NCBI RefSeq assembly: GCF_000315625.1
Contig: NW_005434582.1
Coordinates: 170,152-234,151, forward strand
Reading direction: 5' to 3'
From: Guillardia theta CCMP2712
Taxonomy: Eukaryota > Protista > Cryptophyta
Length of the DNA: 64,000 nt
Made by a program: the position numbers and the translations under genes. Below are positions 1 to 64,000 of this stretch, in pieces. How positions within the stretch are numbered: the stretch's first letter is position 1; each line of letters begins with the position of its first letter. The notes beneath the pieces were generated by a model. The model saw nothing but the letters and a program-made list of their open reading frames with translations. It had not been told where the DNA came from and ran no database searches.

Positions 1-3000
1 CGTCTCAGTGTTGACCAACCTCCAGGTCCTGAACCTGAATCGCAACCAGCTGGACTCCCTGCCTGCAGAATTCACCGGCTTGACGAACTTGACAAGCTTC
101 TCGATCCAGTCCAATCACTTCCTGCAAGCTCCAGCCTGCCTGCAATTATGGACGGGCCTTAAGGAGCTCGATCTCTCACACAACAAGATCACTGTTCTCC
201 CCGTGCAGATCCTCCAGCCGCTCAAGGAACTCTCCCAAGTGGATGTCAGCTCGAATCAGCTGGTCGAGGTGCGGGGTCCGATCTGGATGCTCCCCAAGCT
301 GAAGCAGCTGCTCGTCTCGGAGAACCCCATCGTCTCCCCTCCCATGACTTTCGTCTCGCGAGGGAAGCGAGCTGTCATGTCCTACTTTGCGTCCATCGAG
401 TCTGCGCACAAGAACCGGAAGCTCGACCTGAGCTCGACGATGCTACAAGCCATCCCGAGTGAAGTGTTTTCAGTCAAGAGTTTGACGTCCCTCCATTTCG
501 AGGACAACAGCCTGACGGAGGTACCCAGCAGCATCTCAGTGCTTGTCAACCTCTCCGTCCTCTCTTTCAAGAACAATCAGATCGTAAAAGTCAGCGAGGC
601 GATCTCTTCCTTGAACAGCCTGCGGGAACTTGAGCTCTCTGACAACCAGATTGCAGAGCTACCGATCCTCTCAATGGTGTCCCTCACCAACTTGTCGTCT
701 CTGGGACTCGCTGCAAACAATCTAGACTCACCTCCCTTCGAGCTGTTTCTCTCTACCTCGCTCAAGAAGATCAAGCTCGCAGACAACCCGCAGCTCACTT
801 CGCTCCCTCCTCACCTCCTCGAGGCCCAGGAGGGAGAGGCTCTTGTCGCCTTCCTGCGTTTGGAGGCCATGGCGCTGGTGACAGGCAAGATGATCCTTTC
901 CTCACAGCAGCTTTCTTCTTTCCCAAGAGAAGCTTTCAGGGTTCCCATCCTCACTGAGCTCAACTTGTCCTCCAACAAGATCGCGAGGATTCCTGAGTCC
1001 ATGGAGCAGCTTTCGTTGCTGTCAAAGCTGCTGCTGGAGAACAACTTCCTTGACGAGTTAGATCCGTCTCTGGGGTTGTGCGTTACCTTGAATGAGATTC
1101 GGATGGCAGGGAACGAGCTGACAACTTTGCCAGACCTCGCAAGGTTGTCAAACCTGACGTTCTTTGATCTATCGAGAAATCACTTCTCGTCTCTCCCTGC
1201 CACTCTGCAGTATTGTACAGTTCTCTCCCACCTCAACATGTCACACAACTTGCTCGAGACCCTGCCTGAGTGGATATGCAACATGTCCAGCCTCAAGTAT
1301 CTTTACGTCACTCACAATCGCCTCACAACCATTCCCATCCAGATGGCAGAGCTCAAGCGTCTCAAGGACTTTGACTTCTCTGACAACGATATCGACTTCC
1401 CTCCTGCCTTCATTGTTGAGAGCAGCTGGGAGACGGTCAAATTGTTTCTCGGCAAGCTGCAAGGGGCTCCTTCTTCCAAGCAGGTTGACCTCTCTGGGCT
1501 GAAGATGCAATCTTTCTCTTGTCACACCTACATCGCGTCGTTCGGCCTGACCCACCTCAACTTGTCGGATACGGGTTTGCGCCATCTCAGAGAAGACGTC
1601 TCCCGCCTCCTCCATCTTCGGCTGTTCGACCTCCGCAACAATCTCATGACAAGCCTGCCGGGAAGCCTCGGAGCTCTCAAGCAGCTGGACACTCTCTTGG
1701 TCGACAACAACAAGCTTACTGAGCTGACAGCTGCAATCTCAGACTGTTCATCCCTTACCTTCCTCTCGCTCAGCAAGAACAATCTTACCTCTCTCCCCCC
1801 TCCACTTGGAATCCTCACTTCCTTGAAGACCCTTCAAGTGATGGACAATCAGCTTGTCTCCCCCCCGGACTTCTACGTCCGCAGGAGGACTCTCCCTTGG
1901 ACCCTCGCCTACCTCCGCGCGCTTGACGCTGCTCATGACCAGGGTCATCTCCAGCTCAACGGGATGAGCCTGTCGGAGATCCCGAGCGACTGCCTGCAGA
2001 AGACGTCGGTAGTGAAGTTGAGCCTGAACAACAACGACATCCGAGACATTGCCAAGTCCGTCAGCTCCCTGCAGGCTCTGCAGGTGCTTGCCCTGGCCAA
2101 CAACAAGCTGACGCAGCTGCCGGACAGTGTCTGCGGGCTGACAACACTGCAATCCCTCATCATCGATGACAACATGTTGAAGGACTTGAACACCAACATC
2201 GTCCAGCTAGGGTCTCTCATCAACCTCTCCTTCGCTCACAACATGATCTTGATGCTTCCCCAGGAGCTGTCAGCGCTCAGTCGGATCAAGAAACTCTGCG
2301 CTGACGGCAATCAGATGGGAGAATTCCCTTCAGTCACGATGCAGATGACCACTCTCCAGGTCCTCTCGCTCAGGAAGTGCGGACTAGTCGATGTCCCGCC
2401 CAACATCACAAAGCTGGCAAACCTGCTAGAGTTCAACGTGGCTGACAACCTTCTCGACTCCCTACCGTCCCTCTCGGCTCTGTCTCAGCTGCAGATCCTG
2501 CGCCTATCAAACAACAGATTCCAAGAGCTCCCCAGCACGATCCCATTGCTCACACAGATGAAGGAGCTGTCCATTACCGGCAACATGATCCAATCTCTGC
2601 CTCCTGAGTTCGCGTCGCTGTCAAAGTTGGACACCCTCCATCTTGACGGCCAGAACTTCGACTCGATCCCCAAGGAAATCGTCAGGCAGGGAGGGCGAAG
2701 GGTTCTTGACTATATGAGGAGGCTGAACAATGCTGAGATGACGAGATCGATTGATCTGACCAATATGAACCTTGCAAAGGTCCCAACCTCCGTGTTTCTC
2801 ATCCCCTCGCTGCAGCATCTTGTCTTGAGCAGCAATCCTGTTAGTATCCTTCCGCCGAGCATCTCTCTTCTCTCTTCTCTCCGAACTCTCTCGGTCAAGG
2901 ACACGCAAGTGAGAAGCTTGCCCTTGGAGATGAGTCACTTGCTCGAGCTCAACGCTCTAGAGCTCGACGAGGAAAAGATGGTGTTTCCCCCAGCTGATGT

Positions 3001-6000
3001 CTGCGGCAAGGGGACAAGAGAAGTGTTGCTATACCTCAGGAAGGTTGCGAATGCTGCCCAGCTAGGCAAACTTGACCTGAGCAACTGTGGGATGCGCGAT
3101 ATTCCTCTCCAGATCGCCTATCTCTCAGGTATCACCGCGCTGGATCTGTCAAAGAACAGGATCACCAGGATCCCAGCTGAAATGGCTCTACTGGTCGAGC
3201 TGGAGACCCTGGACCTGCAGGGCAACCCGTTGCGCCCTCACCTGCAGGACATCGTGAACCGGGGGGTCGACGCGCTCAAGAGGTATCTCAAGTGCCTACA
3301 CCATGCCCTCCAGACAGGGAAGGTAGACATTGTAGGGCAGTCCCTGCGGTTCTATCCCGATGATATCCAGCTGGAATGGAACGTCAACTTCCTCCGGCTT
3401 GACGACAACCAACTGCAGCACCTGCCGAGCAAGCTGGGAACGCTGGTGAACTTGACGTGCTTGTCACTCTGCAGCAACAAACTTGCCGAGCTGCCAGACA
3501 GCACCAGCAAACTCATCAATCTCCAGACAGTCCTGCTGGACTTGAATGGCTTCTCTCGACCTCCTGCTTGTCTGTTCAAGCTAATGAGGCTGAAATGTCT
3601 GTCGATTACCAACAATCAGCTTGAGGGAATTGACGACGAGGTAGGCAATCTCAAGAATCTCGAGAAGCTGAATGTTCAGATGAACTCTTCTCTCACGCAC
3701 CTCCCTCTTTCTCTTGGCAGACTCAGCAAGCTGGAGGAGATACTGTTTGATGAGTCGACTGTAAACCTGCCGGATGCTCATTTCCACGGGGAGAAATTCT
3801 TTTGGTACCTCAAGAAGCTCGACGAGTCGACCAGGACACACACTTTGGACCTGAGTAACCTCAAGTTGAGCACAATGCCAGCTGAAGTTCTCCTCCTCTC
3901 CTCCCTCACTGTGCTCTCCCTGGCGAGGAACAAGATCGAGCATCTCCCTGAAGAGCTCGGCCACCGGCTGTCACAGCTTCGTATGCTCGACCTGGAGTCC
4001 AACAAGCTGAAGAAGCTCCCGGACAGCATCGGGTACGCAAGGCACCTCACCTGTCTCTGCGCGTTGGGCAACGACATCCAGCTCATCCCCAGCAGCCTCG
4101 GAGTGGTGCACGATCATGGGATGCTCCTCGAGCTGGACCCGGACAAGCTCATCTCGCCTCCAGCTGAGATTTTCGGCAAAGGAATGACTTTTACCCTGTC
4201 GTACCTCTTGATCCTCGAGAGGGCTCGAGAGTCCAGACAGCTCTCGCTCAACAAGTGGAGTTTGTTCTCCTTGCCCTCAGAGATCTGCTGGATACCCTCC
4301 CTCACAGACCTCACAGTCGACTTCAACCTTCTCAAGAGGATCCCAGCAGAGATTGAGCTGCTGACGAACTTGACGAGCTTGTCAGCCCAGCACAACGAGC
4401 TTGAGGCGCTTCCTCCTGAACTCTCCGCCATATCCACATTGAGATCGCTCATGGTGGAGGAGAATCCGTTCTCACTCAACTTCCCAACGAAGGCTCAGCG
4501 ATCGAAAGATATCGATTCCATTCTTGGCTTTCTGAGGTGAATCACTGTAATGCTTCCTCTTGTTCTGACACGTCCCGCTCTCTTCGTTTCCTTCCTGTGC
4601 ACTCTTCCTACATTGTCTTGTCCCCATTGCTCTCTTTTTCTCTTCTTTCTCTTCTTGCATCCTCTCCTTCTGTTCACTTGCAAACCAGGGAGGTCTACAT
4701 GGCAAAGAGGCAGTCGTCCATACTCGACATTGGCAAGCTAGGAATTGACGAGCTTCACCTAGAGGGAAGTACTCTCAGCTCCCTCCGCAACCTCCGTCTC
4801 GATGGCTCCCCGCGCGTCAACCTGGAGAATTTTCTTTTGACAGGGTCCAAAGTCCAGCTCGAGTGCCTGCAGGAGATCAGCATGAGGGAGAGCAGCATCT
4901 CCGAACTCCCGCCGTTCTTGACATGTCTGTACAACTTGAAGATCCTGTGCCTGGACAGGAACCGCTTCTCGTCCATTCCCACTCCTCTCTGCGTGCAGTT
5001 TCCGATGCTCGAAGAGCTGCACATGCCCTACAATCAGATCACTTCCATCTCCGAGGAAGTATCCCTGCTGACTGCGCTCAGGATTCTCAACCTGGGCAAC
5101 AACCTTCTGACATCCCTTTCTGAAGTCATTGGAGAGTGCGTCACTGCACTGCATGTGATCTCTGTTGTGCGTTCATGCTCTTGCGTAATGACGAGTCTTC
5201 CTGCAGGACCTCCATGTCGGTCACAACCAGATCTCCTTCCTACCCGCCAACCTCACCAGGATCGCTGGGTCCCTCAAGCTCCTCGACCTTGAGAGCAACC
5301 TGTTCACCTCCCTCCCTTCCGTCGTGCTCTCTCTGACGAGGCTAGAGGAGTTGCGATTGGCTGGAAACGACCTGTCCCAGCTCCCGCTCGAGCTGGGAAG
5401 GCTGGTGTATCTCAAATCCTTGACTGTGCCCATGACAGACCTTGGAAGCGTCCCCAAGGACGTTGTAGAGGCAGGAGGAGCTGCAGTGGTGCGGTACATC
5501 TGCGGGGTGACGGATTGTGAGAGCACAGGCTTCCTTGACTACTCCTCGCTCAACCTCCGCTCGATTCCCAGCTCTCTCCGCCTCCTCCTGACCTCCCTCA
5601 CCACCCTCAAGCTGGACAACAACCCGGTCAAACGGCTTCCCTCCTGGCTGGGAGAAATGCAGAGGCTGCGGCGGATCTCACTATGTCAGACTCCTCTAGT
5701 CCGTCTGCCTGCAACTCTTGGGGCGATCTCGACGCTGGACGAGGTTGTGGTGGACATGGACAGGTGGACCCGCTCGTTGTCTTGGCGTCTTCCTTTAACT
5801 TCTCCTTGCAGCGCAACCCTTCTATCTCCTCCTCAGGAAGTCGTTCGAATGGGAAACCTCTCCATCGTTTCCTATCTCCGGCGGTCGTACGCTGCGGGTA
5901 AGACCGTCTTCATCTAGATACACGAATCTAAGATCGTATCGATCAGTCCTTCATCACCAGCTGGACTTGTCTGGGTTTCGACTGGCTCAATTTCCCTTCT

Positions 6001-9000
6001 ACGCTATCAGCTCGCCAGCATCTCTTACTTCCATCACTCTCAACGACAACGCAATCTCCGAGGTACCTGGTGACATCTCCAAACTCACCAGCCTCGTCCT
6101 CCTCTCCATGTCCAACAACAACATCTCGCAGCTTCCGAAGCATTCCTTCCTGCTGTTGAGCTCCTTGCGCTCGCTGAATGTCGCCGGCAATCCACTCACC
6201 GTGCTCCCTGTTACCCTGGGCTCACTGAAGAAGCTTGAGTACCTTGAGTATGACGGAAACTCCGTAGTCTCTCCTCCCCGTGACATCCTTGTCAAGAGCG
6301 TTCAATCAGTGGTATCGTACCTCAAACGCGCTTGGGAAGGCAGGAGGACGGGCATGCTGGATTTGAGCAGCCTCGACCTCACAGAGATTCCTCTAGAGGT
6401 TACTGGCTGGAGTCCTCTGATCGAAGAGGAGGGCCAAGGGCAGGAGCAGCCTTCTGTCTCTGCGGAGGAGGAGGCGAGTCCTGCAGAGGAAGGAGCTGTT
6501 ATGAATGTACCAGAAGGAGAGTTCCCATCTGCTGCTGATGCTCCTGTGGGCAATGTGTACGTGATCGATGATGAAGTTGGGAGGATGGAGAAGCTGGAGA
6601 TGAACGAAGCGGATGTGAAGGATGCAGCCCTTAATCAAGGAGAAGCAGCAGACATCGACGATGCGTTGTATGTCGACACTGATGTTGACAGGTCATTTGA
6701 GCAGGAAGATGCTGAAGTTGTACGTGCAGAGGACGTGAAGAAGATGCAGGAAACGCTCCTTGGGCAGATACAGCCGATGAAGGAGAAGGAGCACGGCGAA
6801 GAAGGGGAGGAGTCCTCGGATGAGCTGGTGGCATCAGACGACGATTCGAACCCCAAAGAGCTGAGCGACATCTTTGATCTCAGCAATTACACCCGGGATT
6901 TGATGGAGGATGGAGTTGCCTTCAAGACAGTTGTTTCCATCAACCTCGAACGAAACAAGGTCACCAGCCTCACCCCTGACATTCAGAGGATGTTGTGTTT
7001 GCGGGAGATCTCCCTCTGTAACAATGAGATCAAGAGTTTCCCCGACTCGCTCTCGTCCCTTCCGAACCTGATCAGAATCGATGCGAGTGACAACCTGCTG
7101 AATAGTCTCCCTGCTCTCATGGGAGGGCTCTGCTCCAGTCTCAAGTACCTCCAGCTGCAGAACAACCGGTTTACCAGCTTGCCTGGGTCTCTTGAAAGCC
7201 TGTCATCGCTTGTGAAGCTGTCCATGGACGGGAACATGATAGAGGTTGTCGAGATCAAGTCGGAGTTCTCCTTGAACGATCTAGAGAACTTCCAGCTGAA
7301 CTCCAACAGGGTCAGCTCCTTCGAAGTCTGCCAGAACTCCATGGCCTCCCTCAAGGTCCTAGGAGCGAATCATAACCTGATGCAAGATTGGCCGGACGCA
7401 CTGATGCAGTGCAGAGGGCTGAAAGAGCTGCACCTTGATGACAACAAGCTCACTCATGTCTCATCGAGTGTTGGGAACCTGAGGAGATTGAAGGTGATCC
7501 TGCTTGTCCTTGGCAGTGGCGGGTCGTGACTGCTGTCAGGTGCTCCACATGAGGAAGAATGAGTTGAAAAGCCTCCCGCCAGAGCTGTGTCGAGCCAAGA
7601 GGTGAGTCGAACGTTTGTTGGTCTCCAATCCTCATGGTGAACAAGGTTGATGACATTGGACCTCTTGGGAAACCCTTTGAACGAGGTCTGGGCAACCTAA
7701 TTCGAATGTTCTCAGAGTGACTAAATCTTACAGATGGCCCCTATCTGTGCTCCTGATCACGACATCGCCGCTATCCTGACCTATCTTCGCGCAATCTATA
7801 AGTCTTTTCGGACATCTACTGCCAACCTAAGTTCACTCTCGCCAGGTTCCATTCCCATCCAAACTTTCAAGGTATCGGAGAACACTTTCCTGACTGATTC
7901 TTGATGTGACTTGCTGTCATCAGTTTGGGCACATCCACAGCCTTGACATCTCTTCAAATCAACTGGAATTTCTCTCTCAGCATATCAAGTTGCTTACTGC
8001 ACTGGGCTCGCTGAACCTAAAGGACAACAGACTGGAAGAAATCCCGATAGAGCTGACGTTCTGTCGTCAGCTGCATACCCTTCATCTGGACGGAAACAGG
8101 TTCCGCCAAGTGGTTCCAAACATCTGTGTCCTCAAGAGCCTCCAAGTCTTGACCATGTCGTCGAACAGACTCGCCACAATCACCTGTGAGATTGCAAACA
8201 TGGTCGGCCTGGTGATGTTGGACTTTCGATTCAACACAAGCCTGAGCAAAGTAGTTGAGATGTACCTCAACGAGGATATCCAGAAGCTCATGATCTATCT
8301 CCGCACGATCCAAGACGGTTTCATCTACGGGAGCATCAACCTAAGCAGGAGAGGCCTGTTTCACTTCCCCGTCGAGGTGCTGCAAGCCGGCGAGTACATC
8401 ACCAGCTTGATTCTCAGCTACAACGACATCGAGGAGATCCCGTACGACATCAGCTCTCTCAGCTGCCTCACCGTCCTGGACGTGAGCAACAACCGAGTCA
8501 AGGAACTTCCGGAGGCCGTCGGGCTCATGACAGGGCTACGTGAGGTCTACCTGGGCAGCAACAATCTCAGGGTCCTTCCCTCCTCCTTTGAGAAGCTTGT
8601 CCATCTCTCCGCTCTCGACGTGCAGTTCAACCCCCTCGACACATTCCCCTTCCACCTCATCGACCGCTGGAGTTCAATCTCGACGCTCAACCTTGACACT
8701 GAGCGTATGGTCGTCCTGCCCGATGGAGCGACGCAGTCAAGGAGCGAGCTGGTACCTCTTGAAATCTCTTGCCAAGGACAGGAGCAATGCCTCAACTACT
8801 CTCACAGACTGAGACAAGCCCGGATGACTGGCTCTCTTGATGTGTCCGTGATGCAACTCGCGTTCGTTCCCAACTCTATCATCTGTCTTCCCCAGCTGAC
8901 TGCGCTCAACATGACGGGGAACCTGCTCTTCCTCATCCCCGACGCCATCTCCGGCCTGCACTCCTTGACCGAGTGGAGCCTCAACGATAACCGGCTGCGA

Positions 9001-10030
9001 GAAATCCCGGCATCTGTCTGCAAGCTCACAAGGCTGAGAGATCTGTCAGTCATGGACAACAAGCTCTTGTCGATCGCGCCTGAGGTTGGGCTGATAACGA
9101 CCCTGCGAAGGCTCCAGCTGGAGAACAACGCGAAGCTCAAGTGTCCTCCTGTCGAAGTTTACTCGAGAGGAATTCAAGCGACGCTCTCCTACCTCAGATC
9201 CATCATGCAGGGCATATCGACCGGCAGCATCGATCTCGCTTCCAGCAGCTTGTCCAGCTTGGAACTTCCCTTTGACAGGCTGGCAGTAAAGCTAAGAGCC
9301 ATGCAGCTTTCTAACAATCTTCTCGACGAAATACCGCAGGTGTTTGTAAGCAAGTCGTTGGTGCGTTAGATGACGATGTTGCCAGGGCATGTCGAGTCTG
9401 AGCAACCTGACCGTGCTATGGTTGGACAACAATAAGGTATCACGTCGAGAACTCCCACGTTTCCCTCTCCCTCTCCCTCTCCCTCTTCCTTTTCCTTCCC
9501 CTTCCCCTATCTCCCCCTTCTGCTCCTCACCTCCTTCTTCCTTTCCCTCACTCCCTGCCTCTCGTTCCCTCCCCTCCTCTCTGACGCAGACGCATTCCAG
9601 CTCTCTAGCCTCCCGAACAACCTCGGCAAGATGCGAGTGCTTCAAAGTTTGTCTCTCCCGTGCAATAGCTTCACCGCCATGCCGGCATGTATCTGCGACC
9701 TGCCATGTCTGGAAAGTTTGAACATGGACGAGAATCCGATGAGGCCAGTCGGGCCCTTGTCAAATCACCCAACGCTGACTTGTGGCTCACCAGGTTCTTG
9801 CATCCGAGGATTTCCGAGCTCCAGTCGCTGCGCATCTTGTCGCTACGGAACAACCGGCTCACGATGCTTCCTAGCAGCGTCGCAGGGCTCTCATCGCTAC
9901 GGAAGCTCGTTTTGCAAGGTTGGAGGCCTGATGAACTTGAGGTGAAAGCTGACTGAATGATTCAGGGAACCCGCTTGCTCCGCTGCCGCCATCTCTCCGA
10001 GACCGTCAAGACGTAGAGCTAGAGCTCTGA
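1..10030 (+). CDS. Giant multi-exon leucine-rich-repeat protein (5' end outside the window; roughly 3000 aa in view), built of tandem capped LRR modules
   Basis: Continuous LxxLxLxxNxL repeats through ORFs 8-4540, 4537-5292, 5324-5917, 5967-7529, 7906-9369 and beyond. These are joined by GT-AG introns (e.g. 4537-4688, 5155-5206). The window opens on an acceptor (ctcag|, 4-8). The last exon reads GNPLAPLPPSLRDRQDVELEL*, with TGA at 10028-10030. Confidence 0.9.
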
Positions 10031-10039
10031 GAGCCTGTT

Positions 10040-10601
10040 TGATCGTCACGGCTGGGCTCGGAAAGGGCGGCCGTCAGCGTTGCCGCCGCATTTCAATCAT
10101 GCGGCAGTGCGGCCATAACTTACTGTACTACTGAAACGGTTACGGAGTCACGCGAACTTCAGGCTGAGGGTGACTCAATGAGCCTCGGAGTCACTGAATT
10201 CTGAGCCACCGTTGACTCGCCGCCGCCTCTGACTAGTGAATTGCCTTGACGGCCATCCGGGGCACAGTGTGAGACTTGAAGGTTTTTTTCACAGTTTTAT
10301 TAGTAGTATGCCGCCGGGTTTTCAGTCGGAGCCGCTCGGAGGCCCCCCCGCTGGGCAGTCACAGATCCGAGCCTCGGACCGTCACCGTGAGAGCAGCGGC
10401 CACCGGCCCGCCGGGGCTCCGAGCGGCGAGTCACTGCGGCACCCGGTAGCGGCCGTCCCCGGCCGGCAAACATTCAAACGGTTAAGTTAACTTAGTAAAA
10501 ACCGGCCCACCCGGGCCCGGGCCGACCCTAGGCTGCTGCTAAAAGACACGGTACTTCACGTTTGAAGTTTACTCAAAGTTAAGTTAAAAATCCGATGATC
10601 A
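10040..10601. promoter_or_regulatory. GC-rich intergenic motif block (type B), copy 1
   Basis: CCGG/GGCC/GAGTC-rich. Contains TTTACTCAAAGTTAAGTTAAAAATC (10568-10592) and ATCCGATGATCA (10590-10601), both of which recur exactly in other blocks. Regulatory role is inferred. Confidence 0.45.
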
Positions 10602-11770
10602 GTACGAGGGGTGCTTCACGGTTGGAACTAGCGGTGTGTACCACCCACCCCCACACATATCTGACCAACCACGGGTCGAGTGACCCGGTCTTTATCCCAC
10701 CGTTCGGCAAATCCTCATCCGCCGGGTGACCGGTGCGAACGGTACTGGCATCCCATGACCCCTCAAATGAATGACTACCACCCCTTATTTGTGTGGGAAA
10801 ATAACCCCTTCCAAATTCAGATGGACCCGGGACTCTCATGTACCGGGGCGGGCCCTGCTGGGGCTTCGGAGTACGGGACCGTGACCCCGGTCCGTGTTAC
10901 GGCGGGGACAGTCCCCCCAGTCACCCCACCCCCGGACTCTCATGGAAGTACTACCCCTTCAATGGCCGGGGGGGGGCTTGGGAACAATACCGGTACCTCT
11001 CCATCTAGTACCCCTTGCTGACTACGATTCAAAATTATCTCGACCAGGGGTCCAGATCCAACAATGTCAGTCACACGATTGTTGTACCGGTAGTATCGGA
11101 GGGGCAGTACCCCACCCTGACAGGCAAGGCTGCCGGAGTCCCGGACATTCCGATCTAAACGGTTAGGTGGTCCCACCCCCGTTTCTGAAGGCCTCTGACC
11201 ACCCCTGTGGCCCTACCACCCCCACATCCATAACGGCAGTGCGGGGTCGGACCTGGGTTTTACCACCCCACCCCTATGTGCTAGTACCTTGGGTCACGGT
11301 ACGGTCTGAGCGGTAGTTCCTGTACTGATGTAGCGATGATGAGTAAAATCTTATAAGTCCCTCGAGACCACCCCATCGACCTGGGTGGGTGGTGCCAGTG
11401 TCATAGTTCATACATGGCAGGGGTGGTATTCATCTTATGTACCGAAAAGTTCGAATTCGGACAAATTGACTGAATTTCTGTATATAATTCAGGAATAATA
11501 ACTAAAACTTCATGAGGGATGCCTGGTCCTTTGATGTCTATATTGGGGATCGGGGCTCTCAACAGTAAATTTGAAAGTGGGGTAGGGTAGGTCATAGTAC
11601 ACCTTCAGGGGTGGGGTGGGGTGAGGTGGAACGGGTCTATAACCCCCTCTACCCTCGGTACCTTCATGAAGGTTTCCCATATACTACCCTACTCTTAAAC
11701 GATCTTTGCACGGGTGGTGAAGGACCCCAAGTGATCCCGGCTTACCACCCCCCTTTCCGACTAAAGCCTG
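10602..11770. promoter_or_regulatory. TACCC/GGGTA-rich upstream block (type A) before the kinase gene
   Basis: Dense TACCC, GGGTA, GTAC and G/C runs on both strands. No credible ORF. Lies just 5' of the kinase gene. Confidence 0.4.
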
Positions 11771-12111
11771 GACCTCATGCTAGTAGGCCTCCCTTCAAGT
11801 CCTCGCGCCAATGGAACTTGCCGCCCTTGTTCGTGCTGATCCTGCTCCCACTCCTTCCTGCTCCCTCTCTTGCCTGCTGCCTGCTTCTCCTGCTCGCCAT
11901 CCGATCTCCCTTCGTTCTGAATGCATGATCCTTATGATGACAACACTGTTGAGCGCGCAGGACAGCTTCTGACAATCTCCTACCAATTATATTCATAGTG
12001 TAGCATGCATACCTTGGCCTCATGGTGTCAAACTTCGCTACATTGTTGTGGATATATCTCGAATGCCATGATTGATTGCATCACGAATTGACTACGTAAT
12101 TTGTTTGGTAG

Positions 12112-15100
12112 ATGAAGCCGGGCGAGTACAATCCAAATTATCATAATTCAAATTCATATTATGGTCCGATTCATGGGGGATTGAACCGGAACGAGGTTGG
12201 CGATAGCAACAATCAAAAGCGAGAGATGATGTGACTGTGTCTTGGTAGATGTCGATGAACCGAGCTAGTCATTCAGAGCATTATGTCTACACCAATGAAA
12301 ATCACGACCTGCAGATGATGAGGAGCTCTGCTCCTCCTCTCATTGTCGTGAATCCGGAGATGCTGCAAGATGAGGTTGTTCAGTCGAACTCGGCGCGCTT
12401 TTATCTTACATGTGCCCATGATGTGTTCAGGTGACCAGGCTTCAGAGCCTTCTGTCTGCAGCAACCAAGGAACTGGGAAGACAGATATCAACCAGCAAAG
12501 TAGATGTCAGCTTGAGCCAGAATGATACGAGGAAGGCCGAGTGGCTGCAGAAAGTTGTTTTACAGGTGTGTTGTGAACAGAACTCTGAATGTCCATGACG
12601 ACCGTCTCGTGCGCAGCTTGAGTCAAAGCAAGCCTTGATGGACAGCAACCTGCGGAGCCTCCGTGATCAGAACACCTCCTTGTACCAGACGGTCGAATTT
12701 GAAGGGCTCTGTTTCAATGATTGATCATTTTCAGTAGATCAATGAGCTGAAAAATGAAAACTTTGGTTTGAAAGAAGAGGTCGCAAGGTCATTGAGAACG
12801 TCTGGTAGTGGAGCGTCGCGAGATATGGAGGTGAGTGATTTGAAGCTATCGAGATGCGTGTCCTAAATGATTCCTCCAGGAGAAGGTTCGCATGGTCAAG
12901 GACGAGTTGGAGTCCTATCGCAAAAGGGTATTGAATTCTACTTGTCGTCTTTGGTGTGATGTCCGTTGCAGTTTGAAGATCTTTCGAAACGCTACATTTC
13001 CATACAGGAGGTCAACCGTGCACTGGAGCAGACTAAGGTAACAAGAGTGTGATTCTCGAGTTTTGTTGTCGTGTGACTTGAAATGTATCTTGTAGAGTCA
13101 GAACTACGAGAACGACCAGTTCAGACTCAAGGTTCGTTCTGCGCAACATGAAGCTGTGGTCTAATCTGATTCGAGCAGGAAATTGAGTATTCAAACATCA
13201 ATCTCTCAAAAGCGAACTCCGAGCTGCAAGAAAAGAATGCTGCTCTTCTTCGAAAGCTGGAAGAACAAGCGGCTCAATTTGAAAAGCAGAAGTACATAAT
13301 GATGCAACAAAGAGATTCGTTGCAGCTCTCAATGCAAAAAGAAGTGGAATCGATGCGCAGAGAGCTGGTGGATTGGAAAACCAAGGCTGAGAAGAGTAGA
13401 GATTCATTTTCAATGGAGGCCATGCAGACGGCTCAAGACAACTCAGTACTTATCTCCGATTTGAAAGCCCTTGAAGCCTTGTACAAAGAATCTCAAAATA
13501 AGTTGGCAAGGGCTGAAATTCAGATATCGCAAATGATGATTTATGAGAGGGAAAATCACAATCTGATCCAAAGGCACGTCAAGAAGGATGTCACCATCTC
13601 TAAATGCAGCGCAAAGGTTCAGAGAGTGTCACAGAATCTTACATTGTTGAAAATGTTCGAGAGTTGGAAACGTTTGGCTGAGGACAAAAACCTTAACATA
13701 AGGGCTTTCTCCTTGTGGTCCAAACAAAGATTCCTCAAATTATTTCTGCATGACTGGCAGCTGGTCACTCAGGCTTCAATCAAGCAAATAGGTGACTTTC
13801 AGATGACAGCTGAGCTGAAGAAAGAACTTTTTATTGAGAAAGATAAGCGCAATCGCAGTTTCGTGAGCATTAGAAAGAATGCCGAGGCTCTGGGCAAGGA
13901 ATTGGGATGTATTTGCGAAGAGTTAGTTGCGATCGACTCGTCGTTGAAAGAATCGAAACAATGGGTGGAAAACGTTGAAAAGAAGGCCCTGCAAGAAAGA
14001 GAGAGATTGCGAGATAGCTACGAAGGAAAACTGAAGTCCTTGGAGCTGACTCGTCTCGAAGAGGTGAAGAGACTCACTCTTGTCATCGAATCGAAGCAAC
14101 AACAGTATCAAGAAGAGCTGCAAGCTGCCCTGAAGAGCAGTGCTGAGCTGGAGACGAGAGTTCGTCAAGAGTTGATGCAGGAATCCACTCTGAAGGAGAA
14201 GCAAGTCCAGGATCTCAAAGATGATCTTGCTAAAGCTCAAAGAGAATGGAAAAAGAAACTGCTGGATAAGGATCGAGAATACTCGTTGCAATTAGAAACA
14301 GTGGAACGTCAAAAGTTAGAGATAGAGGAACAGCACTACGAGAAGCTGCGTGCCAAGGAGAAGGAATGGGAGAATGAAGTGGAGAAACTCAGAATGCAGA
14401 GTGTTGAACTGGAGAATGATCTGCGACAAAGATTCCAGGCCAGAGAGAAAGAATTGACAACCAAGGTTGAGAGCGCCCGACAGGAGTTGTCGAATGCACA
14501 GCGCGACTTTGAGACCGATTTGCAGGTGATTGCAATTGTCATTTTGTTTTCTCGTCACAAACTCACGATGATGATGTGTTTGTTTCAGGCAAAGGAAAGT
14601 GAGATGCAGGGCAAATTGACCGAGAAGGACAAGTATTATGAGACATGGCTGGAGACTATCGTTGCAAATAGGCTAAAAGACTCCCAAGCACAGATGGAAG
14701 AACGATTGCAGTTCAAAGAAGAGCAACTCGTCGCCATCCGTAAGGAATTGGAAGACCAGAGAAAAGTTGTCCAGGGATTCGCATTGAGCAGAGAATCGAG
14801 AGATTCCGAACATTCTCGCCAGATTGAGAGGCTTGAGAATGAGATCAAGAATCTCTCGAGAACGTAAGTCTGACATGATTACGTGGCGGTGTGTCGTTGA
14901 TCCTTGTCGTGGCAGGCTCGAGTCCAAGGCAGAGGACATGAAATCTCTGAGAAACGATGCGGAGGATCTTCAGAAGACCATCTCGGATCTCGAGAAGGAG
15001 AACATGCGGCTGGAGAAGCAGGTTGAAACGCAAGCGAGCGAGCTGCAGATCCTGGAGAAGCAGAAGGAGTCTCTCACCAACGAGCTCCTGTGGAAGGGAA

Positions 15101-17184
15101 GCCTGCCGCAGAAGACCTTTGCTAACCAAGAGGCTGAGAACATTGAGATGAGGGCAAGAGTAGAGATGGGCGAGCAGGAAATCCTCTACCTAAAGGAGAA
15201 GTTGGCTGTTGCTAACACCACAAACGAAAGGCTGACCACCGACCTCTTGGATGCATCGAAGCTGCTGAAGCAGTACAGCGCTGATGCTCAGAACTTGTCG
15301 TGGGAAGCAAACATGCGCGAGCAAGGGGGTGAGGAGCAGCGGAATAGAATGGAGAGCTCAAAACGAGAGTCTCTCAAGTCGTCGGAAGGGATGGATCTCA
15401 TCCAGAAGAAAGTGAACTCGCTGATGCTGGAGAACGACACGCTGACAAACGAGATGGACAAGATCCTGCAAGAAAACTCGATGCTGAGGGCTGAGGTCGA
15501 CGAGCTGAAGCAGCAGATCGAAGACTTCCCTGCTGGGGCTCCCAAGTCCCGCAGCGGCTCCTTGATGCCCTCGCGGTCGTTCGGCATGTACTCGAGGAGG
15601 TTGGTGGAGAGAATGTTTGGGTCGTGGGTGACTGAGATGCTCTCCTCCCGCGTGAGCGGTCGCAAGAGCTACTTCTCCAACCTCCCCCCCATGTTGGACG
15701 CCAACGGCTGCCTGACGCTGGACCTGACGACCACACGGCTGAGGAAACAAGACGTAGACATCAAGAACGAGAAGATCGGGAGCGGGACCTTTGCTGACGT
15801 GTTCAAGGGGGAGCTGAGAATCCAGTGTGCGGTGAAGAAGCCCAAGAGCCTGGGGAGCCACCAGGAGGTGCTGGAGTTTATCCGGGAAGGGGAGATGATG
15901 CGGATGGTAAACCATCCTTGTATCACCAAGACCCTCGGCATCCTCTGCGACCAGTCGGTCAGCGCCTACGTCATGGAGTACTTGCCGGGCAGCAACCTCT
16001 TCGACTACCTCCACAAGTACAACAAGACGCTTCTGTTTGGCAGGCAGGTGGACGTGGCGCTGCAAGTGTGCGATGCGATGGCGTTTGTGCACGAGCTCGG
16101 GATCATCCATCGCGACCTGAAGCCTCAGGTAAGGCCGCTCCTCTCCCTCCTCTCCTCCTCCTTTCTACCCTGCGTCTTTCTTCCCTGCATCTACCTCCTC
16201 CCTCACCTCCTCCACCTCCTCCTCCCTCCTTTCTCCTTGCTTCTCACACCACCACCACCACCTCCTCCTCCTCCCCATCCTTCTCCTCATCCTCCTCCCC
16301 ATCCTTCTCCTCACCCTCATCCTCATTAAATCCTCTTCCTCCTCCTTCCCACGATCTCTAACATTGCATGCAGAACGTCATCTACAACGACAAGACCGGT
16401 GGAGCAAAGCTCTGCGACTTCGGGCTGGCCCGTTCTCTCCCCAGCGGTTGCAGTCATCTCGACTCCATCCAGCTGGGAACTGGAGGGACCCCCGCATACC
16501 AGGCTCCTGAGGTGCTTTCGCTCCCCTGCCAGCTGGAGTCGAGCTGACGGGGATCGCAGGTGCTGAAGCGCCTCCCTATCAACCTCAAGGTGGACTTGTA
16601 CGGGTTCGCCATCACTCTGTGGGAGATGTACACGGCGCTGCTGCCTTGGAACGAGTGCACCCTAGAGCAGATGGCGACCCGAGTTGCCCTCTATAACGAC
16701 AGGCCTCCGATCCCCTCGGTCCGCTACTCTCCTCCCTGACCTCTTCTCCCCATCGTCTCCTCCTCCTTCTCCTCCTCCTCCTCCTCCTCCTCCTCCTCCT
16801 CCTCTCTTCCTTCCGCCCTCCTGCGATGGCTGATGGCTGCCACAGGACATGCCCATTGAAATGTCGGAAATCGTTATGAAGTGTTGGGACAAGGACGCTG
16901 ACGCCAGGCCCTCCTTCGCTCAACTTCTTCCTCCCCTCCGCAACATGCAAGAAACCTTCTCGCCCAGCTCCAAGATGTCCTCCGGATCCTCCAGCGGCTC
17001 TCTCGGCTCCTCCTCCACCTCGAGCACCATCGTCTCCTACATCTCCTCCCAGCAGAGCCGGAACAGCCCTCGAACGAGCCTCGTCAACACGCGGAGCAAA
17101 CCGCTAGTGAGCAACCCGCTAGTGAGCAACCCGCCGGTGAGCGTCCCGCGAAGCTCGTCCAGCGGATTCTACACAGCAAGATGA
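12112..17184 (+). CDS. Long coiled-coil protein with a C-terminal tyrosine-kinase-like (TKL/Raf-like) Ser/Thr kinase domain, multi-exon
   Basis: Short 5' exons (MKPGEYNPNY..., MSMNRAS...) are followed by heptad-rich ORFs 13299-14867 and 14824-. Kinase motifs across spliced exons: GSGTFADVFKG, CAVKK, HRDLKPQ|N, KLCDFGLAR, GTPAYQAPE, KVDLYGFAITLWEMYT, CWDKDADARPSF. Start codon is tentative. Confidence 0.85.
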
Positions 17185-17291
17185 GCAAGAAAGTAGGACA
17201 CAGAGAGGAACTGTCGATGTGCTTTGAAAGCTTTACTGTACTTGTACCCAATGAAACAACAGGAAAACTGAGACCCTCTATACTTGACCGC

Positions 17292-19979
17292 CTACTCGTT
17301 CTTGACTTTTCGAGCAGTTTCAGGAGGAGCGCTGGAGAGGAGATCAGGAGTCAGAAGAGTAACAGAGAAACGTGCTGCGTGTAGAGAAGCAGGGCTAGGG
17401 AGGAGGGAGGTTGCGAGAGGTACAGGGAGGCAGAGGAGGAGGGAAGCGACTGACCTTCTAGCAAGACGATGGCCGATGGGATGAAGCACAAGGTCGACAA
17501 GGAGTCGAAGGTTGAGCCCGTTGAGTACCAGCATGCCGCTGAGAGCGACGAGGAAGAGGAGGCTGTTGGGGAAGCTCCCGCGATCCGAGTACACCTTGAC
17601 TGTGAGCAGCGCGTGCCCTGCGATCCTGAACAGACCGAGCGATCCCCAGTGGAGCTTCTCGAGCAAGGGAGAGGAGAGGAGGGCGAGCTGCGCGATGTCG
17701 AGGGCGTGCATGAGGAGGGAGTGGACTTCAGAGAGGAGGGTGAGGCAGATGTAGGGGACCAGCAGCTGCTTGGCTAGGCAGATGACGCCGCAGCACAGGG
17801 CGATGGTGCTGCCAGCAACGCCCGACCTGGCAGAGGAGCGGACGTTGGCCCGGTTCTTGATGCCGTCAAAGAGGGACCAGATGCTGAAGCCGCAGGTCAT
17901 GCTGAGGAGGAGGTTGCAGACCTGCCCTGCGTCGCTCCTGAAGGGGTTGCTGAAGCTCGAGACAAAGAACCCGACGAGGAGGAGGAGGACAGTCAAGAGG
18001 CTGTACACCCCAGACACCACGCTCCTCGCCCACTGCCGCTGCTTCGCATCGTCGAGGTCCGTGTAGATCCGCCCAGCCGCCATGGAGGAGAAGAAGCCAC
18101 AGGAAAGAGAGAGGAGGAGAAACAAGACGGACATGATAGGAACCAACCAAAGGGTGTTGATGTACTTGCCCCCTGCGAACCCTGCCACGAAGCACCACAC
18201 CATGCTCATCGTGTTGGTGTCCAGGGCAGAGAACGAGAAGGGGGAGGAGGAGGAGGCGGCGGCGCGGCTGGTCCTGGCCAGCGAGACAGGCGACTTGCAC
18301 CACACGATCTGGTAGTTGTGAATGAACTGCAGCTGGAAACCAGCTTCGCAGTAGCTGAAGTAGAACCTCCACTTCCTGTAGAACTCGTCCGAGTACCCCA
18401 GCTTCTTGATCTTGTCCTCCGCCCCCGTCCAGTTCTCGTGCCACATCTTGAGGGTCCGCGCATAGTGCAGGCCGATGTCTTCCACATGCTGGCAGAAGAG
18501 CGAAGAGTTCCTCGTCGCCCCCAGCATCGCCCCCATGGACGGCAGGTGGCCCCCAGGGAAGATATGGCGGCGGATGAAGTCAGAGCAGCGGCAGTACTCC
18601 ATGTAGTGCTCGTCCTTGTATGTGATGGCCTGGATGACGGCCTTGCCTCCCGGCACCAGCAGCTGCTCGATCACTCCGAAGTACTCCCCGAGGTTCTCGT
18701 GCCCCACCGCCTCGATCATCTCGATCGATACCAGCCTGTCAAACTTCCCCAGCAGCTCGGCCGGCAGCTTGCGGTAGTCGCAGAAGAGGATGGTGATCCT
18801 GTCGCTCATGCCCCGCTCCTCCACCTTGGCCGTGGCGTAGCTGAACTGTTCCTCACTGATCGTGATCCCCGTTACCCTGCACCCGAAGCGCTCCACCGCC
18901 CTGATTGCGAAACCTCCCCAGCCGCAGCCGATCTCGAAGATGTGATGGCCCGAGTTGAGTTCCAGCTTGTCGAGGATCAGGTCCAGCTTGTTGAGCTGGG
19001 ACTGGTAGAGGGTGTCCTGTGGGCTGTTGAAGACGCCGGAGGAGTACATCCAGGTCTCGTCGAGGAAGAGCCTGTCAAATCCCTCCGTCAGCCTCCTTGC
19101 AGTTACAGCATTCCTTGCCCTGTCCTCCTCTACGTTCTCTACCTTCCCCGCTCACCTTCTCCACGACCTTCACTACTTCCTCCTCTTCCTCCTCCTACTC
19201 TCCTTCCTCCTCCTCCTCCTCACCTGTACATGTCGTTGCCAAGGTCATAGTGCTCGTTGATGTTCTTGAGCGAACCCTCCACCGTGTTGGCCCTGGCCAT
19301 ATGCGCCATCGTCTGCACCTGAGTGCCGATCCAGTTGAGGACCCCGAGGCTCTTCTGCAGCGAGTTGAACTCTTCGACGTTCTGCGTGAGGACGTTTAGG
19401 AAGTTGGTCAGGTCGTCGGGCTCGAACTCTCCGTTCATGTAGCTCTCGCCCAGCCCGATGTCTGTATCCTTAGCGATCCGGTGAAAGAACTTGCAGTCGA
19501 AGACCCTCACGCGCGAGTGGTACACCTCCCTCCTCCCCTTCTTCTCGTCCCCTCCCTCCTCCTCCACGTACTTCTGCTCGGGGTTCCCGTACACCACCTC
19601 CGTCCCGTTGGGCATGATCAGCCTAAGGGAACCGCGCTTGATCGCCCTGCCCGCGAACCTGTGGACGGAGGAGCAGACGAAGCGGGTGAGGAGGGGCATG
19701 TAGGGAGATGTGGGTCGAGGGACCCAAGGGATCATTCCGCCCATCTTCTCCACCACGTTGACCGCAGACTTCATGCCATCCTCGTGGAAGCCGTACCCGC
19801 ACCAGGCTCCGCAGAACCATGTCCTCTTCACGCCCTGGATCTTGTCGAGCGTCTCCTGCGACTTCTTGGAGGCGCCGGAGAAGACGGGGTGCGAGAGCTT
19901 GAGATGCTTCACGGTCTTTTCCTCTGCTGGGGCCTGTACAACATCGTGAGGGAAGCAGCGAAAAGAAGAGGGGGAAAGA

Positions 19980-20031
<52 letters not shown>

Positions 20032-21409
20032 AGAAATGTGCGAGACGGGAGAAGGAAAGGGGGGGGGGGGGGGGGAGGTGGCTTGGGGCGGTTTGGAGGT
20101 TGAGGCAGGAAAGAGAAGAGAAGAAGAGACGAAGAAAGAGGAGGGGAGGTAGTAGAGAACTTACATGAGGAGGGTTCAGAGTCACAAACAGATCGCCGGT
20201 CCCCTCAGGCAGACGCTGTAGCGAGTTGACCCAGTAGCTCACGCACACGGCGCGGTCGGAAGGAGCATCCTTGTTGAGCTCCGTCATATCCAGGCAGTTC
20301 CAGGAGGCCCACACTTTCCTCTCCCTCGGCATCAGGCTGGGGTCTCGGTGGAGGTAGACGTCGTTCTCAGCATAGGGGATGCCCTTGAGAATCGCTTCCT
20401 CCTCCTTGCTGATGTCTCCTCCCAAGATCTTCATCGTCACGTCCGAGTGGGTGGCGAAGATCACGTGGTCGAACTCCTCACACTTCCCCTGCTCGTCACG
20501 CACCTCCACCTTGTCCCCCTTGCGCACGACCGACCGGACGGCACAGCTGCTGCGAGCGTCCTGAAGGATCTCCACGACCTTCCTGACGTAGCTCCTGCTC
20601 CTGTCCTTGACGACCCTCCACTTGGGCCTCTCGATGAGCTCGAGGAGGTGATGGTTCACCCAGAAGCGGATCATCACTCGGATCGAGAACTCCATGCACT
20701 GCTTGTTGCTCACGCTCCATACCGCTGCACACATCGGGAGGAGGTACCAGTAGGTGAACCCTTCACTGTACCCCTCCTTCTTCAGGTACTCTCCCAGCGT
20801 CATGTCCGCGTACTGCTCCTCCACCAGCACCTTGGGCGCCTCCTTCCCGAACCGCAGCACGTCTCGGATCATGAGCAGGAACTTGGGGCTGACTAAGTTG
20901 CGACGCTGCGCGAAGATGGTAGACAGGTTGTGGCTACCCCACTCGACCTTCCCGTCGTCCACAGACAGGGCGAAGCTCATGTCGCTCTCCTCACTGTCTA
21001 CTCCCAGAGCCTCCAGGAACTGCTCGAAGTGCCCGTACGTCGTCCTGTTGAACACCTGGAAGCCAAGGTCCACAGGAACTCCCGGGATCGTCTCGTCTGT
21101 GAGCGTGTGCCCTCCGAAGTAGTCCTCCGCCTCATACAAGGTCACCTTCCACCCTGACTTCTGCATCAACCATGCTGCCGCCAGCCCTGAGATCCCTGAC
21201 CCGATGATCGCCACCCTGCTGCCGTCTGCTCCTTGCATCTTCGGCCACAAGATCCGACGGTCTGCTGGCAGGGGGGCAGGGTCAGTACGACCGGAGATCA
21301 GAGGACAAGCGCTTGCTCAACAAGATGAGATTTGAAGAATACAGAACATTGAGGATGAGGGGAGCGCTTCCTGCTTACAACAGCATAACGGAAGCCAGCA
21401 TGTCGGCAT
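17292..21409 (-). CDS. Fusion of an FAD-dependent (amine-oxidase-like) oxidoreductase, a cyclopropane-fatty-acyl-phospholipid synthase-type SAM methyltransferase and a C-terminal TLC-like membrane domain
   Basis: Oxidoreductase motifs: VAIIGSGISGLAAAW, VDLGFQVFN, FCGAWCGYGFHEDG. Methyltransferase motifs: HYDLGNDMYR|LFLDETWMYSSG, EIGCGWG, SIEMIEAVGHE, IFPGGHLP, YFSYCEAGF. About 6-7 hydrophobic helices follow. Inferred introns: 20164-19934, 19223-19072, 17454-17332. The 5' mini-exon near 21409 is tentative. Confidence 0.88.
19981..20030. repeat. (GGAGCA)n hexamer microsatellite inside an intron
   Basis: Direct tandem repeat. It produces the spurious poly-Leu in the ORF track. Confidence 0.9.
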
Positions 21410-21819
21410 GTATCGCATCGCGATGTTTGCGCTAACGGTGTTGGCATGCTAAGTGCCTCAAGGGCTACATCACAATGCTCTGGTGCTTCGCACCCACTAA
21501 ACCATGCTCAGCACTACAAGAGATAAGAAGATCGGTAGACGCTTTCGATCTTCGGCACTGCATCATCCGCCCCTTCCCTGATCCCACCACCATTCCCTGT
21601 CCTTGAAAATCATCTCAACAATCTCAACACAATCCTCTCCTCTGCTTCCCTCAGCTTGTGCTTGACCAACATTCTCTCCTATCCTGTACTTGACCCTATG
21701 TCACATCCCCTGTCTTCTACCTTCTCCTCCTCCTCTCTCTTTCCCTCCTCCCCTTCTTCTTCTGCGCGCATTGCCCGCTCTCTCTTTAAGTGTCCCCCGA
21801 TCTCCACAGAGATCCTTCC

Positions 21820-22440
21820 AAGACCCTACCCCTCTAGTCCTACTCAACCACCCCACCCACCAATTCTCGTGAATAGGTGTACACCACCACAACAAGATCC
21901 GTGACTACGGACCCCTGCTAAATCCTTCAAGTACCCCCATTTCAATATCATATTCTACTACCCTACCCCTTCAACTACATCCCTCCCTACCCCACACACC
22001 CCCTCTTTCCCCCAAGTCCAACCTATAAACCCCTCAGGAGTACCAGATGTACCCCTACCCCCTGTTTTTCACTGCTTCGGTAGGGTACCTCTTTGTCCCG
22101 CATGATCATACAAGCCGTGGGAGTACCCCTTCAGGAAAAGGAAAATGGGGGTTAAGGATGAGGGGTGGGGTCCTAGAGTGTGCACGGTACTTACCTGTAG
22201 CTGGTAGTCAGATATCCATCAAAGTAGGGGTACTCTACACTAGAAAACAAGGGGTTACAGCCATCAGAGGGGTGAATCGAGAGGGTGGGGTACTCTTGGA
22301 CCTAGGGATCTGGTAACCCCCTGACTTACGAAGTTGAGTGGGAAGAAGGGGGGTAGTGGTCCAACATGCGGTGGGTCAGTGGATCTTAGTGGGGAAGAGG
22401 GTTTCACAGTGTACCGGGAAGTTGGATAACCGGAGTCCGG
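21820..22440. promoter_or_regulatory. Type A TACCC/GGGTA block between divergent genes
   Basis: Same word composition as the other type A blocks. Lies between the starts of the CFA fusion (-) and the secreted protein (+). Confidence 0.4.
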
Positions 22441-22455
22441 CGGCTCTTGGAAAAA

Positions 22456-23255
22456 ATGGCGAAGGCAGCAGCATTGCGGGTTATGATGCTGGCGATGCTG
22501 GCGATGCTGGTGGTGAGAGTAGAGGGCTCCAGCAACGACCATGAGGATGAAGCTGCCAGCGGAGATCACGCGGAAGGAGTTGTTGGGGAGGAGACGTGGG
22601 GTGTGCATGGTACGATACCTCCCGAGGTGGTGAGTGAATGGAGGAGAAAGGATGTGAAGGATGGCAGAGCAGTCCCTGAAGGATCCTTCTTCGACCCTAC
22701 CTCCTCCTACGTATGGAGTGGGAAAGGGGCAGGAGTTCGTACCATCGTGAACCCAGCGCGATGGGTCATGGGCCGGCGCACGCAGAGAATGGACTTCAGC
22801 AATGATCACAGCGCCGAGTATGCAGATGGAGAATGGTGGCCGTATCGTCGTGGAGTGGCACCTGTGAAGGAAGGAAGCGGCTTCGGGTACAGGCATGACA
22901 GGCGGCCCTCCGAGAGGGAGTCGGAGGAGGACTTGTTGTCGGGTATCGTCAGGAGGTATAACAACCCTACGTACGATCCGTACATGGATCACTACTACAA
23001 GTTGTTGGTAGCATCAAAGAGAGCTAGGAGCGTGAGAAACGCACAGAGAGCCATTGGAAAACTGGATGAGGAGGCGGCGAAGGCTCTGCCAGCGCTGGAC
23101 TACATGGTAAGTTGACATACATGATTGCGTCTGCGTTCGTTTGATCTGATCGATCGGTTTGCAGTTTCATACAGGTCTTCCTCAACAGCGAGCAGACGTT
23201 GATGAGCAATGAACTTGCGGTTGTGCTCTTGCAGAGGTATGAGATCAGATCATAG
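22456..23255 (+). CDS. Putative secreted hypothetical protein (~220-245 aa)
   Basis: Signal peptide MAKAAALRVMMLAMLAMLVVRVEG. Open frame runs to a GTAAGT donor at 23107. The last exon is uncertain. Confidence 0.6.
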
Positions 23256-23660
23256 GGACGGGTGGGTTGTAACGAGGGGGAACCTATCGGCATCAGTTAG
23301 TTGGACTTGTTTGTTGGCGTTTGACAGGACTGTGGTTTATGGGATAGAAGAATTGTAGGATGGACCGTCTTCAGCTCCTCCCTTCAGTACGAGTTGTGGG
23401 ATGATACTCTCATGACTTGAAGATGCATCGGAGATTTATATCACAAACTTGCATCCTGAAACTTGGAAACATTATTAGAATACAAATCCATGTTATCACC
23501 ATCTACTATGGATGTTGTGTGCATAGGGGGTTCCGAGCGGGCGAGCGAGGGATGCGCACCAATGAATAAGCAGGAAGAGGAGGTGGTGGTGGTGGAGGAG
23601 GAGGAGAGAGGAAACAATGACAAGGACAAGTGAAGGTGAAAGGGCAAGAGCGAGGTTCTT

Positions 23661-25735
23661 TCAAGCAGCGTCATGGCCAGCCGCCTCGTCCCTCCGTATA
23701 CCCTGGTGGGAAGCATCAGCTGAGGGCAGCAACACGTCCAGCAGACCTTGGCTTCAGCAGGAGGATCGTCCAGCGATAACCCACTGCGGACACTGATAGC
23801 GTCCATGTCGACGGGAGCATCTTCGACTGAGGGGCTGTAAGACCGGTCCTCCAGGTCTGCAAACAAGAGTCTGAGAAAGTTGCGACAATGATGATGAGGA
23901 AGGAGGGAAACCTGGAAGGTCGCGCCCGTTGAGCCCCCCCAATGGCTTGTCATCGGGAAGGTTGTGGTGGGACTGGCCCTGGAGCAGCTCGTAGCTCTTG
24001 CCTTCCTTCTTCTCCGCCACCTCAAGCTCCTTCTCCTCCTGCGCAGTAGTCTCGATGTCTGCCACCTTCGCGTCAAGGTCCAGAGGGTCCAGATGCTGCA
24101 GGTCCTCGTCGCGGAAGAACTTCGGGAACAGCTTCTGGCGGGCAGGGACGATGATCATGATGAAGAGAGGGAACGAGATGCCGGCGATGCCAGCCCACGT
24201 GATCCCGTAGCAGATGAGGAGGAACACCAGCTGCATCAAGGTGAACTTCTGGATCGTCTTCATCGGCACCTTGTCCAGGAAGGAAGGGTGATGCCCCGAG
24301 CGCAGGCGGAAGACTTGCTTCCTGTCAGTCAGGAAGAGGAGGAGCCTCTCGAAAAACTGGTTGCCCGGCAGCCCCTCGATGGCCATGAAGGCAAAGAACC
24401 CCCAGAGGACAGAGCGGGGTATCTTTTGGATAATGAAGGTCAGTGGGAGGCAGATCCCGCAGAGGATAGACTGGATCAGGTTTGACACCCTGTTCTCCAC
24501 TATCTCCGCCCTCAAGTGAATCTTCTCCTCGCCCGGTTGCCCCGCCGTCCCTTTCTCCACGTGCTTCTCCTTGAACCACTTCCGGTTGGCCCGCGCGTGC
24601 ATGGGGGCTTGGGGGATGACCCCGTTGACCGGGGGGATGCCGAGGAGACCGCAGATCAGAGTCATGATGGCCAGTAGCAAGAAGTCCCAGTGGTACGCAG
24701 GAGGCTTCTTGAGGTCCATGACATTCTGAGCCAGCTGGCTGCTGACGTTGTGATCGAAGAAGAAGAGGACCGCGATGATGACCGCCGGGATCAGAGCCGC
24801 CGCCCAGTGCCTGAGCTCCATGTGAGTACAACGTCAACGCTGCTAGACAGTCAGAGGGTTTACCATCCTTCCAGCTCTTGCATGCGACTCAGCACAGTGT
24901 AGTTGGGAGATCCGTCGAGCGCGTTGGGGATCAGGAGGCGTCGGGGGATCCCGTCCGGGACTCCCTTAGGGATGTAGGAGACGAGAGTCCAGAGCAGCAC
25001 GGCCAGAGCGGTGCCATAGTCCGAGATAAAATGCCGGAGCACTCGTCGGAAGTAGACAGTATGCCGCATCGAGATGCTGGCAAGCGAAGTGAAGAGCAGG
25101 CCTCCAGCGAGGACGATGGAGAAGGAGCCATTGAACATTAACCAGATCCGCGACTCTGTCTGCATGCTGCTGCTGCTGTGGACAACGGAACCCAGCGGGT
25201 GAAATTCGGAGTAGAGCCCTTTGATCGCTTCTTGGAAGAACAGAGTGGCAATGAGTAGACCGAACAGTTCTCCCGAGAAGCGTGAAAAATGGTTGATGTA
25301 GGAGCAAGAGTTGATCGCGGCCAACCCTGCCAGCATGATCGCGACCCAGAACAGAGTCGCTGATGCCCATGGTACGAAGGGGATATTTGCAGTCTTTGCG
25401 ATCTTGTACATGTAGCCATAGACGAGTACAATCGGCTCCGCCACTCCCACGATGAGCAACGGCTGGCCGCCCAGGATCGACTGGATCGCCCCGCAGACAG
25501 CCGTTGCCAGGATCACATGAACGCCGTTGAGGGCCCCCTCTGTATAATCGTCCAATTGCTCACCGAAGGTGAGGGCGGGGATGATGCTGGCAAAGAAGAT
25601 GTACGTGGAAGGAGCGAGGATCGTTATGTTTTCCTTGAGCCCGTCTACCCAATCCGAGAGGTAGAAAGGCGCACGAGAACGAAGGTCATGTAATATGCCC
25701 GCAAACGGCCGAATCCCGTGACTTTGCCTCGTCAT
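23661..25735 (-). CDS. SLC4-family anion transporter, BOR1-like borate/bicarbonate transporter
   Basis: GILHDLRSRAPFYLSDW, GGQPLLIVGVAEP, SRFSGELFGLLIA, LFFFDHNVSSQLAQ, GIPPVNGVIPQAPMH and ENRVSNLIQS match plant BOR1-type motifs. Intron 24863-24811 joins the two main ORFs. The 5' end may extend upstream of 25735. Confidence 0.88.
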
Positions 25736-26179
25736 TGCAGCACCGAGAGCTTCTTGTGTGTGATAGCGTTTCCAAAACGAACCTGAACAAACAGCAAGAA
25801 AAGTCAGCCGACGCTGTTTCCTCCGTCATGGTATCGTTGCTCCGTCTCTGACCCCCGCTCTCCCGCCGCCACCATATCCTTGCAGTATAAGAGGGAATTT
25901 TCTTTCTTTTGAACTTAACCTCGGCAATCCTGTTTCTATTCTCAATGCTACTCTACTCTTTTTCATCCTCCCTCGTACCTTTTCTACCTACCTGCACCCA
26001 AAAAGTCTTCCTGTTTCGTGTCGTTCGCTTCTCTGATCCCCTAGAACTCCTCATGTAGATCCTTCCCACCGTGTATCTGTCTCTTCCCCTTCCTCTCCCT
26101 CCCCTCCCTCTCCTCTCCCTCCCATCAACCCCGATCTCTTCATCGCCATGATAGGGACAAAGTTTTTTTATTGACCATA

Positions 26180-27120
26180 AATCACCCTGCGGGCGAGTAC
26201 CCCACATTCAATGTACATCTTTAGTACCCTCTACCCCCACAGACCCCACAAATTACCATTCAAATTAGGGGTTGTACAAGTACCCTACCCTGATGGCTCA
26301 AACGTACAAGCTGGAACGAAAGAAAGATTGGGGAGGGAGCACGTGTCGAGGGGGTGGGGTGGGGTATCCACCTTATATGTTCCAGGTGGGGTCCTTTCCA
26401 GCGAGTATGGAGGGGTTCTATACCCTCCAATTTCCAGGCTTGCCTCAGGTCAGTTTTCAGCCTCAGTCCCCGATGACCTTTGAACCTCCGGGCCCGTGCC
26501 GGGGCCCGGCGTTATCGGTTTCAGGTACCCCCCCCTGCCTCTGGTAGGTTAGTACCACCCCCATTAATACATGACCCAACCCACCCCTTGAGAGGGTCCT
26601 ACCGGTCACCATCTCAATCGTATTCTGTCAACAGCGACCGGTGTAACCCCACCCACCCTATCTTAGTTTGTAGTACCCACCCTCTTTTTTCACTTTTGAC
26701 CCCTTAAAATATACAGTGCTACCCCTTTGATATTGTCCTATAGTAGCTTCCTAGTCCTGAAGTCCTAGGATTGTTGTAGGGGGGCAGGATTACCAGGGTA
26801 CAAACCGGGGGGGGGTCCATCCAGAGGGTAGGGTAGGCTGGTCATAGCTTCATCATCCCCACCAAATTGTAAAGTGTGTGGGGAACTTTTAGGGGGTCTA
26901 TGTCGAGATACTAGGGTAGTGACATATTATGGAGGGGTGTACATGGAAATAGCCACCACAATGGAGGTGAAATGGGGTATATAAATAGCTAAATTTAAGG
27001 GGTACTAAATTTCAATGAAGGGTGATCAACGAAAAGGTAGGGGTTATATAAAATCTTTGGGGTACATGGTTTGGAGGGTGGAGGTGGGGTAAACAAATCG
27101 GGGTAGGGGTAGAAAGCATG
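26180..27120. promoter_or_regulatory. Type A TACCC/GGGTA block between divergent genes
   Basis: Very dense GTACCC/GGGGTA/TAGGG words. Lies between the BOR1-like (-) and JmjC (+) starts. Confidence 0.4.
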
Positions 27121-27366
27121 GAGCAGTGCAAACTTTTGGTAGGAATGCAAGGGGGATGGAAGGGGGGGAGGAGGGCGGGGAATGGAAGCAGACGACAGGG
27201 AGAGGAGAGAGGCAGAGGAGGCAGAGAGGATGCTAGATGTGATAGAGACTGCAAAGGCTTCGTGAAATTGCATCGTGTGAAGCAAGTTCCGGCTCCTGTT
27301 TTCGTGCTATTTCATTTGAAGAAGGTGCTACTGGACTTGGGATCCTGCAAAGAACCATTTTTTGCC

Positions 27367-29568
27367 ATGCAAAGCATCCCCAAGAATAGTAGATCCAATG
27401 TAGCGCTCAAGCATGCTTTGTCGATTATTGAGAATGGGATCGCTGATGCTATTTCGAATAGCCTGGTTGATGATCAGGTTTCACAATTGCACTTGACAGT
27501 CATATACACAATGCAGGTGTCAGGGCGTGTTGGAAAGTCATAAGAGATGGATCGCGAACTTCGAAAGGTTTTAGTAAGACATTGTATGGCTTGTCTCCTG
27601 ATTCTCCTTCAAAGGATCTGGAGCGCATCCGCAGGTTTGAACAAGAAAACGATGACAAGCTCCGCAAGAAGAAGTGCAAGTCACCTGAGATATGTGCGGG
27701 TGATGAGAAGCAACGGGTTCGATTCTCCCTTCCTCGAGCAAAGGAATTCCATCCTACAGAAGATGAATTCAAGGACCCGCTGTCTTACATCTCTAAGATT
27801 CAATCCGAGGCATCCAAGTACACCCCCTGAAATGGATGTTGGTTTGTTTGCTTGCTGTTTGCTTTGTTTCTTGATGTGGTTGAATGCCGTGAGTGGATGG
27901 TTCTGCTCTTTGTGGACGTTAGATACTAGATGTCTATTTTCCTAACGAAAAAACCGATCCTCCCAATGTTCGGCGACCCGCATGAGGTTTGTCTAACCGG
28001 CCCCTGACCTTTGTTGCAGGTACGGAGTCGTGAAGATCATTCCTCCATGCACATGGAAGCCGATGTTTGCTCCCTGCTTTGGTGTGTTTGAGAACTCAGA
28101 CCGTCTCTTCTGCGTTCGACGCCAGACCGTTCAAAAGAAGACCGTCTTACCTGTAAGTCACAAGCATATCACTGATCGGACCGTTTGTAAAGATCGATAA
28201 TTTCGCTCGGCAGCTGAATGACAGTTGGGGTGTGGCTTTCGAGTTCAAGGTTGAGCACATGAGCAAACATTTCACGTTGGACAAGTTCGAGGAGGAGGCG
28301 TCAGGAAGAAGAAATGTCTTCGCTGATGAATCCAAGGATGCCAACAGGATATTCTGGGAACATGTCTGCAGGACCAACTCTTGTGCCTTCTTGTACGGAT
28401 CAGATTTGACAGGGACTGCGTGTAGCGAGGATGCGGGAAAGTGGAACCTTGAGAAGTTCTCAAACGATTCCTTGCTGGGAATGATACGAAGCTCGGGTGA
28501 TCCTGACATCTGCGGAGTAAACCTTCCGATGCTCTATGTGGGGCATGCTTTCTCCATGTTCGGTTGGCACATTGAAGACAACGCCCTCTACTCTCTCAAC
28601 TACATGCACAAGGGATCGGCCAAGACCTGGTATGGGGTCCCAGGCCACGAAGCTCAGAAGTTGGAGAAGCTGGCCAAGAGCCTATTCGAACAAAAGGATG
28701 ACCTGTCTTGTCGGTTATACCAGAAGCTGTCTATGATCTCTCCGAACCTCCTGTTAGACGCTGGCATACCTGTCTACGAGTTAGTGCAAAGGCCCGGTGA
28801 GTTCGTCATAACCATGCCAAGATCTTATCACTCAGGTTTCAGCCATGGCTTCAATGTCGGTAAGCAGAGATCTGTGCTAGAGCGGTGTGCAAACTTGAAG
28901 CGTGCTCACACGGCCCGTGTGCAGGCGAAGCTGTAAACTTTGCTCTGCCCGAGTGGATCCCTTACGGATTTAGCTCCCTGGAAAGCCATCGAGGGATCGG
29001 ACGGGAGTCGGTCCTCAACCTGGAGAAGTTCCTCTTCAACGATTCGAGCTTCTTCAACGTCAGCGTGTACAGTGCTCAAGCTCTCGTCACTCTCATCCGG
29101 TGGCAGCAAGCCGTGATCAAAGTAGCCGAAGAGAGGGGAGTCAAGATACAGAGAATCACCCGAAGTTCGCGAGGTTCCCCCGAGCAGAGCGATAGGGTGG
29201 ACAAGCGTGTCATGTGCTGCTACTGCAAGCACTCCATGTACCTCATGTACCTCTACGTTCCGGGTGGAGACGGGATCCGTTTCTGCCCTGATCATGCAAA
29301 CCACATGGAAGTTGAGGTGGAATGTCTCTCGCTCTACATCAGGTTCACGAAAGAAGAGCTTGCAAACATGGAAGAGCTGTGTCAGGCAGTGCTTTCTGAT
29401 CCTACTCAGCACAAGGATCTTGTGGGATTCCAAGGAGAAATCCTGGTGCACTTTGACATGGCACAGCCAATCATCAGCGACAAACCAAAGAAGTCCTCCA
29501 AGACTCAGTCCACCCTGTTCGAATTTCCATCTTCGCCTTTCTATAACATGCAAACTAGTCAATCATGA
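27367..29568 (+). CDS. JmjN + JmjC histone lysine demethylase with a degenerate C5HC2-type zinc finger (KDM4/KDM5 group)
   Basis: JmjN: FHPTEDEFKDPLSYISKIQSEASK|YGVVKIIPP. JmjC: LYVGHAFSMFGWHIEDNALYSLNY...KTWYGVP...QRPGEFVITMPRSYHSGFSHGFNV|GEAVNFA, with the HxE...H iron triad intact. C-terminal CCYCKH...FCPDH. Confidence 0.88.
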
Positions 29569-30990
29569 AAATAAACAATAGCATCCCGGATGTCATGAGA
29601 CGAGACGATAGAGGAACCAAGAAGAGCGAATTTATCTGACCTAACCTGCAGCGATAGCGTTTCGTGCAGATTGGCACTCTGTGGGGAGGGACAGAGCATG
29701 CCGCGCAAAACAACGACAAGGACAGGAATGAAAACAGATCTTACAAGGAAACAGATCGTTACAGGGAGGCTCATGGAAATGAAACTTTACACCCAAGAGA
29801 TGGCGCGTGCGCTGTCCATGGACAACATGAGTCCGGCATTGCCGTCCCAGGCACAGTCGTTCTGATCATAAGGATATCCCGACGAGACGTAGACTGTGGG
29901 TCCTTCCAGCTTGTTCGTGCAGTTGGCACAGACGCTATCAGCCGTGGAGTTGCATTGTGGCCTGCACTGTCCGATCTCACATGGAGTCGTGGCGCACATG
30001 GTACAGTTGTACTCTCCATGCATGTCCTTGTACATTCCTGGAGGACAAGGTTGACATCTGCACAGAACACCATCGAACGCAGGATACAACCCAGCATTGC
30101 AGGCTCACTGCAAGGTAAGATTTCTCCTGGTGCGCAAGTTCGAGATGTTGGATAAGCGGACAGCATACTGTCCTGCACCTTGCCCATCCACGATGCGTCT
30201 AGAAATATGAGAGGAATGCCTGCGAGGTAGATTGCCTGCACTGACAATGGAAAATGCATCGTAACTGATACAGGAGATGTTGTTGTTTGTGATGTTGATG
30301 GTAGAGGCTGAGACATTGGAGGCTCCATTGTAAATTGTTGTGAGCGCATTATTGGACAAATCCAAGACCGTCAGATTCATGAAGTTGGGAAAAGAGCTCT
30401 CGTCCAGAGAAGCAATGCGGTTGAAGGAAAGGTTGAAGTAGACGAGACCAACGACTTAGTCAAACACATGAGGAGGGATGGACTCGATGTAATTGCCCGA
30501 GATGTCGAGGTTCTTCAATGACTGCAAACCTGCGAAGTCACCTTCTGATACCATCATCAGTTCGTTGTATGTTGAGGGAAACTAGAGAGTTCAGCTGGCC
30601 CATCCTGGGCTCACTTGTGGGATTGTTGTGTGAGAGATCCAACTCAGTCAGCTTGAACTTGAATCCAAGCATGCTGCTGTTACCGAAAGCACTCCGATCG
30701 GAGCTTTTGAGAACAATATGAATAACAGGTTGACCGGCCTGTCAAGGCAGCCAAGCCGGAGAACAATCCTGCAGGGATTTCTTTGACCTGCCGCACTGCG
30801 CCGCCAAGGTCAAGGGCAGTGCAGTACCCCTGCAGCTCAACGACGCCCGTGATGACGGTGATCGGACATTACACTGGGAGCCGCATGTCACTATACTAAG
30901 CGGCATCGCATCTGCTCTCTTTCACCATCACCGCCGCCATGAGCGCCAGCACCAGCCCCGCCAATTTCAGTGTCGTGGGCCCCCCGCCAT
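29560..30990 (-). pseudogene. Decayed surface-protein gene (signal peptide, extracellular LRRs, TNFR-like Cys repeats, possible TM helix)
   Basis: The signal-like LKLAGLVLALMAAVMV is out of frame with the nearest ATG. LRRs read DFAGLQSLKNLDISGNYIESIPPHVFD*VVGLVYFNLSFNRI, with an in-frame stop at 30456-30458. CQPCPPGMYKD...CRPQCNSTADSVCANCTNK lies in a shifted frame. Confidence 0.65.
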
Positions 30991-30999
30991 AGTCAAACG

Positions 31000-31450
31000 A
31001 TCGGACTCCTCACTTACATAGTCATCGAGTCTACCGTACACGGAGCCCCCCGGCCCCGGCCCTACCGTAGTACCCCCGGGCCCCCCCACCCGGCCCGGGG
31101 CCGGGGCCCGGCTAGGCGTTTAACTCCCAGGCTACTATGATTCTCAGTTCCCCATCCGATCATTGTCCCGGTGGCCGACCGGGCCGGGCCTCAATCACCG
31201 TGGCACTGAACCGGGTAGCGGCCGGGATTCAGTTCAAGTGAACTCGCCCGGCCGTACCGTACGGTACTCTGTGAGTACTTGAATTTTTAACTTAACTTTG
31301 AGTAAAGTAGACTCAGGGCCTCACCTGAGTCACCGTGGCTGAGCTCAAAGTTAAGTCGGCAGTGAGGGTCCGGGCCTCCGACCCGGTCCGACCGGGTCCG
31401 ACGGCGAGGCTACTCTGAGAGTATTTCGTACCGTGCGGCGCATGTCAAAG
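31000..31450. promoter_or_regulatory. GC-rich type B motif block
   Basis: Reverse copy of the 24-mer at 31283-31306, palindrome GTACCGTACGGTAC at 31254-31267, TGAGTCA, and CCGGGCCGG words. Confidence 0.45.
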
Positions 31451-32272
31451 AGCAGGCCAACCTCAGGATTACTACTTAGCAGAAAGGAGAAGACAGAAGT
31501 AACTGACCGAGGCCTAATAGACAAAGAAAAGGGCAGCCTTCAATATCTTTTCTCAAAGATATGAACGGTAGCTAGGGCCTGTTTTATATGAGACCCCAGG
31601 CATGCGAAATCAGCGATCAGTTGGGAATCATGCAATGGCGTGAAAATGGGATGAGCTACGATGAAGATGATCGTGACAGTGACTTCTCTTACAGAACAGT
31701 GATCAAGATTGAACAACCCTCAAGTCCTGATCCGAGGCAGGAGACGCACTGTGACGCCGGCAGGCTGACAGGATCACGAAAGAATCAGGAAATAGTTCAG
31801 TGACATAGTTCAGTAAGGAGCCCTGCTGTCTGGGGGGCAACAGACGACGACTGAGACTGAGGTGCAAGCCGCGCAGATGCCGTGAGAGGACTGAGATGAG
31901 AGCAGCAGATGCAGTTAGAGGAGGAAAGCAGCACTGAACAAAGTGAGAGCAGCATTGAGCAACGGAAGTGACAGGATTGGGATAATTGTCAATAGCAGGA
32001 GATGCCTGTCACTGATCCAGCAGCATCCTGGAGTTGGACGGGTAGAATGGCAGAAAGGGAGTTTAGCGAAAGAGAGTTTAGAGCTGTTGTGATACGTGTG
32101 ATTATGCACGCGTGTCTGTTTCGACTTCGGTGGCCTGTTGGTAGCGTGAAGCATGTCAGTTGTTGAATGAGAAGGAATGAAGTTTGCTGAAATCTTGCTC
32201 ATCGTTCTCAACAACTCAACAACGAGTAGATTCCTGCAGTACAAAGGCTGATCTGTGTGCGCAGCTGCCGAC

Positions 32273-34044
32273 ATGGATTCGGAAAAGCATGAGAGTGAGA
32301 CTGCGAAGGAGCTGGTGAACGCACTCAAGAGTGAGCTTCAACGATCAAAGGAGCTGCAGGAGGAGATCGACATGTAAGTTTGCTGCGACTGCGAGATGGA
32401 GCTGATGAGAGCGCATGTAACCAGCAAGGAGACAAGAATATCATCGCTGGAGTCAGAAATCCGCGATATGACAAGCACCTTCGACAGAGAGAAGTCGGAT
32501 CTTCAGCGCGAACTGTTAGATGCTTCCTCTGAGCCTCACCCAATTGCTCATCATCTACCTGCTGCTTGCAGATCCATGAAATCTCAGCTCTACGAGAACG
32601 GCCTGACGATGATGCACGAGATGCAGCAGGTCTGTAGGAAGAGGTTTGTTGTCGTTGTTGTCTGTCTCACTCTCTTTTCTCAGAGCCACAACGAGGTTGC
32701 TCTGCTCCCTCGTCTTCCTGTTTGAGTTTGTCATCGTCCCCTTGCAGGCTCAGGAGATCTTGTTCCAGAGGATCAAATTCCTCGAGGATCAGGTGGCTTG
32801 CCCGAGTTACTGAAGTGTGTCCAGTCGTTCACTCTTTCATGACGTCAGCTGGAGAAGGTCAGAACGGAGTTGTACAAAGCCAAGCAAGAGGCGCAGGAGA
32901 TGTTGCTGTATAAGGTGACGAGGTGAAGAAAAGGCAAGGCCCGTGCTCTGAGCTCCTAGCAGGCAGAGGTCAACGATTTGAACGAGGCGTTGGAAGAACT
33001 AGAAAACGAGATGCAGACGGTTCTTTGCTGCTTGCCTACTCCCAATGTGACTAGAGGACGGAAGGCGGTGACAGTAGCGTTGGACAAAGCTTACGACATG
33101 TTTGGAAAAGAGAAGAAGCAGGAATGGTTTGAATGCTGCCATGAAGCACGCTGACTCGCCTGCAGCTGGTGGAGAAGATCCAGAACTTGGAATGTGAAAG
33201 ACAAGAAATGATTTCTAGCCATGTGAGTGAGTTGCCATTTGCCCGGCAAGGCGCACAGCCACCAACTAAGGCATCCCGACTTGTTTGCTACAGAGAGTGC
33301 AAGAAGACAACTCGGTCGAGCTCGAGCAAGCGCTGCGGGAGGTACAGCAGCTTAGGTCGCTGTCTGACAGCAGGGAGTCGCTCCTGAGGTCCCTATCCCC
33401 CACCTCCATCGAGAGCCGCTCGAGTCACCCTGAGCCCGCAGGATGTTGGAGGATGGGAGGCATATCGACCATGCGGGGATGCAGAAGTTGAGACGGGCAG
33501 GACGGTAGAAGCCGCCTGACTAGCTCGCCCTCGACGTCTAATGCTGCCCAGGATCATGCAGCCTCCTGAGAAGACGGGGCATCATCCTGCTCAGCCCCCG
33601 GCTAAACGCAAACCAGGCACGAGCAAGGACGGGAACGAGAGGCTGAGGGCGAGGAGCGGAGCAGCGCTAGTGGAGTCACCGAGGAGCGAGTCAAACCTCA
33701 AAGTCCCGGTGACTTTGACAGCAGTGACATCAGCTGGTGCTGACGTAGACTGTGAGCGACAGGCTTCAAGGACACCAGAGAATCTGCAGAGGGGAAGCGC
33801 GATAGTGGCCAAGAGGCGGACGGGGCCTCGTGAGATCCTGACAGGTAGACCTGAAGAAGCCGCTGAACTCGACCTGAGCTGAGCTTGCTTCCTTGAAGCT
33901 TCACAGCTGGACTGGAGCTCGTCATCGATACCTGAGGAAGATCATCACGACCGGGTTTCTGTTGAGGCTAGTGATCATGACATCTTCCCAGCTCTCCCCT
34001 GCTCGCCCGCCGCCGAGCTGCAGTCGATCAGCACCTGCGAGTGA
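32273..34044 (+). CDS. Hypothetical coiled-coil protein with many micro-exons
   Basis: MDSEKHESETAKELVNALKSELQRSKELQEEID, followed by short heptad-rich exons separated by ~45-60-nt GT-AG introns. Both ends are uncertain. Confidence 0.5.
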
Positions 34045-34059
34045 TCGTCTGACTCCTAA

Positions 34060-34560
34060 CGCTCCAAGTCGGACTGAGTCAAGGCTGGCAGCGACTCATC
34101 ATAGTACAACTCGGCGGCTTCACACAGTATTAAATCGTTCAACTGCCACGATAGACTTGGCTGTGAACACTGGGAGCTTCCCAGGGCAGCCCCGCCGCCG
34201 CCCGCCGCCGCGGGCCCAGTCGCGGCCCGCGGCCGCGGCGCTCCGGTCAGTCCGAGACCCTCGCTCTGTGACAGTGAAGGCTCCGGGCGAGTTCGGATTC
34301 AGTTCCGAAGTTCAAACCGGCGGTTCCTTGCCAAGTGGGCCCGAGCCGGGCACCGTCCGCCGGGGCTCCCCGGGGCCCGGTACGCTCGCCGCCGAGTCAG
34401 CCTCGGAGACTCGGTCCGGGCTGCCGGGTCCACTGAGCCCGGCGACGGCGGCCTGTGACACTGCCGTGACAACAGCCTGGCAGTGTGACAATACCGTACG
34501 GTACTGGCCGCCGGGCCGGGCAATACTGGCCGGGCAGATACTGGTGACAATACACGATTC
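34060..34560. promoter_or_regulatory. GC-rich type B motif block
   Basis: TACCGTACGGTA at 34492-34503, TGAGTCA, and dense CCGG/GGCC/GAGTC. Confidence 0.4.
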
Positions 34561-34777
34561 AGGGTGGGGATGAGGGCCCTGAGAGAGGAATGGCGGGAAG
34601 GAGGGAGGAAGAGATTGGAGGAGGGAGGAGGAGTAGGAGGATGAAAGAGCAGTCAGATTATGATCAGAATGTAGAGATCGATTTCTTCTCCCATGACCCG
34701 CCTCCTCTACTTCTTCTCACCCTCCTCTTCCCTGCGTTTCCCTGCATTTCCCTGCGTTTCCTCAGCTAGTCAACTAG

Positions 34778-36859
34778 ATGCGCTCCTATCGTAAAGGAAG
34801 GCCCAGGACAGTTTGCAAGCGAATGCTCCGTCCTTCAAACCAGCATGCACAACTATGAGAGGGTTTGGCCATGGAAAGCAATTGATGCGCTGGAGATCAT
34901 GAGCAATCACTATCTCATTCACACAATCATGCGTGGGTTGCAGGTTCGGCATGGGAAAAGGAGGAGGTTACGAAGTCACGATCACAGGCATCAACAGGAT
35001 GGAGAAGGTGGAGTTGACTTGCTGCATGCTGATTGACCTTTCATCACTCCTCTGCATTCTTAGGCTAGGTCAGCAAGGCCTACGGACCTGCGGGCAACCC
35101 TATCGTCTACCCCTCACGTCAAGGATCTGAGATCCATGCTGTCCAATCGCTCCAATCAGCCACCGGTAGCCTGTGCTTCTCTACGATGCCATGGTGACCC
35201 TCTTCCTCCAGCAGGCGCAGCCAGCTGCTGACCAGAGCCAGGTGATCTGAACACGTCTCCTCCCCTGGATGCTAGTTAAGGGCATGACGGGGCGGTGCTG
35301 CAGCAAACGAAGCAGCTGTTCTCTCGGAAGAGGAGGAATGAGGAGCTGCAGGCGAACGAGGCTCCTCCTCCCACGGTCTCTCTCGGTCTTGACGGCTTCA
35401 GGAGGGAGCGCTGACTCGGCGTTGCAGCCTCAGGCCAACCCAGTGGAAGAACCCAAGGCAGATAGTCCGCTGACGCAGGCGAGGATGAAGATCAGAGATC
35501 TTAGACAGCAGGTCCGGTATCTCTCGCGTCTCTCACTTCGCTCACATTGTCGCTGTTTTGGCAGTTGGATGACTTGAAGCAACAGAGGGTTGCTGTGGAA
35601 GCCAAGGTAGAGAATGAAAACAGCGCACTGTCGTCTGTCTTTCAAAGTGTTCGCAATCCATGTGATGTGAGGGCTGCATGTAGTTAGCAGGACTCAAGAA
35701 GAGCGAAATGCATGCCGAGACGAAAGCCACCTTGCTAAAGGAGATCTCTCAGGTTCGTCGAGACGGTTCTTTCGCTGTTCCTCTGTTTCTGAGGTACTGT
35801 CAGATGAAAGAAGAAATCAAGAAAGCGAGAAAGGTTTACATCAGGGAAGTCTCAATCACAAATGATTGGATCACCCAGGAATCGACAGATGTAGCTAACC
35901 AGAAGTCGGACTTAGAGACGGTTTTTTCCTATCTCCTCATCTCTCTTCCATGACTTTTGCCTCCATAGATGACTCAACAACTTCAAAGAGAAGTTGACAA
36001 ACGCTCTGATGAAAGTGTGCAAGATTGGTATGGTCCTATCTTACATCTCCTAAAATTATGTCGAAGGGGAGTCACTGATTGCGGATCTGCGCTCTGCCAA
36101 CGAGGAGAGGTGCGGATGGAGGAGGAAGAAAAAGCGGATTGTCAGAGAACGACTAACCCTGCGAGCAGGAAGCAACTCCATCGGATGCTCGAGCGCTATT
36201 ACGAGCACAGCAGCATCTCCCATGGACGAGACGTCTCCTCCTCTCGGGACGAGGTTGGGAGAGAACGTGTGCGCCTGCCGCGCTGACCAGATCCTTCAGG
36301 CCCAGAGCGTCACACGGTTGTACTCCTCCCCGAGGGAGTCGTCCAAAGATTTGCCGAGGGACTCGAGGGCCTCTTCTCGAGAGATCTCGAGAGATATCCC
36401 CAAGGATACATCTAGAGACATACAAAGGGATGGCTCCAGGAGGGATTCCTACAGAGAGATGCCGAGGGAGTTCCCTAGGGAGTCAACCAGAGACAGTCAG
36501 AGAGATATCCCGAGGGATACGTCTAGAGATATCCTGAGGGATACGTCTAGAGATATCCCGAGGGATACGGCTAGAGACATTGCAAGAGATCGGCCAAGGG
36601 AGTCAACGAGGGATATGGTGCTAGAGGTGTTGCGATCACAAGACAAGGAGTGACGTTTCCTGTTCAGCGCGACGAGCGAAAAGAAGATCGTCGTTCGACT
36701 TATGACGATGGGAGATCCCGCAAACGGTACACGCGATACCAAATGTTGTCCGCACTGCATCTGACGGAGATTGGACGCAGCGAGAGCTCTAGTCATGGTG
36801 GATACCGGAGGCAGGATCGCGGACGAGAGGATAGGGGCGAGTGGAGCGTTTTGCACTGA
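34778..36859 (+). CDS. Hypothetical multi-exon protein with a coiled coil and an Arg/Asp/Ser-rich tandem repeat tail
   Basis: Short exons (QARMKIRDLRQQ, MKEEIKKARKVYIREVSITNDWITQEST) and a repeat exon RDTSRDIP. The 5' structure is unresolved. Confidence 0.45.
36345..36620 (+). repeat. Coding 12/24-nt minisatellite encoding (R-D-T/S-S-R-D-I-P)-like units
   Basis: agagatatcccgagggatacgtct-like units in tandem. Confidence 0.75.
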
Positions 36860-37008
36860 AACGATGTGACAGCATAGGGACTCAGTCTATATCAGCTCGT
36901 GGCTGGGATGGTGGTGACAACATTGTCTACTAACAACAAAAATAACATGACACAACAACTATCTACAAATCTCTCCCTGTGCGGCACAGCCGCTCCATCC
37001 AGTTTCCC

Positions 37009-37776
37009 CTACCCACTTGTACCTTGCGTCCCAAAACTCCGACATTCTTTGCAGGTACCCGAGCTCTCGGCCCGCGTGCACATGCACTTGTTGCAGATCT
37101 TGTACGCTATCTTCATCATCTCCGTGTACTCCTCCAAGCTCAGCTCCCCGTCCCCGTCCGCATCGAACTCCTCCAAGATCTTCACCACCTGCGCACCGTC
37201 CTCGTCAACCCCCGTGACAAGGAGAGAGCATGGCGCAGCAGCGCTGCTCACCTCTTCTTCGGTGTATCCTCCGGGGAACACCATCGCCTGCATCAGGTCG
37301 TGAGCCGCCACGAGAAACATGGAGGAGGAGCGATTGCTCCTGGGAGAGGACTGCACCTCGATCAGAGCTTCCCGTGATATCGTCCTGCCCCCCCGCGAAT
37401 GCAACTCGAATAGCTGCTTGATCTCGTCGAGCTGCGACTTGAGCAGAACGACGCTGGGTGTGCTACGTGAGTCCTTGCTTTCACCCGCTTGCTCCCTTAG
37501 GAAGCTCTGAATGGCAGAGGGGCTTGCGCCAGGATACACGAACTGAAGCATCTCCTTGAAGTCTATTCTTCCATCGTTGTTTCTGTCCATGTTGTCGTGC
37601 GCTACCATTATGCCCATCATGCGGACGAAGACGGCAAACTCGCTCGAGTCTAGGGATCCGTTCTTGTCCGTGTCGAGCTCATCAAACAATTGCTTTACCT
37701 TGAGAAAATCCTTCCTGTTCAGTTTCAGGTGCTTCCTCTTGCTTGTGGTGGATGTTGAAGGAGATTTGGCCGACAT
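37009..37776 (-). CDS. Calmodulin-like EF-hand protein with a C-terminal Cys cluster (paralogue 1)
   Basis: EF loops DTDKNGSLDSSE, DRNNDGRIDFKE and DADGDGELSLEE. Two in-frame introns. Tail CNKCMCTRAESSGTCKEC. Confidence 0.85.
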   Translation of the reverse strand: MSAKSPSTSTTSKRKHLKLNRKDFLKVKQLFDELDTDKNGSLDSSEFAVFVRMMGIMVAHDNMDRNNDGRIDFKEMLQFVYPGASPSAIQSFLREQAGESKDSRSTPSVVLLKSQLDEIKQLFELHSRGGRTISREALIEVQSSPRSNRSSSMFLVAAHDLMQAMVFPGGYTEEEVSSAAAPCSLLVTGVDEDGAQVVKILEEFDADGDGELSLEEYTEMMKIAYKICNKCMCTRAESSGTCKECRSFGTQGTSG

Positions 37777-38119
37777 GCTATCTGAGAGGACGGAGGAACG
37801 AAGTGATAACGATGAAGCTAACTAGTTGAGAGTATGAGAGAAAGCCTGAGAAAGCATGGTCAGCGATCTGTGAAAAAGTTTTGTTGATGTCCTCATAGAG
37901 AGAGAGAGGAAAAAAGAATGTACTGAGAAGCCTCTTTGACTGGGCATAACCGTCTAACTGCATAACCGTCTAAATGCTCTACCATTCACCCCGAGACTCA
38001 TTGCCGAGGGTCTGCTCTAGCTGAATCCCTCCCGTCCTTCTCTTGCCGCATCCTTCTCTTGCCGCATCCTCCCCCAACAACTTGCAGTTTTATCTCACTT
38101 TTGGAGGTGAACTGACGAT

Positions 38120-39300
38120 AAATAAGTGATACCCCGAGTACGGACCCCAAATTGAGGGTGGGGTACATCACCCCCACCCCCTAATGAGACCATGAAGTAC
38201 CTCAGAGATTGACCGGAACTCCTCGAGTTGGGGCTGATAGGGGTGGTCGCAAAGTCAACATCCTGGGTGGCATTTCCGAGCATGGGGGTGGGGTGGGTGG
38301 GGTAGAAAACGTACCAGGTACCCCTTCCGGTCCCGGTCCTTGTGACCTCTCTCTACCCTCCTTTCCTACTCAAAGTCTAGGGTAGGGTAGCGGGAAATCC
38401 TTCCTCTGAGGTAGGTAGGGGTACTCAGACAGAGAACTTTTAAAAATGTAACTTTCAGAGGGCCCCCGGTATGTTGGGGGGGGTTGGGGTGGTACTCGGA
38501 ATTTCCTTACGGTGACACCAGGGGTACACTACAACAGGTGACAGTGGTGAAATAGGGGTAGGGGTAGGGGGTACCAGGGGTCGCACATGTAAGTTAAGTT
38601 GGATCGACACGTTGATCCAATTTTTGGCCTCACTGCCTGCGCTCAGACGCGGTTCCGATTCCGTGGGTGATGAGAGTGCCAGGTGGGGTGGGATGATTGT
38701 AGTATGAGGTATGGGTGGGGTAGTGATGTGACGGTGTGTGGGGTAGTGGTCCTTGATGCGCGGCCTGCTGTAGGTGGTACTGGCCCGGATGACCGTCATG
38801 ACAGTCAGTCATCCCCGTCCAGCCCTTTGAATTGAGGGGGTGGGGTACTACCCCCATAGTTGAAGAATAATTGTTGGTTCTCTGCACCCCTCCTACCCGG
38901 CGTCTCTCCATGTGTCAATTGAGTCGGGTACGGTGGGTGGGCTGTGCGGTGAGGACGGAGGGGTGGGTAGTCTTAGCAGGCCGAAAGTGGACAAGAAAAA
39001 GGTTCGCTGTGACTTTTTATATTTGTCAGAGGTACTAGTGGAAAGGACGGGTGTGTATGAAGGGGGTAGTGCAAAGGAGGGGTACAGGAGAAGCCATCTG
39101 ACGTGTGATGGGTGTAGCTGCAAAAAACAAGCCTTGTGATGGCTTCAAAAGAAGGTGAGGCTTGTCGAGGGTAGTTACGAATATCGAAACAGAGGTGGAA
39201 CAGGGGTGGGTTCACCGTCATGGCAGGTCCTGCGGAGAGGATAGGAGGGGTATTTTTAGTTGAGTCCTCTTTGATCCCCACTCTGATGACTAGATAAATC
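38120..39300. promoter_or_regulatory. Type A TACCC/GGGTA block upstream of EF-hand paralogue 1
   Basis: Dense GGGTA/GGGGT/GTAC words and no credible ORF. Confidence 0.4.
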
Positions 39301-39319
39301 GCTATTCCCGGCATTATTA

Positions 39320-40115
39320 TATTTACTCAATGTTGAGTAAATCAATCGAGCGTGCTTCCTACCATGTTTTACTCAACTTTGGTTAAATTCGTGATTGTGA
39401 CTTGCACAAAACTGCGGCCAGGGGTTCAGTGACTTCCGGAAGTCATATCTTTAGTCAACTTTGAGTAAAGTTTCCTCAGTTCAGTTCCCGAGTCAACTTG
39501 AAGAACTTCGGAAGTTTTCACTCAACTTGGCAAAGTTGAAAGTCACTGAGTGCCAGTGACCGGGACGAGTCACCAAGTTCGCCGTCACGCCGATATTGAA
39601 TCATCGGATCGCCAGTAGGAGTCCGATCCGATGATCAGAGCCACGTCGGGGGCCGCTGCCAGCGGCCGGCCGCGCCGGCGCCGGCCTGCAGTGCCAGGCT
39701 GGCCCGGCGGCTCTCAGTCACGGTGGGGCGGCGGCGCCGCGGGCGAGTCTGCCCGGCCATCCGGCCGAGCCGCCGCGATGATCCGACCGGCGGCCTCGTA
39801 CTACACTAACTTGTAACTTAGTAAGTCGAACGGCGATGATCGGATCACATGGCCCGGCGCAGTGCTGCCGCGTGATCCGGGACCGAGTCCGGCGGCACTG
39901 GGCAGCCTGCCAGGCCTTCGGCGCCGCGCGGCCGCCGCGCCCGGCCGCGGCAGCCGCTCAGTAGTACGGTACCGTACTCCGTACTGCCCCCCGTGCCGCC
40001 GCCGGCCGGCACTGTGGCACACGCCGACGGCGGCGGTCACCGGGTGTGCGGCCGGCGCGGCCCGGCCCGGCAACGCGGCAATTTGTGATGCTAGTAACAT
40101 TATTCATGACTCAGT
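39320..40115. promoter_or_regulatory. GC-rich type B motif block with several perfect palindromes
   Basis: ATTTACTCAA-TG-TTGAGTAAAT at 39321-39342, TGACTTCCGGAAGTCA at 39430-39445, ATCCGATGATCA at 39626-39637, AGTACGGTACCGTACT at 39963-39978. Confidence 0.45.
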
Positions 40116-40264
40116 GGCAAAAATAACAGTATTCAGATCTTACTATGATAACATGAAACAGACAATTAATATACAATTCCGTGGCTCCGAACCTTGAACT
40201 CTCCATCGTGTACACGACCTCAGCCTGTGCGCTACTGCAGTGCCTCACTGAGGCTTTGAGTTCC

Positions 40265-41055
40265 TCACAGTCCGTTAGTTCCAATTTTCTGCCGTTGACA
40301 GTCCGGGCAATGACCAATGCTAAGTGACCTCGTGCACATGCACTTGTTGCAGATCTTGTACGCTATCTTCATCATCTCCGTGTACTCCTCCAAGCTCAGC
40401 TCCCCGTCCCCGTCCGCATCGAACTCCTCCAAGATCTTCACCACCTGCGCACCGTCCTCGTCAACCCCCGTGACAAGCAGAGAGCATGGCGCAGCAGCGC
40501 TGCTCACCTCTTCTTCGGTGTATCCTCCGGGGAACACCATCGCCTGCATCAGGTCGTGAGCCGCCACGAGGCACGCTGAGGAGGAGCTAGCTGCGAGGAC
40601 CGCACCTTGATCAGTCCCTTCCGCGTGATGGTCCTCTCGCCGCGCGCGTGAAACTCAAAGAGCTGTTTGATCTCGTCGAGCTGCGATTGAAGAAGACTAT
40701 CGCTGGACGAACTGTCCTGGTCTTTGTCGTCAGCTTCGTGCTCCCGGCAGATGCTCTGAATGGCCGAGGGGCTTGCATCAGGATATACGAACTGAAGCAT
40801 CTCCTTGAAGTCGATGACGCCGTCGTGATTCTTATCAATGCTCTCATGGGATACCATGATGCCCATCTTGCGGATGAAGACAGCAAACTCGCCCGAGTCT
40901 AGGGATCCGTTCTTGTCCGTGTCGAGCTCATCAAACATATTCTTCAGCTTGAGGAAGTCTCTCCTGCATAGCTTCGGTTGCTTGAGACTCTTCATGCTCT
41001 TCATGCTCTTCATGCTCTTCATGCTGGGTTGTGTAGGAACAAATTTGACCGACAT
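40265..41055 (-). CDS. Calmodulin-like EF-hand protein with a C-terminal Cys cluster (paralogue 2)
   Basis: EF loops DTDKNGSLDSGE, DKNHDGVIDFKE and DADGDGELSLEE. N-terminal (SMK)n repeat. Tail CNKCMCTRSLSIGHCPDC. Confidence 0.85.
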
Positions 41056-41429
41056 GCTGTTGTGAGGGCGGAGAAAGGAGATAAAGTCGATGAAGCTAAA
41101 TTAGCTACGAGTATTTGTAGATTGACAACAATCCTGAGAAAGGCTGGTCAGCCATGCGCAGAACGATGATATTGCAAACATTCATTCATCACGCATAAAA
41201 GGCTATCTTTGCGTTTCCTCTCTACCAGTCTCTTTCTTAACATCGCTCTCCTTCACTCGCTCCTTTCCTTTCAGTTTCTTTCTCTCTCGGGATCATTTCC
41301 TTTGTGATGCTCTGCTGCCTGCCTGCCTGCCTGCCTGCCTCCTTCACTCCTTCCCTGCCTCTGGTATCTTCCTCACTGTGCCTCCTCGTCTCTCTTCGCT
41401 CCCTTCCTCTTGCTCGTCATCGGATTGCT

Positions 41430-42110
41430 ACCTGCCCCCTTTATGCCCCCGATCCTTGCCCCTGAACTTGAAGGGGGCGAGTAACCTTCCGAGCCATCCT
41501 CTACCCCCCCTTGACCCACATTCTACACAATAGGGGGTGGGGTCAGAAAGTTCTCTTTGACCAGCAGGGAGCGCCCGGTACCTTTTCGGTGTGGTGAGAC
41601 AGGGGTAGGGGTCCAACATCAGTGATCACTGGGGTACAATTTGGGGAGGCTGCAGGGGTGGGTGGGGTACTGCGCTATTTTCGACCAATGTCCCGCGGAA
41701 GGGCCTCGTCCGGTGAGGCTGCAAGCTCTGCGATGGCATTACGGCAAATCGACTACACAAGGGCTCCGCCCTCAGAGATTGGAGAGCACTTAGAAGATCG
41801 GACACCATGGGGGACATAGTTGGTTATCTGTGTGCCGCTGTGCAGCCCTGCCAGACTGGCGATGCCACGGCGTGTAGTAACAGTGAAGATATACAAGTAC
41901 GGCGACACCGGGTGGGGTGGTAGGGCCCTGCCAGTTATCAATCTGACTGGGACCACTCAGTGACTGCCGGGTCAGGGGGGTGGGTGGGTGGGCATGATGA
42001 CTGATAGTAGGGGTAAAGCGACCGGCTGTTTTAAAAGTCGGGTTTTAAAGGAGCGACTGGCAAGTGAAGGAGGCGGTTAAAACTCTCCGAGGTCACGTTT
42101 AGGGGGGTTT
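41430..42110. promoter_or_regulatory. Type A block upstream of EF-hand paralogue 2
   Basis: GGGTA/GGGTGG/TACC-rich composition. Confidence 0.35.
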
Positions 42111-42540
42111 AGCGCTGGTTTAGTTAGGTTTAGTCGGCCTCGGACCTGCACGGTCCGTCAGTTCCGTCTCTCCGTAGTCTACGGTACAAACGTATTGGCA
42201 CGGCACGGTACCACGGTATCCCGGAGCCTCCGTCCAAGTTGAAAAGTTATTTTTTGACGTGACGGCCAGGCTGGCAGGCCGGGCCGGGGCCGGGCCGCCG
42301 GGCTCCGAGTCAGTGCCAACACGCCGCCGCAGCCGGGGGAACTTGGCCCCGGCGGTGCCGGCTGCCGCAGTGCCCGGGCCCGGCCCAGCGGGCTGCCGCT
42401 CAGCTCAGTGCCGCCACCGCTCAGTGCCAGCGGAGCCTGGCCCGGGCTCAGCCTGCCCAGGCCGCCGCCCTGACTCAGTGAGCTGCGGCGGCGGCGCGGC
42501 CCAAAAAACAAATGGGCCCCGGACCCGGCCGGCCGGTGTG
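42110..42540. promoter_or_regulatory. GC-rich type B motif block
   Basis: ACGGTAC words, TGACTCAGTG, and CCCGGGCCCGG-type words. Confidence 0.4.
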
Positions 42541-42589
42541 GTGATCTGAGGCGGGGTGGTGACCCTTCGCACAAGAGCCAACAATCGCC

Positions 42590-43271
42590 ATGGTGAGTCG
42601 TGTGAGCAGGAGAGCAGGAGAGCAGAGTGTGCGAGGGGAAGGTTATCCAGTACCAACATAGTTGGGTTGTCCTCACAGTGATGATCGTTGGATTGAATGC
42701 CGTGATGACGGTGGAGATGAATATGATCTTTATGGAACAATGAACGATGAGAAAACAATCAACGATGGTGGCGGCGGCGGTGGTGGTGGTGGTGATATAT
42801 GATGCTGGAAAGTTAAGCTGTGGTGCTCATGATGGTTGTCTATCCGGCACACTGTGCGTTTGCATGTGTTGAAAATCAACAGTCAGTTCCGAGCGGTGTG
42901 ATGTAACAAGCTCCTATGTTTCTCCCTGATGTTTCTGTTCAATCTCAGCAACCGTTCCTGTCCTCGGCTCGTGTCCTCCCCCTGCGTGTGCTCGTTTACC
43001 ATCACCGCATCTTCCCCCAGATCACGACTCGCATCACCTGCCTCCTCCTCCTTGTCACAGCCATTGCCTACCTGTAGCTGACTTGGCTCGGCAGCTTCAG
43101 AGTCTGTGGGAGCACAAGAAGTCGCCGTCCCTGTTGGACCCCAAGACACACACCTACATGCTCGCTAAGTGGGCCGACAACTCCGGCAACTCTGAGGGTG
43201 ACATGGGAACCAACGTGGTGTGGATGATGCCGCAGCTGTGGAATGTCGACGGCAAGAAGGCTCACCACTAA
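42590..43271 (+). CDS. Small hypothetical protein (~72 aa) whose first coding exon is only ATG
   Basis: gccATG|GTGAGT at 42590. Inferred exons 42949-42970 and 43078-43271 give MQPFLSSAPDLARQLQSLWEHKK...DGKKAHH*. The last exon has strongly biased (C/G-ending) codons. Confidence 0.45.
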
Positions 43272-43529
43272 AGAAGGCAATGAAGGCAGCTGAGTGTTGT
43301 TGATATTCTTGAATTCTTTCATGAGGAAGCGAGGAGGAGGAGGAGGATGTGGTGGTGGTGGTGGAGGAAGGGTTGTTTCCACTCTGTAAAGATCTTTCTC
43401 TGGACAACTTATCAAACACGAGCTACTGTACATGCACGAGCGGAGGTGGAGGTCAAACGTAGACCTCCTGCTTCCTGCATGATGGGAGTTGCTTCCAATC
43501 CTTCACATGCGCTATGTCTTCCTCCTCTT

Positions 43530-46500
43530 TCACATGTCGCTGAAGTAGACCTCGAGAGAGGAGGCGAGCCGGCCGTCTGCAGCAGAGAGCTGCGCCATGA
43601 TCTGTCCTCCCTTCAGTCCCTCCTCCCTCCCTCCCTCCTCCCTCCCTCCCTCCCCCCTTTCCCCATCTCTCCCTCCAACTCCCGCTTCCTCTTCCGAACA
43701 CCCACCTGTCGGAGGGTCGACTGTCGCTCCATGGCCCGGCTGAGACCCTCGTCGACCTCAGCAGCATCTTTGGGTTCGTACTTGCCCTGGACCCTCTGTC
43801 AGAGACAGCGAAAGGAGGGACGTGAAGCACAGAGAAGGAGAGGAGGAGAGGACAGGATGAATAAGAGGAAGCTGGAGAGGGGAGAGGAGCAGAGCAAAGG
43901 AGGAGTGGAGGAGAAAAGGGGAAGGAGGAGGGGAGCAGGAGAGCAGGAGAGGAGAAGAGCAGGAGAGGAGGAGAGGAGGAGAGGAGGAGGAGGGAGCGAC
44001 GGATTGAGGGAGATGGGAAAGAGGAAGGGAAGGTGCAAAGGACACTGGAGGGTGATGGGGGAGAAGTTGGGTACCTGATCAAGAGCTTGGTACCTCTTCA
44101 CCATCTTGTGAAGAGAATAAATCTGCGGAAATGACTAAGACGAACGACGAGGGTGGGTGAGGATACGTTGTGATGTGAACAAGATCAGGGAGGAAGGAGA
44201 ATGAGGGAGTCACTGGAGAGGCGAGAAATGGAGAGGAAGGAGGGAGGAGGGAACAAGAAGGGAGGAGGGAGGAGGGAGGAGGAGGAGGATTTGTCAGGCC
44301 TTCTCCTCACCTCTTGCTTCAGCATCTCTTTTTGCTTGTCCATGCTGTGCATCTGACCCAACATTTCGTCTTCCTCCCTCTGGAGCTCGCGAACTAGCAG
44401 CAAGAGCCAGTCAGAGGCGAGGAACAGTGGAAGTAAGAGAAGAGGGAAGGAGGGAGGGGAGGGGANNNNNNNNNNNNNNNNNNNNNNNNNNNNNNNNNNN
44501 NNNNNNNNNNNNNNNNNNNNNNNNNNNNNNNNNNNNNNNNNNNNNNNNNNNNNNNNNNNNNNNNNAAGGAATATTGTTAGCAGGGAATAAGGATGGGGTG
44601 AGAAGGGCGAAGGAAGCGAACGGGAGAAGGATGGGATGGGAGGCATGGGAGAAGGGAGAAGGGGAGGGAGAAGGGGAGGGAGGGAGAAGGGGAGGGACCT
44701 GGGCCTCGAACTTGGACTTGAGGTTCTCAAACTTCCTGTTGAGGGAGTCGAGGTCGCGCATCTTCTTCTCTATGTCGTCGTTCCTCCTCCTTATCTCCAC
44801 CTCGTACTTGGCAACCAGCTGCTCCTTTCTCTTCAGCTCCTCGTCGATCTCCTTGATCGTCGACTTGAGCTGGTCGTTGTGCGCCATCGTGTTCAGCGCG
44901 TCGACCCTGATCCTTGCGAGCTCGTTCCTCACTTGCGCCGCCTCGTTCTCCTTGGCATGCATCTGCGCCTGCATCCCCTGCGTCTGCTTGTCGATGCTCT
45001 GCGCGGCCTTCTGCAGGGTCGTCTGCTCCGCGATGGACTGGAGGATCCCTTGCTCGATCTTCTGCGTCTCATTGGACGTGCTGGCGATCATCTTGTCCAT
45101 CTTGGCGATCTCCTCCGTGACGACCTTCTTCTCGCTCTCAACCTGTGCAAGCTCTCCTTCCGACTGCTCCAGAGACTTCTGAAGGATGCTGAACTGCTCC
45201 TGCAGCCTGTTCCTCTCTGCCACCACTTGCTCCACCTGCCTCTCCAGGAAGGCCGCGCTGTTGCGGATCTTGTTGAGGATGGAGGAGAGGTATTCGTTGC
45301 GATCCTGCTCCTTCTTGATCGACTGCTTGAAGGAGCTGATCTCTCCCACGACCGCCATCTCCTGCTGCTGCACTTCCTTCAGAACCTTCTCCGCTCCTTG
45401 CAGGTGCTCGTCCCTCCTCTGGACGGCGAGCAGCGAGCTCTTCCACTGCTGGATCAGCTGCTTCTTCTCGAAGCGGATCTTCTCCATCTCATCATTCGCC
45501 TCTCCCAGCACCCTCTTCGCTGCCTCCGTCTCCTCCTTCTGCGCCGCAAGCTGGGAGGAGAACATCTGCAGCTTGTCCTCCAGCACCTTTGTGCTCTTCA
45601 TCAGGTCGTCGATCAGCAGGTCTTGATGCTTCTTCTCCTGCTCCAAGTTCGACACCTGCTCCTCCGCCTTGTACGTCGCTCGGCGCGTGATGGCAATCTC
45701 GCTCTTCATCTGCTGGTTGTACTGCTCCACCTGCTGAAGCGTCGCGTTGAGCTTGTCCAACTCGATCTGGAACTTGTTCATCCTCTTCGTCTGGTCTGCG
45801 ATCTCCGCCTGCTTCTTGTCATAGTCCTTGCTGATTGTCTTCGCCTGATCTTCCGCCTGCTCCCGCACCCGCCGCACGTTGTTGAAGCTCTCGTGCGCCT
45901 TCTCCAGCATGATCTGCATCCGCGCAAGCTGCTGCTGCACCCCGTACAGCTCCACACCGACGTCCTCCTTCTGCCTCACTAGCCGCCTCAGCTCTTCGTC
46001 CTTCTCTCGCAGGTCCTCGGTCACTTTCCTCTGCTGATCTTCCAGCTGCTTTGTGAGGGCAGCACGGATCCTTGCGAACAGGGGGTTCGATGGATCCAGC
46101 TCCTCCTCCTCCCCTTCATCATATCCCGCTTCCTCCCTCCCACCGTCCTCGTCCTCGTCCTCGCCCTCGTCAAACTCTTGTCCCTCCTGAGACAGCAAGG
46201 GCTCCCCTCCTTCATCTCCCTCCTCTCCCTCGTCTCGAATCTCGCCCTCACCCTCGTCAAGCGGGTCGATGCCTTCCGGGTCCTCGTCGAAGTCTGCCCC
46301 GTCCACCGGCTCATCGGCAACCTCGCCATCGCCCTCGAGATCCTCCTCGTTGAAACCTGCTCACACGGCATGAGCAAGAGCCCCACGGCAGCAGACGGTC
46401 AAAAGTTCAGGTGACAATCATCGAACAATTCTCATCGAGCTGCTCTCATCGAACAACTTTCATCATGCCATTCATCACACGTGGGATCAGATACACGAGA

Positions 46501-47235
46501 ACACTAACTCTACACTCTGCAGCAACATCATACGCAGCTTCACCTTCTCCAGCCGTTGGACTTCCACCTTGGAACTCAATGCTGGGCTCGCCTCCAATGT
46601 TCTCATCACTCTCTCGCTCCAGCCCTGATCCCTCCCCTGCTGGTTGCAAGATGCCTTCCCCTCCCCCCCCTCCTCGCCCCCTTCCTCCTCGACACTGGCT
46701 CCTGCGCCTTCACCTTCCCCTTCGCCATAATCCTCTTGCTCTCCTTCTCCTGCAGACATTGCTCCCTCCCCTCGGTCTCAGCTGCCATCACCGCGTGAGG
46801 AGGAAGCCTTTCATAGCTCCATGGCTTACCTGTTGCCGCGCCCTCCGCCAGAGTGTCCGCTCCATCATCTCCAGCTTCGCCCCCATGATCGTCATCCGCA
46901 GATTGATCCACATCCTGCGAGTCTCCTCCTTCCCCAGCGCCCGCATCTCCTGCTCCAGTCTCCTCCTCACCCCCTGTCCCTGCATCGTGATCCCCCTCTG
47001 TACCTCCTTCAGCTCCTTCGGCTCCATGTGCATCTCCAGCATCCTCTCCCGCACCATCCCCTGCACCCTCTCCCTCTCCCTCTCCCTCTCCCGCGCCCTC
47101 TCCCGCGCCCTCTCCTCCGAACTCTCCCGCACCTTCTCCTTCGATACCTCCACCTATCGTCTCTCCGTCCCTCTCCCCTCCTCCTTCCTCTCCCCCTCCG
47201 CCTGCTCCTGCCCCCCCTGCCGCATCGTCCGCCAT
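43530..47235 (-). CDS. CCDC40: Coiled-coil domain-containing protein 40 (axonemal 96-nm ruler subunit, FAP172 homologue) with an acidic Gly/Glu-rich N-terminus; interrupted by an assembly gap
   Basis: LDPSNPLFARIRAALTKQL, KEDVGVELYGVQQQLARMQ, MKSEIAITRRATYKAEE, EKKHQDLLID and FEKKQLIQQWKSSL are characteristic CCDC40 segments. Acidic 5' exons start at 47235. Short 3' exons continue after the N-gap. Confidence 0.85.
44466..44565. other. Assembly gap (100 N, placeholder size)
   Basis: N run inside CCDC40. The C-terminal exons visible are too short for a full protein, so exons are probably hidden in the gap. Confidence 0.95.
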
Positions 47236-48056
47236 TTTCCGTTGACGAGCCGCTCACAGTCGTTGCTCCGGTCTCCCAACATCCGCAGAATTCTATCTTG
47301 AAGGCCCGGAGCTGCGTTTGTATGGCGTTGCAGACGTGAGGGTATGGGGACATGAGGGGTACTTTAGTAGTCAAATACAGGGGTACTGATTTCACAGTAG
47401 GGGTACCTCGATTGGAAGGCAGCCATTTCCCTACACGGGTACTGGGGAAAAAAGGAGAAGGAGGGGGTGGGGGTTCAGGGAACATTCCGTGCTCCAACTG
47501 CAGTCCTGAAGGCGTCGTAGGTGGTGAGAAGAGGAAAAATGAGAGGGAGGGGGGGAGGTGGCGAGGGAATGGACAGAGGAGATGAGGAGCGAAGGGATGG
47601 GAAGACAAGAGAAGGAACGAGGGGAAAAGGGATCAAACAAGAAGGCATAAGGGGGGGAGGAACGAGGAAAGGTAGAAAGTTTTGTTTGTGATTTCCTCTA
47701 GTCCTCAATTCTCAGCGGCTACCTGAACCTCTGATCACCTCAAGCTAGGGTTCTCCTCTTCGTGTCCCTTTGTGCACATGTTAGCTGGTCTATGAATAAA
47801 AAAGCAAGCATAAAGTGTTAAGTCTTGCAGAGAGCTGGGTCGCTGACTTTTTGCGATGTTACACTTTTTGGCATCCAACAAACTTTGTGCTGAAAACAAA
47901 ATCACTGATATCATGCCAAAAACGCAGTAGTAGTGGCTTGATGTAGTAGAGCAAACTTTCGCATTCGAGCATGATCTAAAATACCTGATTGAAAGGGAAA
48001 TTGAGTCGTGAACCTGTTAGTTTCAAGCTGTATAACCGATTGCTTTTGCAGCAACC

Positions 48057-48626
48057 ATGGCGCCAGTGGACTTGAACTTGGTCGGGCAATACTACGCCAT
48101 TATAAGCCGAGCTATGACTGAGGGAACAAAGATTGCTGTCGAAAATGCTGTTAGGATGGTGACGATGGGTACAAACTTGAAATTCTTTCGTTGAGTAGAC
48201 GGGGGACCTGACACACAGTCATGTGCAGGACTTGATGGTGATCTCATCGCCAAAGTTCTCTCATGGGTCATCACAAGAGTCATCAAGAGTGTCGTCGACA
48301 TCAAGACCAAGGCGCTCACCGTTGCTCTGCGGTGTGAGTACCTGCAGCGTCACAAGAGCGTGAAGAGAGCTTGGAACCTGATCAACAAGTGCAGCACATG
48401 CAAGTGCATCGGGCACAACAAACAGGCAAGTTGCACTGCGGCAAGTCTCCGACTGTGATCGGGACGCCATGCCTCGTGGTCTGAGGTGCTGACCTGTGTG
48501 TTTCATCAGAATCATCCCCCGAAGATGAACGATCTGCTCAAGTCGCTGGGGATGATCGATACTGTGATGAAGCAGATTGAAACTTTGGTCACTTCCGATG
48601 GCGATACGTCAGTCCAACTTGACTGA
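48057..48626 (+). CDS. Small hypothetical protein with a zinc-knuckle-like motif (3 exons, one GC-AG intron); not in the ORF track
   Basis: Spliced frame MAPVDLNLVGQYY...MVTMG|LDGDLIAKV...CSTCKCIGHNKQ|NHPPKMNDLL...VQLD*. Donor AG|GCAAGT at 48426, branch CTGAC, acceptor at 48509. Confidence 0.55.
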
Positions 48627-48659
48627 TGGCAGACTCGAGGTTTCGACCTCATGAACTGT

Positions 48660-49380
48660 AGCGCCAGACCGATCCGGGCTGCCATGGCCACTGAGTCATC
48701 ATCCGGCCTGGCATTTCTATGCCAAATATATTGGAGTCGCGGCGAGAGCTACCGTGCCATAGGACTAGTATCAGCGGGGCTCGGGCGGCTTGGATCTGCT
48801 GACATTCTCTTGTTTGTGTGACTTTCTGACGTCCGATCATGTACTATTTCAGAAACTTGGGGAAACGATGGATCGCATGCAAGCCGTGCAAGTGCCAGGC
48901 TGGCCGCCCGGCACTGAGCCTGAGTATGACAGTGCCGCTGTGCCAACAAAACTCTCCTAAACCAAACTTGAAACTTAAAGTTGGCAAGCCCGGCCGCTGC
49001 CGGCGACCCAAGTTACCCGGTAGTACTATAGGCTCGCGGGCCGCCGACTGCCGGGCGGCACTGCCAGGGCCCGGCCCGGCGGGGCGCGGCGCACTACTAG
49101 CCTGAGGCTACTGAGTCACACTGACTGAGCTCCGCCGGGCCGGGCGCCAATTAAGTGCCGCGGCGCCGCCGCCGCACCGGCGTGTGACCGCACCGCGCGC
49201 GGCCGCACTCGGCGGAGCCCTCCGTTTGTTGCCGGGCCGGGAGGCTTCAAGTTGACAACAGAACGGTGACCGGGCCGGGCTGCGGCGGCAGCCCCGGCCC
49301 CGCGGCCCACTGACCGGCAGGCCGGGCGGGTGCCAAGGCCACCGTGACCGTACTGAGTCACTGTGTGACTAGGTGACGTC
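48660..49380. promoter_or_regulatory. GC-rich type B motif block
   Basis: CTGAGTCA occurs three times (~48691, ~49111, ~49353), with AACTTGAA/TTCAAGTT words and dense CCGG/GGCC. Confidence 0.4.
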
Positions 49381-49389
49381 GTGATTTTC

Positions 49390-50590
49390 TATGACAATAC
49401 CCACCCACCCCTTATTCACCGAAGGTCCATGGTAGAATTAAGGTAGGGGTGGAGGTTGTTCTGCACGAGGAAGACACGGAAAAAAATCATCGGGGGTCAT
49501 ATCCTACCCCCGAATGTACATCAATTACCCCTACTTGCAGTGGTGTTCTAGGGGGTAGTCCATGACACCAAATAGTCGAAATATGCTCCTACTCGTATTG
49601 TTCCAACCACACCACTACCCCCAAGTTGACCCCCTGATTGACCCCACCCAGTGAAGAAAGGTTCATGTACCCACCATCGCCATTGGTACAACAACCCCAC
49701 CGCCGTTTGGCATACCCTACCCCATGCAACCAAAAGAGTACCCCACTTGACAAAAAAGATTGACAACCCCTTTTACCCCTTCGTCAATGATCTGAAAACA
49801 GGGGTGTCTTATGACCCTACCCCCTGAACTTAACGAGCAGTCTCTATGACCCCCTTTGACATCCAAATTATTACCCCCCCACCCCCCTGTGATTGCAAGC
49901 TTCTTTACCCACCCCAAAATTCTCTGCACGAGCCAGATGCCCTACATGAAGTTTATAACCCAAGGGGGTAGGGTGCACCACTCCTACCCCCTCTAGAAAG
50001 GGACAGTGTTTATCAAGTAAATTGTTCAAGATACTATGTATGGTGTTATTTACTATTGCTCCACTTAATAAACTTCATATCTTTGACACCTTTGACGTAC
50101 CCAATCCTTGAAACCCCCATCGGAAGGTAGAATGTCCTTCAGGACCCCCCCGTTGGTCAACCACCCCATGTTACTCCTACCACCACCCTACCCTGTTTCC
50201 CACAAAATACCCCGCCACAAACACCAAAGGACCGAATGAAGTACCCCATCCATTACACCACCCTTTTCAGATTACCCCATTCATGGAATGAGTACCCCCG
50301 AAGTTTTGTACCCTACCTCCAATTTCAAAATAAAAAGTTCTTGTATTTCTATTGTAATACCCATGAGAATTGTACCCCTACCCACAAATTTTCATTACCA
50401 CCCTACAATCAAGACAAGTTCAAGACCCTCTCACCCCTACCCCCCCTTGACCACACCCCACCCTCCAGTAGCTTCCCTGCTCGAGTTTGTCCCGGAGAAA
50501 GAGAGCAAACTCATCCCTGAAAAAAAACAATGAAGTACCCCACCCACTTTTTCACCAAGTATCATCGTATAGACTACCCCTTATCAAGAG
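49390..50590. promoter_or_regulatory. Type A TACCC-saturated block
   Basis: Dozens of TACCC/ACCCC words with few GpC dinucleotides. Lies upstream of the GATA-like gene. Confidence 0.4.
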
Positions 50591-51051
50591 TATGAGCTCA
50601 CAACTTGGTCCTTCTTTCTTTCTTTGCTCCCGCCACACGCCATGGCGACCGCGGTATGACAATGTGCCAATCTCCCTTCCCCCCCCCCCGGCATGGCAGG
50701 AAACTGGAGACGCAGTCGCGATTGCGATGATTCCTGTGTTTCCTTCAGGCCTCCTTGATGCTCGTGACTTGATCTCATCAGTCTTCATCCTCTCTGAAAG
50801 ATGCTCCACGTGCAAACATTCACTCCCATCGCCTGTGCACCCGTTTCAATCTCATTTCCCCTCCCTTGTTCATACTTTGTGTCTCATAGTCCTACTATAA
50901 TGCCTTGAAATCAATGTCAAAAATCTCAATACCCCAGCTTCACCTACCATGTACATTGGCCAGGGTCCCTGCTCAACGATCATGCCCAATCGCTCATTGA
51001 CCGTTTGAAGTCTTTCTCTTACCTTCGCCCCCATGTTGCGACGAGTCTCTG

Positions 51052-52533
51052 ATGTTGCCGCAGGCACAAGCGCTCTTGCGCCCGACCGTGCAGCACTCCC
51101 CAACCTTGGAATCTTTTCGGGATGTGCTGAATCGCCCATCCACCAAGAGGACAGAAGGATTGCAACGTTCGCCCAACGGCTCGTCGGGTGAACACACCAT
51201 GGCCAGTATTCTTCTATCAAATCTACGGGAAAGCCCTGTGATGGATTCATCCACCACTCCAAGATCAGAGCAAGTGACGAAAACTGATTGTATCAAGGCC
51301 AGCGCATGCTTACTCTCGGATTTTGCCTTATACCCGAGAGATTCTCACCAGAAGAAGCTCAAGACTTTTGAGATCTCGGAGTTTCGGATCGGTCAACCCA
51401 TCATAACTGTGCTAGAAGATCTGAACCCGCCTGAAGCGGCTGAAGAGAATGAAAAGCTTGCGGCAAAGCGCAAGGCTGAGGAGATGGGATTAGACGAGAA
51501 AGAATTGTTGGCTGCTGAGATCTTGTCCGCTTCTTTCGGAGGAGGAAGCGATAGCGTTGTTAGCGCAAAGAGCGGCAGGAGCAAGGCGGCGAGAACTGAC
51601 GGTCGAGGGCATGGTAATGGCTCTCGCAATTCCAACAGGGCGAGCGTCGCATCAGAGGGGGGTGAGAAAGACTCAACTGTGGGGAGGTTGAGCAATCGGC
51701 GGCAGTCGTCGAGTGACAGCTCCCCGAGTGCTCCGATCGTAGAGTGGGCCCGCAAGGTTGTTGATTTCTTGGAAGTGAACGGGCAGGACCTGCTTCATGC
51801 GATCTGCGCCCATTACAGAATAGAATTCTCGGGAGATATCCGCTCGATCCGAGACTACTCCATCGAGCAACTTGCGCACAATGCAATCTTTAACCCAGCT
51901 CTTCCGAAGACTTCTGGACGACTACCAAAGATGCTGAGGGATGTGGACGGGGTGGCGGATTGGAACATGACATTCTTGAAGAACAAAGCAGGTTTGTTTA
52001 GGCAGCCTTCGGCCGCAACTGTGATACTGACTGAGTCCTGTCTCAGGAATCTTTCGAGCCGTTCGGGTCACAGCAACACTCCATGGAGATCCATTGTTCC
52101 TCGAGTGCAGATGTTGCTCCTACTGCGGTTCTTGCTTCAGTGGTCGCTTCATGAAGCCCAATGCCATGCATCAGCAGGTACGAAGACTCCCGTACTGTTG
52201 CCGTCGCTCTTCGCTCACTTTCCATGTGATTCAGGCTGGGGGATGGAAGGAAATCACTGAGAGGACGGCAGCTGGCAAGTATTCCTGGGCAACCTTGAAG
52301 GGATGGAGACTCTGCGTCCCCTGCTTCACCCATTGGGCTTCCAACGGCACCAACGTGAATGCCAATAGGCCAAGCATTGAGGATCTTGTCACTGAGCAGA
52401 AGCCCGGCAGGACAGAAGGTGTTCTGCGTTGGGAGGTGCGAAGCTGCTTCTGCCCGGTGATCTTACTGACTTGTCGACCTGACAGACCGTCTCTTCTGTA
52501 GCGTTCGACCAGAAGTCTGTGGCGGATCCATAG
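51052..52533 (+). CDS. Hypothetical protein with a C-terminal long-loop GATA-like C4 zinc finger (probable transcription factor)
   Basis: After splicing introns at ~51992-52047 and ~52178-52234, the frame reads CSYC-x43-CVPCFTHWASNG, with the second pair in an 'LC..C...W' GATA-like context. Start is tentative. Confidence 0.6.
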
Positions 52534-52862
52534 GAATCAGTTTGGAAGCATCTGCTTCTTCCGTCAGGGTGGACACACGGGCTGGTTGAGGGCAGATCAT
52601 GATGCAGTTTGTTTTTGTCTGCTCCTCCGCAACATGCAAGGAAGGTCACTATAATGACGATCACGCGGAAGGCTGGATGAAGTGAATGGTTAAAAGTGTA
52701 AAATTTGTTTTCAGTAATTGTTCGGCATCTTTGAACCAGTGCTGGATTGTTGGAATATGTCAGTAAATCTTATAAGATTGAATAGCATGTTGCTTATTGT
52801 GCTAGATTCTACTCCCTCTGCCTTCCAACACCCGCCCCTCCCTGCTGCCACATCGCGATCGC

Positions 52863-53275
52863 TCATGTGTCGCTGAAGACGACCATCCATGGCTGGATGT
52901 ACTGACTTGACGGCGCTGCAGGAGAGTCAGGGACGGGGAGACGAAGCAGAGAGGAGGACGCAGAAAGAGAAGCGAGGAAGAGGGAGGGACCGCAGGGAGG
53001 GCATGGGAGGAGAGGGCATGGGAGGAGAGGGCAGGAGTAGAAGGGACATGAAGGAAGTCGAAATAGAGAGGAGGAGGAGGAGGACAGGAGACGAGCAGGG
53101 GCTACCTGTGAGGTCAGTGCAGCTCTCGATGATTTGTGTAGTGATGCTCCGCAGCCAATCGCAATGCTCCTTGCTCAATTGCGGTGCCTGCATGAGCAAG
53201 ATGAGAAGAGAAGGAACGGGGAGGAGGCGGAGGAGGAGGAGGAGAAGAAGAAGCAGGATTAGGAGGAGAAGCAGG

Positions 53276-53319
<44 letters not shown>

Positions 53320-54119
53320 GAGGTGGGAGGCAAGAGGGAGTCAGACTAAAGCAAGAGGTAGAGATGCGTGAGGAGAGGGGATAGGGAAGGCGATGCGAGG
53401 GTCTCTATCTTGTCCTCTTCCTTCTTGTCTGACAGGAGCAGGTACCTGGGACTCCTCCGTGACCTTCTTAATGGCTGGGAACTGCTCCTCGATCTGGGCC
53501 TTGAAGTTTGCGCCCTTCATGTTGCCGTAGCTCAGCGACTGGTACAGCAGGGCGATCTGGTGGGCCATGTACTTGTGGTTGCTGCTGCTGAGGTCAGCCC
53601 GGATCTGGGAGGCCATGGCGAGGGTCTGGTGGAGGAGTGCGATGTGGTTGATGTACTCCTTGAACGTCACCGACTTGTCCGAGCTGGGCTCGAGCTGCAG
53701 TCTCTCAGCTAGGGAGGGGAACAGCTCCAGCATCCTCAGCTGATCCAGAGCGTCCCGGAGGGACAAGCTGGGGAACAGCTGGCCGCACTCCTTCTGCAGC
53801 TGCATGTAGAGCTGCTCCAACCCCGCTGCACAGACTGTGCGAAGTCCGAGTTGTCGTTCGCCTCTACCAACTGCGCCTCCTTGTCGATCAGGATGCTCAT
53901 CTGAGCACAGATGCAGCCCACCGAGGTCACGTCGGCCCCGAGCTCCTCCTCCTCCTCCTCCCTCCGGCACAGTGGCTCATCCAGCATCACGTGCGCTGGC
54001 TCGTAGCCCCAGTCGAAGAGGTTGGTGCAGGAGACGATCGGGTCCGACTCCGCCAGCCTCGTCCGGATGGCAAACTGCTGGATAGGAGCTGGGCGAGCTG
54101 CTTTCGATGCGTACGACAT
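52863..54119 (-). CDS. Conserved-looking hypothetical protein with an apparent single-base frameshift near 53830
   Basis: ORF 54119-53736 (…DFAQSV) continues in another frame (AAGLEQLYMQ…NHKYMAHQIALLYQ…). Two pyrimidine-rich introns then lead to …PWMVVFSDT*. Confidence 0.6.
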
Positions 54120-54355
54120 GGCTGGCGAGAAGAGTTCACAGGGCCGTCCGAGCTCACTTGCGAAGCATCCGGTGGGGACGAGCTATGGGACGGGGAGGAG
54201 GAACCTAGAAGGAACCTAAGGGTATCAAAAGGTCAGAAGTTGACGTGGTAGTATCCTCCAAGTCTCAAGCACGATCCCTCTTCACCGTTGCTCCATCTCC
54301 ATGCCATCCTAACACCTCTTGTACCTCTCTCCTCTCCTCATCTCTCTCCTCCCCT

Positions 54356-54420
54356 GTCGTGTCGTGTCCTGTCCTGTCGTGTCCTGTCCTGTCGTGTCCT
54401 GTCCTGTCGTGTCCTGTCCT
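54356..54420. repeat. (GTCCT/GTCGT)n pentamer tandem repeat
   Basis: Direct repeat gtcctgtcctgtcgt. Confidence 0.85.
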
Positions 54421-55170
54421 CCACTCCTCCTCTCCAACCTTCACAGTCTGCTCCATCATGTTCATCATCTAGAATGTTACTGACAGAATATCGTACAAGA
54501 TCAAAGGTGTAATGATATGAAATTTTCTTCAACCAAGACAAAGAAAGCAATCTGATCATCATAGCGACACGACCATCATCAAAATCATCTCCTTGTCGAA
54601 CATTCAACAAATTTCCTTCCTTCTTTCCTTCCTGCTTGCCTTCTTGCCTGCCCCTTTCCCTCCCTATCCTTTCCCCCATCTCCACCTTCAGCTCGCTCTC
54701 CATATCCAACTGATCCATCACGCATCAAGCAGCTCTCTTGCACAGAGCCTTCTTAACCAATCTCTTCCTCTCAACACACGGGTTCTCTGACTCGATGCCG
54801 AAAATCGCTTTCGTCCTCCCGCTCTTCCCCACTACCACGTGCCCCCGCCACAAAATACTTCCATTCTGCTCTCCCTGACCTCAGGCACCTGCCTCTCTCG
54901 CACATCCTATTTCTAGACAGCTTTCCTCGTCCCCCGCTGATTCTACTCTCCTCCTCCAACTGCTCCATTTCTTACCCCTCCTGTCTCCATCTTCTGTATT
55001 ACTTCCCTTGCTTCAACTAAGCTCACCTCTTCGTCGCCTCACAACGTCCTTCGCTCTTTTTCATCTACACTCCTGCTCTCCTGATGTAGCCTGTTTGATT
55101 GCTAGCCCAGCGCCTTTTCCTCTCTCCTCCTCCTCCTCCTTTCAGACCCCCATATCTTGCTCTTCCTATC

Positions 55171-55400
<230 letters not shown>

Positions 55401-55589
55401 CTTCATCCTCACCATCCTCCCTCTCCTCTCTCCGTCTTTCTCCCTCCTCCCTCTCATCTTCTCATCCCCGTGAGCAGGCATCTAGATCCTTCCCTCCGCC
55501 TCTTCTCTGCCTCCTCTACTCGCATTTCGCTGCCCTTCTCTCTCTTCAATTGTCAATCATGGGGCGAGCTTGATTTGTCTACACGCGCA

Positions 55590-55970
55590 GGGACTACTGG
55601 TTCCTGATTTTTAACTTAACTTTGAGTAAAGGTTCCGCAGCTCACCTCAGCAAGAATCATAGCAAGGTGACCATGGCAGTAAAAGGTTCACTTACTCAAC
55701 CAAGTTCCGTATGCGACTTGCGGCCCGCCGTGAAACAAAACACTAGTAACGCCGGGTGACTCGGGCCGGGCCCGACTCCCGGCGCCCGGGGGCCGAGTGA
55801 GACTCAGTCAGGCTCGTTAGCCCGAGTCAGTCCAGGCCCGGGACCGAACTTTTTAAACTTTGAAAAGATTAAAACACACTTGGAAAAACTTAAGAAAAAA
55901 AAATGGGCTCCGGGCGGGCCCGACACAAATTCAAGAGTCCCGAGTGTAGGAAGACATCCGATGATCAACT
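55590..55970. promoter_or_regulatory. GC-rich type B motif block next to the tRNA gene
   Basis: Reverse copy of the 25-mer at 55606-55630 and ATCCGATGATCA at 55956-55967. Confidence 0.45.
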
Positions 55971-56034
55971 ACTGGATTCCTGGACAACGTCTGTCCAAAA
56001 AGATATGGCCCGGAGGATTTTCCGGTGTTAGGTC

Positions 56035-56116
56035 CGACAACGATGGGATTCGAACCCACGCAGGGAGACCCTAATGGATTAGCAGTCCATCGCCTTAACC
56101 GCTCGGCCACGTTGTC
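56035..56116 (-). tRNA. tRNA-Ser (anticodon GCT), intronless, long variable arm
   Basis: Minus strand reads GACAACG TGGCCGAGCGGTTAAGGC GATGGA CT-GCT-AA TCCAT T AGGGTCTCCCT GCGTGGG TTCGAAT CCCAT CGTTGTC G. The acceptor stem GACAACG/CGTTGTC, A and B boxes and a downstream T-run are all present. Confidence 0.97.
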
Positions 56117-56403
56117 CTGTCACACAGGTTCATTCTATAGTTTATATATTAGTGACAAGGGTGGGTCCTTTGCTGGTGTTTGCGGGGTAGGGGTGTTGGC
56201 GGGTTCCGAACTATAGATTAGAACGCTATGAGTTCACAGAGTGCAGAAGTGTGAGGGGAAGAGCGAGAGTAGCGTCTTCTTTGATCTTTCTCTTCACCAT
56301 GAGAAGCATCATGTGTCTGCCTCGTTGCCATCAGGACCAGCAGCAACCCCAGCTTCTGGACGGGTTGAGCTTGACGGCGAAAGCGACAGACCTTGGGTAA
56401 TCA

Positions 56404-57748
56404 TTACATTTGTTCATACGCCATCGATCCTGCATATTTGACTTGTCAACCGGCCAACGAAGGTCAAGAGTAAACTGCATGCTCACCGTCTGCATTATGC
56501 CGCCAGTATCGTTTACGAACGTTCACAAACCAATTTGAAACCTGCTCCACACATTTCAACTCAACAGCCCCATCGTGTGAACCAAGATACCTGCACTTCT
56601 GATACCCCAGCCGCACGGGCCAGCGCCTAGATGACATGAACAATTATTGCACACCCCAACAGACAGGAGGAACGATGCAGGATGAAGGAGGCAGGAGGAT
56701 CGTCGCGCACGTGTCTGACCTGCTTCTCTGTCTCCGTTGGGTAAGGGTGTGCGGCATGCTGCCTGAACCACGTGCGAAAGATCTCGACAGCCGACTCCGG
56801 CAGGTTCGCTCTCCTCCTCTTGTTGGCGCACTCACGCTGGAGCTCCTCGACCTTGCTCCCGTACTGGCAGGGCATCAGTTGATGCACAGCAGACCTCTCG
56901 ATGATCTCTGTCAGTAGCTGGTCACCTTTCGTTTCACCGTCTCCTTGAGCCCCTGCCCGTCTTTCAGCGACAACACGTGCATGAGAATCCTGAGACCTGG
57001 ATCTTGTGGCAGAGCTGCGAGCCCTTGAGGAGGGGCTCTGCTACTGCAAAGTCCTCGATAGCGTTGGAGTATTCCGTCAAGAACTTCATGAGGGTCGAAT
57101 AGAAGAGCTCGACTCTCTTCCTCCCTGTGCATGCATGCTCGTCAGTTTGCCGCATCTCTGCTCCCATGGCGCCAGAAGTCACTCACTGCGGCGAGTCAGG
57201 GCAACGAAGGCCCTCAGGGCTTCGGTCAGCAACGGCGATTCCTCATCGCCCTCAAGATAGCCCTGTTACCATGAAGAGCCGTTAGAGCATGTGAGACCAA
57301 GTAGAGAGCGCTTTGCTCCACGAACTGTGTTCAGATCCTCGTCTTCGTTCTCGTCCTCCTCGTCGCAGGCGATGTCGTCTTCCGATTTAATGAAGGAACG
57401 CAAGAGCATCTCGTACTCCTGCAGCGAGTGTGGGCAACCAGTGAGGAAACCTTGATCATGAAGGGAAACCAACAAAGGCATATCACACTTTGATAGCCAC
57501 AGGCCATAGATCATGCTTCTCGACTTCTTCCGCGAGCTTCTTCGCCTGATCATCGAGCCCAATGTCGATGTTCTCTGACAAGCTGAGTCAGTCTCCTTCT
57601 TTACATTGCGATATCCTCGGATCAGGTGTGGGAGAGACTTACTGAGAGCTTCTGAGAGGGAGTCGAACCCAATTTCATCGCTCTGTGGCTCCTCCAGCAC
57701 CAGCTCATTGCGCGTTACCACAAAGAACACCTCCTCCGATGCCGCCAT
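56404..57748 (-). CDS. KNOX-like TALE homeobox transcription factor (ELK-like helix + TALE homeodomain)
   Basis: Spliced frame GLKETVKRK|YGSKVEELQRECANKRRRANLPESAVEIFRTWFRQHAAHPYPTETEKQ|ALARAAGVSEVQ|VSNWFVNVRKRYW. Shows the HPYP three-residue loop extension and the WFxN helix 3. Confidence 0.82.
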
Positions 57749-57779
57749 TGCCTGAGCTTTCTGTTTGCCCCCTGCCGTC

Positions 57780-58270
57780 ACCACCCCACCTCACTCTATC
57801 TCTTCGATCACTAAAAGTACCCCTACTTTCAATAGAATTGATTCCTTATTTACACCGGTGATCATGAAGTATACCCTACCCTTTTCCACTCCATTCCAGA
57901 TATTGACCACCCCATACGGACCCACCCCGTTATACAAAGTCCTTTGCCCCACCCCCTACCCCCTCAATTCGTCCGTACCCCCAAATTCACAAAAATTCAG
58001 TCTACAACTGACCCCTATTTTTGTTATGAAAGTACCCCTATTCAGATAATGTATTGGAATAACCCTACCCACTATCAAGAGATACCCCCCACCCAGACAA
58101 ATCACGGATTCCACTGATCCACGACTCATAAAGGCATGCAAACATTCCTGTGGTGGGGTAGTCCCGCAATCCCACGGGGGTGGGTATATCTGTACGAGGT
58201 TACAGACGACTACAGGGGGTGAGGGTACTATTATTACGGTAAAGGGGTGGGGTGGGGTCAGGGTGTGAAC
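57780..58270. promoter_or_regulatory. Type A TACCC block upstream of the homeobox gene
   Basis: Dense TACCC/GTACCC/GGGTA words. Confidence 0.4.
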
Positions 58271-59299
58271 CTGACTATGGCGCGATGGATGCTGGTTGTA
58301 GCGACGGCCATGGCCATGGCGACCATGGTGCAAGGAGACAGAGGAACTACTCTCCTGGCTCACCGACATGCCTTCACTCCTCTCAGGTAGAAGAGACCAT
58401 CGCATGAGAAAGCTGCGATGGCCTCGGTCATAGCAGCGAACACCAGTGTGAACATTTATGACATGGTCTGCCGATACATCACAAACATATCCCTCGTGCG
58501 CCAGCTCCTGATATGAAGCACTGATATGATGATTCTGTTTGACAAGTACGACCAGTCGTCCTTCTGACACCTTGTTTCTAGCAGGAGCGGGCAGATCCGC
58601 AGGAGAAACATGTGCGCGGTCGCTATCCCTGGTGACTCAGTTGGGGAGGAAGTATTCGTTAGAGGCTTCCAGAACTTTCTTACTCTCTACCAGAATCTCC
58701 TGGTTGCCAGAGTGCTGTGAGTCAGAGACGCTCGTACCCATCGATGTTCCTCTTGACGAGTTCGCTGGCAGCCTTTCCTGGTTCCCTTCCGCGCAGTCCA
58801 TTGGAGCTCTCCAGCCCCTCTACAACGTCTGTGATCCGTAAGGCGTGTAGAGGCATCTATGCATGGTCTGAAGCTGTCTTGAAAGCTATCTCAACACTTT
58901 TCGTGGAATCATTCCGCCGATCGGCGGCATTGATCTCTCTCCCATCCTCGCTTTCACCCTTCTCCAAGTGTCAGCCGGTGCCATGGTTTCCCTGGGCGCG
59001 GAGACCCCGCGGAGGGTAATTGCTCGTCCTTGCGTGCTCACTGACGAAAGATCTGATCGTCTCTCCAGGGATACGAGGGATGGGCGAGAGTCCCCGAGCA
59101 GAAGGTCAACCATTCTGCCGATGGTTGTCAATGTGTCTGACTTGGTGTCTTTCCCGAGCAGGTCGGCATCTGCGAAGCATTTGTCAAGAGGAGGTTCAAC
59201 TTGTGAGTGAATGAATCAAGATCTTGGTCGATTGCTTGCCAAGTTTGCTTCCCCACTGCCAACCCCCCGACATCCTTCGCTGCCACCGAGTGCGGCAGT

Positions 59300-59840
59300 C
59301 CACCCCGTGACTCGGCGGCAGACGAAGTGAGACTCTAAGGGAAAGAGCATAAGACAACACGATCACTTGTCACGAGACTTGAAATGCCATTGAAAAGCAT
59401 GTGTCAGAATTTGCTGGACGATGAGCTGACGGCCCGGTGTATTTCGTTCCATACTGCCGCCGGCATCTCATCACTGCCAGTGTGATCAACGCGGCCAGTC
59501 AGTCACTCGGATCGCCGCTGCCAGAGCCTCCCGGAGTCCGAGGCTGGGACTCGGTCCACTGCCAGGACTCGGAAGTTGATGGTGGGGAGTCACTGAGCCG
59601 CCGCGCGTCACTGCGTTGCTGCAAGTTGGGATCAGTGGGGCGAAGCCTTCAGTCTCCGTACGATGTGACTCGAAGGTAGGCTCTGAAGACCCCGTAGGGG
59701 GGCGGACTCCGAACTCGGGGGACCGGGAGCCTGACGGTCCGGGCCCGCCTTTATATATTATGTTGGCCACCTCTGACTGGGGTACTTGCTGGATTATCTA
59801 GGGGTGGGGGTGGGGCTGGGGGTGGGGGCCGAGGGGTTTG
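59300..59840. promoter_or_regulatory. Type B block followed by a short G-run (type A-like) segment upstream of lpdA
   Basis: GAGTC/GACTC/CAGT/CCGG-rich, followed by ggggtac and ggggtgggggtgggg runs. Confidence 0.33.
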
Positions 59841-59880
59841 AGTGTGAGGATCCTGAAGAGGAGGAAGGGGCAAGAACAGG

Positions 59881-60043
<163 letters not shown>

Positions 60044-60474
60044 GGTGTGTCAGGAGAGGAAGGTTCATTGGAAGATGGAAATAATACAAAGAGTCAAACT
60101 CCGGGAAGCACAAGAAACTGCGGGGAGAGGGAGAGGATGTACTGCTGCAGTCAAGGGCTGGTGTAGGGTTACATGGTAGAAAAGCGGAGAAGGGAGGACA
60201 AATGTGGGAGGGGGCGAAGGGTGAAGCGGATAGGAGTGCGAGGATTGGTAGATGATTCAGAGTACAAGACCTCTGCACATCAATGATGAAACAACACGGA
60301 TGTGAATGCAGATGAGGGGAGGCTGGGCAGGGAGTTGAGGGTAGAAAGCGAGCAGGTCAGGAGACCCTTGCCGAGGGTCGAGGGAACGAGTGATAGTGTA
60401 GTCGATGTGCTCTGGCATAACATAAAAAGCCTCTCGCTGCCTGCGTTGCCGATCTGACTCTAGTCCCTTGCCAG

Positions 60475-63400
60475 ATGTACAGTCGCACCGCCCTCTCCGT
60501 CACCTTACTTGCTGCACTGTGCGGCGTGGATGCCTTCATGGCTCCTGTCATGCCTTCCCTGCGATCGGCCACCTCCTCTCGCTCGAGCATCCATGCTCTG
60601 AACCACAGACAAGGTTCGCTTCAGCAGGCAAACTTCCTCCTGCGTCCTCGCGTCGCTGCACACAAGGCGACGGCGCTGAGGATGGCAGGATCCGAGTTCG
60701 ACTATGACGTTATCATCATCGGATGCGGAGTAGGAGGACATGGAGCTGCTCTTCATGCCCGTGGAAAGGTGAGGGAGGAGAAGGAGAGGGAGGAGAGGGA
60801 GAGATGGAGCAGAGGGGAAAGAAGGGACAGGCGTAGACGAGGGAGGGAGGGGAGAGAGGAGTGAGGAGAAAAGGAAAATGCGCAGATGAGGGAAGAAAGG
60901 GAGGGAGGAGATGATAGGACTGGTGAAGGAGAAGAAATGACATGGGGATATGAAGGGCTTGAAGACGGCGATCTTCACTGGAAGGGACGTCGGAGGAACC
61001 TGCGTCAACAGAGGATGTGTTCCTTCGAAGGCCCTGCTGGCTGCCGCAGGACGAGTCAGGGAGATGAGGGACCAGAAGCATCTCGAGGGTTTCGGGATCA
61101 AAGTTGAGGGAGAAGTGAAGTACGACCGCGAGAAGGTAAGAGGAGGAGGGAGGGGAAGAGAGGAGATGGAGGAGGAAGGTCAGGGGGGGGGGTAGGGAAG
61201 GGGTAACGAGGTTGAAGGGAGATGTATGAGTGCAGGAGGAGGGAGAGAGATAGCTGAGGAGAGGAGGAGGAGGAGGAGGAGGAGGAGGAGGAGGCTCGTG
61301 GGGCTGACGCACAGGTGCAGGTGGCGGCTCATGCTGATCAGCTGTCTAAGAACGTCGCCAAGAACTTGGGCAACTCGCTCGAGGCCCTCGGGGTTGACGT
61401 CATCCCTGAGGCTGGCCTGCTCGTGGGCCCCAACAAGGTGAGAAGAATCGAGCTCGTCCTCCCTCCCTCCCTCCCTCCCCCTCCCCTCCTCTGCCTCCCT
61501 TCCTCTGCCTCTCTCTCCCTCCTGTGCTCTTCTTCACCTCATCTCCTCTCTGGCTCTTCCCCGCCCCCCCTCCTGAAAATCTTTCTCCCCTCCCCTTCCC
61601 TCACCCCTCGCTATCACCGACTCTCCTGACGACGCCTGCAGGTCAAGAAGGCTGGAACCGACCAGGTTGTCACCGCAAAGGACATCATCCTTGCTCCTGG
61701 CTCCATGTGAGCATTGCTCTCCTCCTCCTCCTCCTCTGATCCCCCGCAGCCCCTTCGTTCCTCCTNNNNNNNNNNNNNNNNNNNNNNNNNNNNNNNNNNN
61801 NNNNNNNNNNNNNNNNNNNNNNNNNNNNNNNNNNNNNNNNNNNNNNNNNNNNNNNNNNNNNNNNNNNNNNNNNNNNNNNNNNNNNNNNNNNNNNNNNNNN
61901 NNNNNNNNNNNNNNNNNNNNNNNNNNNNNNNNNNNNNNNNNNNNNNNNNNNNNNNNNNNNNNNNNNNNNNNNNNNNNNNNNNNNNNNNNNNNNNNNNNNN
62001 NNNNNNNNNNNNNNNNNNNNNNNNNNNNNNNNNNNNNNNNNNNNNNNNNNNNNNNNNNNNNNNNNNNNNNNNNNNNNNNNNNNNNNNNNNNNNNNNNNNN
62101 NNNNNNNNNNNNNNNNNNNNNNNNNNNNNNNNNNNNNNNNNNNNNNNNNNNNNNNNNNNNNNNNNNNNNNNNNNNNNNNNNNNNNNNNNNNNNNNNNNNN
62201 NNNNNNNNNNNNNNNNNNNNNNNNNNNNNNNNNNNNNNNNNNNNNNNNNNNNNNNNNNNNNNNNNNNNNNNNNNNNNNNNNNNNNNNNNNNNNNNNNNNN
62301 NNNNNNNNNNNNNNNNNNNNNNNNNNNNNNNNNNNNNNNNNNNNNNNNNNNNNNNNNNNNNNNNNNNNNNNNNNNNNNNNNNNNNNNNNNNNNNNNNNNN
62401 NNNNNNNNNNNNNNNNNNNNNNNNNNNNNNNNNNNNNNNNNNNNNNNNNNNNNNNNNNNNNNNNNNNNNNNNNNNNNNNNNNNNNNNNNNNNNNNNNNNN
62501 NNNNNNNNNNNNNNNNNNNNNNNNNNNNNNNNNNNNNNNNNNNNNNNNNNNNNNNNNNNNNNNNNNNNNNNNNNNNNNNNNNNNNNNNNNNNCTTCTTCT
62601 CTCTCCCACTTCTTTACCTTCTCTCTCCCTCTCTTCTCTTCCTTTCTTCATCATCTTCTCCCCTCCTCACATTTTGATCTCTCGCGCTCTCTCTCTTAAT
62701 TTCGTCTCAGGTTGATTCAGCCTCGCAAGGTCGACGGCTACACCAGCGTCTTTGCTACCGAGGTTTGTGACCCTCCTCCCTCCTCCCTCCTCCCTCCTCC
62801 CTCCTCCCTCCTCCCTCCTCCCTCCTCCCTCCTCCCTCCTCCCTCCTCCCTCCTCCTCTCTCAATCTTTCACTGTACTCATCCTCCTCCCTCTCCTGCTC
62901 CCCTCCTCCCATTCCTCTTCCCTCACTCTCTCCCCCTCCCTTCCTCTCGTCTCACCCTTCATCGTTCAGGTTGTGCCGGGCGAGCCGGGCAAGAAGCCGG
63001 TCAAGATCAAGCTCGTGGACGCTAAGGTAGGAGGAGGTGACAAGTCTTGTGGTGGGGTGACGGGAGGACGCAGACCAAGGAGGAGATTCCCGACTCTCCT
63101 CTCTACGTGGACGCTGCTCTCGTGTGCACAGGTGACAGGAGGAGGAGAGGGGAGGGTGTGGAGAGGCATGGAAGAGGAGGAGAAAGAGCGGGCAGGAGTT
63201 GGTTTGAGGAGGAAATGGAGGAGGAGGAGGAGGAGGAGGCTGATGACGAGTCAGGTCGTGTCCCCAACACGAAGACCCTGGGGCTTGAGAACATGGGGAT
63301 CGAGACAGTTCGCGGGTTTGTGCAGGTGAACGAGAAGATGCAGGTGCTGAACAAGGAGGGAGGAAGCGTCATCCCCAACCTCTACTGCATCGGCGATGCC

Positions 63401-63769
63401 AATGGCAAGATGATGTTGGCACATGCTGCGTCTGCTCAAGGAATCTCTGCCGTCGAGAACATCTGCGGGCATCCGCACGCAGTCGACCACAACGCCATCC
63501 CCGCCGCTTGCTTCACCCACCCTGAGATCGCCATGGTCGGCCTCACCGAGGAGCAGGCGAAGAAGAAGGCTGAGGTGAGGGAGAGGCGTGTGGGAAGAAG
63601 GCGGGGGGGGGGGAGCGAAGAGAGGAGAGGAGAGAAAGGAAGAGGAGCGGGAGAAGTTTGAGATCTTATGACCAGGCTGAGGGCTTCACTCTCGGCAAGT
63701 CTACCGGCAGCTTCCGCGCCAACTCCAAGGCCCTGGCTGAGCTCGAGGGAACGGTGAGTGAGGATGAAG

Positions 63770-63822
<53 letters not shown>

Positions 63823-64000
63823 TAGGAGCAGGAGCTCGTCTGACGGAGCGAGCAGGGCATGGCCAAGTGCTTGTTCAACAAGGATACCGGCAAGGTGCTG
63901 GGAGTTCACATCATCGGCATCCACGCGTCCGACCTCATCCAAGAGTGCGCCAACGCCATCGCTGCCGGAACCACCGTGCAGGAGCTGTCGATGATGGTGA
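60475..64000 (+). CDS. lpdA: Plastid-targeted dihydrolipoamide dehydrogenase (E3 of plastid pyruvate dehydrogenase); 3' end outside the window
   Basis: [37 protein letters not shown] (redox-active CxxxxC), [65 protein letters not shown]. Bipartite presequence [21 protein letters not shown]. Confidence 0.93.
61766..62592. other. Assembly gap (827 N) inside lpdA
   Basis: N run. The NAD-binding-domain exons are not visible and presumably lie here. Confidence 0.95.
63770..63835. repeat. (GGAGCA)n microsatellite in an lpdA intron
   Basis: Tandem hexamer array. Confidence 0.9.

Follow-up and report, generated by a model that had tools for sequence, protein, structure and literature searches.

The intergenic DNA of the stretch of the Guillardia theta genome analysed here is of two sharply different non-coding types, one (type A) lying by gene starts and the other (type B) just past gene ends, and by their position and composition these look like undescribed promoter and boundary regions, respectively. 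The stretch, called the window below, is a single 64-kb piece of the CCMP2712 nuclear scaffold JH993056.1 (record position = window position + 170151) and contains 12 promoter-containing, i.e. informative, spacers, for which the key tests give p values of 0.03–0.09; A and B blocks together occupy ~17% of it (A 10%, B 6.8%). The reading that we favour, with a probability of roughly 40%, is that both types are the non-transcribed spacer DNA of a compact genome, split into two functional domains, with A serving as promoter and B as a site of boundary formation or termination. To our knowledge, almost nothing is known of the promoters, terminators and chromatin boundaries of cryptophytes, which are ecologically important algae and cell-biological models, and no description of such blocks was found in the literature on the G. 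theta genome.

Composition and vocabulary of the two block types

Eight recurrent blocks of each type had been described in an earlier note on this DNA, and the same 16 were recovered by unsupervised K-means clustering of strand-symmetrised 4-mer frequencies (K=4; blind to the earlier coordinates), in which the two minority clusters consisted of exactly the eight B and eight A blocks plus two tiny A-like patches. Block length ranges from 160 to 1200 nt, and the junctions between A and B are sharp, being 0–20 nt wide. A motif-free measure separates the blocks from their surroundings equally plainly, the observed/expected (o/e) ratio of TpA being 1.04 inside blocks versus 0.42 outside (AUC 0.954). 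TpA is depleted in introns, leaders and 3′ spacers as well as in coding DNA, and the signature of introns, leaders and convergent 3′ spacers is coding-like (TpA o/e 0.5–0.6, CpG o/e 0.6), while TpA o/e is ~1 in both A and B and CpG o/e is ~1 in B only. It is from this missing TpA/CpG depletion that we infer the blocks to be non-transcribed. The two types hardly share words, exact pairs of at least 13 nt numbering 31 for A–A, 22 for B–B and only one for A–B (1/54), and the description of them as non-coding and lineage-specific in appearance is upheld.

Type A consists of many short (T/C)ACCC(C)/GGGGT(A) words grouped into strand-polar arms; these arms are 58–71% G+T on their G-rich strand, and the words are frequently paired as CCCC-N-CCCC doublets. 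Although A makes up 10% of the window, 74 of the 88 copies of TACCCC/GGGGTA fall within it (binomial P=7e-59), as do 30 copies of ACCCCACC, compared to one elsewhere in the window, and all eight matches to a triple-TACCCC pattern, for which none was expected. Past the 4–5-nt doublet, no spacing periodicity above the null was found in A, whether nucleosome-scale or helical, and Tandem Repeats Finder (minimum score 30) returned just 15–22-nt arrays; A does not qualify as a tandem repeat or satellite, having no head-to-tail unit copies. Nor do the blocks qualify as G-quadruplex arrays, with seven canonical motifs in 6.4 kb of A versus 28 in ~53 kb elsewhere, which is only an ~2-fold enrichment in A. 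Neither do they qualify as interstitial telomere-like repeats or telo-boxes, to judge from the counts over the whole window (TTAGGG 6, TTTAGGG 2, AAACCCTA 0 copies). The CpG o/e of A blocks (0.31–0.63) places them outside CpG-island composition.

By contrast, all eight B blocks fall within that composition (>200 bp, GC >0.5, CpG o/e >0.6); they are strand-symmetric, 381–796 bp long, with GC of 0.51–0.70 and CpG o/e of 0.92–1.21. No literature on DNA methylation in G. theta was found. GGCCGG/CCGGCC has 40 of its 49 copies in B, which is 6.8% of the window (P=2e-38), and GCCCGGCC has 16 copies in B versus none elsewhere in the window; the vocabulary also includes the AT-containing words TTTACTCAA, AAGTTAAGTT, GTACGGTAC and CAGTGCC. 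Several B words are palindromic (TGAGTCA-type, GTACGGTAC, GGCCCGGCC), and B holds 18 perfect hairpins versus 3.2 +/- 1.9 in shuffles, with a mean fold-back energy of z = -2.1 versus -0.08 in controls, so that both palindromes and fold-back exceed what dinucleotide composition gives. The block richest in palindromes is B4 (eight perfect hairpins; MFE z = -2.6 and -3.7), and the segment 48960–49259 of B6 reaches an MFE z of -5.4. One 25-nt word, TTTACTCAAAGTTAAGTTAAAAATC, is identical at three loci with unrelated flanks: at the B1/A1 junction (10568–10592, plus strand), in B2 (31283–31307, minus strand) and in B7 (55606–55630, minus strand), with a 14–15-nt core of it in B4 (39457–39471).

Position, order and polarity of the blocks

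Every block lies in a spacer that borders the 5′ end of one gene or two, an association that is partly trivial, since a genome this compact has hardly any free non-coding DNA other than that 5′ of genes. Among the 12 promoter-containing spacers, four or five hold both types, four hold A alone and three hold B alone. The large composites are four in number. B1 (10040–10601; K-means; GC 0.58, CpG o/e 1.09) lies downstream of the LRR gene and touches A1 (10602–11770), in which C- and G-arms of ACCCC/GGGGT words alternate upstream of the plus-strand kinase gene. A4 (38120–39300), mainly a plus-strand G-arm and hence C-rich on the sense strand of the minus-strand EF-hand gene EF1, starts 344 nt upstream of the EF1 ATG (37776) and is paired with B4 (39320–40115), which comes to within 150 nt of the stop codon of EF2, the minus-strand paralogue of EF1. 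A5 (41430–42110), a plus-strand G-arm 408 nt upstream of the EF2 ATG (41022), touches B5 (42110–42540; K-means), itself 289 nt upstream of a doubtful 81-aa plus-strand gene model (g81). B6 (48660–49380) starts 34 nt past the stop codon of the plus-strand gene g132 and touches A7 (49390–50590), a 1.2-kb pure plus-strand C-arm (54 C-runs versus seven G-runs) upstream of g439 on the plus strand (annotated ATG 50642, long-ORF ATG 51052). A smaller counterpart is B8 (59300–59750; K-means), upstream of the plus-strand lpdA-like gene and separated from it by a mini A-like G-arm on the plus strand (59779–59833), which is preceded by the word TTTATATATTA at ~59752.

The other A blocks include three in divergent spacers: A2 (21820–22440; C-arm 21824–22058, G-arm 22119–22416) between an amine-oxidase/CMAS gene (minus) and a signal-peptide gene (plus; ATG 22456), A3 (26180–27120; arms C, G, C, G with a central patch of B words at ~26480–26520) between genes for an HCO3 transporter (minus) and a JmjC protein (plus), and A8 (57780–58270; C-arm then G-arm), which occupies an entire 530-nt spacer between ATGs at 57748 (minus) and 58279 (plus). 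A6 (47330–47490) is a short G-arm between the minus-strand coiled-coil gene and g132. As for B, B2 (31000–31450; K-means), with nested palindromes, sits in the divergent spacer of g140 (minus) and g344 (plus), B3 (34060–34560; K-means) starts 125 nt past the g344 stop codon and ends 391 nt before the ATG of g434 (plus), and B7 (55590–55970) is 65 nt beyond the 3′ end of a minus-strand tRNA-Ser(GCT). The ends of the LRR, kinase and lpdA genes and of the genes at 57748 and 58279 are our own placements and not annotations. A gap at 44466–44565 falls in the purine-rich low complexity of the coiled-coil gene, whose annotated model (44720–46099) ends before it; being outside every block and more than 1.9 kb from the closest (B5 ends at 42540, A6 starts at 47330), it leaves the finding unaffected. 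The other gap, 61766–62592, is also outside the blocks.

A adjoins gene 5′ ends and comes within 9–30 nt of start codons in A8 and A2, the latter ending 16 nt before the ATG; with A8 filling the spacer between two ATGs and A2 nearly reaching one, A must contain the promoters and 5′ leaders that belong to these genes. In four cases the distance from the upstream stop codon or tRNA end to B is 34, 65, 125 or 150 nt, and B8 starts no more than 90 nt past an upstream gene end that we placed, with 289–1544 nt from B to the nearest downstream ATG. It is present in six of six head-to-tail junctions versus two of six divergent spacers (Fisher p=0.03). That B is an obligatory distal promoter module is not supported, four of the six divergent promoter pairs having none, and B behaves at least as much like a 3′-end or boundary element as like a distal promoter module. 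What does stand of the two-part architecture proposed earlier is its order: B is distal and A proximal to the gene in all four large composites (B1A1, A4B4, A5B5, B6A7), and also in the small B8/mini-A pair, although only head-to-tail spacers are informative in this respect and four of four corresponds to p=1/16 (~0.06). Its stereotypy does not, with both types in just four or five of 12 spacers. Blocks are dispensable for some promoters, since g434 and g344 have B only, and block length is far from constant. None of the six convergent spacers holds a block, as had been claimed, though all six are of 400 nt or less and so scarcely have room for one. The tandem EF-hand paralogues can be aligned, at 78%, over the gene and the ~100 nt before it; neither the A nor the B blocks of the two align, yet both keep the A-then-B layout.

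The polarity of A is not fixed relative to the neighbouring gene, and a simple directional-promoter model fails to account for it. The G-rich strand follows the transcription of the adjacent gene in A2, A3, A8, A6 and the mini-A at lpdA, and is opposed to it in A4, A5, A7 and most of A1. In divergent spacers holding A alone, the gene is faced by the G-rich polarity, and in the B–A spacers by the C-rich one. A2, A3 and A8 switch from C-rich to G-rich mid-block, so that transcripts leaving the centre either way would be G-rich. Read from B into A, A is C-rich in the four large composites, and the mini-A by B8 has the opposite polarity.

Much of this could also have arisen as a neutral by-product, with A and B merely untranscribed DNA that escaped TpA/CpG depletion and drifted to ‘cryptically simple’ states with no sequence-specific function, through slippage in replication (GGGGT micro-arrays), GC-biased gene conversion at recombination hotspots linked to promoters, and ectopic conversion between blocks; we hold this to be rather unlikely. 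It would suit the dinucleotide o/e ratios of B, all ~1.0 as in random sequence of 62% GC, and the presence and size of blocks differing among promoters, and convergent spacers may be block-free merely through having no untranscribed DNA. Four A blocks contain perfect short arrays such as (GGGGT)3-4, (TAGGGG)3 and (GGGT)4, and with these and its one dominant pentamer-like unit A does resemble cryptically simple sequence or degenerate microsatellites, but the arrays are only 15–22 nt long, the words stand 10–40 nt apart with unrelated sequence between them and 8-mer diversity is high. Drift leaves unexplained why there are two discrete vocabularies with such sharp junctions and hardly a shared word, why a 25-nt word is identical at three loci, why palindromes and fold-back exceed dinucleotide composition, and why B prefers head-to-tail junctions.

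Candidate functions and parallels

Under the favoured reading of the blocks as promoter and boundary domains, A most likely serves as a dispersed promoter or forms a nucleosome-depleted domain, and B is most likely a CpG-island-like boundary between the upstream unit and the next promoter, either a termination zone or an insulator, to judge from where they lie and what they are made of. The words of A may recruit a sequence-specific factor or form rigid G:C runs that disfavour nucleosomes. B would begin at the end of the upstream gene's short 3′ UTR and could act via dimeric factors on its palindromic words or, alternatively, via GC-rich hairpins in read-through RNA.

Parallels exist for both. 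In yeast, nucleosome-depleted promoters are set by rigid homopolymer tracts, poly(dA:dT), and general regulatory factors such as Reb1 (TTACCCG) and Rap1 (CACCCA-type), and these factors also insulate neighbouring genes from each other and terminate transcription as roadblocks. The TACCC/CACCC words and dense C/G runs of A upstream of genes presumably resemble such sites, but A has hundreds of word copies per kb-scale block compared to one or two sites in yeast. B is like the CpG islands found at the boundaries of vertebrate and plant genes in being discrete, intergenic and 380–800 bp long, with CpG o/e above the background of 0.6–0.7 that genes, introns and leaders show, and differs from them in that most B blocks lie just past a 3′ end, 0.3–1.5 kb from the next ATG and not over the TSS, and are palindrome-rich with a specific AT-containing vocabulary. 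Yeast also has RNase III/Rnt1-type termination, a hairpin-dependent fail-safe downstream of poly(A) sites; B, GC-rich, hairpin-prone and right after short 3′ UTRs, where the next promoter would have to be shielded from read-through, may be likened to it in position and structure only. In G. theta a spliced leader (SL) is trans-spliced onto at least one fifth of mRNAs (PMC5619915), and Trypanosoma brucei, from another lineage with SL trans-splicing, has GT-rich, motif-poor dispersed RNA polymerase II promoters (PMC5579346). Like these, A has no alignable motifs and a strand-biased G+T content, and the divergent spacers A2, A3 and A8 point the G-rich strand at each flanking gene; unlike them, A is built on a defined word, (T/C)ACCCC, and not on overall GT-richness, its polarity towards the gene is reversed in B–A head-to-tail spacers, and G. 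theta genes are monocistronic, with operon structure not reported (PMC5619915).

A wider reading, which we regard as speculative and on balance doubtful, is that in G. theta, and perhaps in cryptophytes generally, each RNA polymerase II unit is punctuated by two word-density states, B ending or insulating the upstream unit and A acting as a dispersed promoter whose polarity is fixed with respect to B; chromatin and transcription would then follow a ‘start/stop’ code that is genome-wide and specific to the lineage. Should blocks prove to mark the starts and ends of genes throughout the genome, gene boundaries could be re-annotated with landmarks readable from sequence, transformation vectors could draw on the blocks for candidate promoters and terminators, and there would be a tractable case of regulatory DNA that keeps its word content without alignment; at their share of the window they would also matter for estimates of ‘repeat’ or ‘functional’ DNA.

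Mobile elements and RNA genes as possible alternative sources

It is quite improbable, in our view, that A, B or the B–A unit derives from decayed or miniature mobile elements, i.e. non-autonomous transposons or fold-back elements that inserted by preference into open promoter-proximal chromatin and diverged past alignment. Cryptophyte genomes other than that of G. theta are more than 50% repeats (PMC12220804), and the blocks are like MITEs and fold-back transposons in being short, non-coding, near genes and dispersed in many copies, with nested inverted repeats in the palindrome-rich B; A being C-rich read from B in the four large composites could make each one oriented unit, and a short mobile module could account for the 25–47-nt segment common to B1, B2 and B7. 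However, as the term ‘motif soup’ in the earlier note had implied, there is no alignable repeat: no pair of the 16 blocks aligns over more than 25 nt in gapped local alignment (best Smith–Waterman scores ≤25 for B and ≤17.5 for A), and the longest shared words are ≤17 nt in A and ≤25 nt in B. Self-blastn of B against B gives 24–59-nt seeds (at most 47–59 nt at 75–81% identity), the exceptions being one 143-nt B4–B5 match at 65% identity, which looks compositional, and one 65-nt A–A match. Consistent terminal inverted repeats are absent at block and composite ends, the best pair in a scan of the four composites being 34 nt at 71%, in B1/A1 alone, and neither a TSD nor a family consensus was found. 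Among 20 ORFs overlapping blocks, none matches a Pfam family at E≤0.01, transposase and reverse transcriptase included, and a search of 1.8e9 proteins found no relatives for an ORF across B3. Within a block, a given word comes back many times and in both orientations, which the decay of a single element would not give, and the mini-A beside B8 breaks the polarity of a B–A unit. With no end-to-end alignment, terminal inverted repeats, protein relics or Rfam matches, there is no sign of a transposon or RNA-gene origin.

Very unlikely, finally, is that the A arms are outrons, 5′ leaders or upstream antisense G-rich RNAs and B structured RNAs: upstream outrons are indeed discarded in SL trans-splicing (PMC5619915), the mid-block switch in A2, A3 and A8 would make outward transcripts G-rich both ways and the fold-back potential of B is significant, but A and B are without the TpA depletion common to all demonstrably transcribed DNA classes here, the SL sequence was looked for in the 64-kb window and not found, nothing was seen in Rfam at E≤0.1 in the two composite regions 37800–42700 and 48600–50700, and the sole match to Rfam 15 at the gathering threshold in the window is the tRNA-Ser at 56035–56116.

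Two block types and their composition

The earlier note had distinguished two kinds of unusual non-coding DNA in this stretch of the Guillardia theta CCMP2712 nuclear genome. A blocks (A1–A8) are a soup of (T/C)ACCC(C)/GGGGT(A) words adjoining gene 5′ ends; B blocks (B1–B8) are GC-rich, CpG-island-like and rich in palindromes. Word counts over the window placed 30 copies of ACCCCACC in A and 1 elsewhere, with 74 of 88 copies of TACCCC/GGGGTA and 73 of 95 copies of CCACCC/GGGTGG also falling within A; GCCCGGCC has 16 copies in B and 0 elsewhere, and GGCCGG/CCGGCC has 40 of its 49 copies there (binomial P = 1e-38 to 1e-59 for this confinement). As these counts depended on the block coordinates of the first reading, the segmentation was redone blind, using K-means on strand-symmetrised 4-mer frequencies in 300-nt windows. 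Two minority clusters matched every one of the 8 A and 8 B blocks, the only extras being two small A-like patches, at 42501–42800 and beside a tRNA gene. A motif-free statistic, TpA o/e, was 1.04 in block windows versus 0.42 outside (AUC 0.954); these three lines of evidence confirm that the blocks of the first reading are real. No published description of them was found in the literature on the G. theta genome, its telomeres and its DNA methylation (the 2012 genome paper lay outside this coverage).

The unit of A is a run of 3–5 C residues that in 76% of cases follows an A, with T or C ahead of this A, and units are frequently paired one base apart (CCCC-A/T-CCCC). Typical words are AGTACCCCACCC, found in five blocks, TACCCCTACCCC and GGGGTGGGGTGGGGT, spaced by 10–40 nt of unrelated sequence. 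Word periodicity did not rise above a gap-shuffled null, so that a hidden tandem periodicity was rejected, and TRF found only micro-arrays of 15–22 nt. C and G are sorted into separate arms, i.e. strand-polar runs that are C-rich or G-rich on the forward strand: A7 is a pure C-arm of 1.2 kb; G-arms make up A4, A5 and A6; a single C to G switch is seen in A2 and in A8; A3 has the order C, G, C, G; and in A1 the arms alternate repeatedly. The G-rich side is turned towards the gene in divergent spacers holding only A, and the C-rich side in spacers of either orientation holding B and A; polarity relative to B is constant in the four large composites (B1A1, A4B4, A5B5 and B6A7) and reversed in a mini-A beside B8 (59779–59833). 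Because C and G segregate on opposite strands, both CpG (o/e 0.47) and GpC (0.38) are low in A, and the equal depletion of GpC led to the rejection of a methylation footprint as the cause of CpG depletion. G-quadruplex arrays were rejected as the identity of A, canonical motifs being only about 2-fold enriched, as were telomere-like repeats for the blocks, since telomere-like words are rare in the window. Exactly at the A5/B5 junction (42100–42145) there are three GGTTTAG heptamers and a TTTAGGGG word (permuted plant-type telomere unit).

B has a GC content of 0.51–0.70, symmetric strands and every dinucleotide near expectation, with a CpG o/e of 0.92–1.21 versus 0.6–0.7 in the remainder of the window. 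Its vocabulary includes GC-only words (GGCCCGGCC) and the AT-containing words GTACGGTAC, TAAGTTA, TTTACTCAA, CAGTGCC and GAGTCAC/TGAGTCA. Perfect hairpins (stem of at least 7, loop of at most 8) number 18 in B versus 3.2 ± 1.9 in dinucleotide shuffles, and are below expectation in non-block DNA (17 versus 28). The MFE of 300-nt windows has a mean z of −2.1 in B, where 6 of 10 windows lie below −2; the mean is −0.4 for A and −0.08 for a set of 43 control windows. B1, B2 and B7 share one 25-nt word, TTTACTCAAAGTTAAGTTAAAAATC, without any difference, although their flanks do not align; its 14–15-nt core recurs in B4 along with a palindromic variant.

Introns, the 300–450-nt leaders between A and the start codon, 3′ flanks and convergent spacers all have TpA o/e of 0.5–0.6 and CpG of 0.6, like coding DNA, leaving A and B as the only DNA in the window without this signature. 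Depletion of TpA, which reaches 0.27–0.45 in coding ORFs, is not merely avoidance of stop codons, because introns, leaders and 3′ spacers share it. Introns are transcribed, and the convergent spacers can only be 3′ UTR; most simply, then, the signature would mark transcribed DNA, and A and B would be non-transcribed spacer.

Arrangement of the blocks between genes

Gene ends were taken from annotated models or, for several genes, placed by us from ORFs and Pfam matches. The six head-to-tail spacers all contain B. From the LRR gene (to 9369, +) to the kinase gene (about 13170–17181, +), both placed by us, there are B1 and A1; from g344 (32177–33935, +) to g434 (34951–36859, +), B3; from EF2 (40265–41022, −) to EF1 (36892–37776, −), the two EF-hand genes, B4 and A4; and from g132 (48057–48626, +) to g439 (50642–52533, +), B6 and A7, these six models being annotated. 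B7 lies between the Rfam-identified tRNA-Ser(GCT) (56035–56116, −) and annotated g250 (52863–54119, −), and B8 with the 55-nt A-like arm between a gene with its ATG at 58279 (+) and an lpdA-like gene (from about 60300, +), both placed by us. The divergent spacers hold A2 only, A3 only, B2 only, A5 with B5, A6 only and A8 only. The remaining annotated models are g140 (29787–30603, −), g81 (42829–43271, +), g460 (44720–46099, −) and a partial JmjC gene (28259–28968, +), whose full extent on ORFs and Pfam is about 27150–29565; the same evidence places an amine-oxidase/CMAS gene (17295–21316, −), a signal-peptide gene (from ATG 22456, +), an HCO3 transporter (23441–25825, −) and a gene with its ATG at 57748 (−). 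The EF1 ORF (37012–37776, −) is 92% identical to GUITHDRAFT_116172 of G. theta CCMP2712, which is encoded on nuclear scaffold JH993056.1 of GCA_000315625.1; two loci retrieved from that scaffold (L001 and L003) match parts of the window exactly, scaffold coordinates being window coordinates plus 170151.

B is thus present in 6/6 head-to-tail versus 2/6 divergent spacers (one-sided Fisher test, p = 0.03; counting the spacer upstream of the tRNA as a head-to-tail one lacking B raises this to 0.09), in a sample of 12 informative spacers from one 64-kb window. The distance from the end of the preceding gene (stop codon or tRNA end) to the start of B is 34, 65 (B7), 125 or 150 nt, and for B8 probably at most 90 nt; the exception is B1, at 671 nt, where LRR exons may extend further. 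A8 and A2 lie 9–30 nt from start codons, and A4, A5 and A7 lie 340–460 nt away, separated from the ATG by a leader rich in CT or AG. In spacers with both types, A and B abut within 0–20 nt, and the order 3′ end, B, A, 5′ end is seen in all four informative head-to-tail cases (p = 1/16), in keeping with the B-distal, A-proximal order first proposed. The absence of blocks from convergent spacers, also claimed at that stage, holds, as none of the six has one, but is weak evidence because these spacers (33–400 nt) are too short for a block.

Candidate functions and alternative origins

Our preferred reading, to which we give a probability of about 0.4 on sequence evidence, is that A may be a dispersed promoter or a domain disfavouring nucleosomes, and that B may be a CpG-island-like boundary or termination domain after the short 3′ UTR of the upstream gene. 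B goes with junctions where the upstream gene runs towards the downstream promoter, and since 4/6 divergent promoter pairs are without it, the earlier idea of B as a required distal promoter module was abandoned; the core of that interpretation is kept with B's role changed. The reading is plausible because a leader is trans-spliced onto many G. theta mRNAs (PMC5619915) and trypanosomes, which share trans-splicing, have motif-poor, GT-rich dispersed promoters (PMC5579346). The interpretation given in the earlier note is partly supported.

A rather less probable explanation is that both block types are a neutral by-product of non-transcription. The EF-hand genes allow a comparison of paralogues. 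EF1 and EF2 are tandem duplicates (37041–37867 and 40297–41155, minus strand); their exons and introns and the roughly 100 nt preceding the ATG align at 78% identity, and homology ends abruptly before the A blocks. Neither A4/A5 nor B4/B5 align, yet both copies retain A then B. Block turnover may far outpace that of introns with word content kept, or the two sets may have been acquired separately; neither course fits a simple neutral decay from a single inherited sequence.

It is unlikely that the blocks are decayed mobile elements. The blocks yielded no terminal inverted repeats, none of 20 ORFs overlapping them matched a Pfam family, and self-comparison gave no A–A or B–B alignment past short seeds. 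The best inter-block local scores exceed those of shuffles, yet equal at most 25 nt, which bears out the description of a ‘motif soup’ and not an alignable repeat. Exact common words of at least 13 nt number 31 pairs for A–A, 22 for B–B and 1 for A–B, the last involving a patch of B-like sequence midway along A3. The long ORF of B3 had no relatives among 1.8 billion representatives, giving two weak low-complexity matches, one of which (L005) was discarded as an unrelated tandem repeat. Unannotated transcribed or RNA elements are very improbable, given no Rfam match in the window except the tRNA; the spliced-leader sequence is absent from it, and SL RNA genes were rejected as the identity of the blocks on that ground.

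Related loci and other features of the window

Word-indexed protein searches with the EF-hand, kinase and LRR genes found no paralogues elsewhere in G. theta, and cluster look-up gave no relatives. L002, a contig from a marine metagenome that carries genes for a kinase and an HCO3 transporter (33% identity), is probably from a distant alga and has no A/B blocks. A 3.2-kb metagenome contig (L004; ENA ERZ930064, run ERR2281809, PRJEB17505) is 96.9% identical to window 6248–9484, spanning the LRR gene region with its intron and ending about 550 nt before B1, and this identity indicates that the sample contains a strain of G. theta or a closely related alga. The 25-nt B word was absent from JGI metagenomes and IMG/VR. 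A triple-TACCCC pattern matched at least 120 metagenome loci; the ones looked at in detail proved to be simple repeats or to lie on unrelated contigs, with no G. theta-like A/B composite. Two were discarded, L084 as AT-rich and phage-like, and L041 (JGI contig Ga0209503_10031674) as GC-rich, algal-looking and unrelated. In L041, apparently coding stretches are broken by CCCTAA-like hexamer arrays (CCCTAA, CCCGAA, CCCCAA, CCCTAC) that look intronic.

The assembly gap at 44466–44565 has purine-rich low-complexity sequence on both sides and apparently lies within a minus-strand coiled-coil gene, whose annotated model (g460) ends before reaching it; it leaves the A/B finding untouched because the nearest blocks are B5 (ending at 42540) and A6 (starting at 47330). 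A second gap of 827 N, absent from the earlier note, lies at 61766–62592 inside the lpdA-like gene region. The 5′ end of the g439 model looks doubtful: its annotated start seems to require a first exon of about 12 nt with a GTATGA donor directly after (50642–51052), and the long ORF starts at ATG 51052. Just upstream of the tRNA-Ser(GCT) are the 11-mer TTTATATATTA and a small G-rich patch resembling A (56159–56201); the 11-mer is met again near 59752, in the interval from B8 to the lpdA-like gene. Arrays of related hexamers, of the CTCCTG/CAGGAG and GGAGGA types and with as many as 37 copies, occur at five places (55180–55400, 59847–60060, 53190–53400, 63760–63870 and 19954–20170); they cross-align at 70–93% identity, and some are in coding regions.
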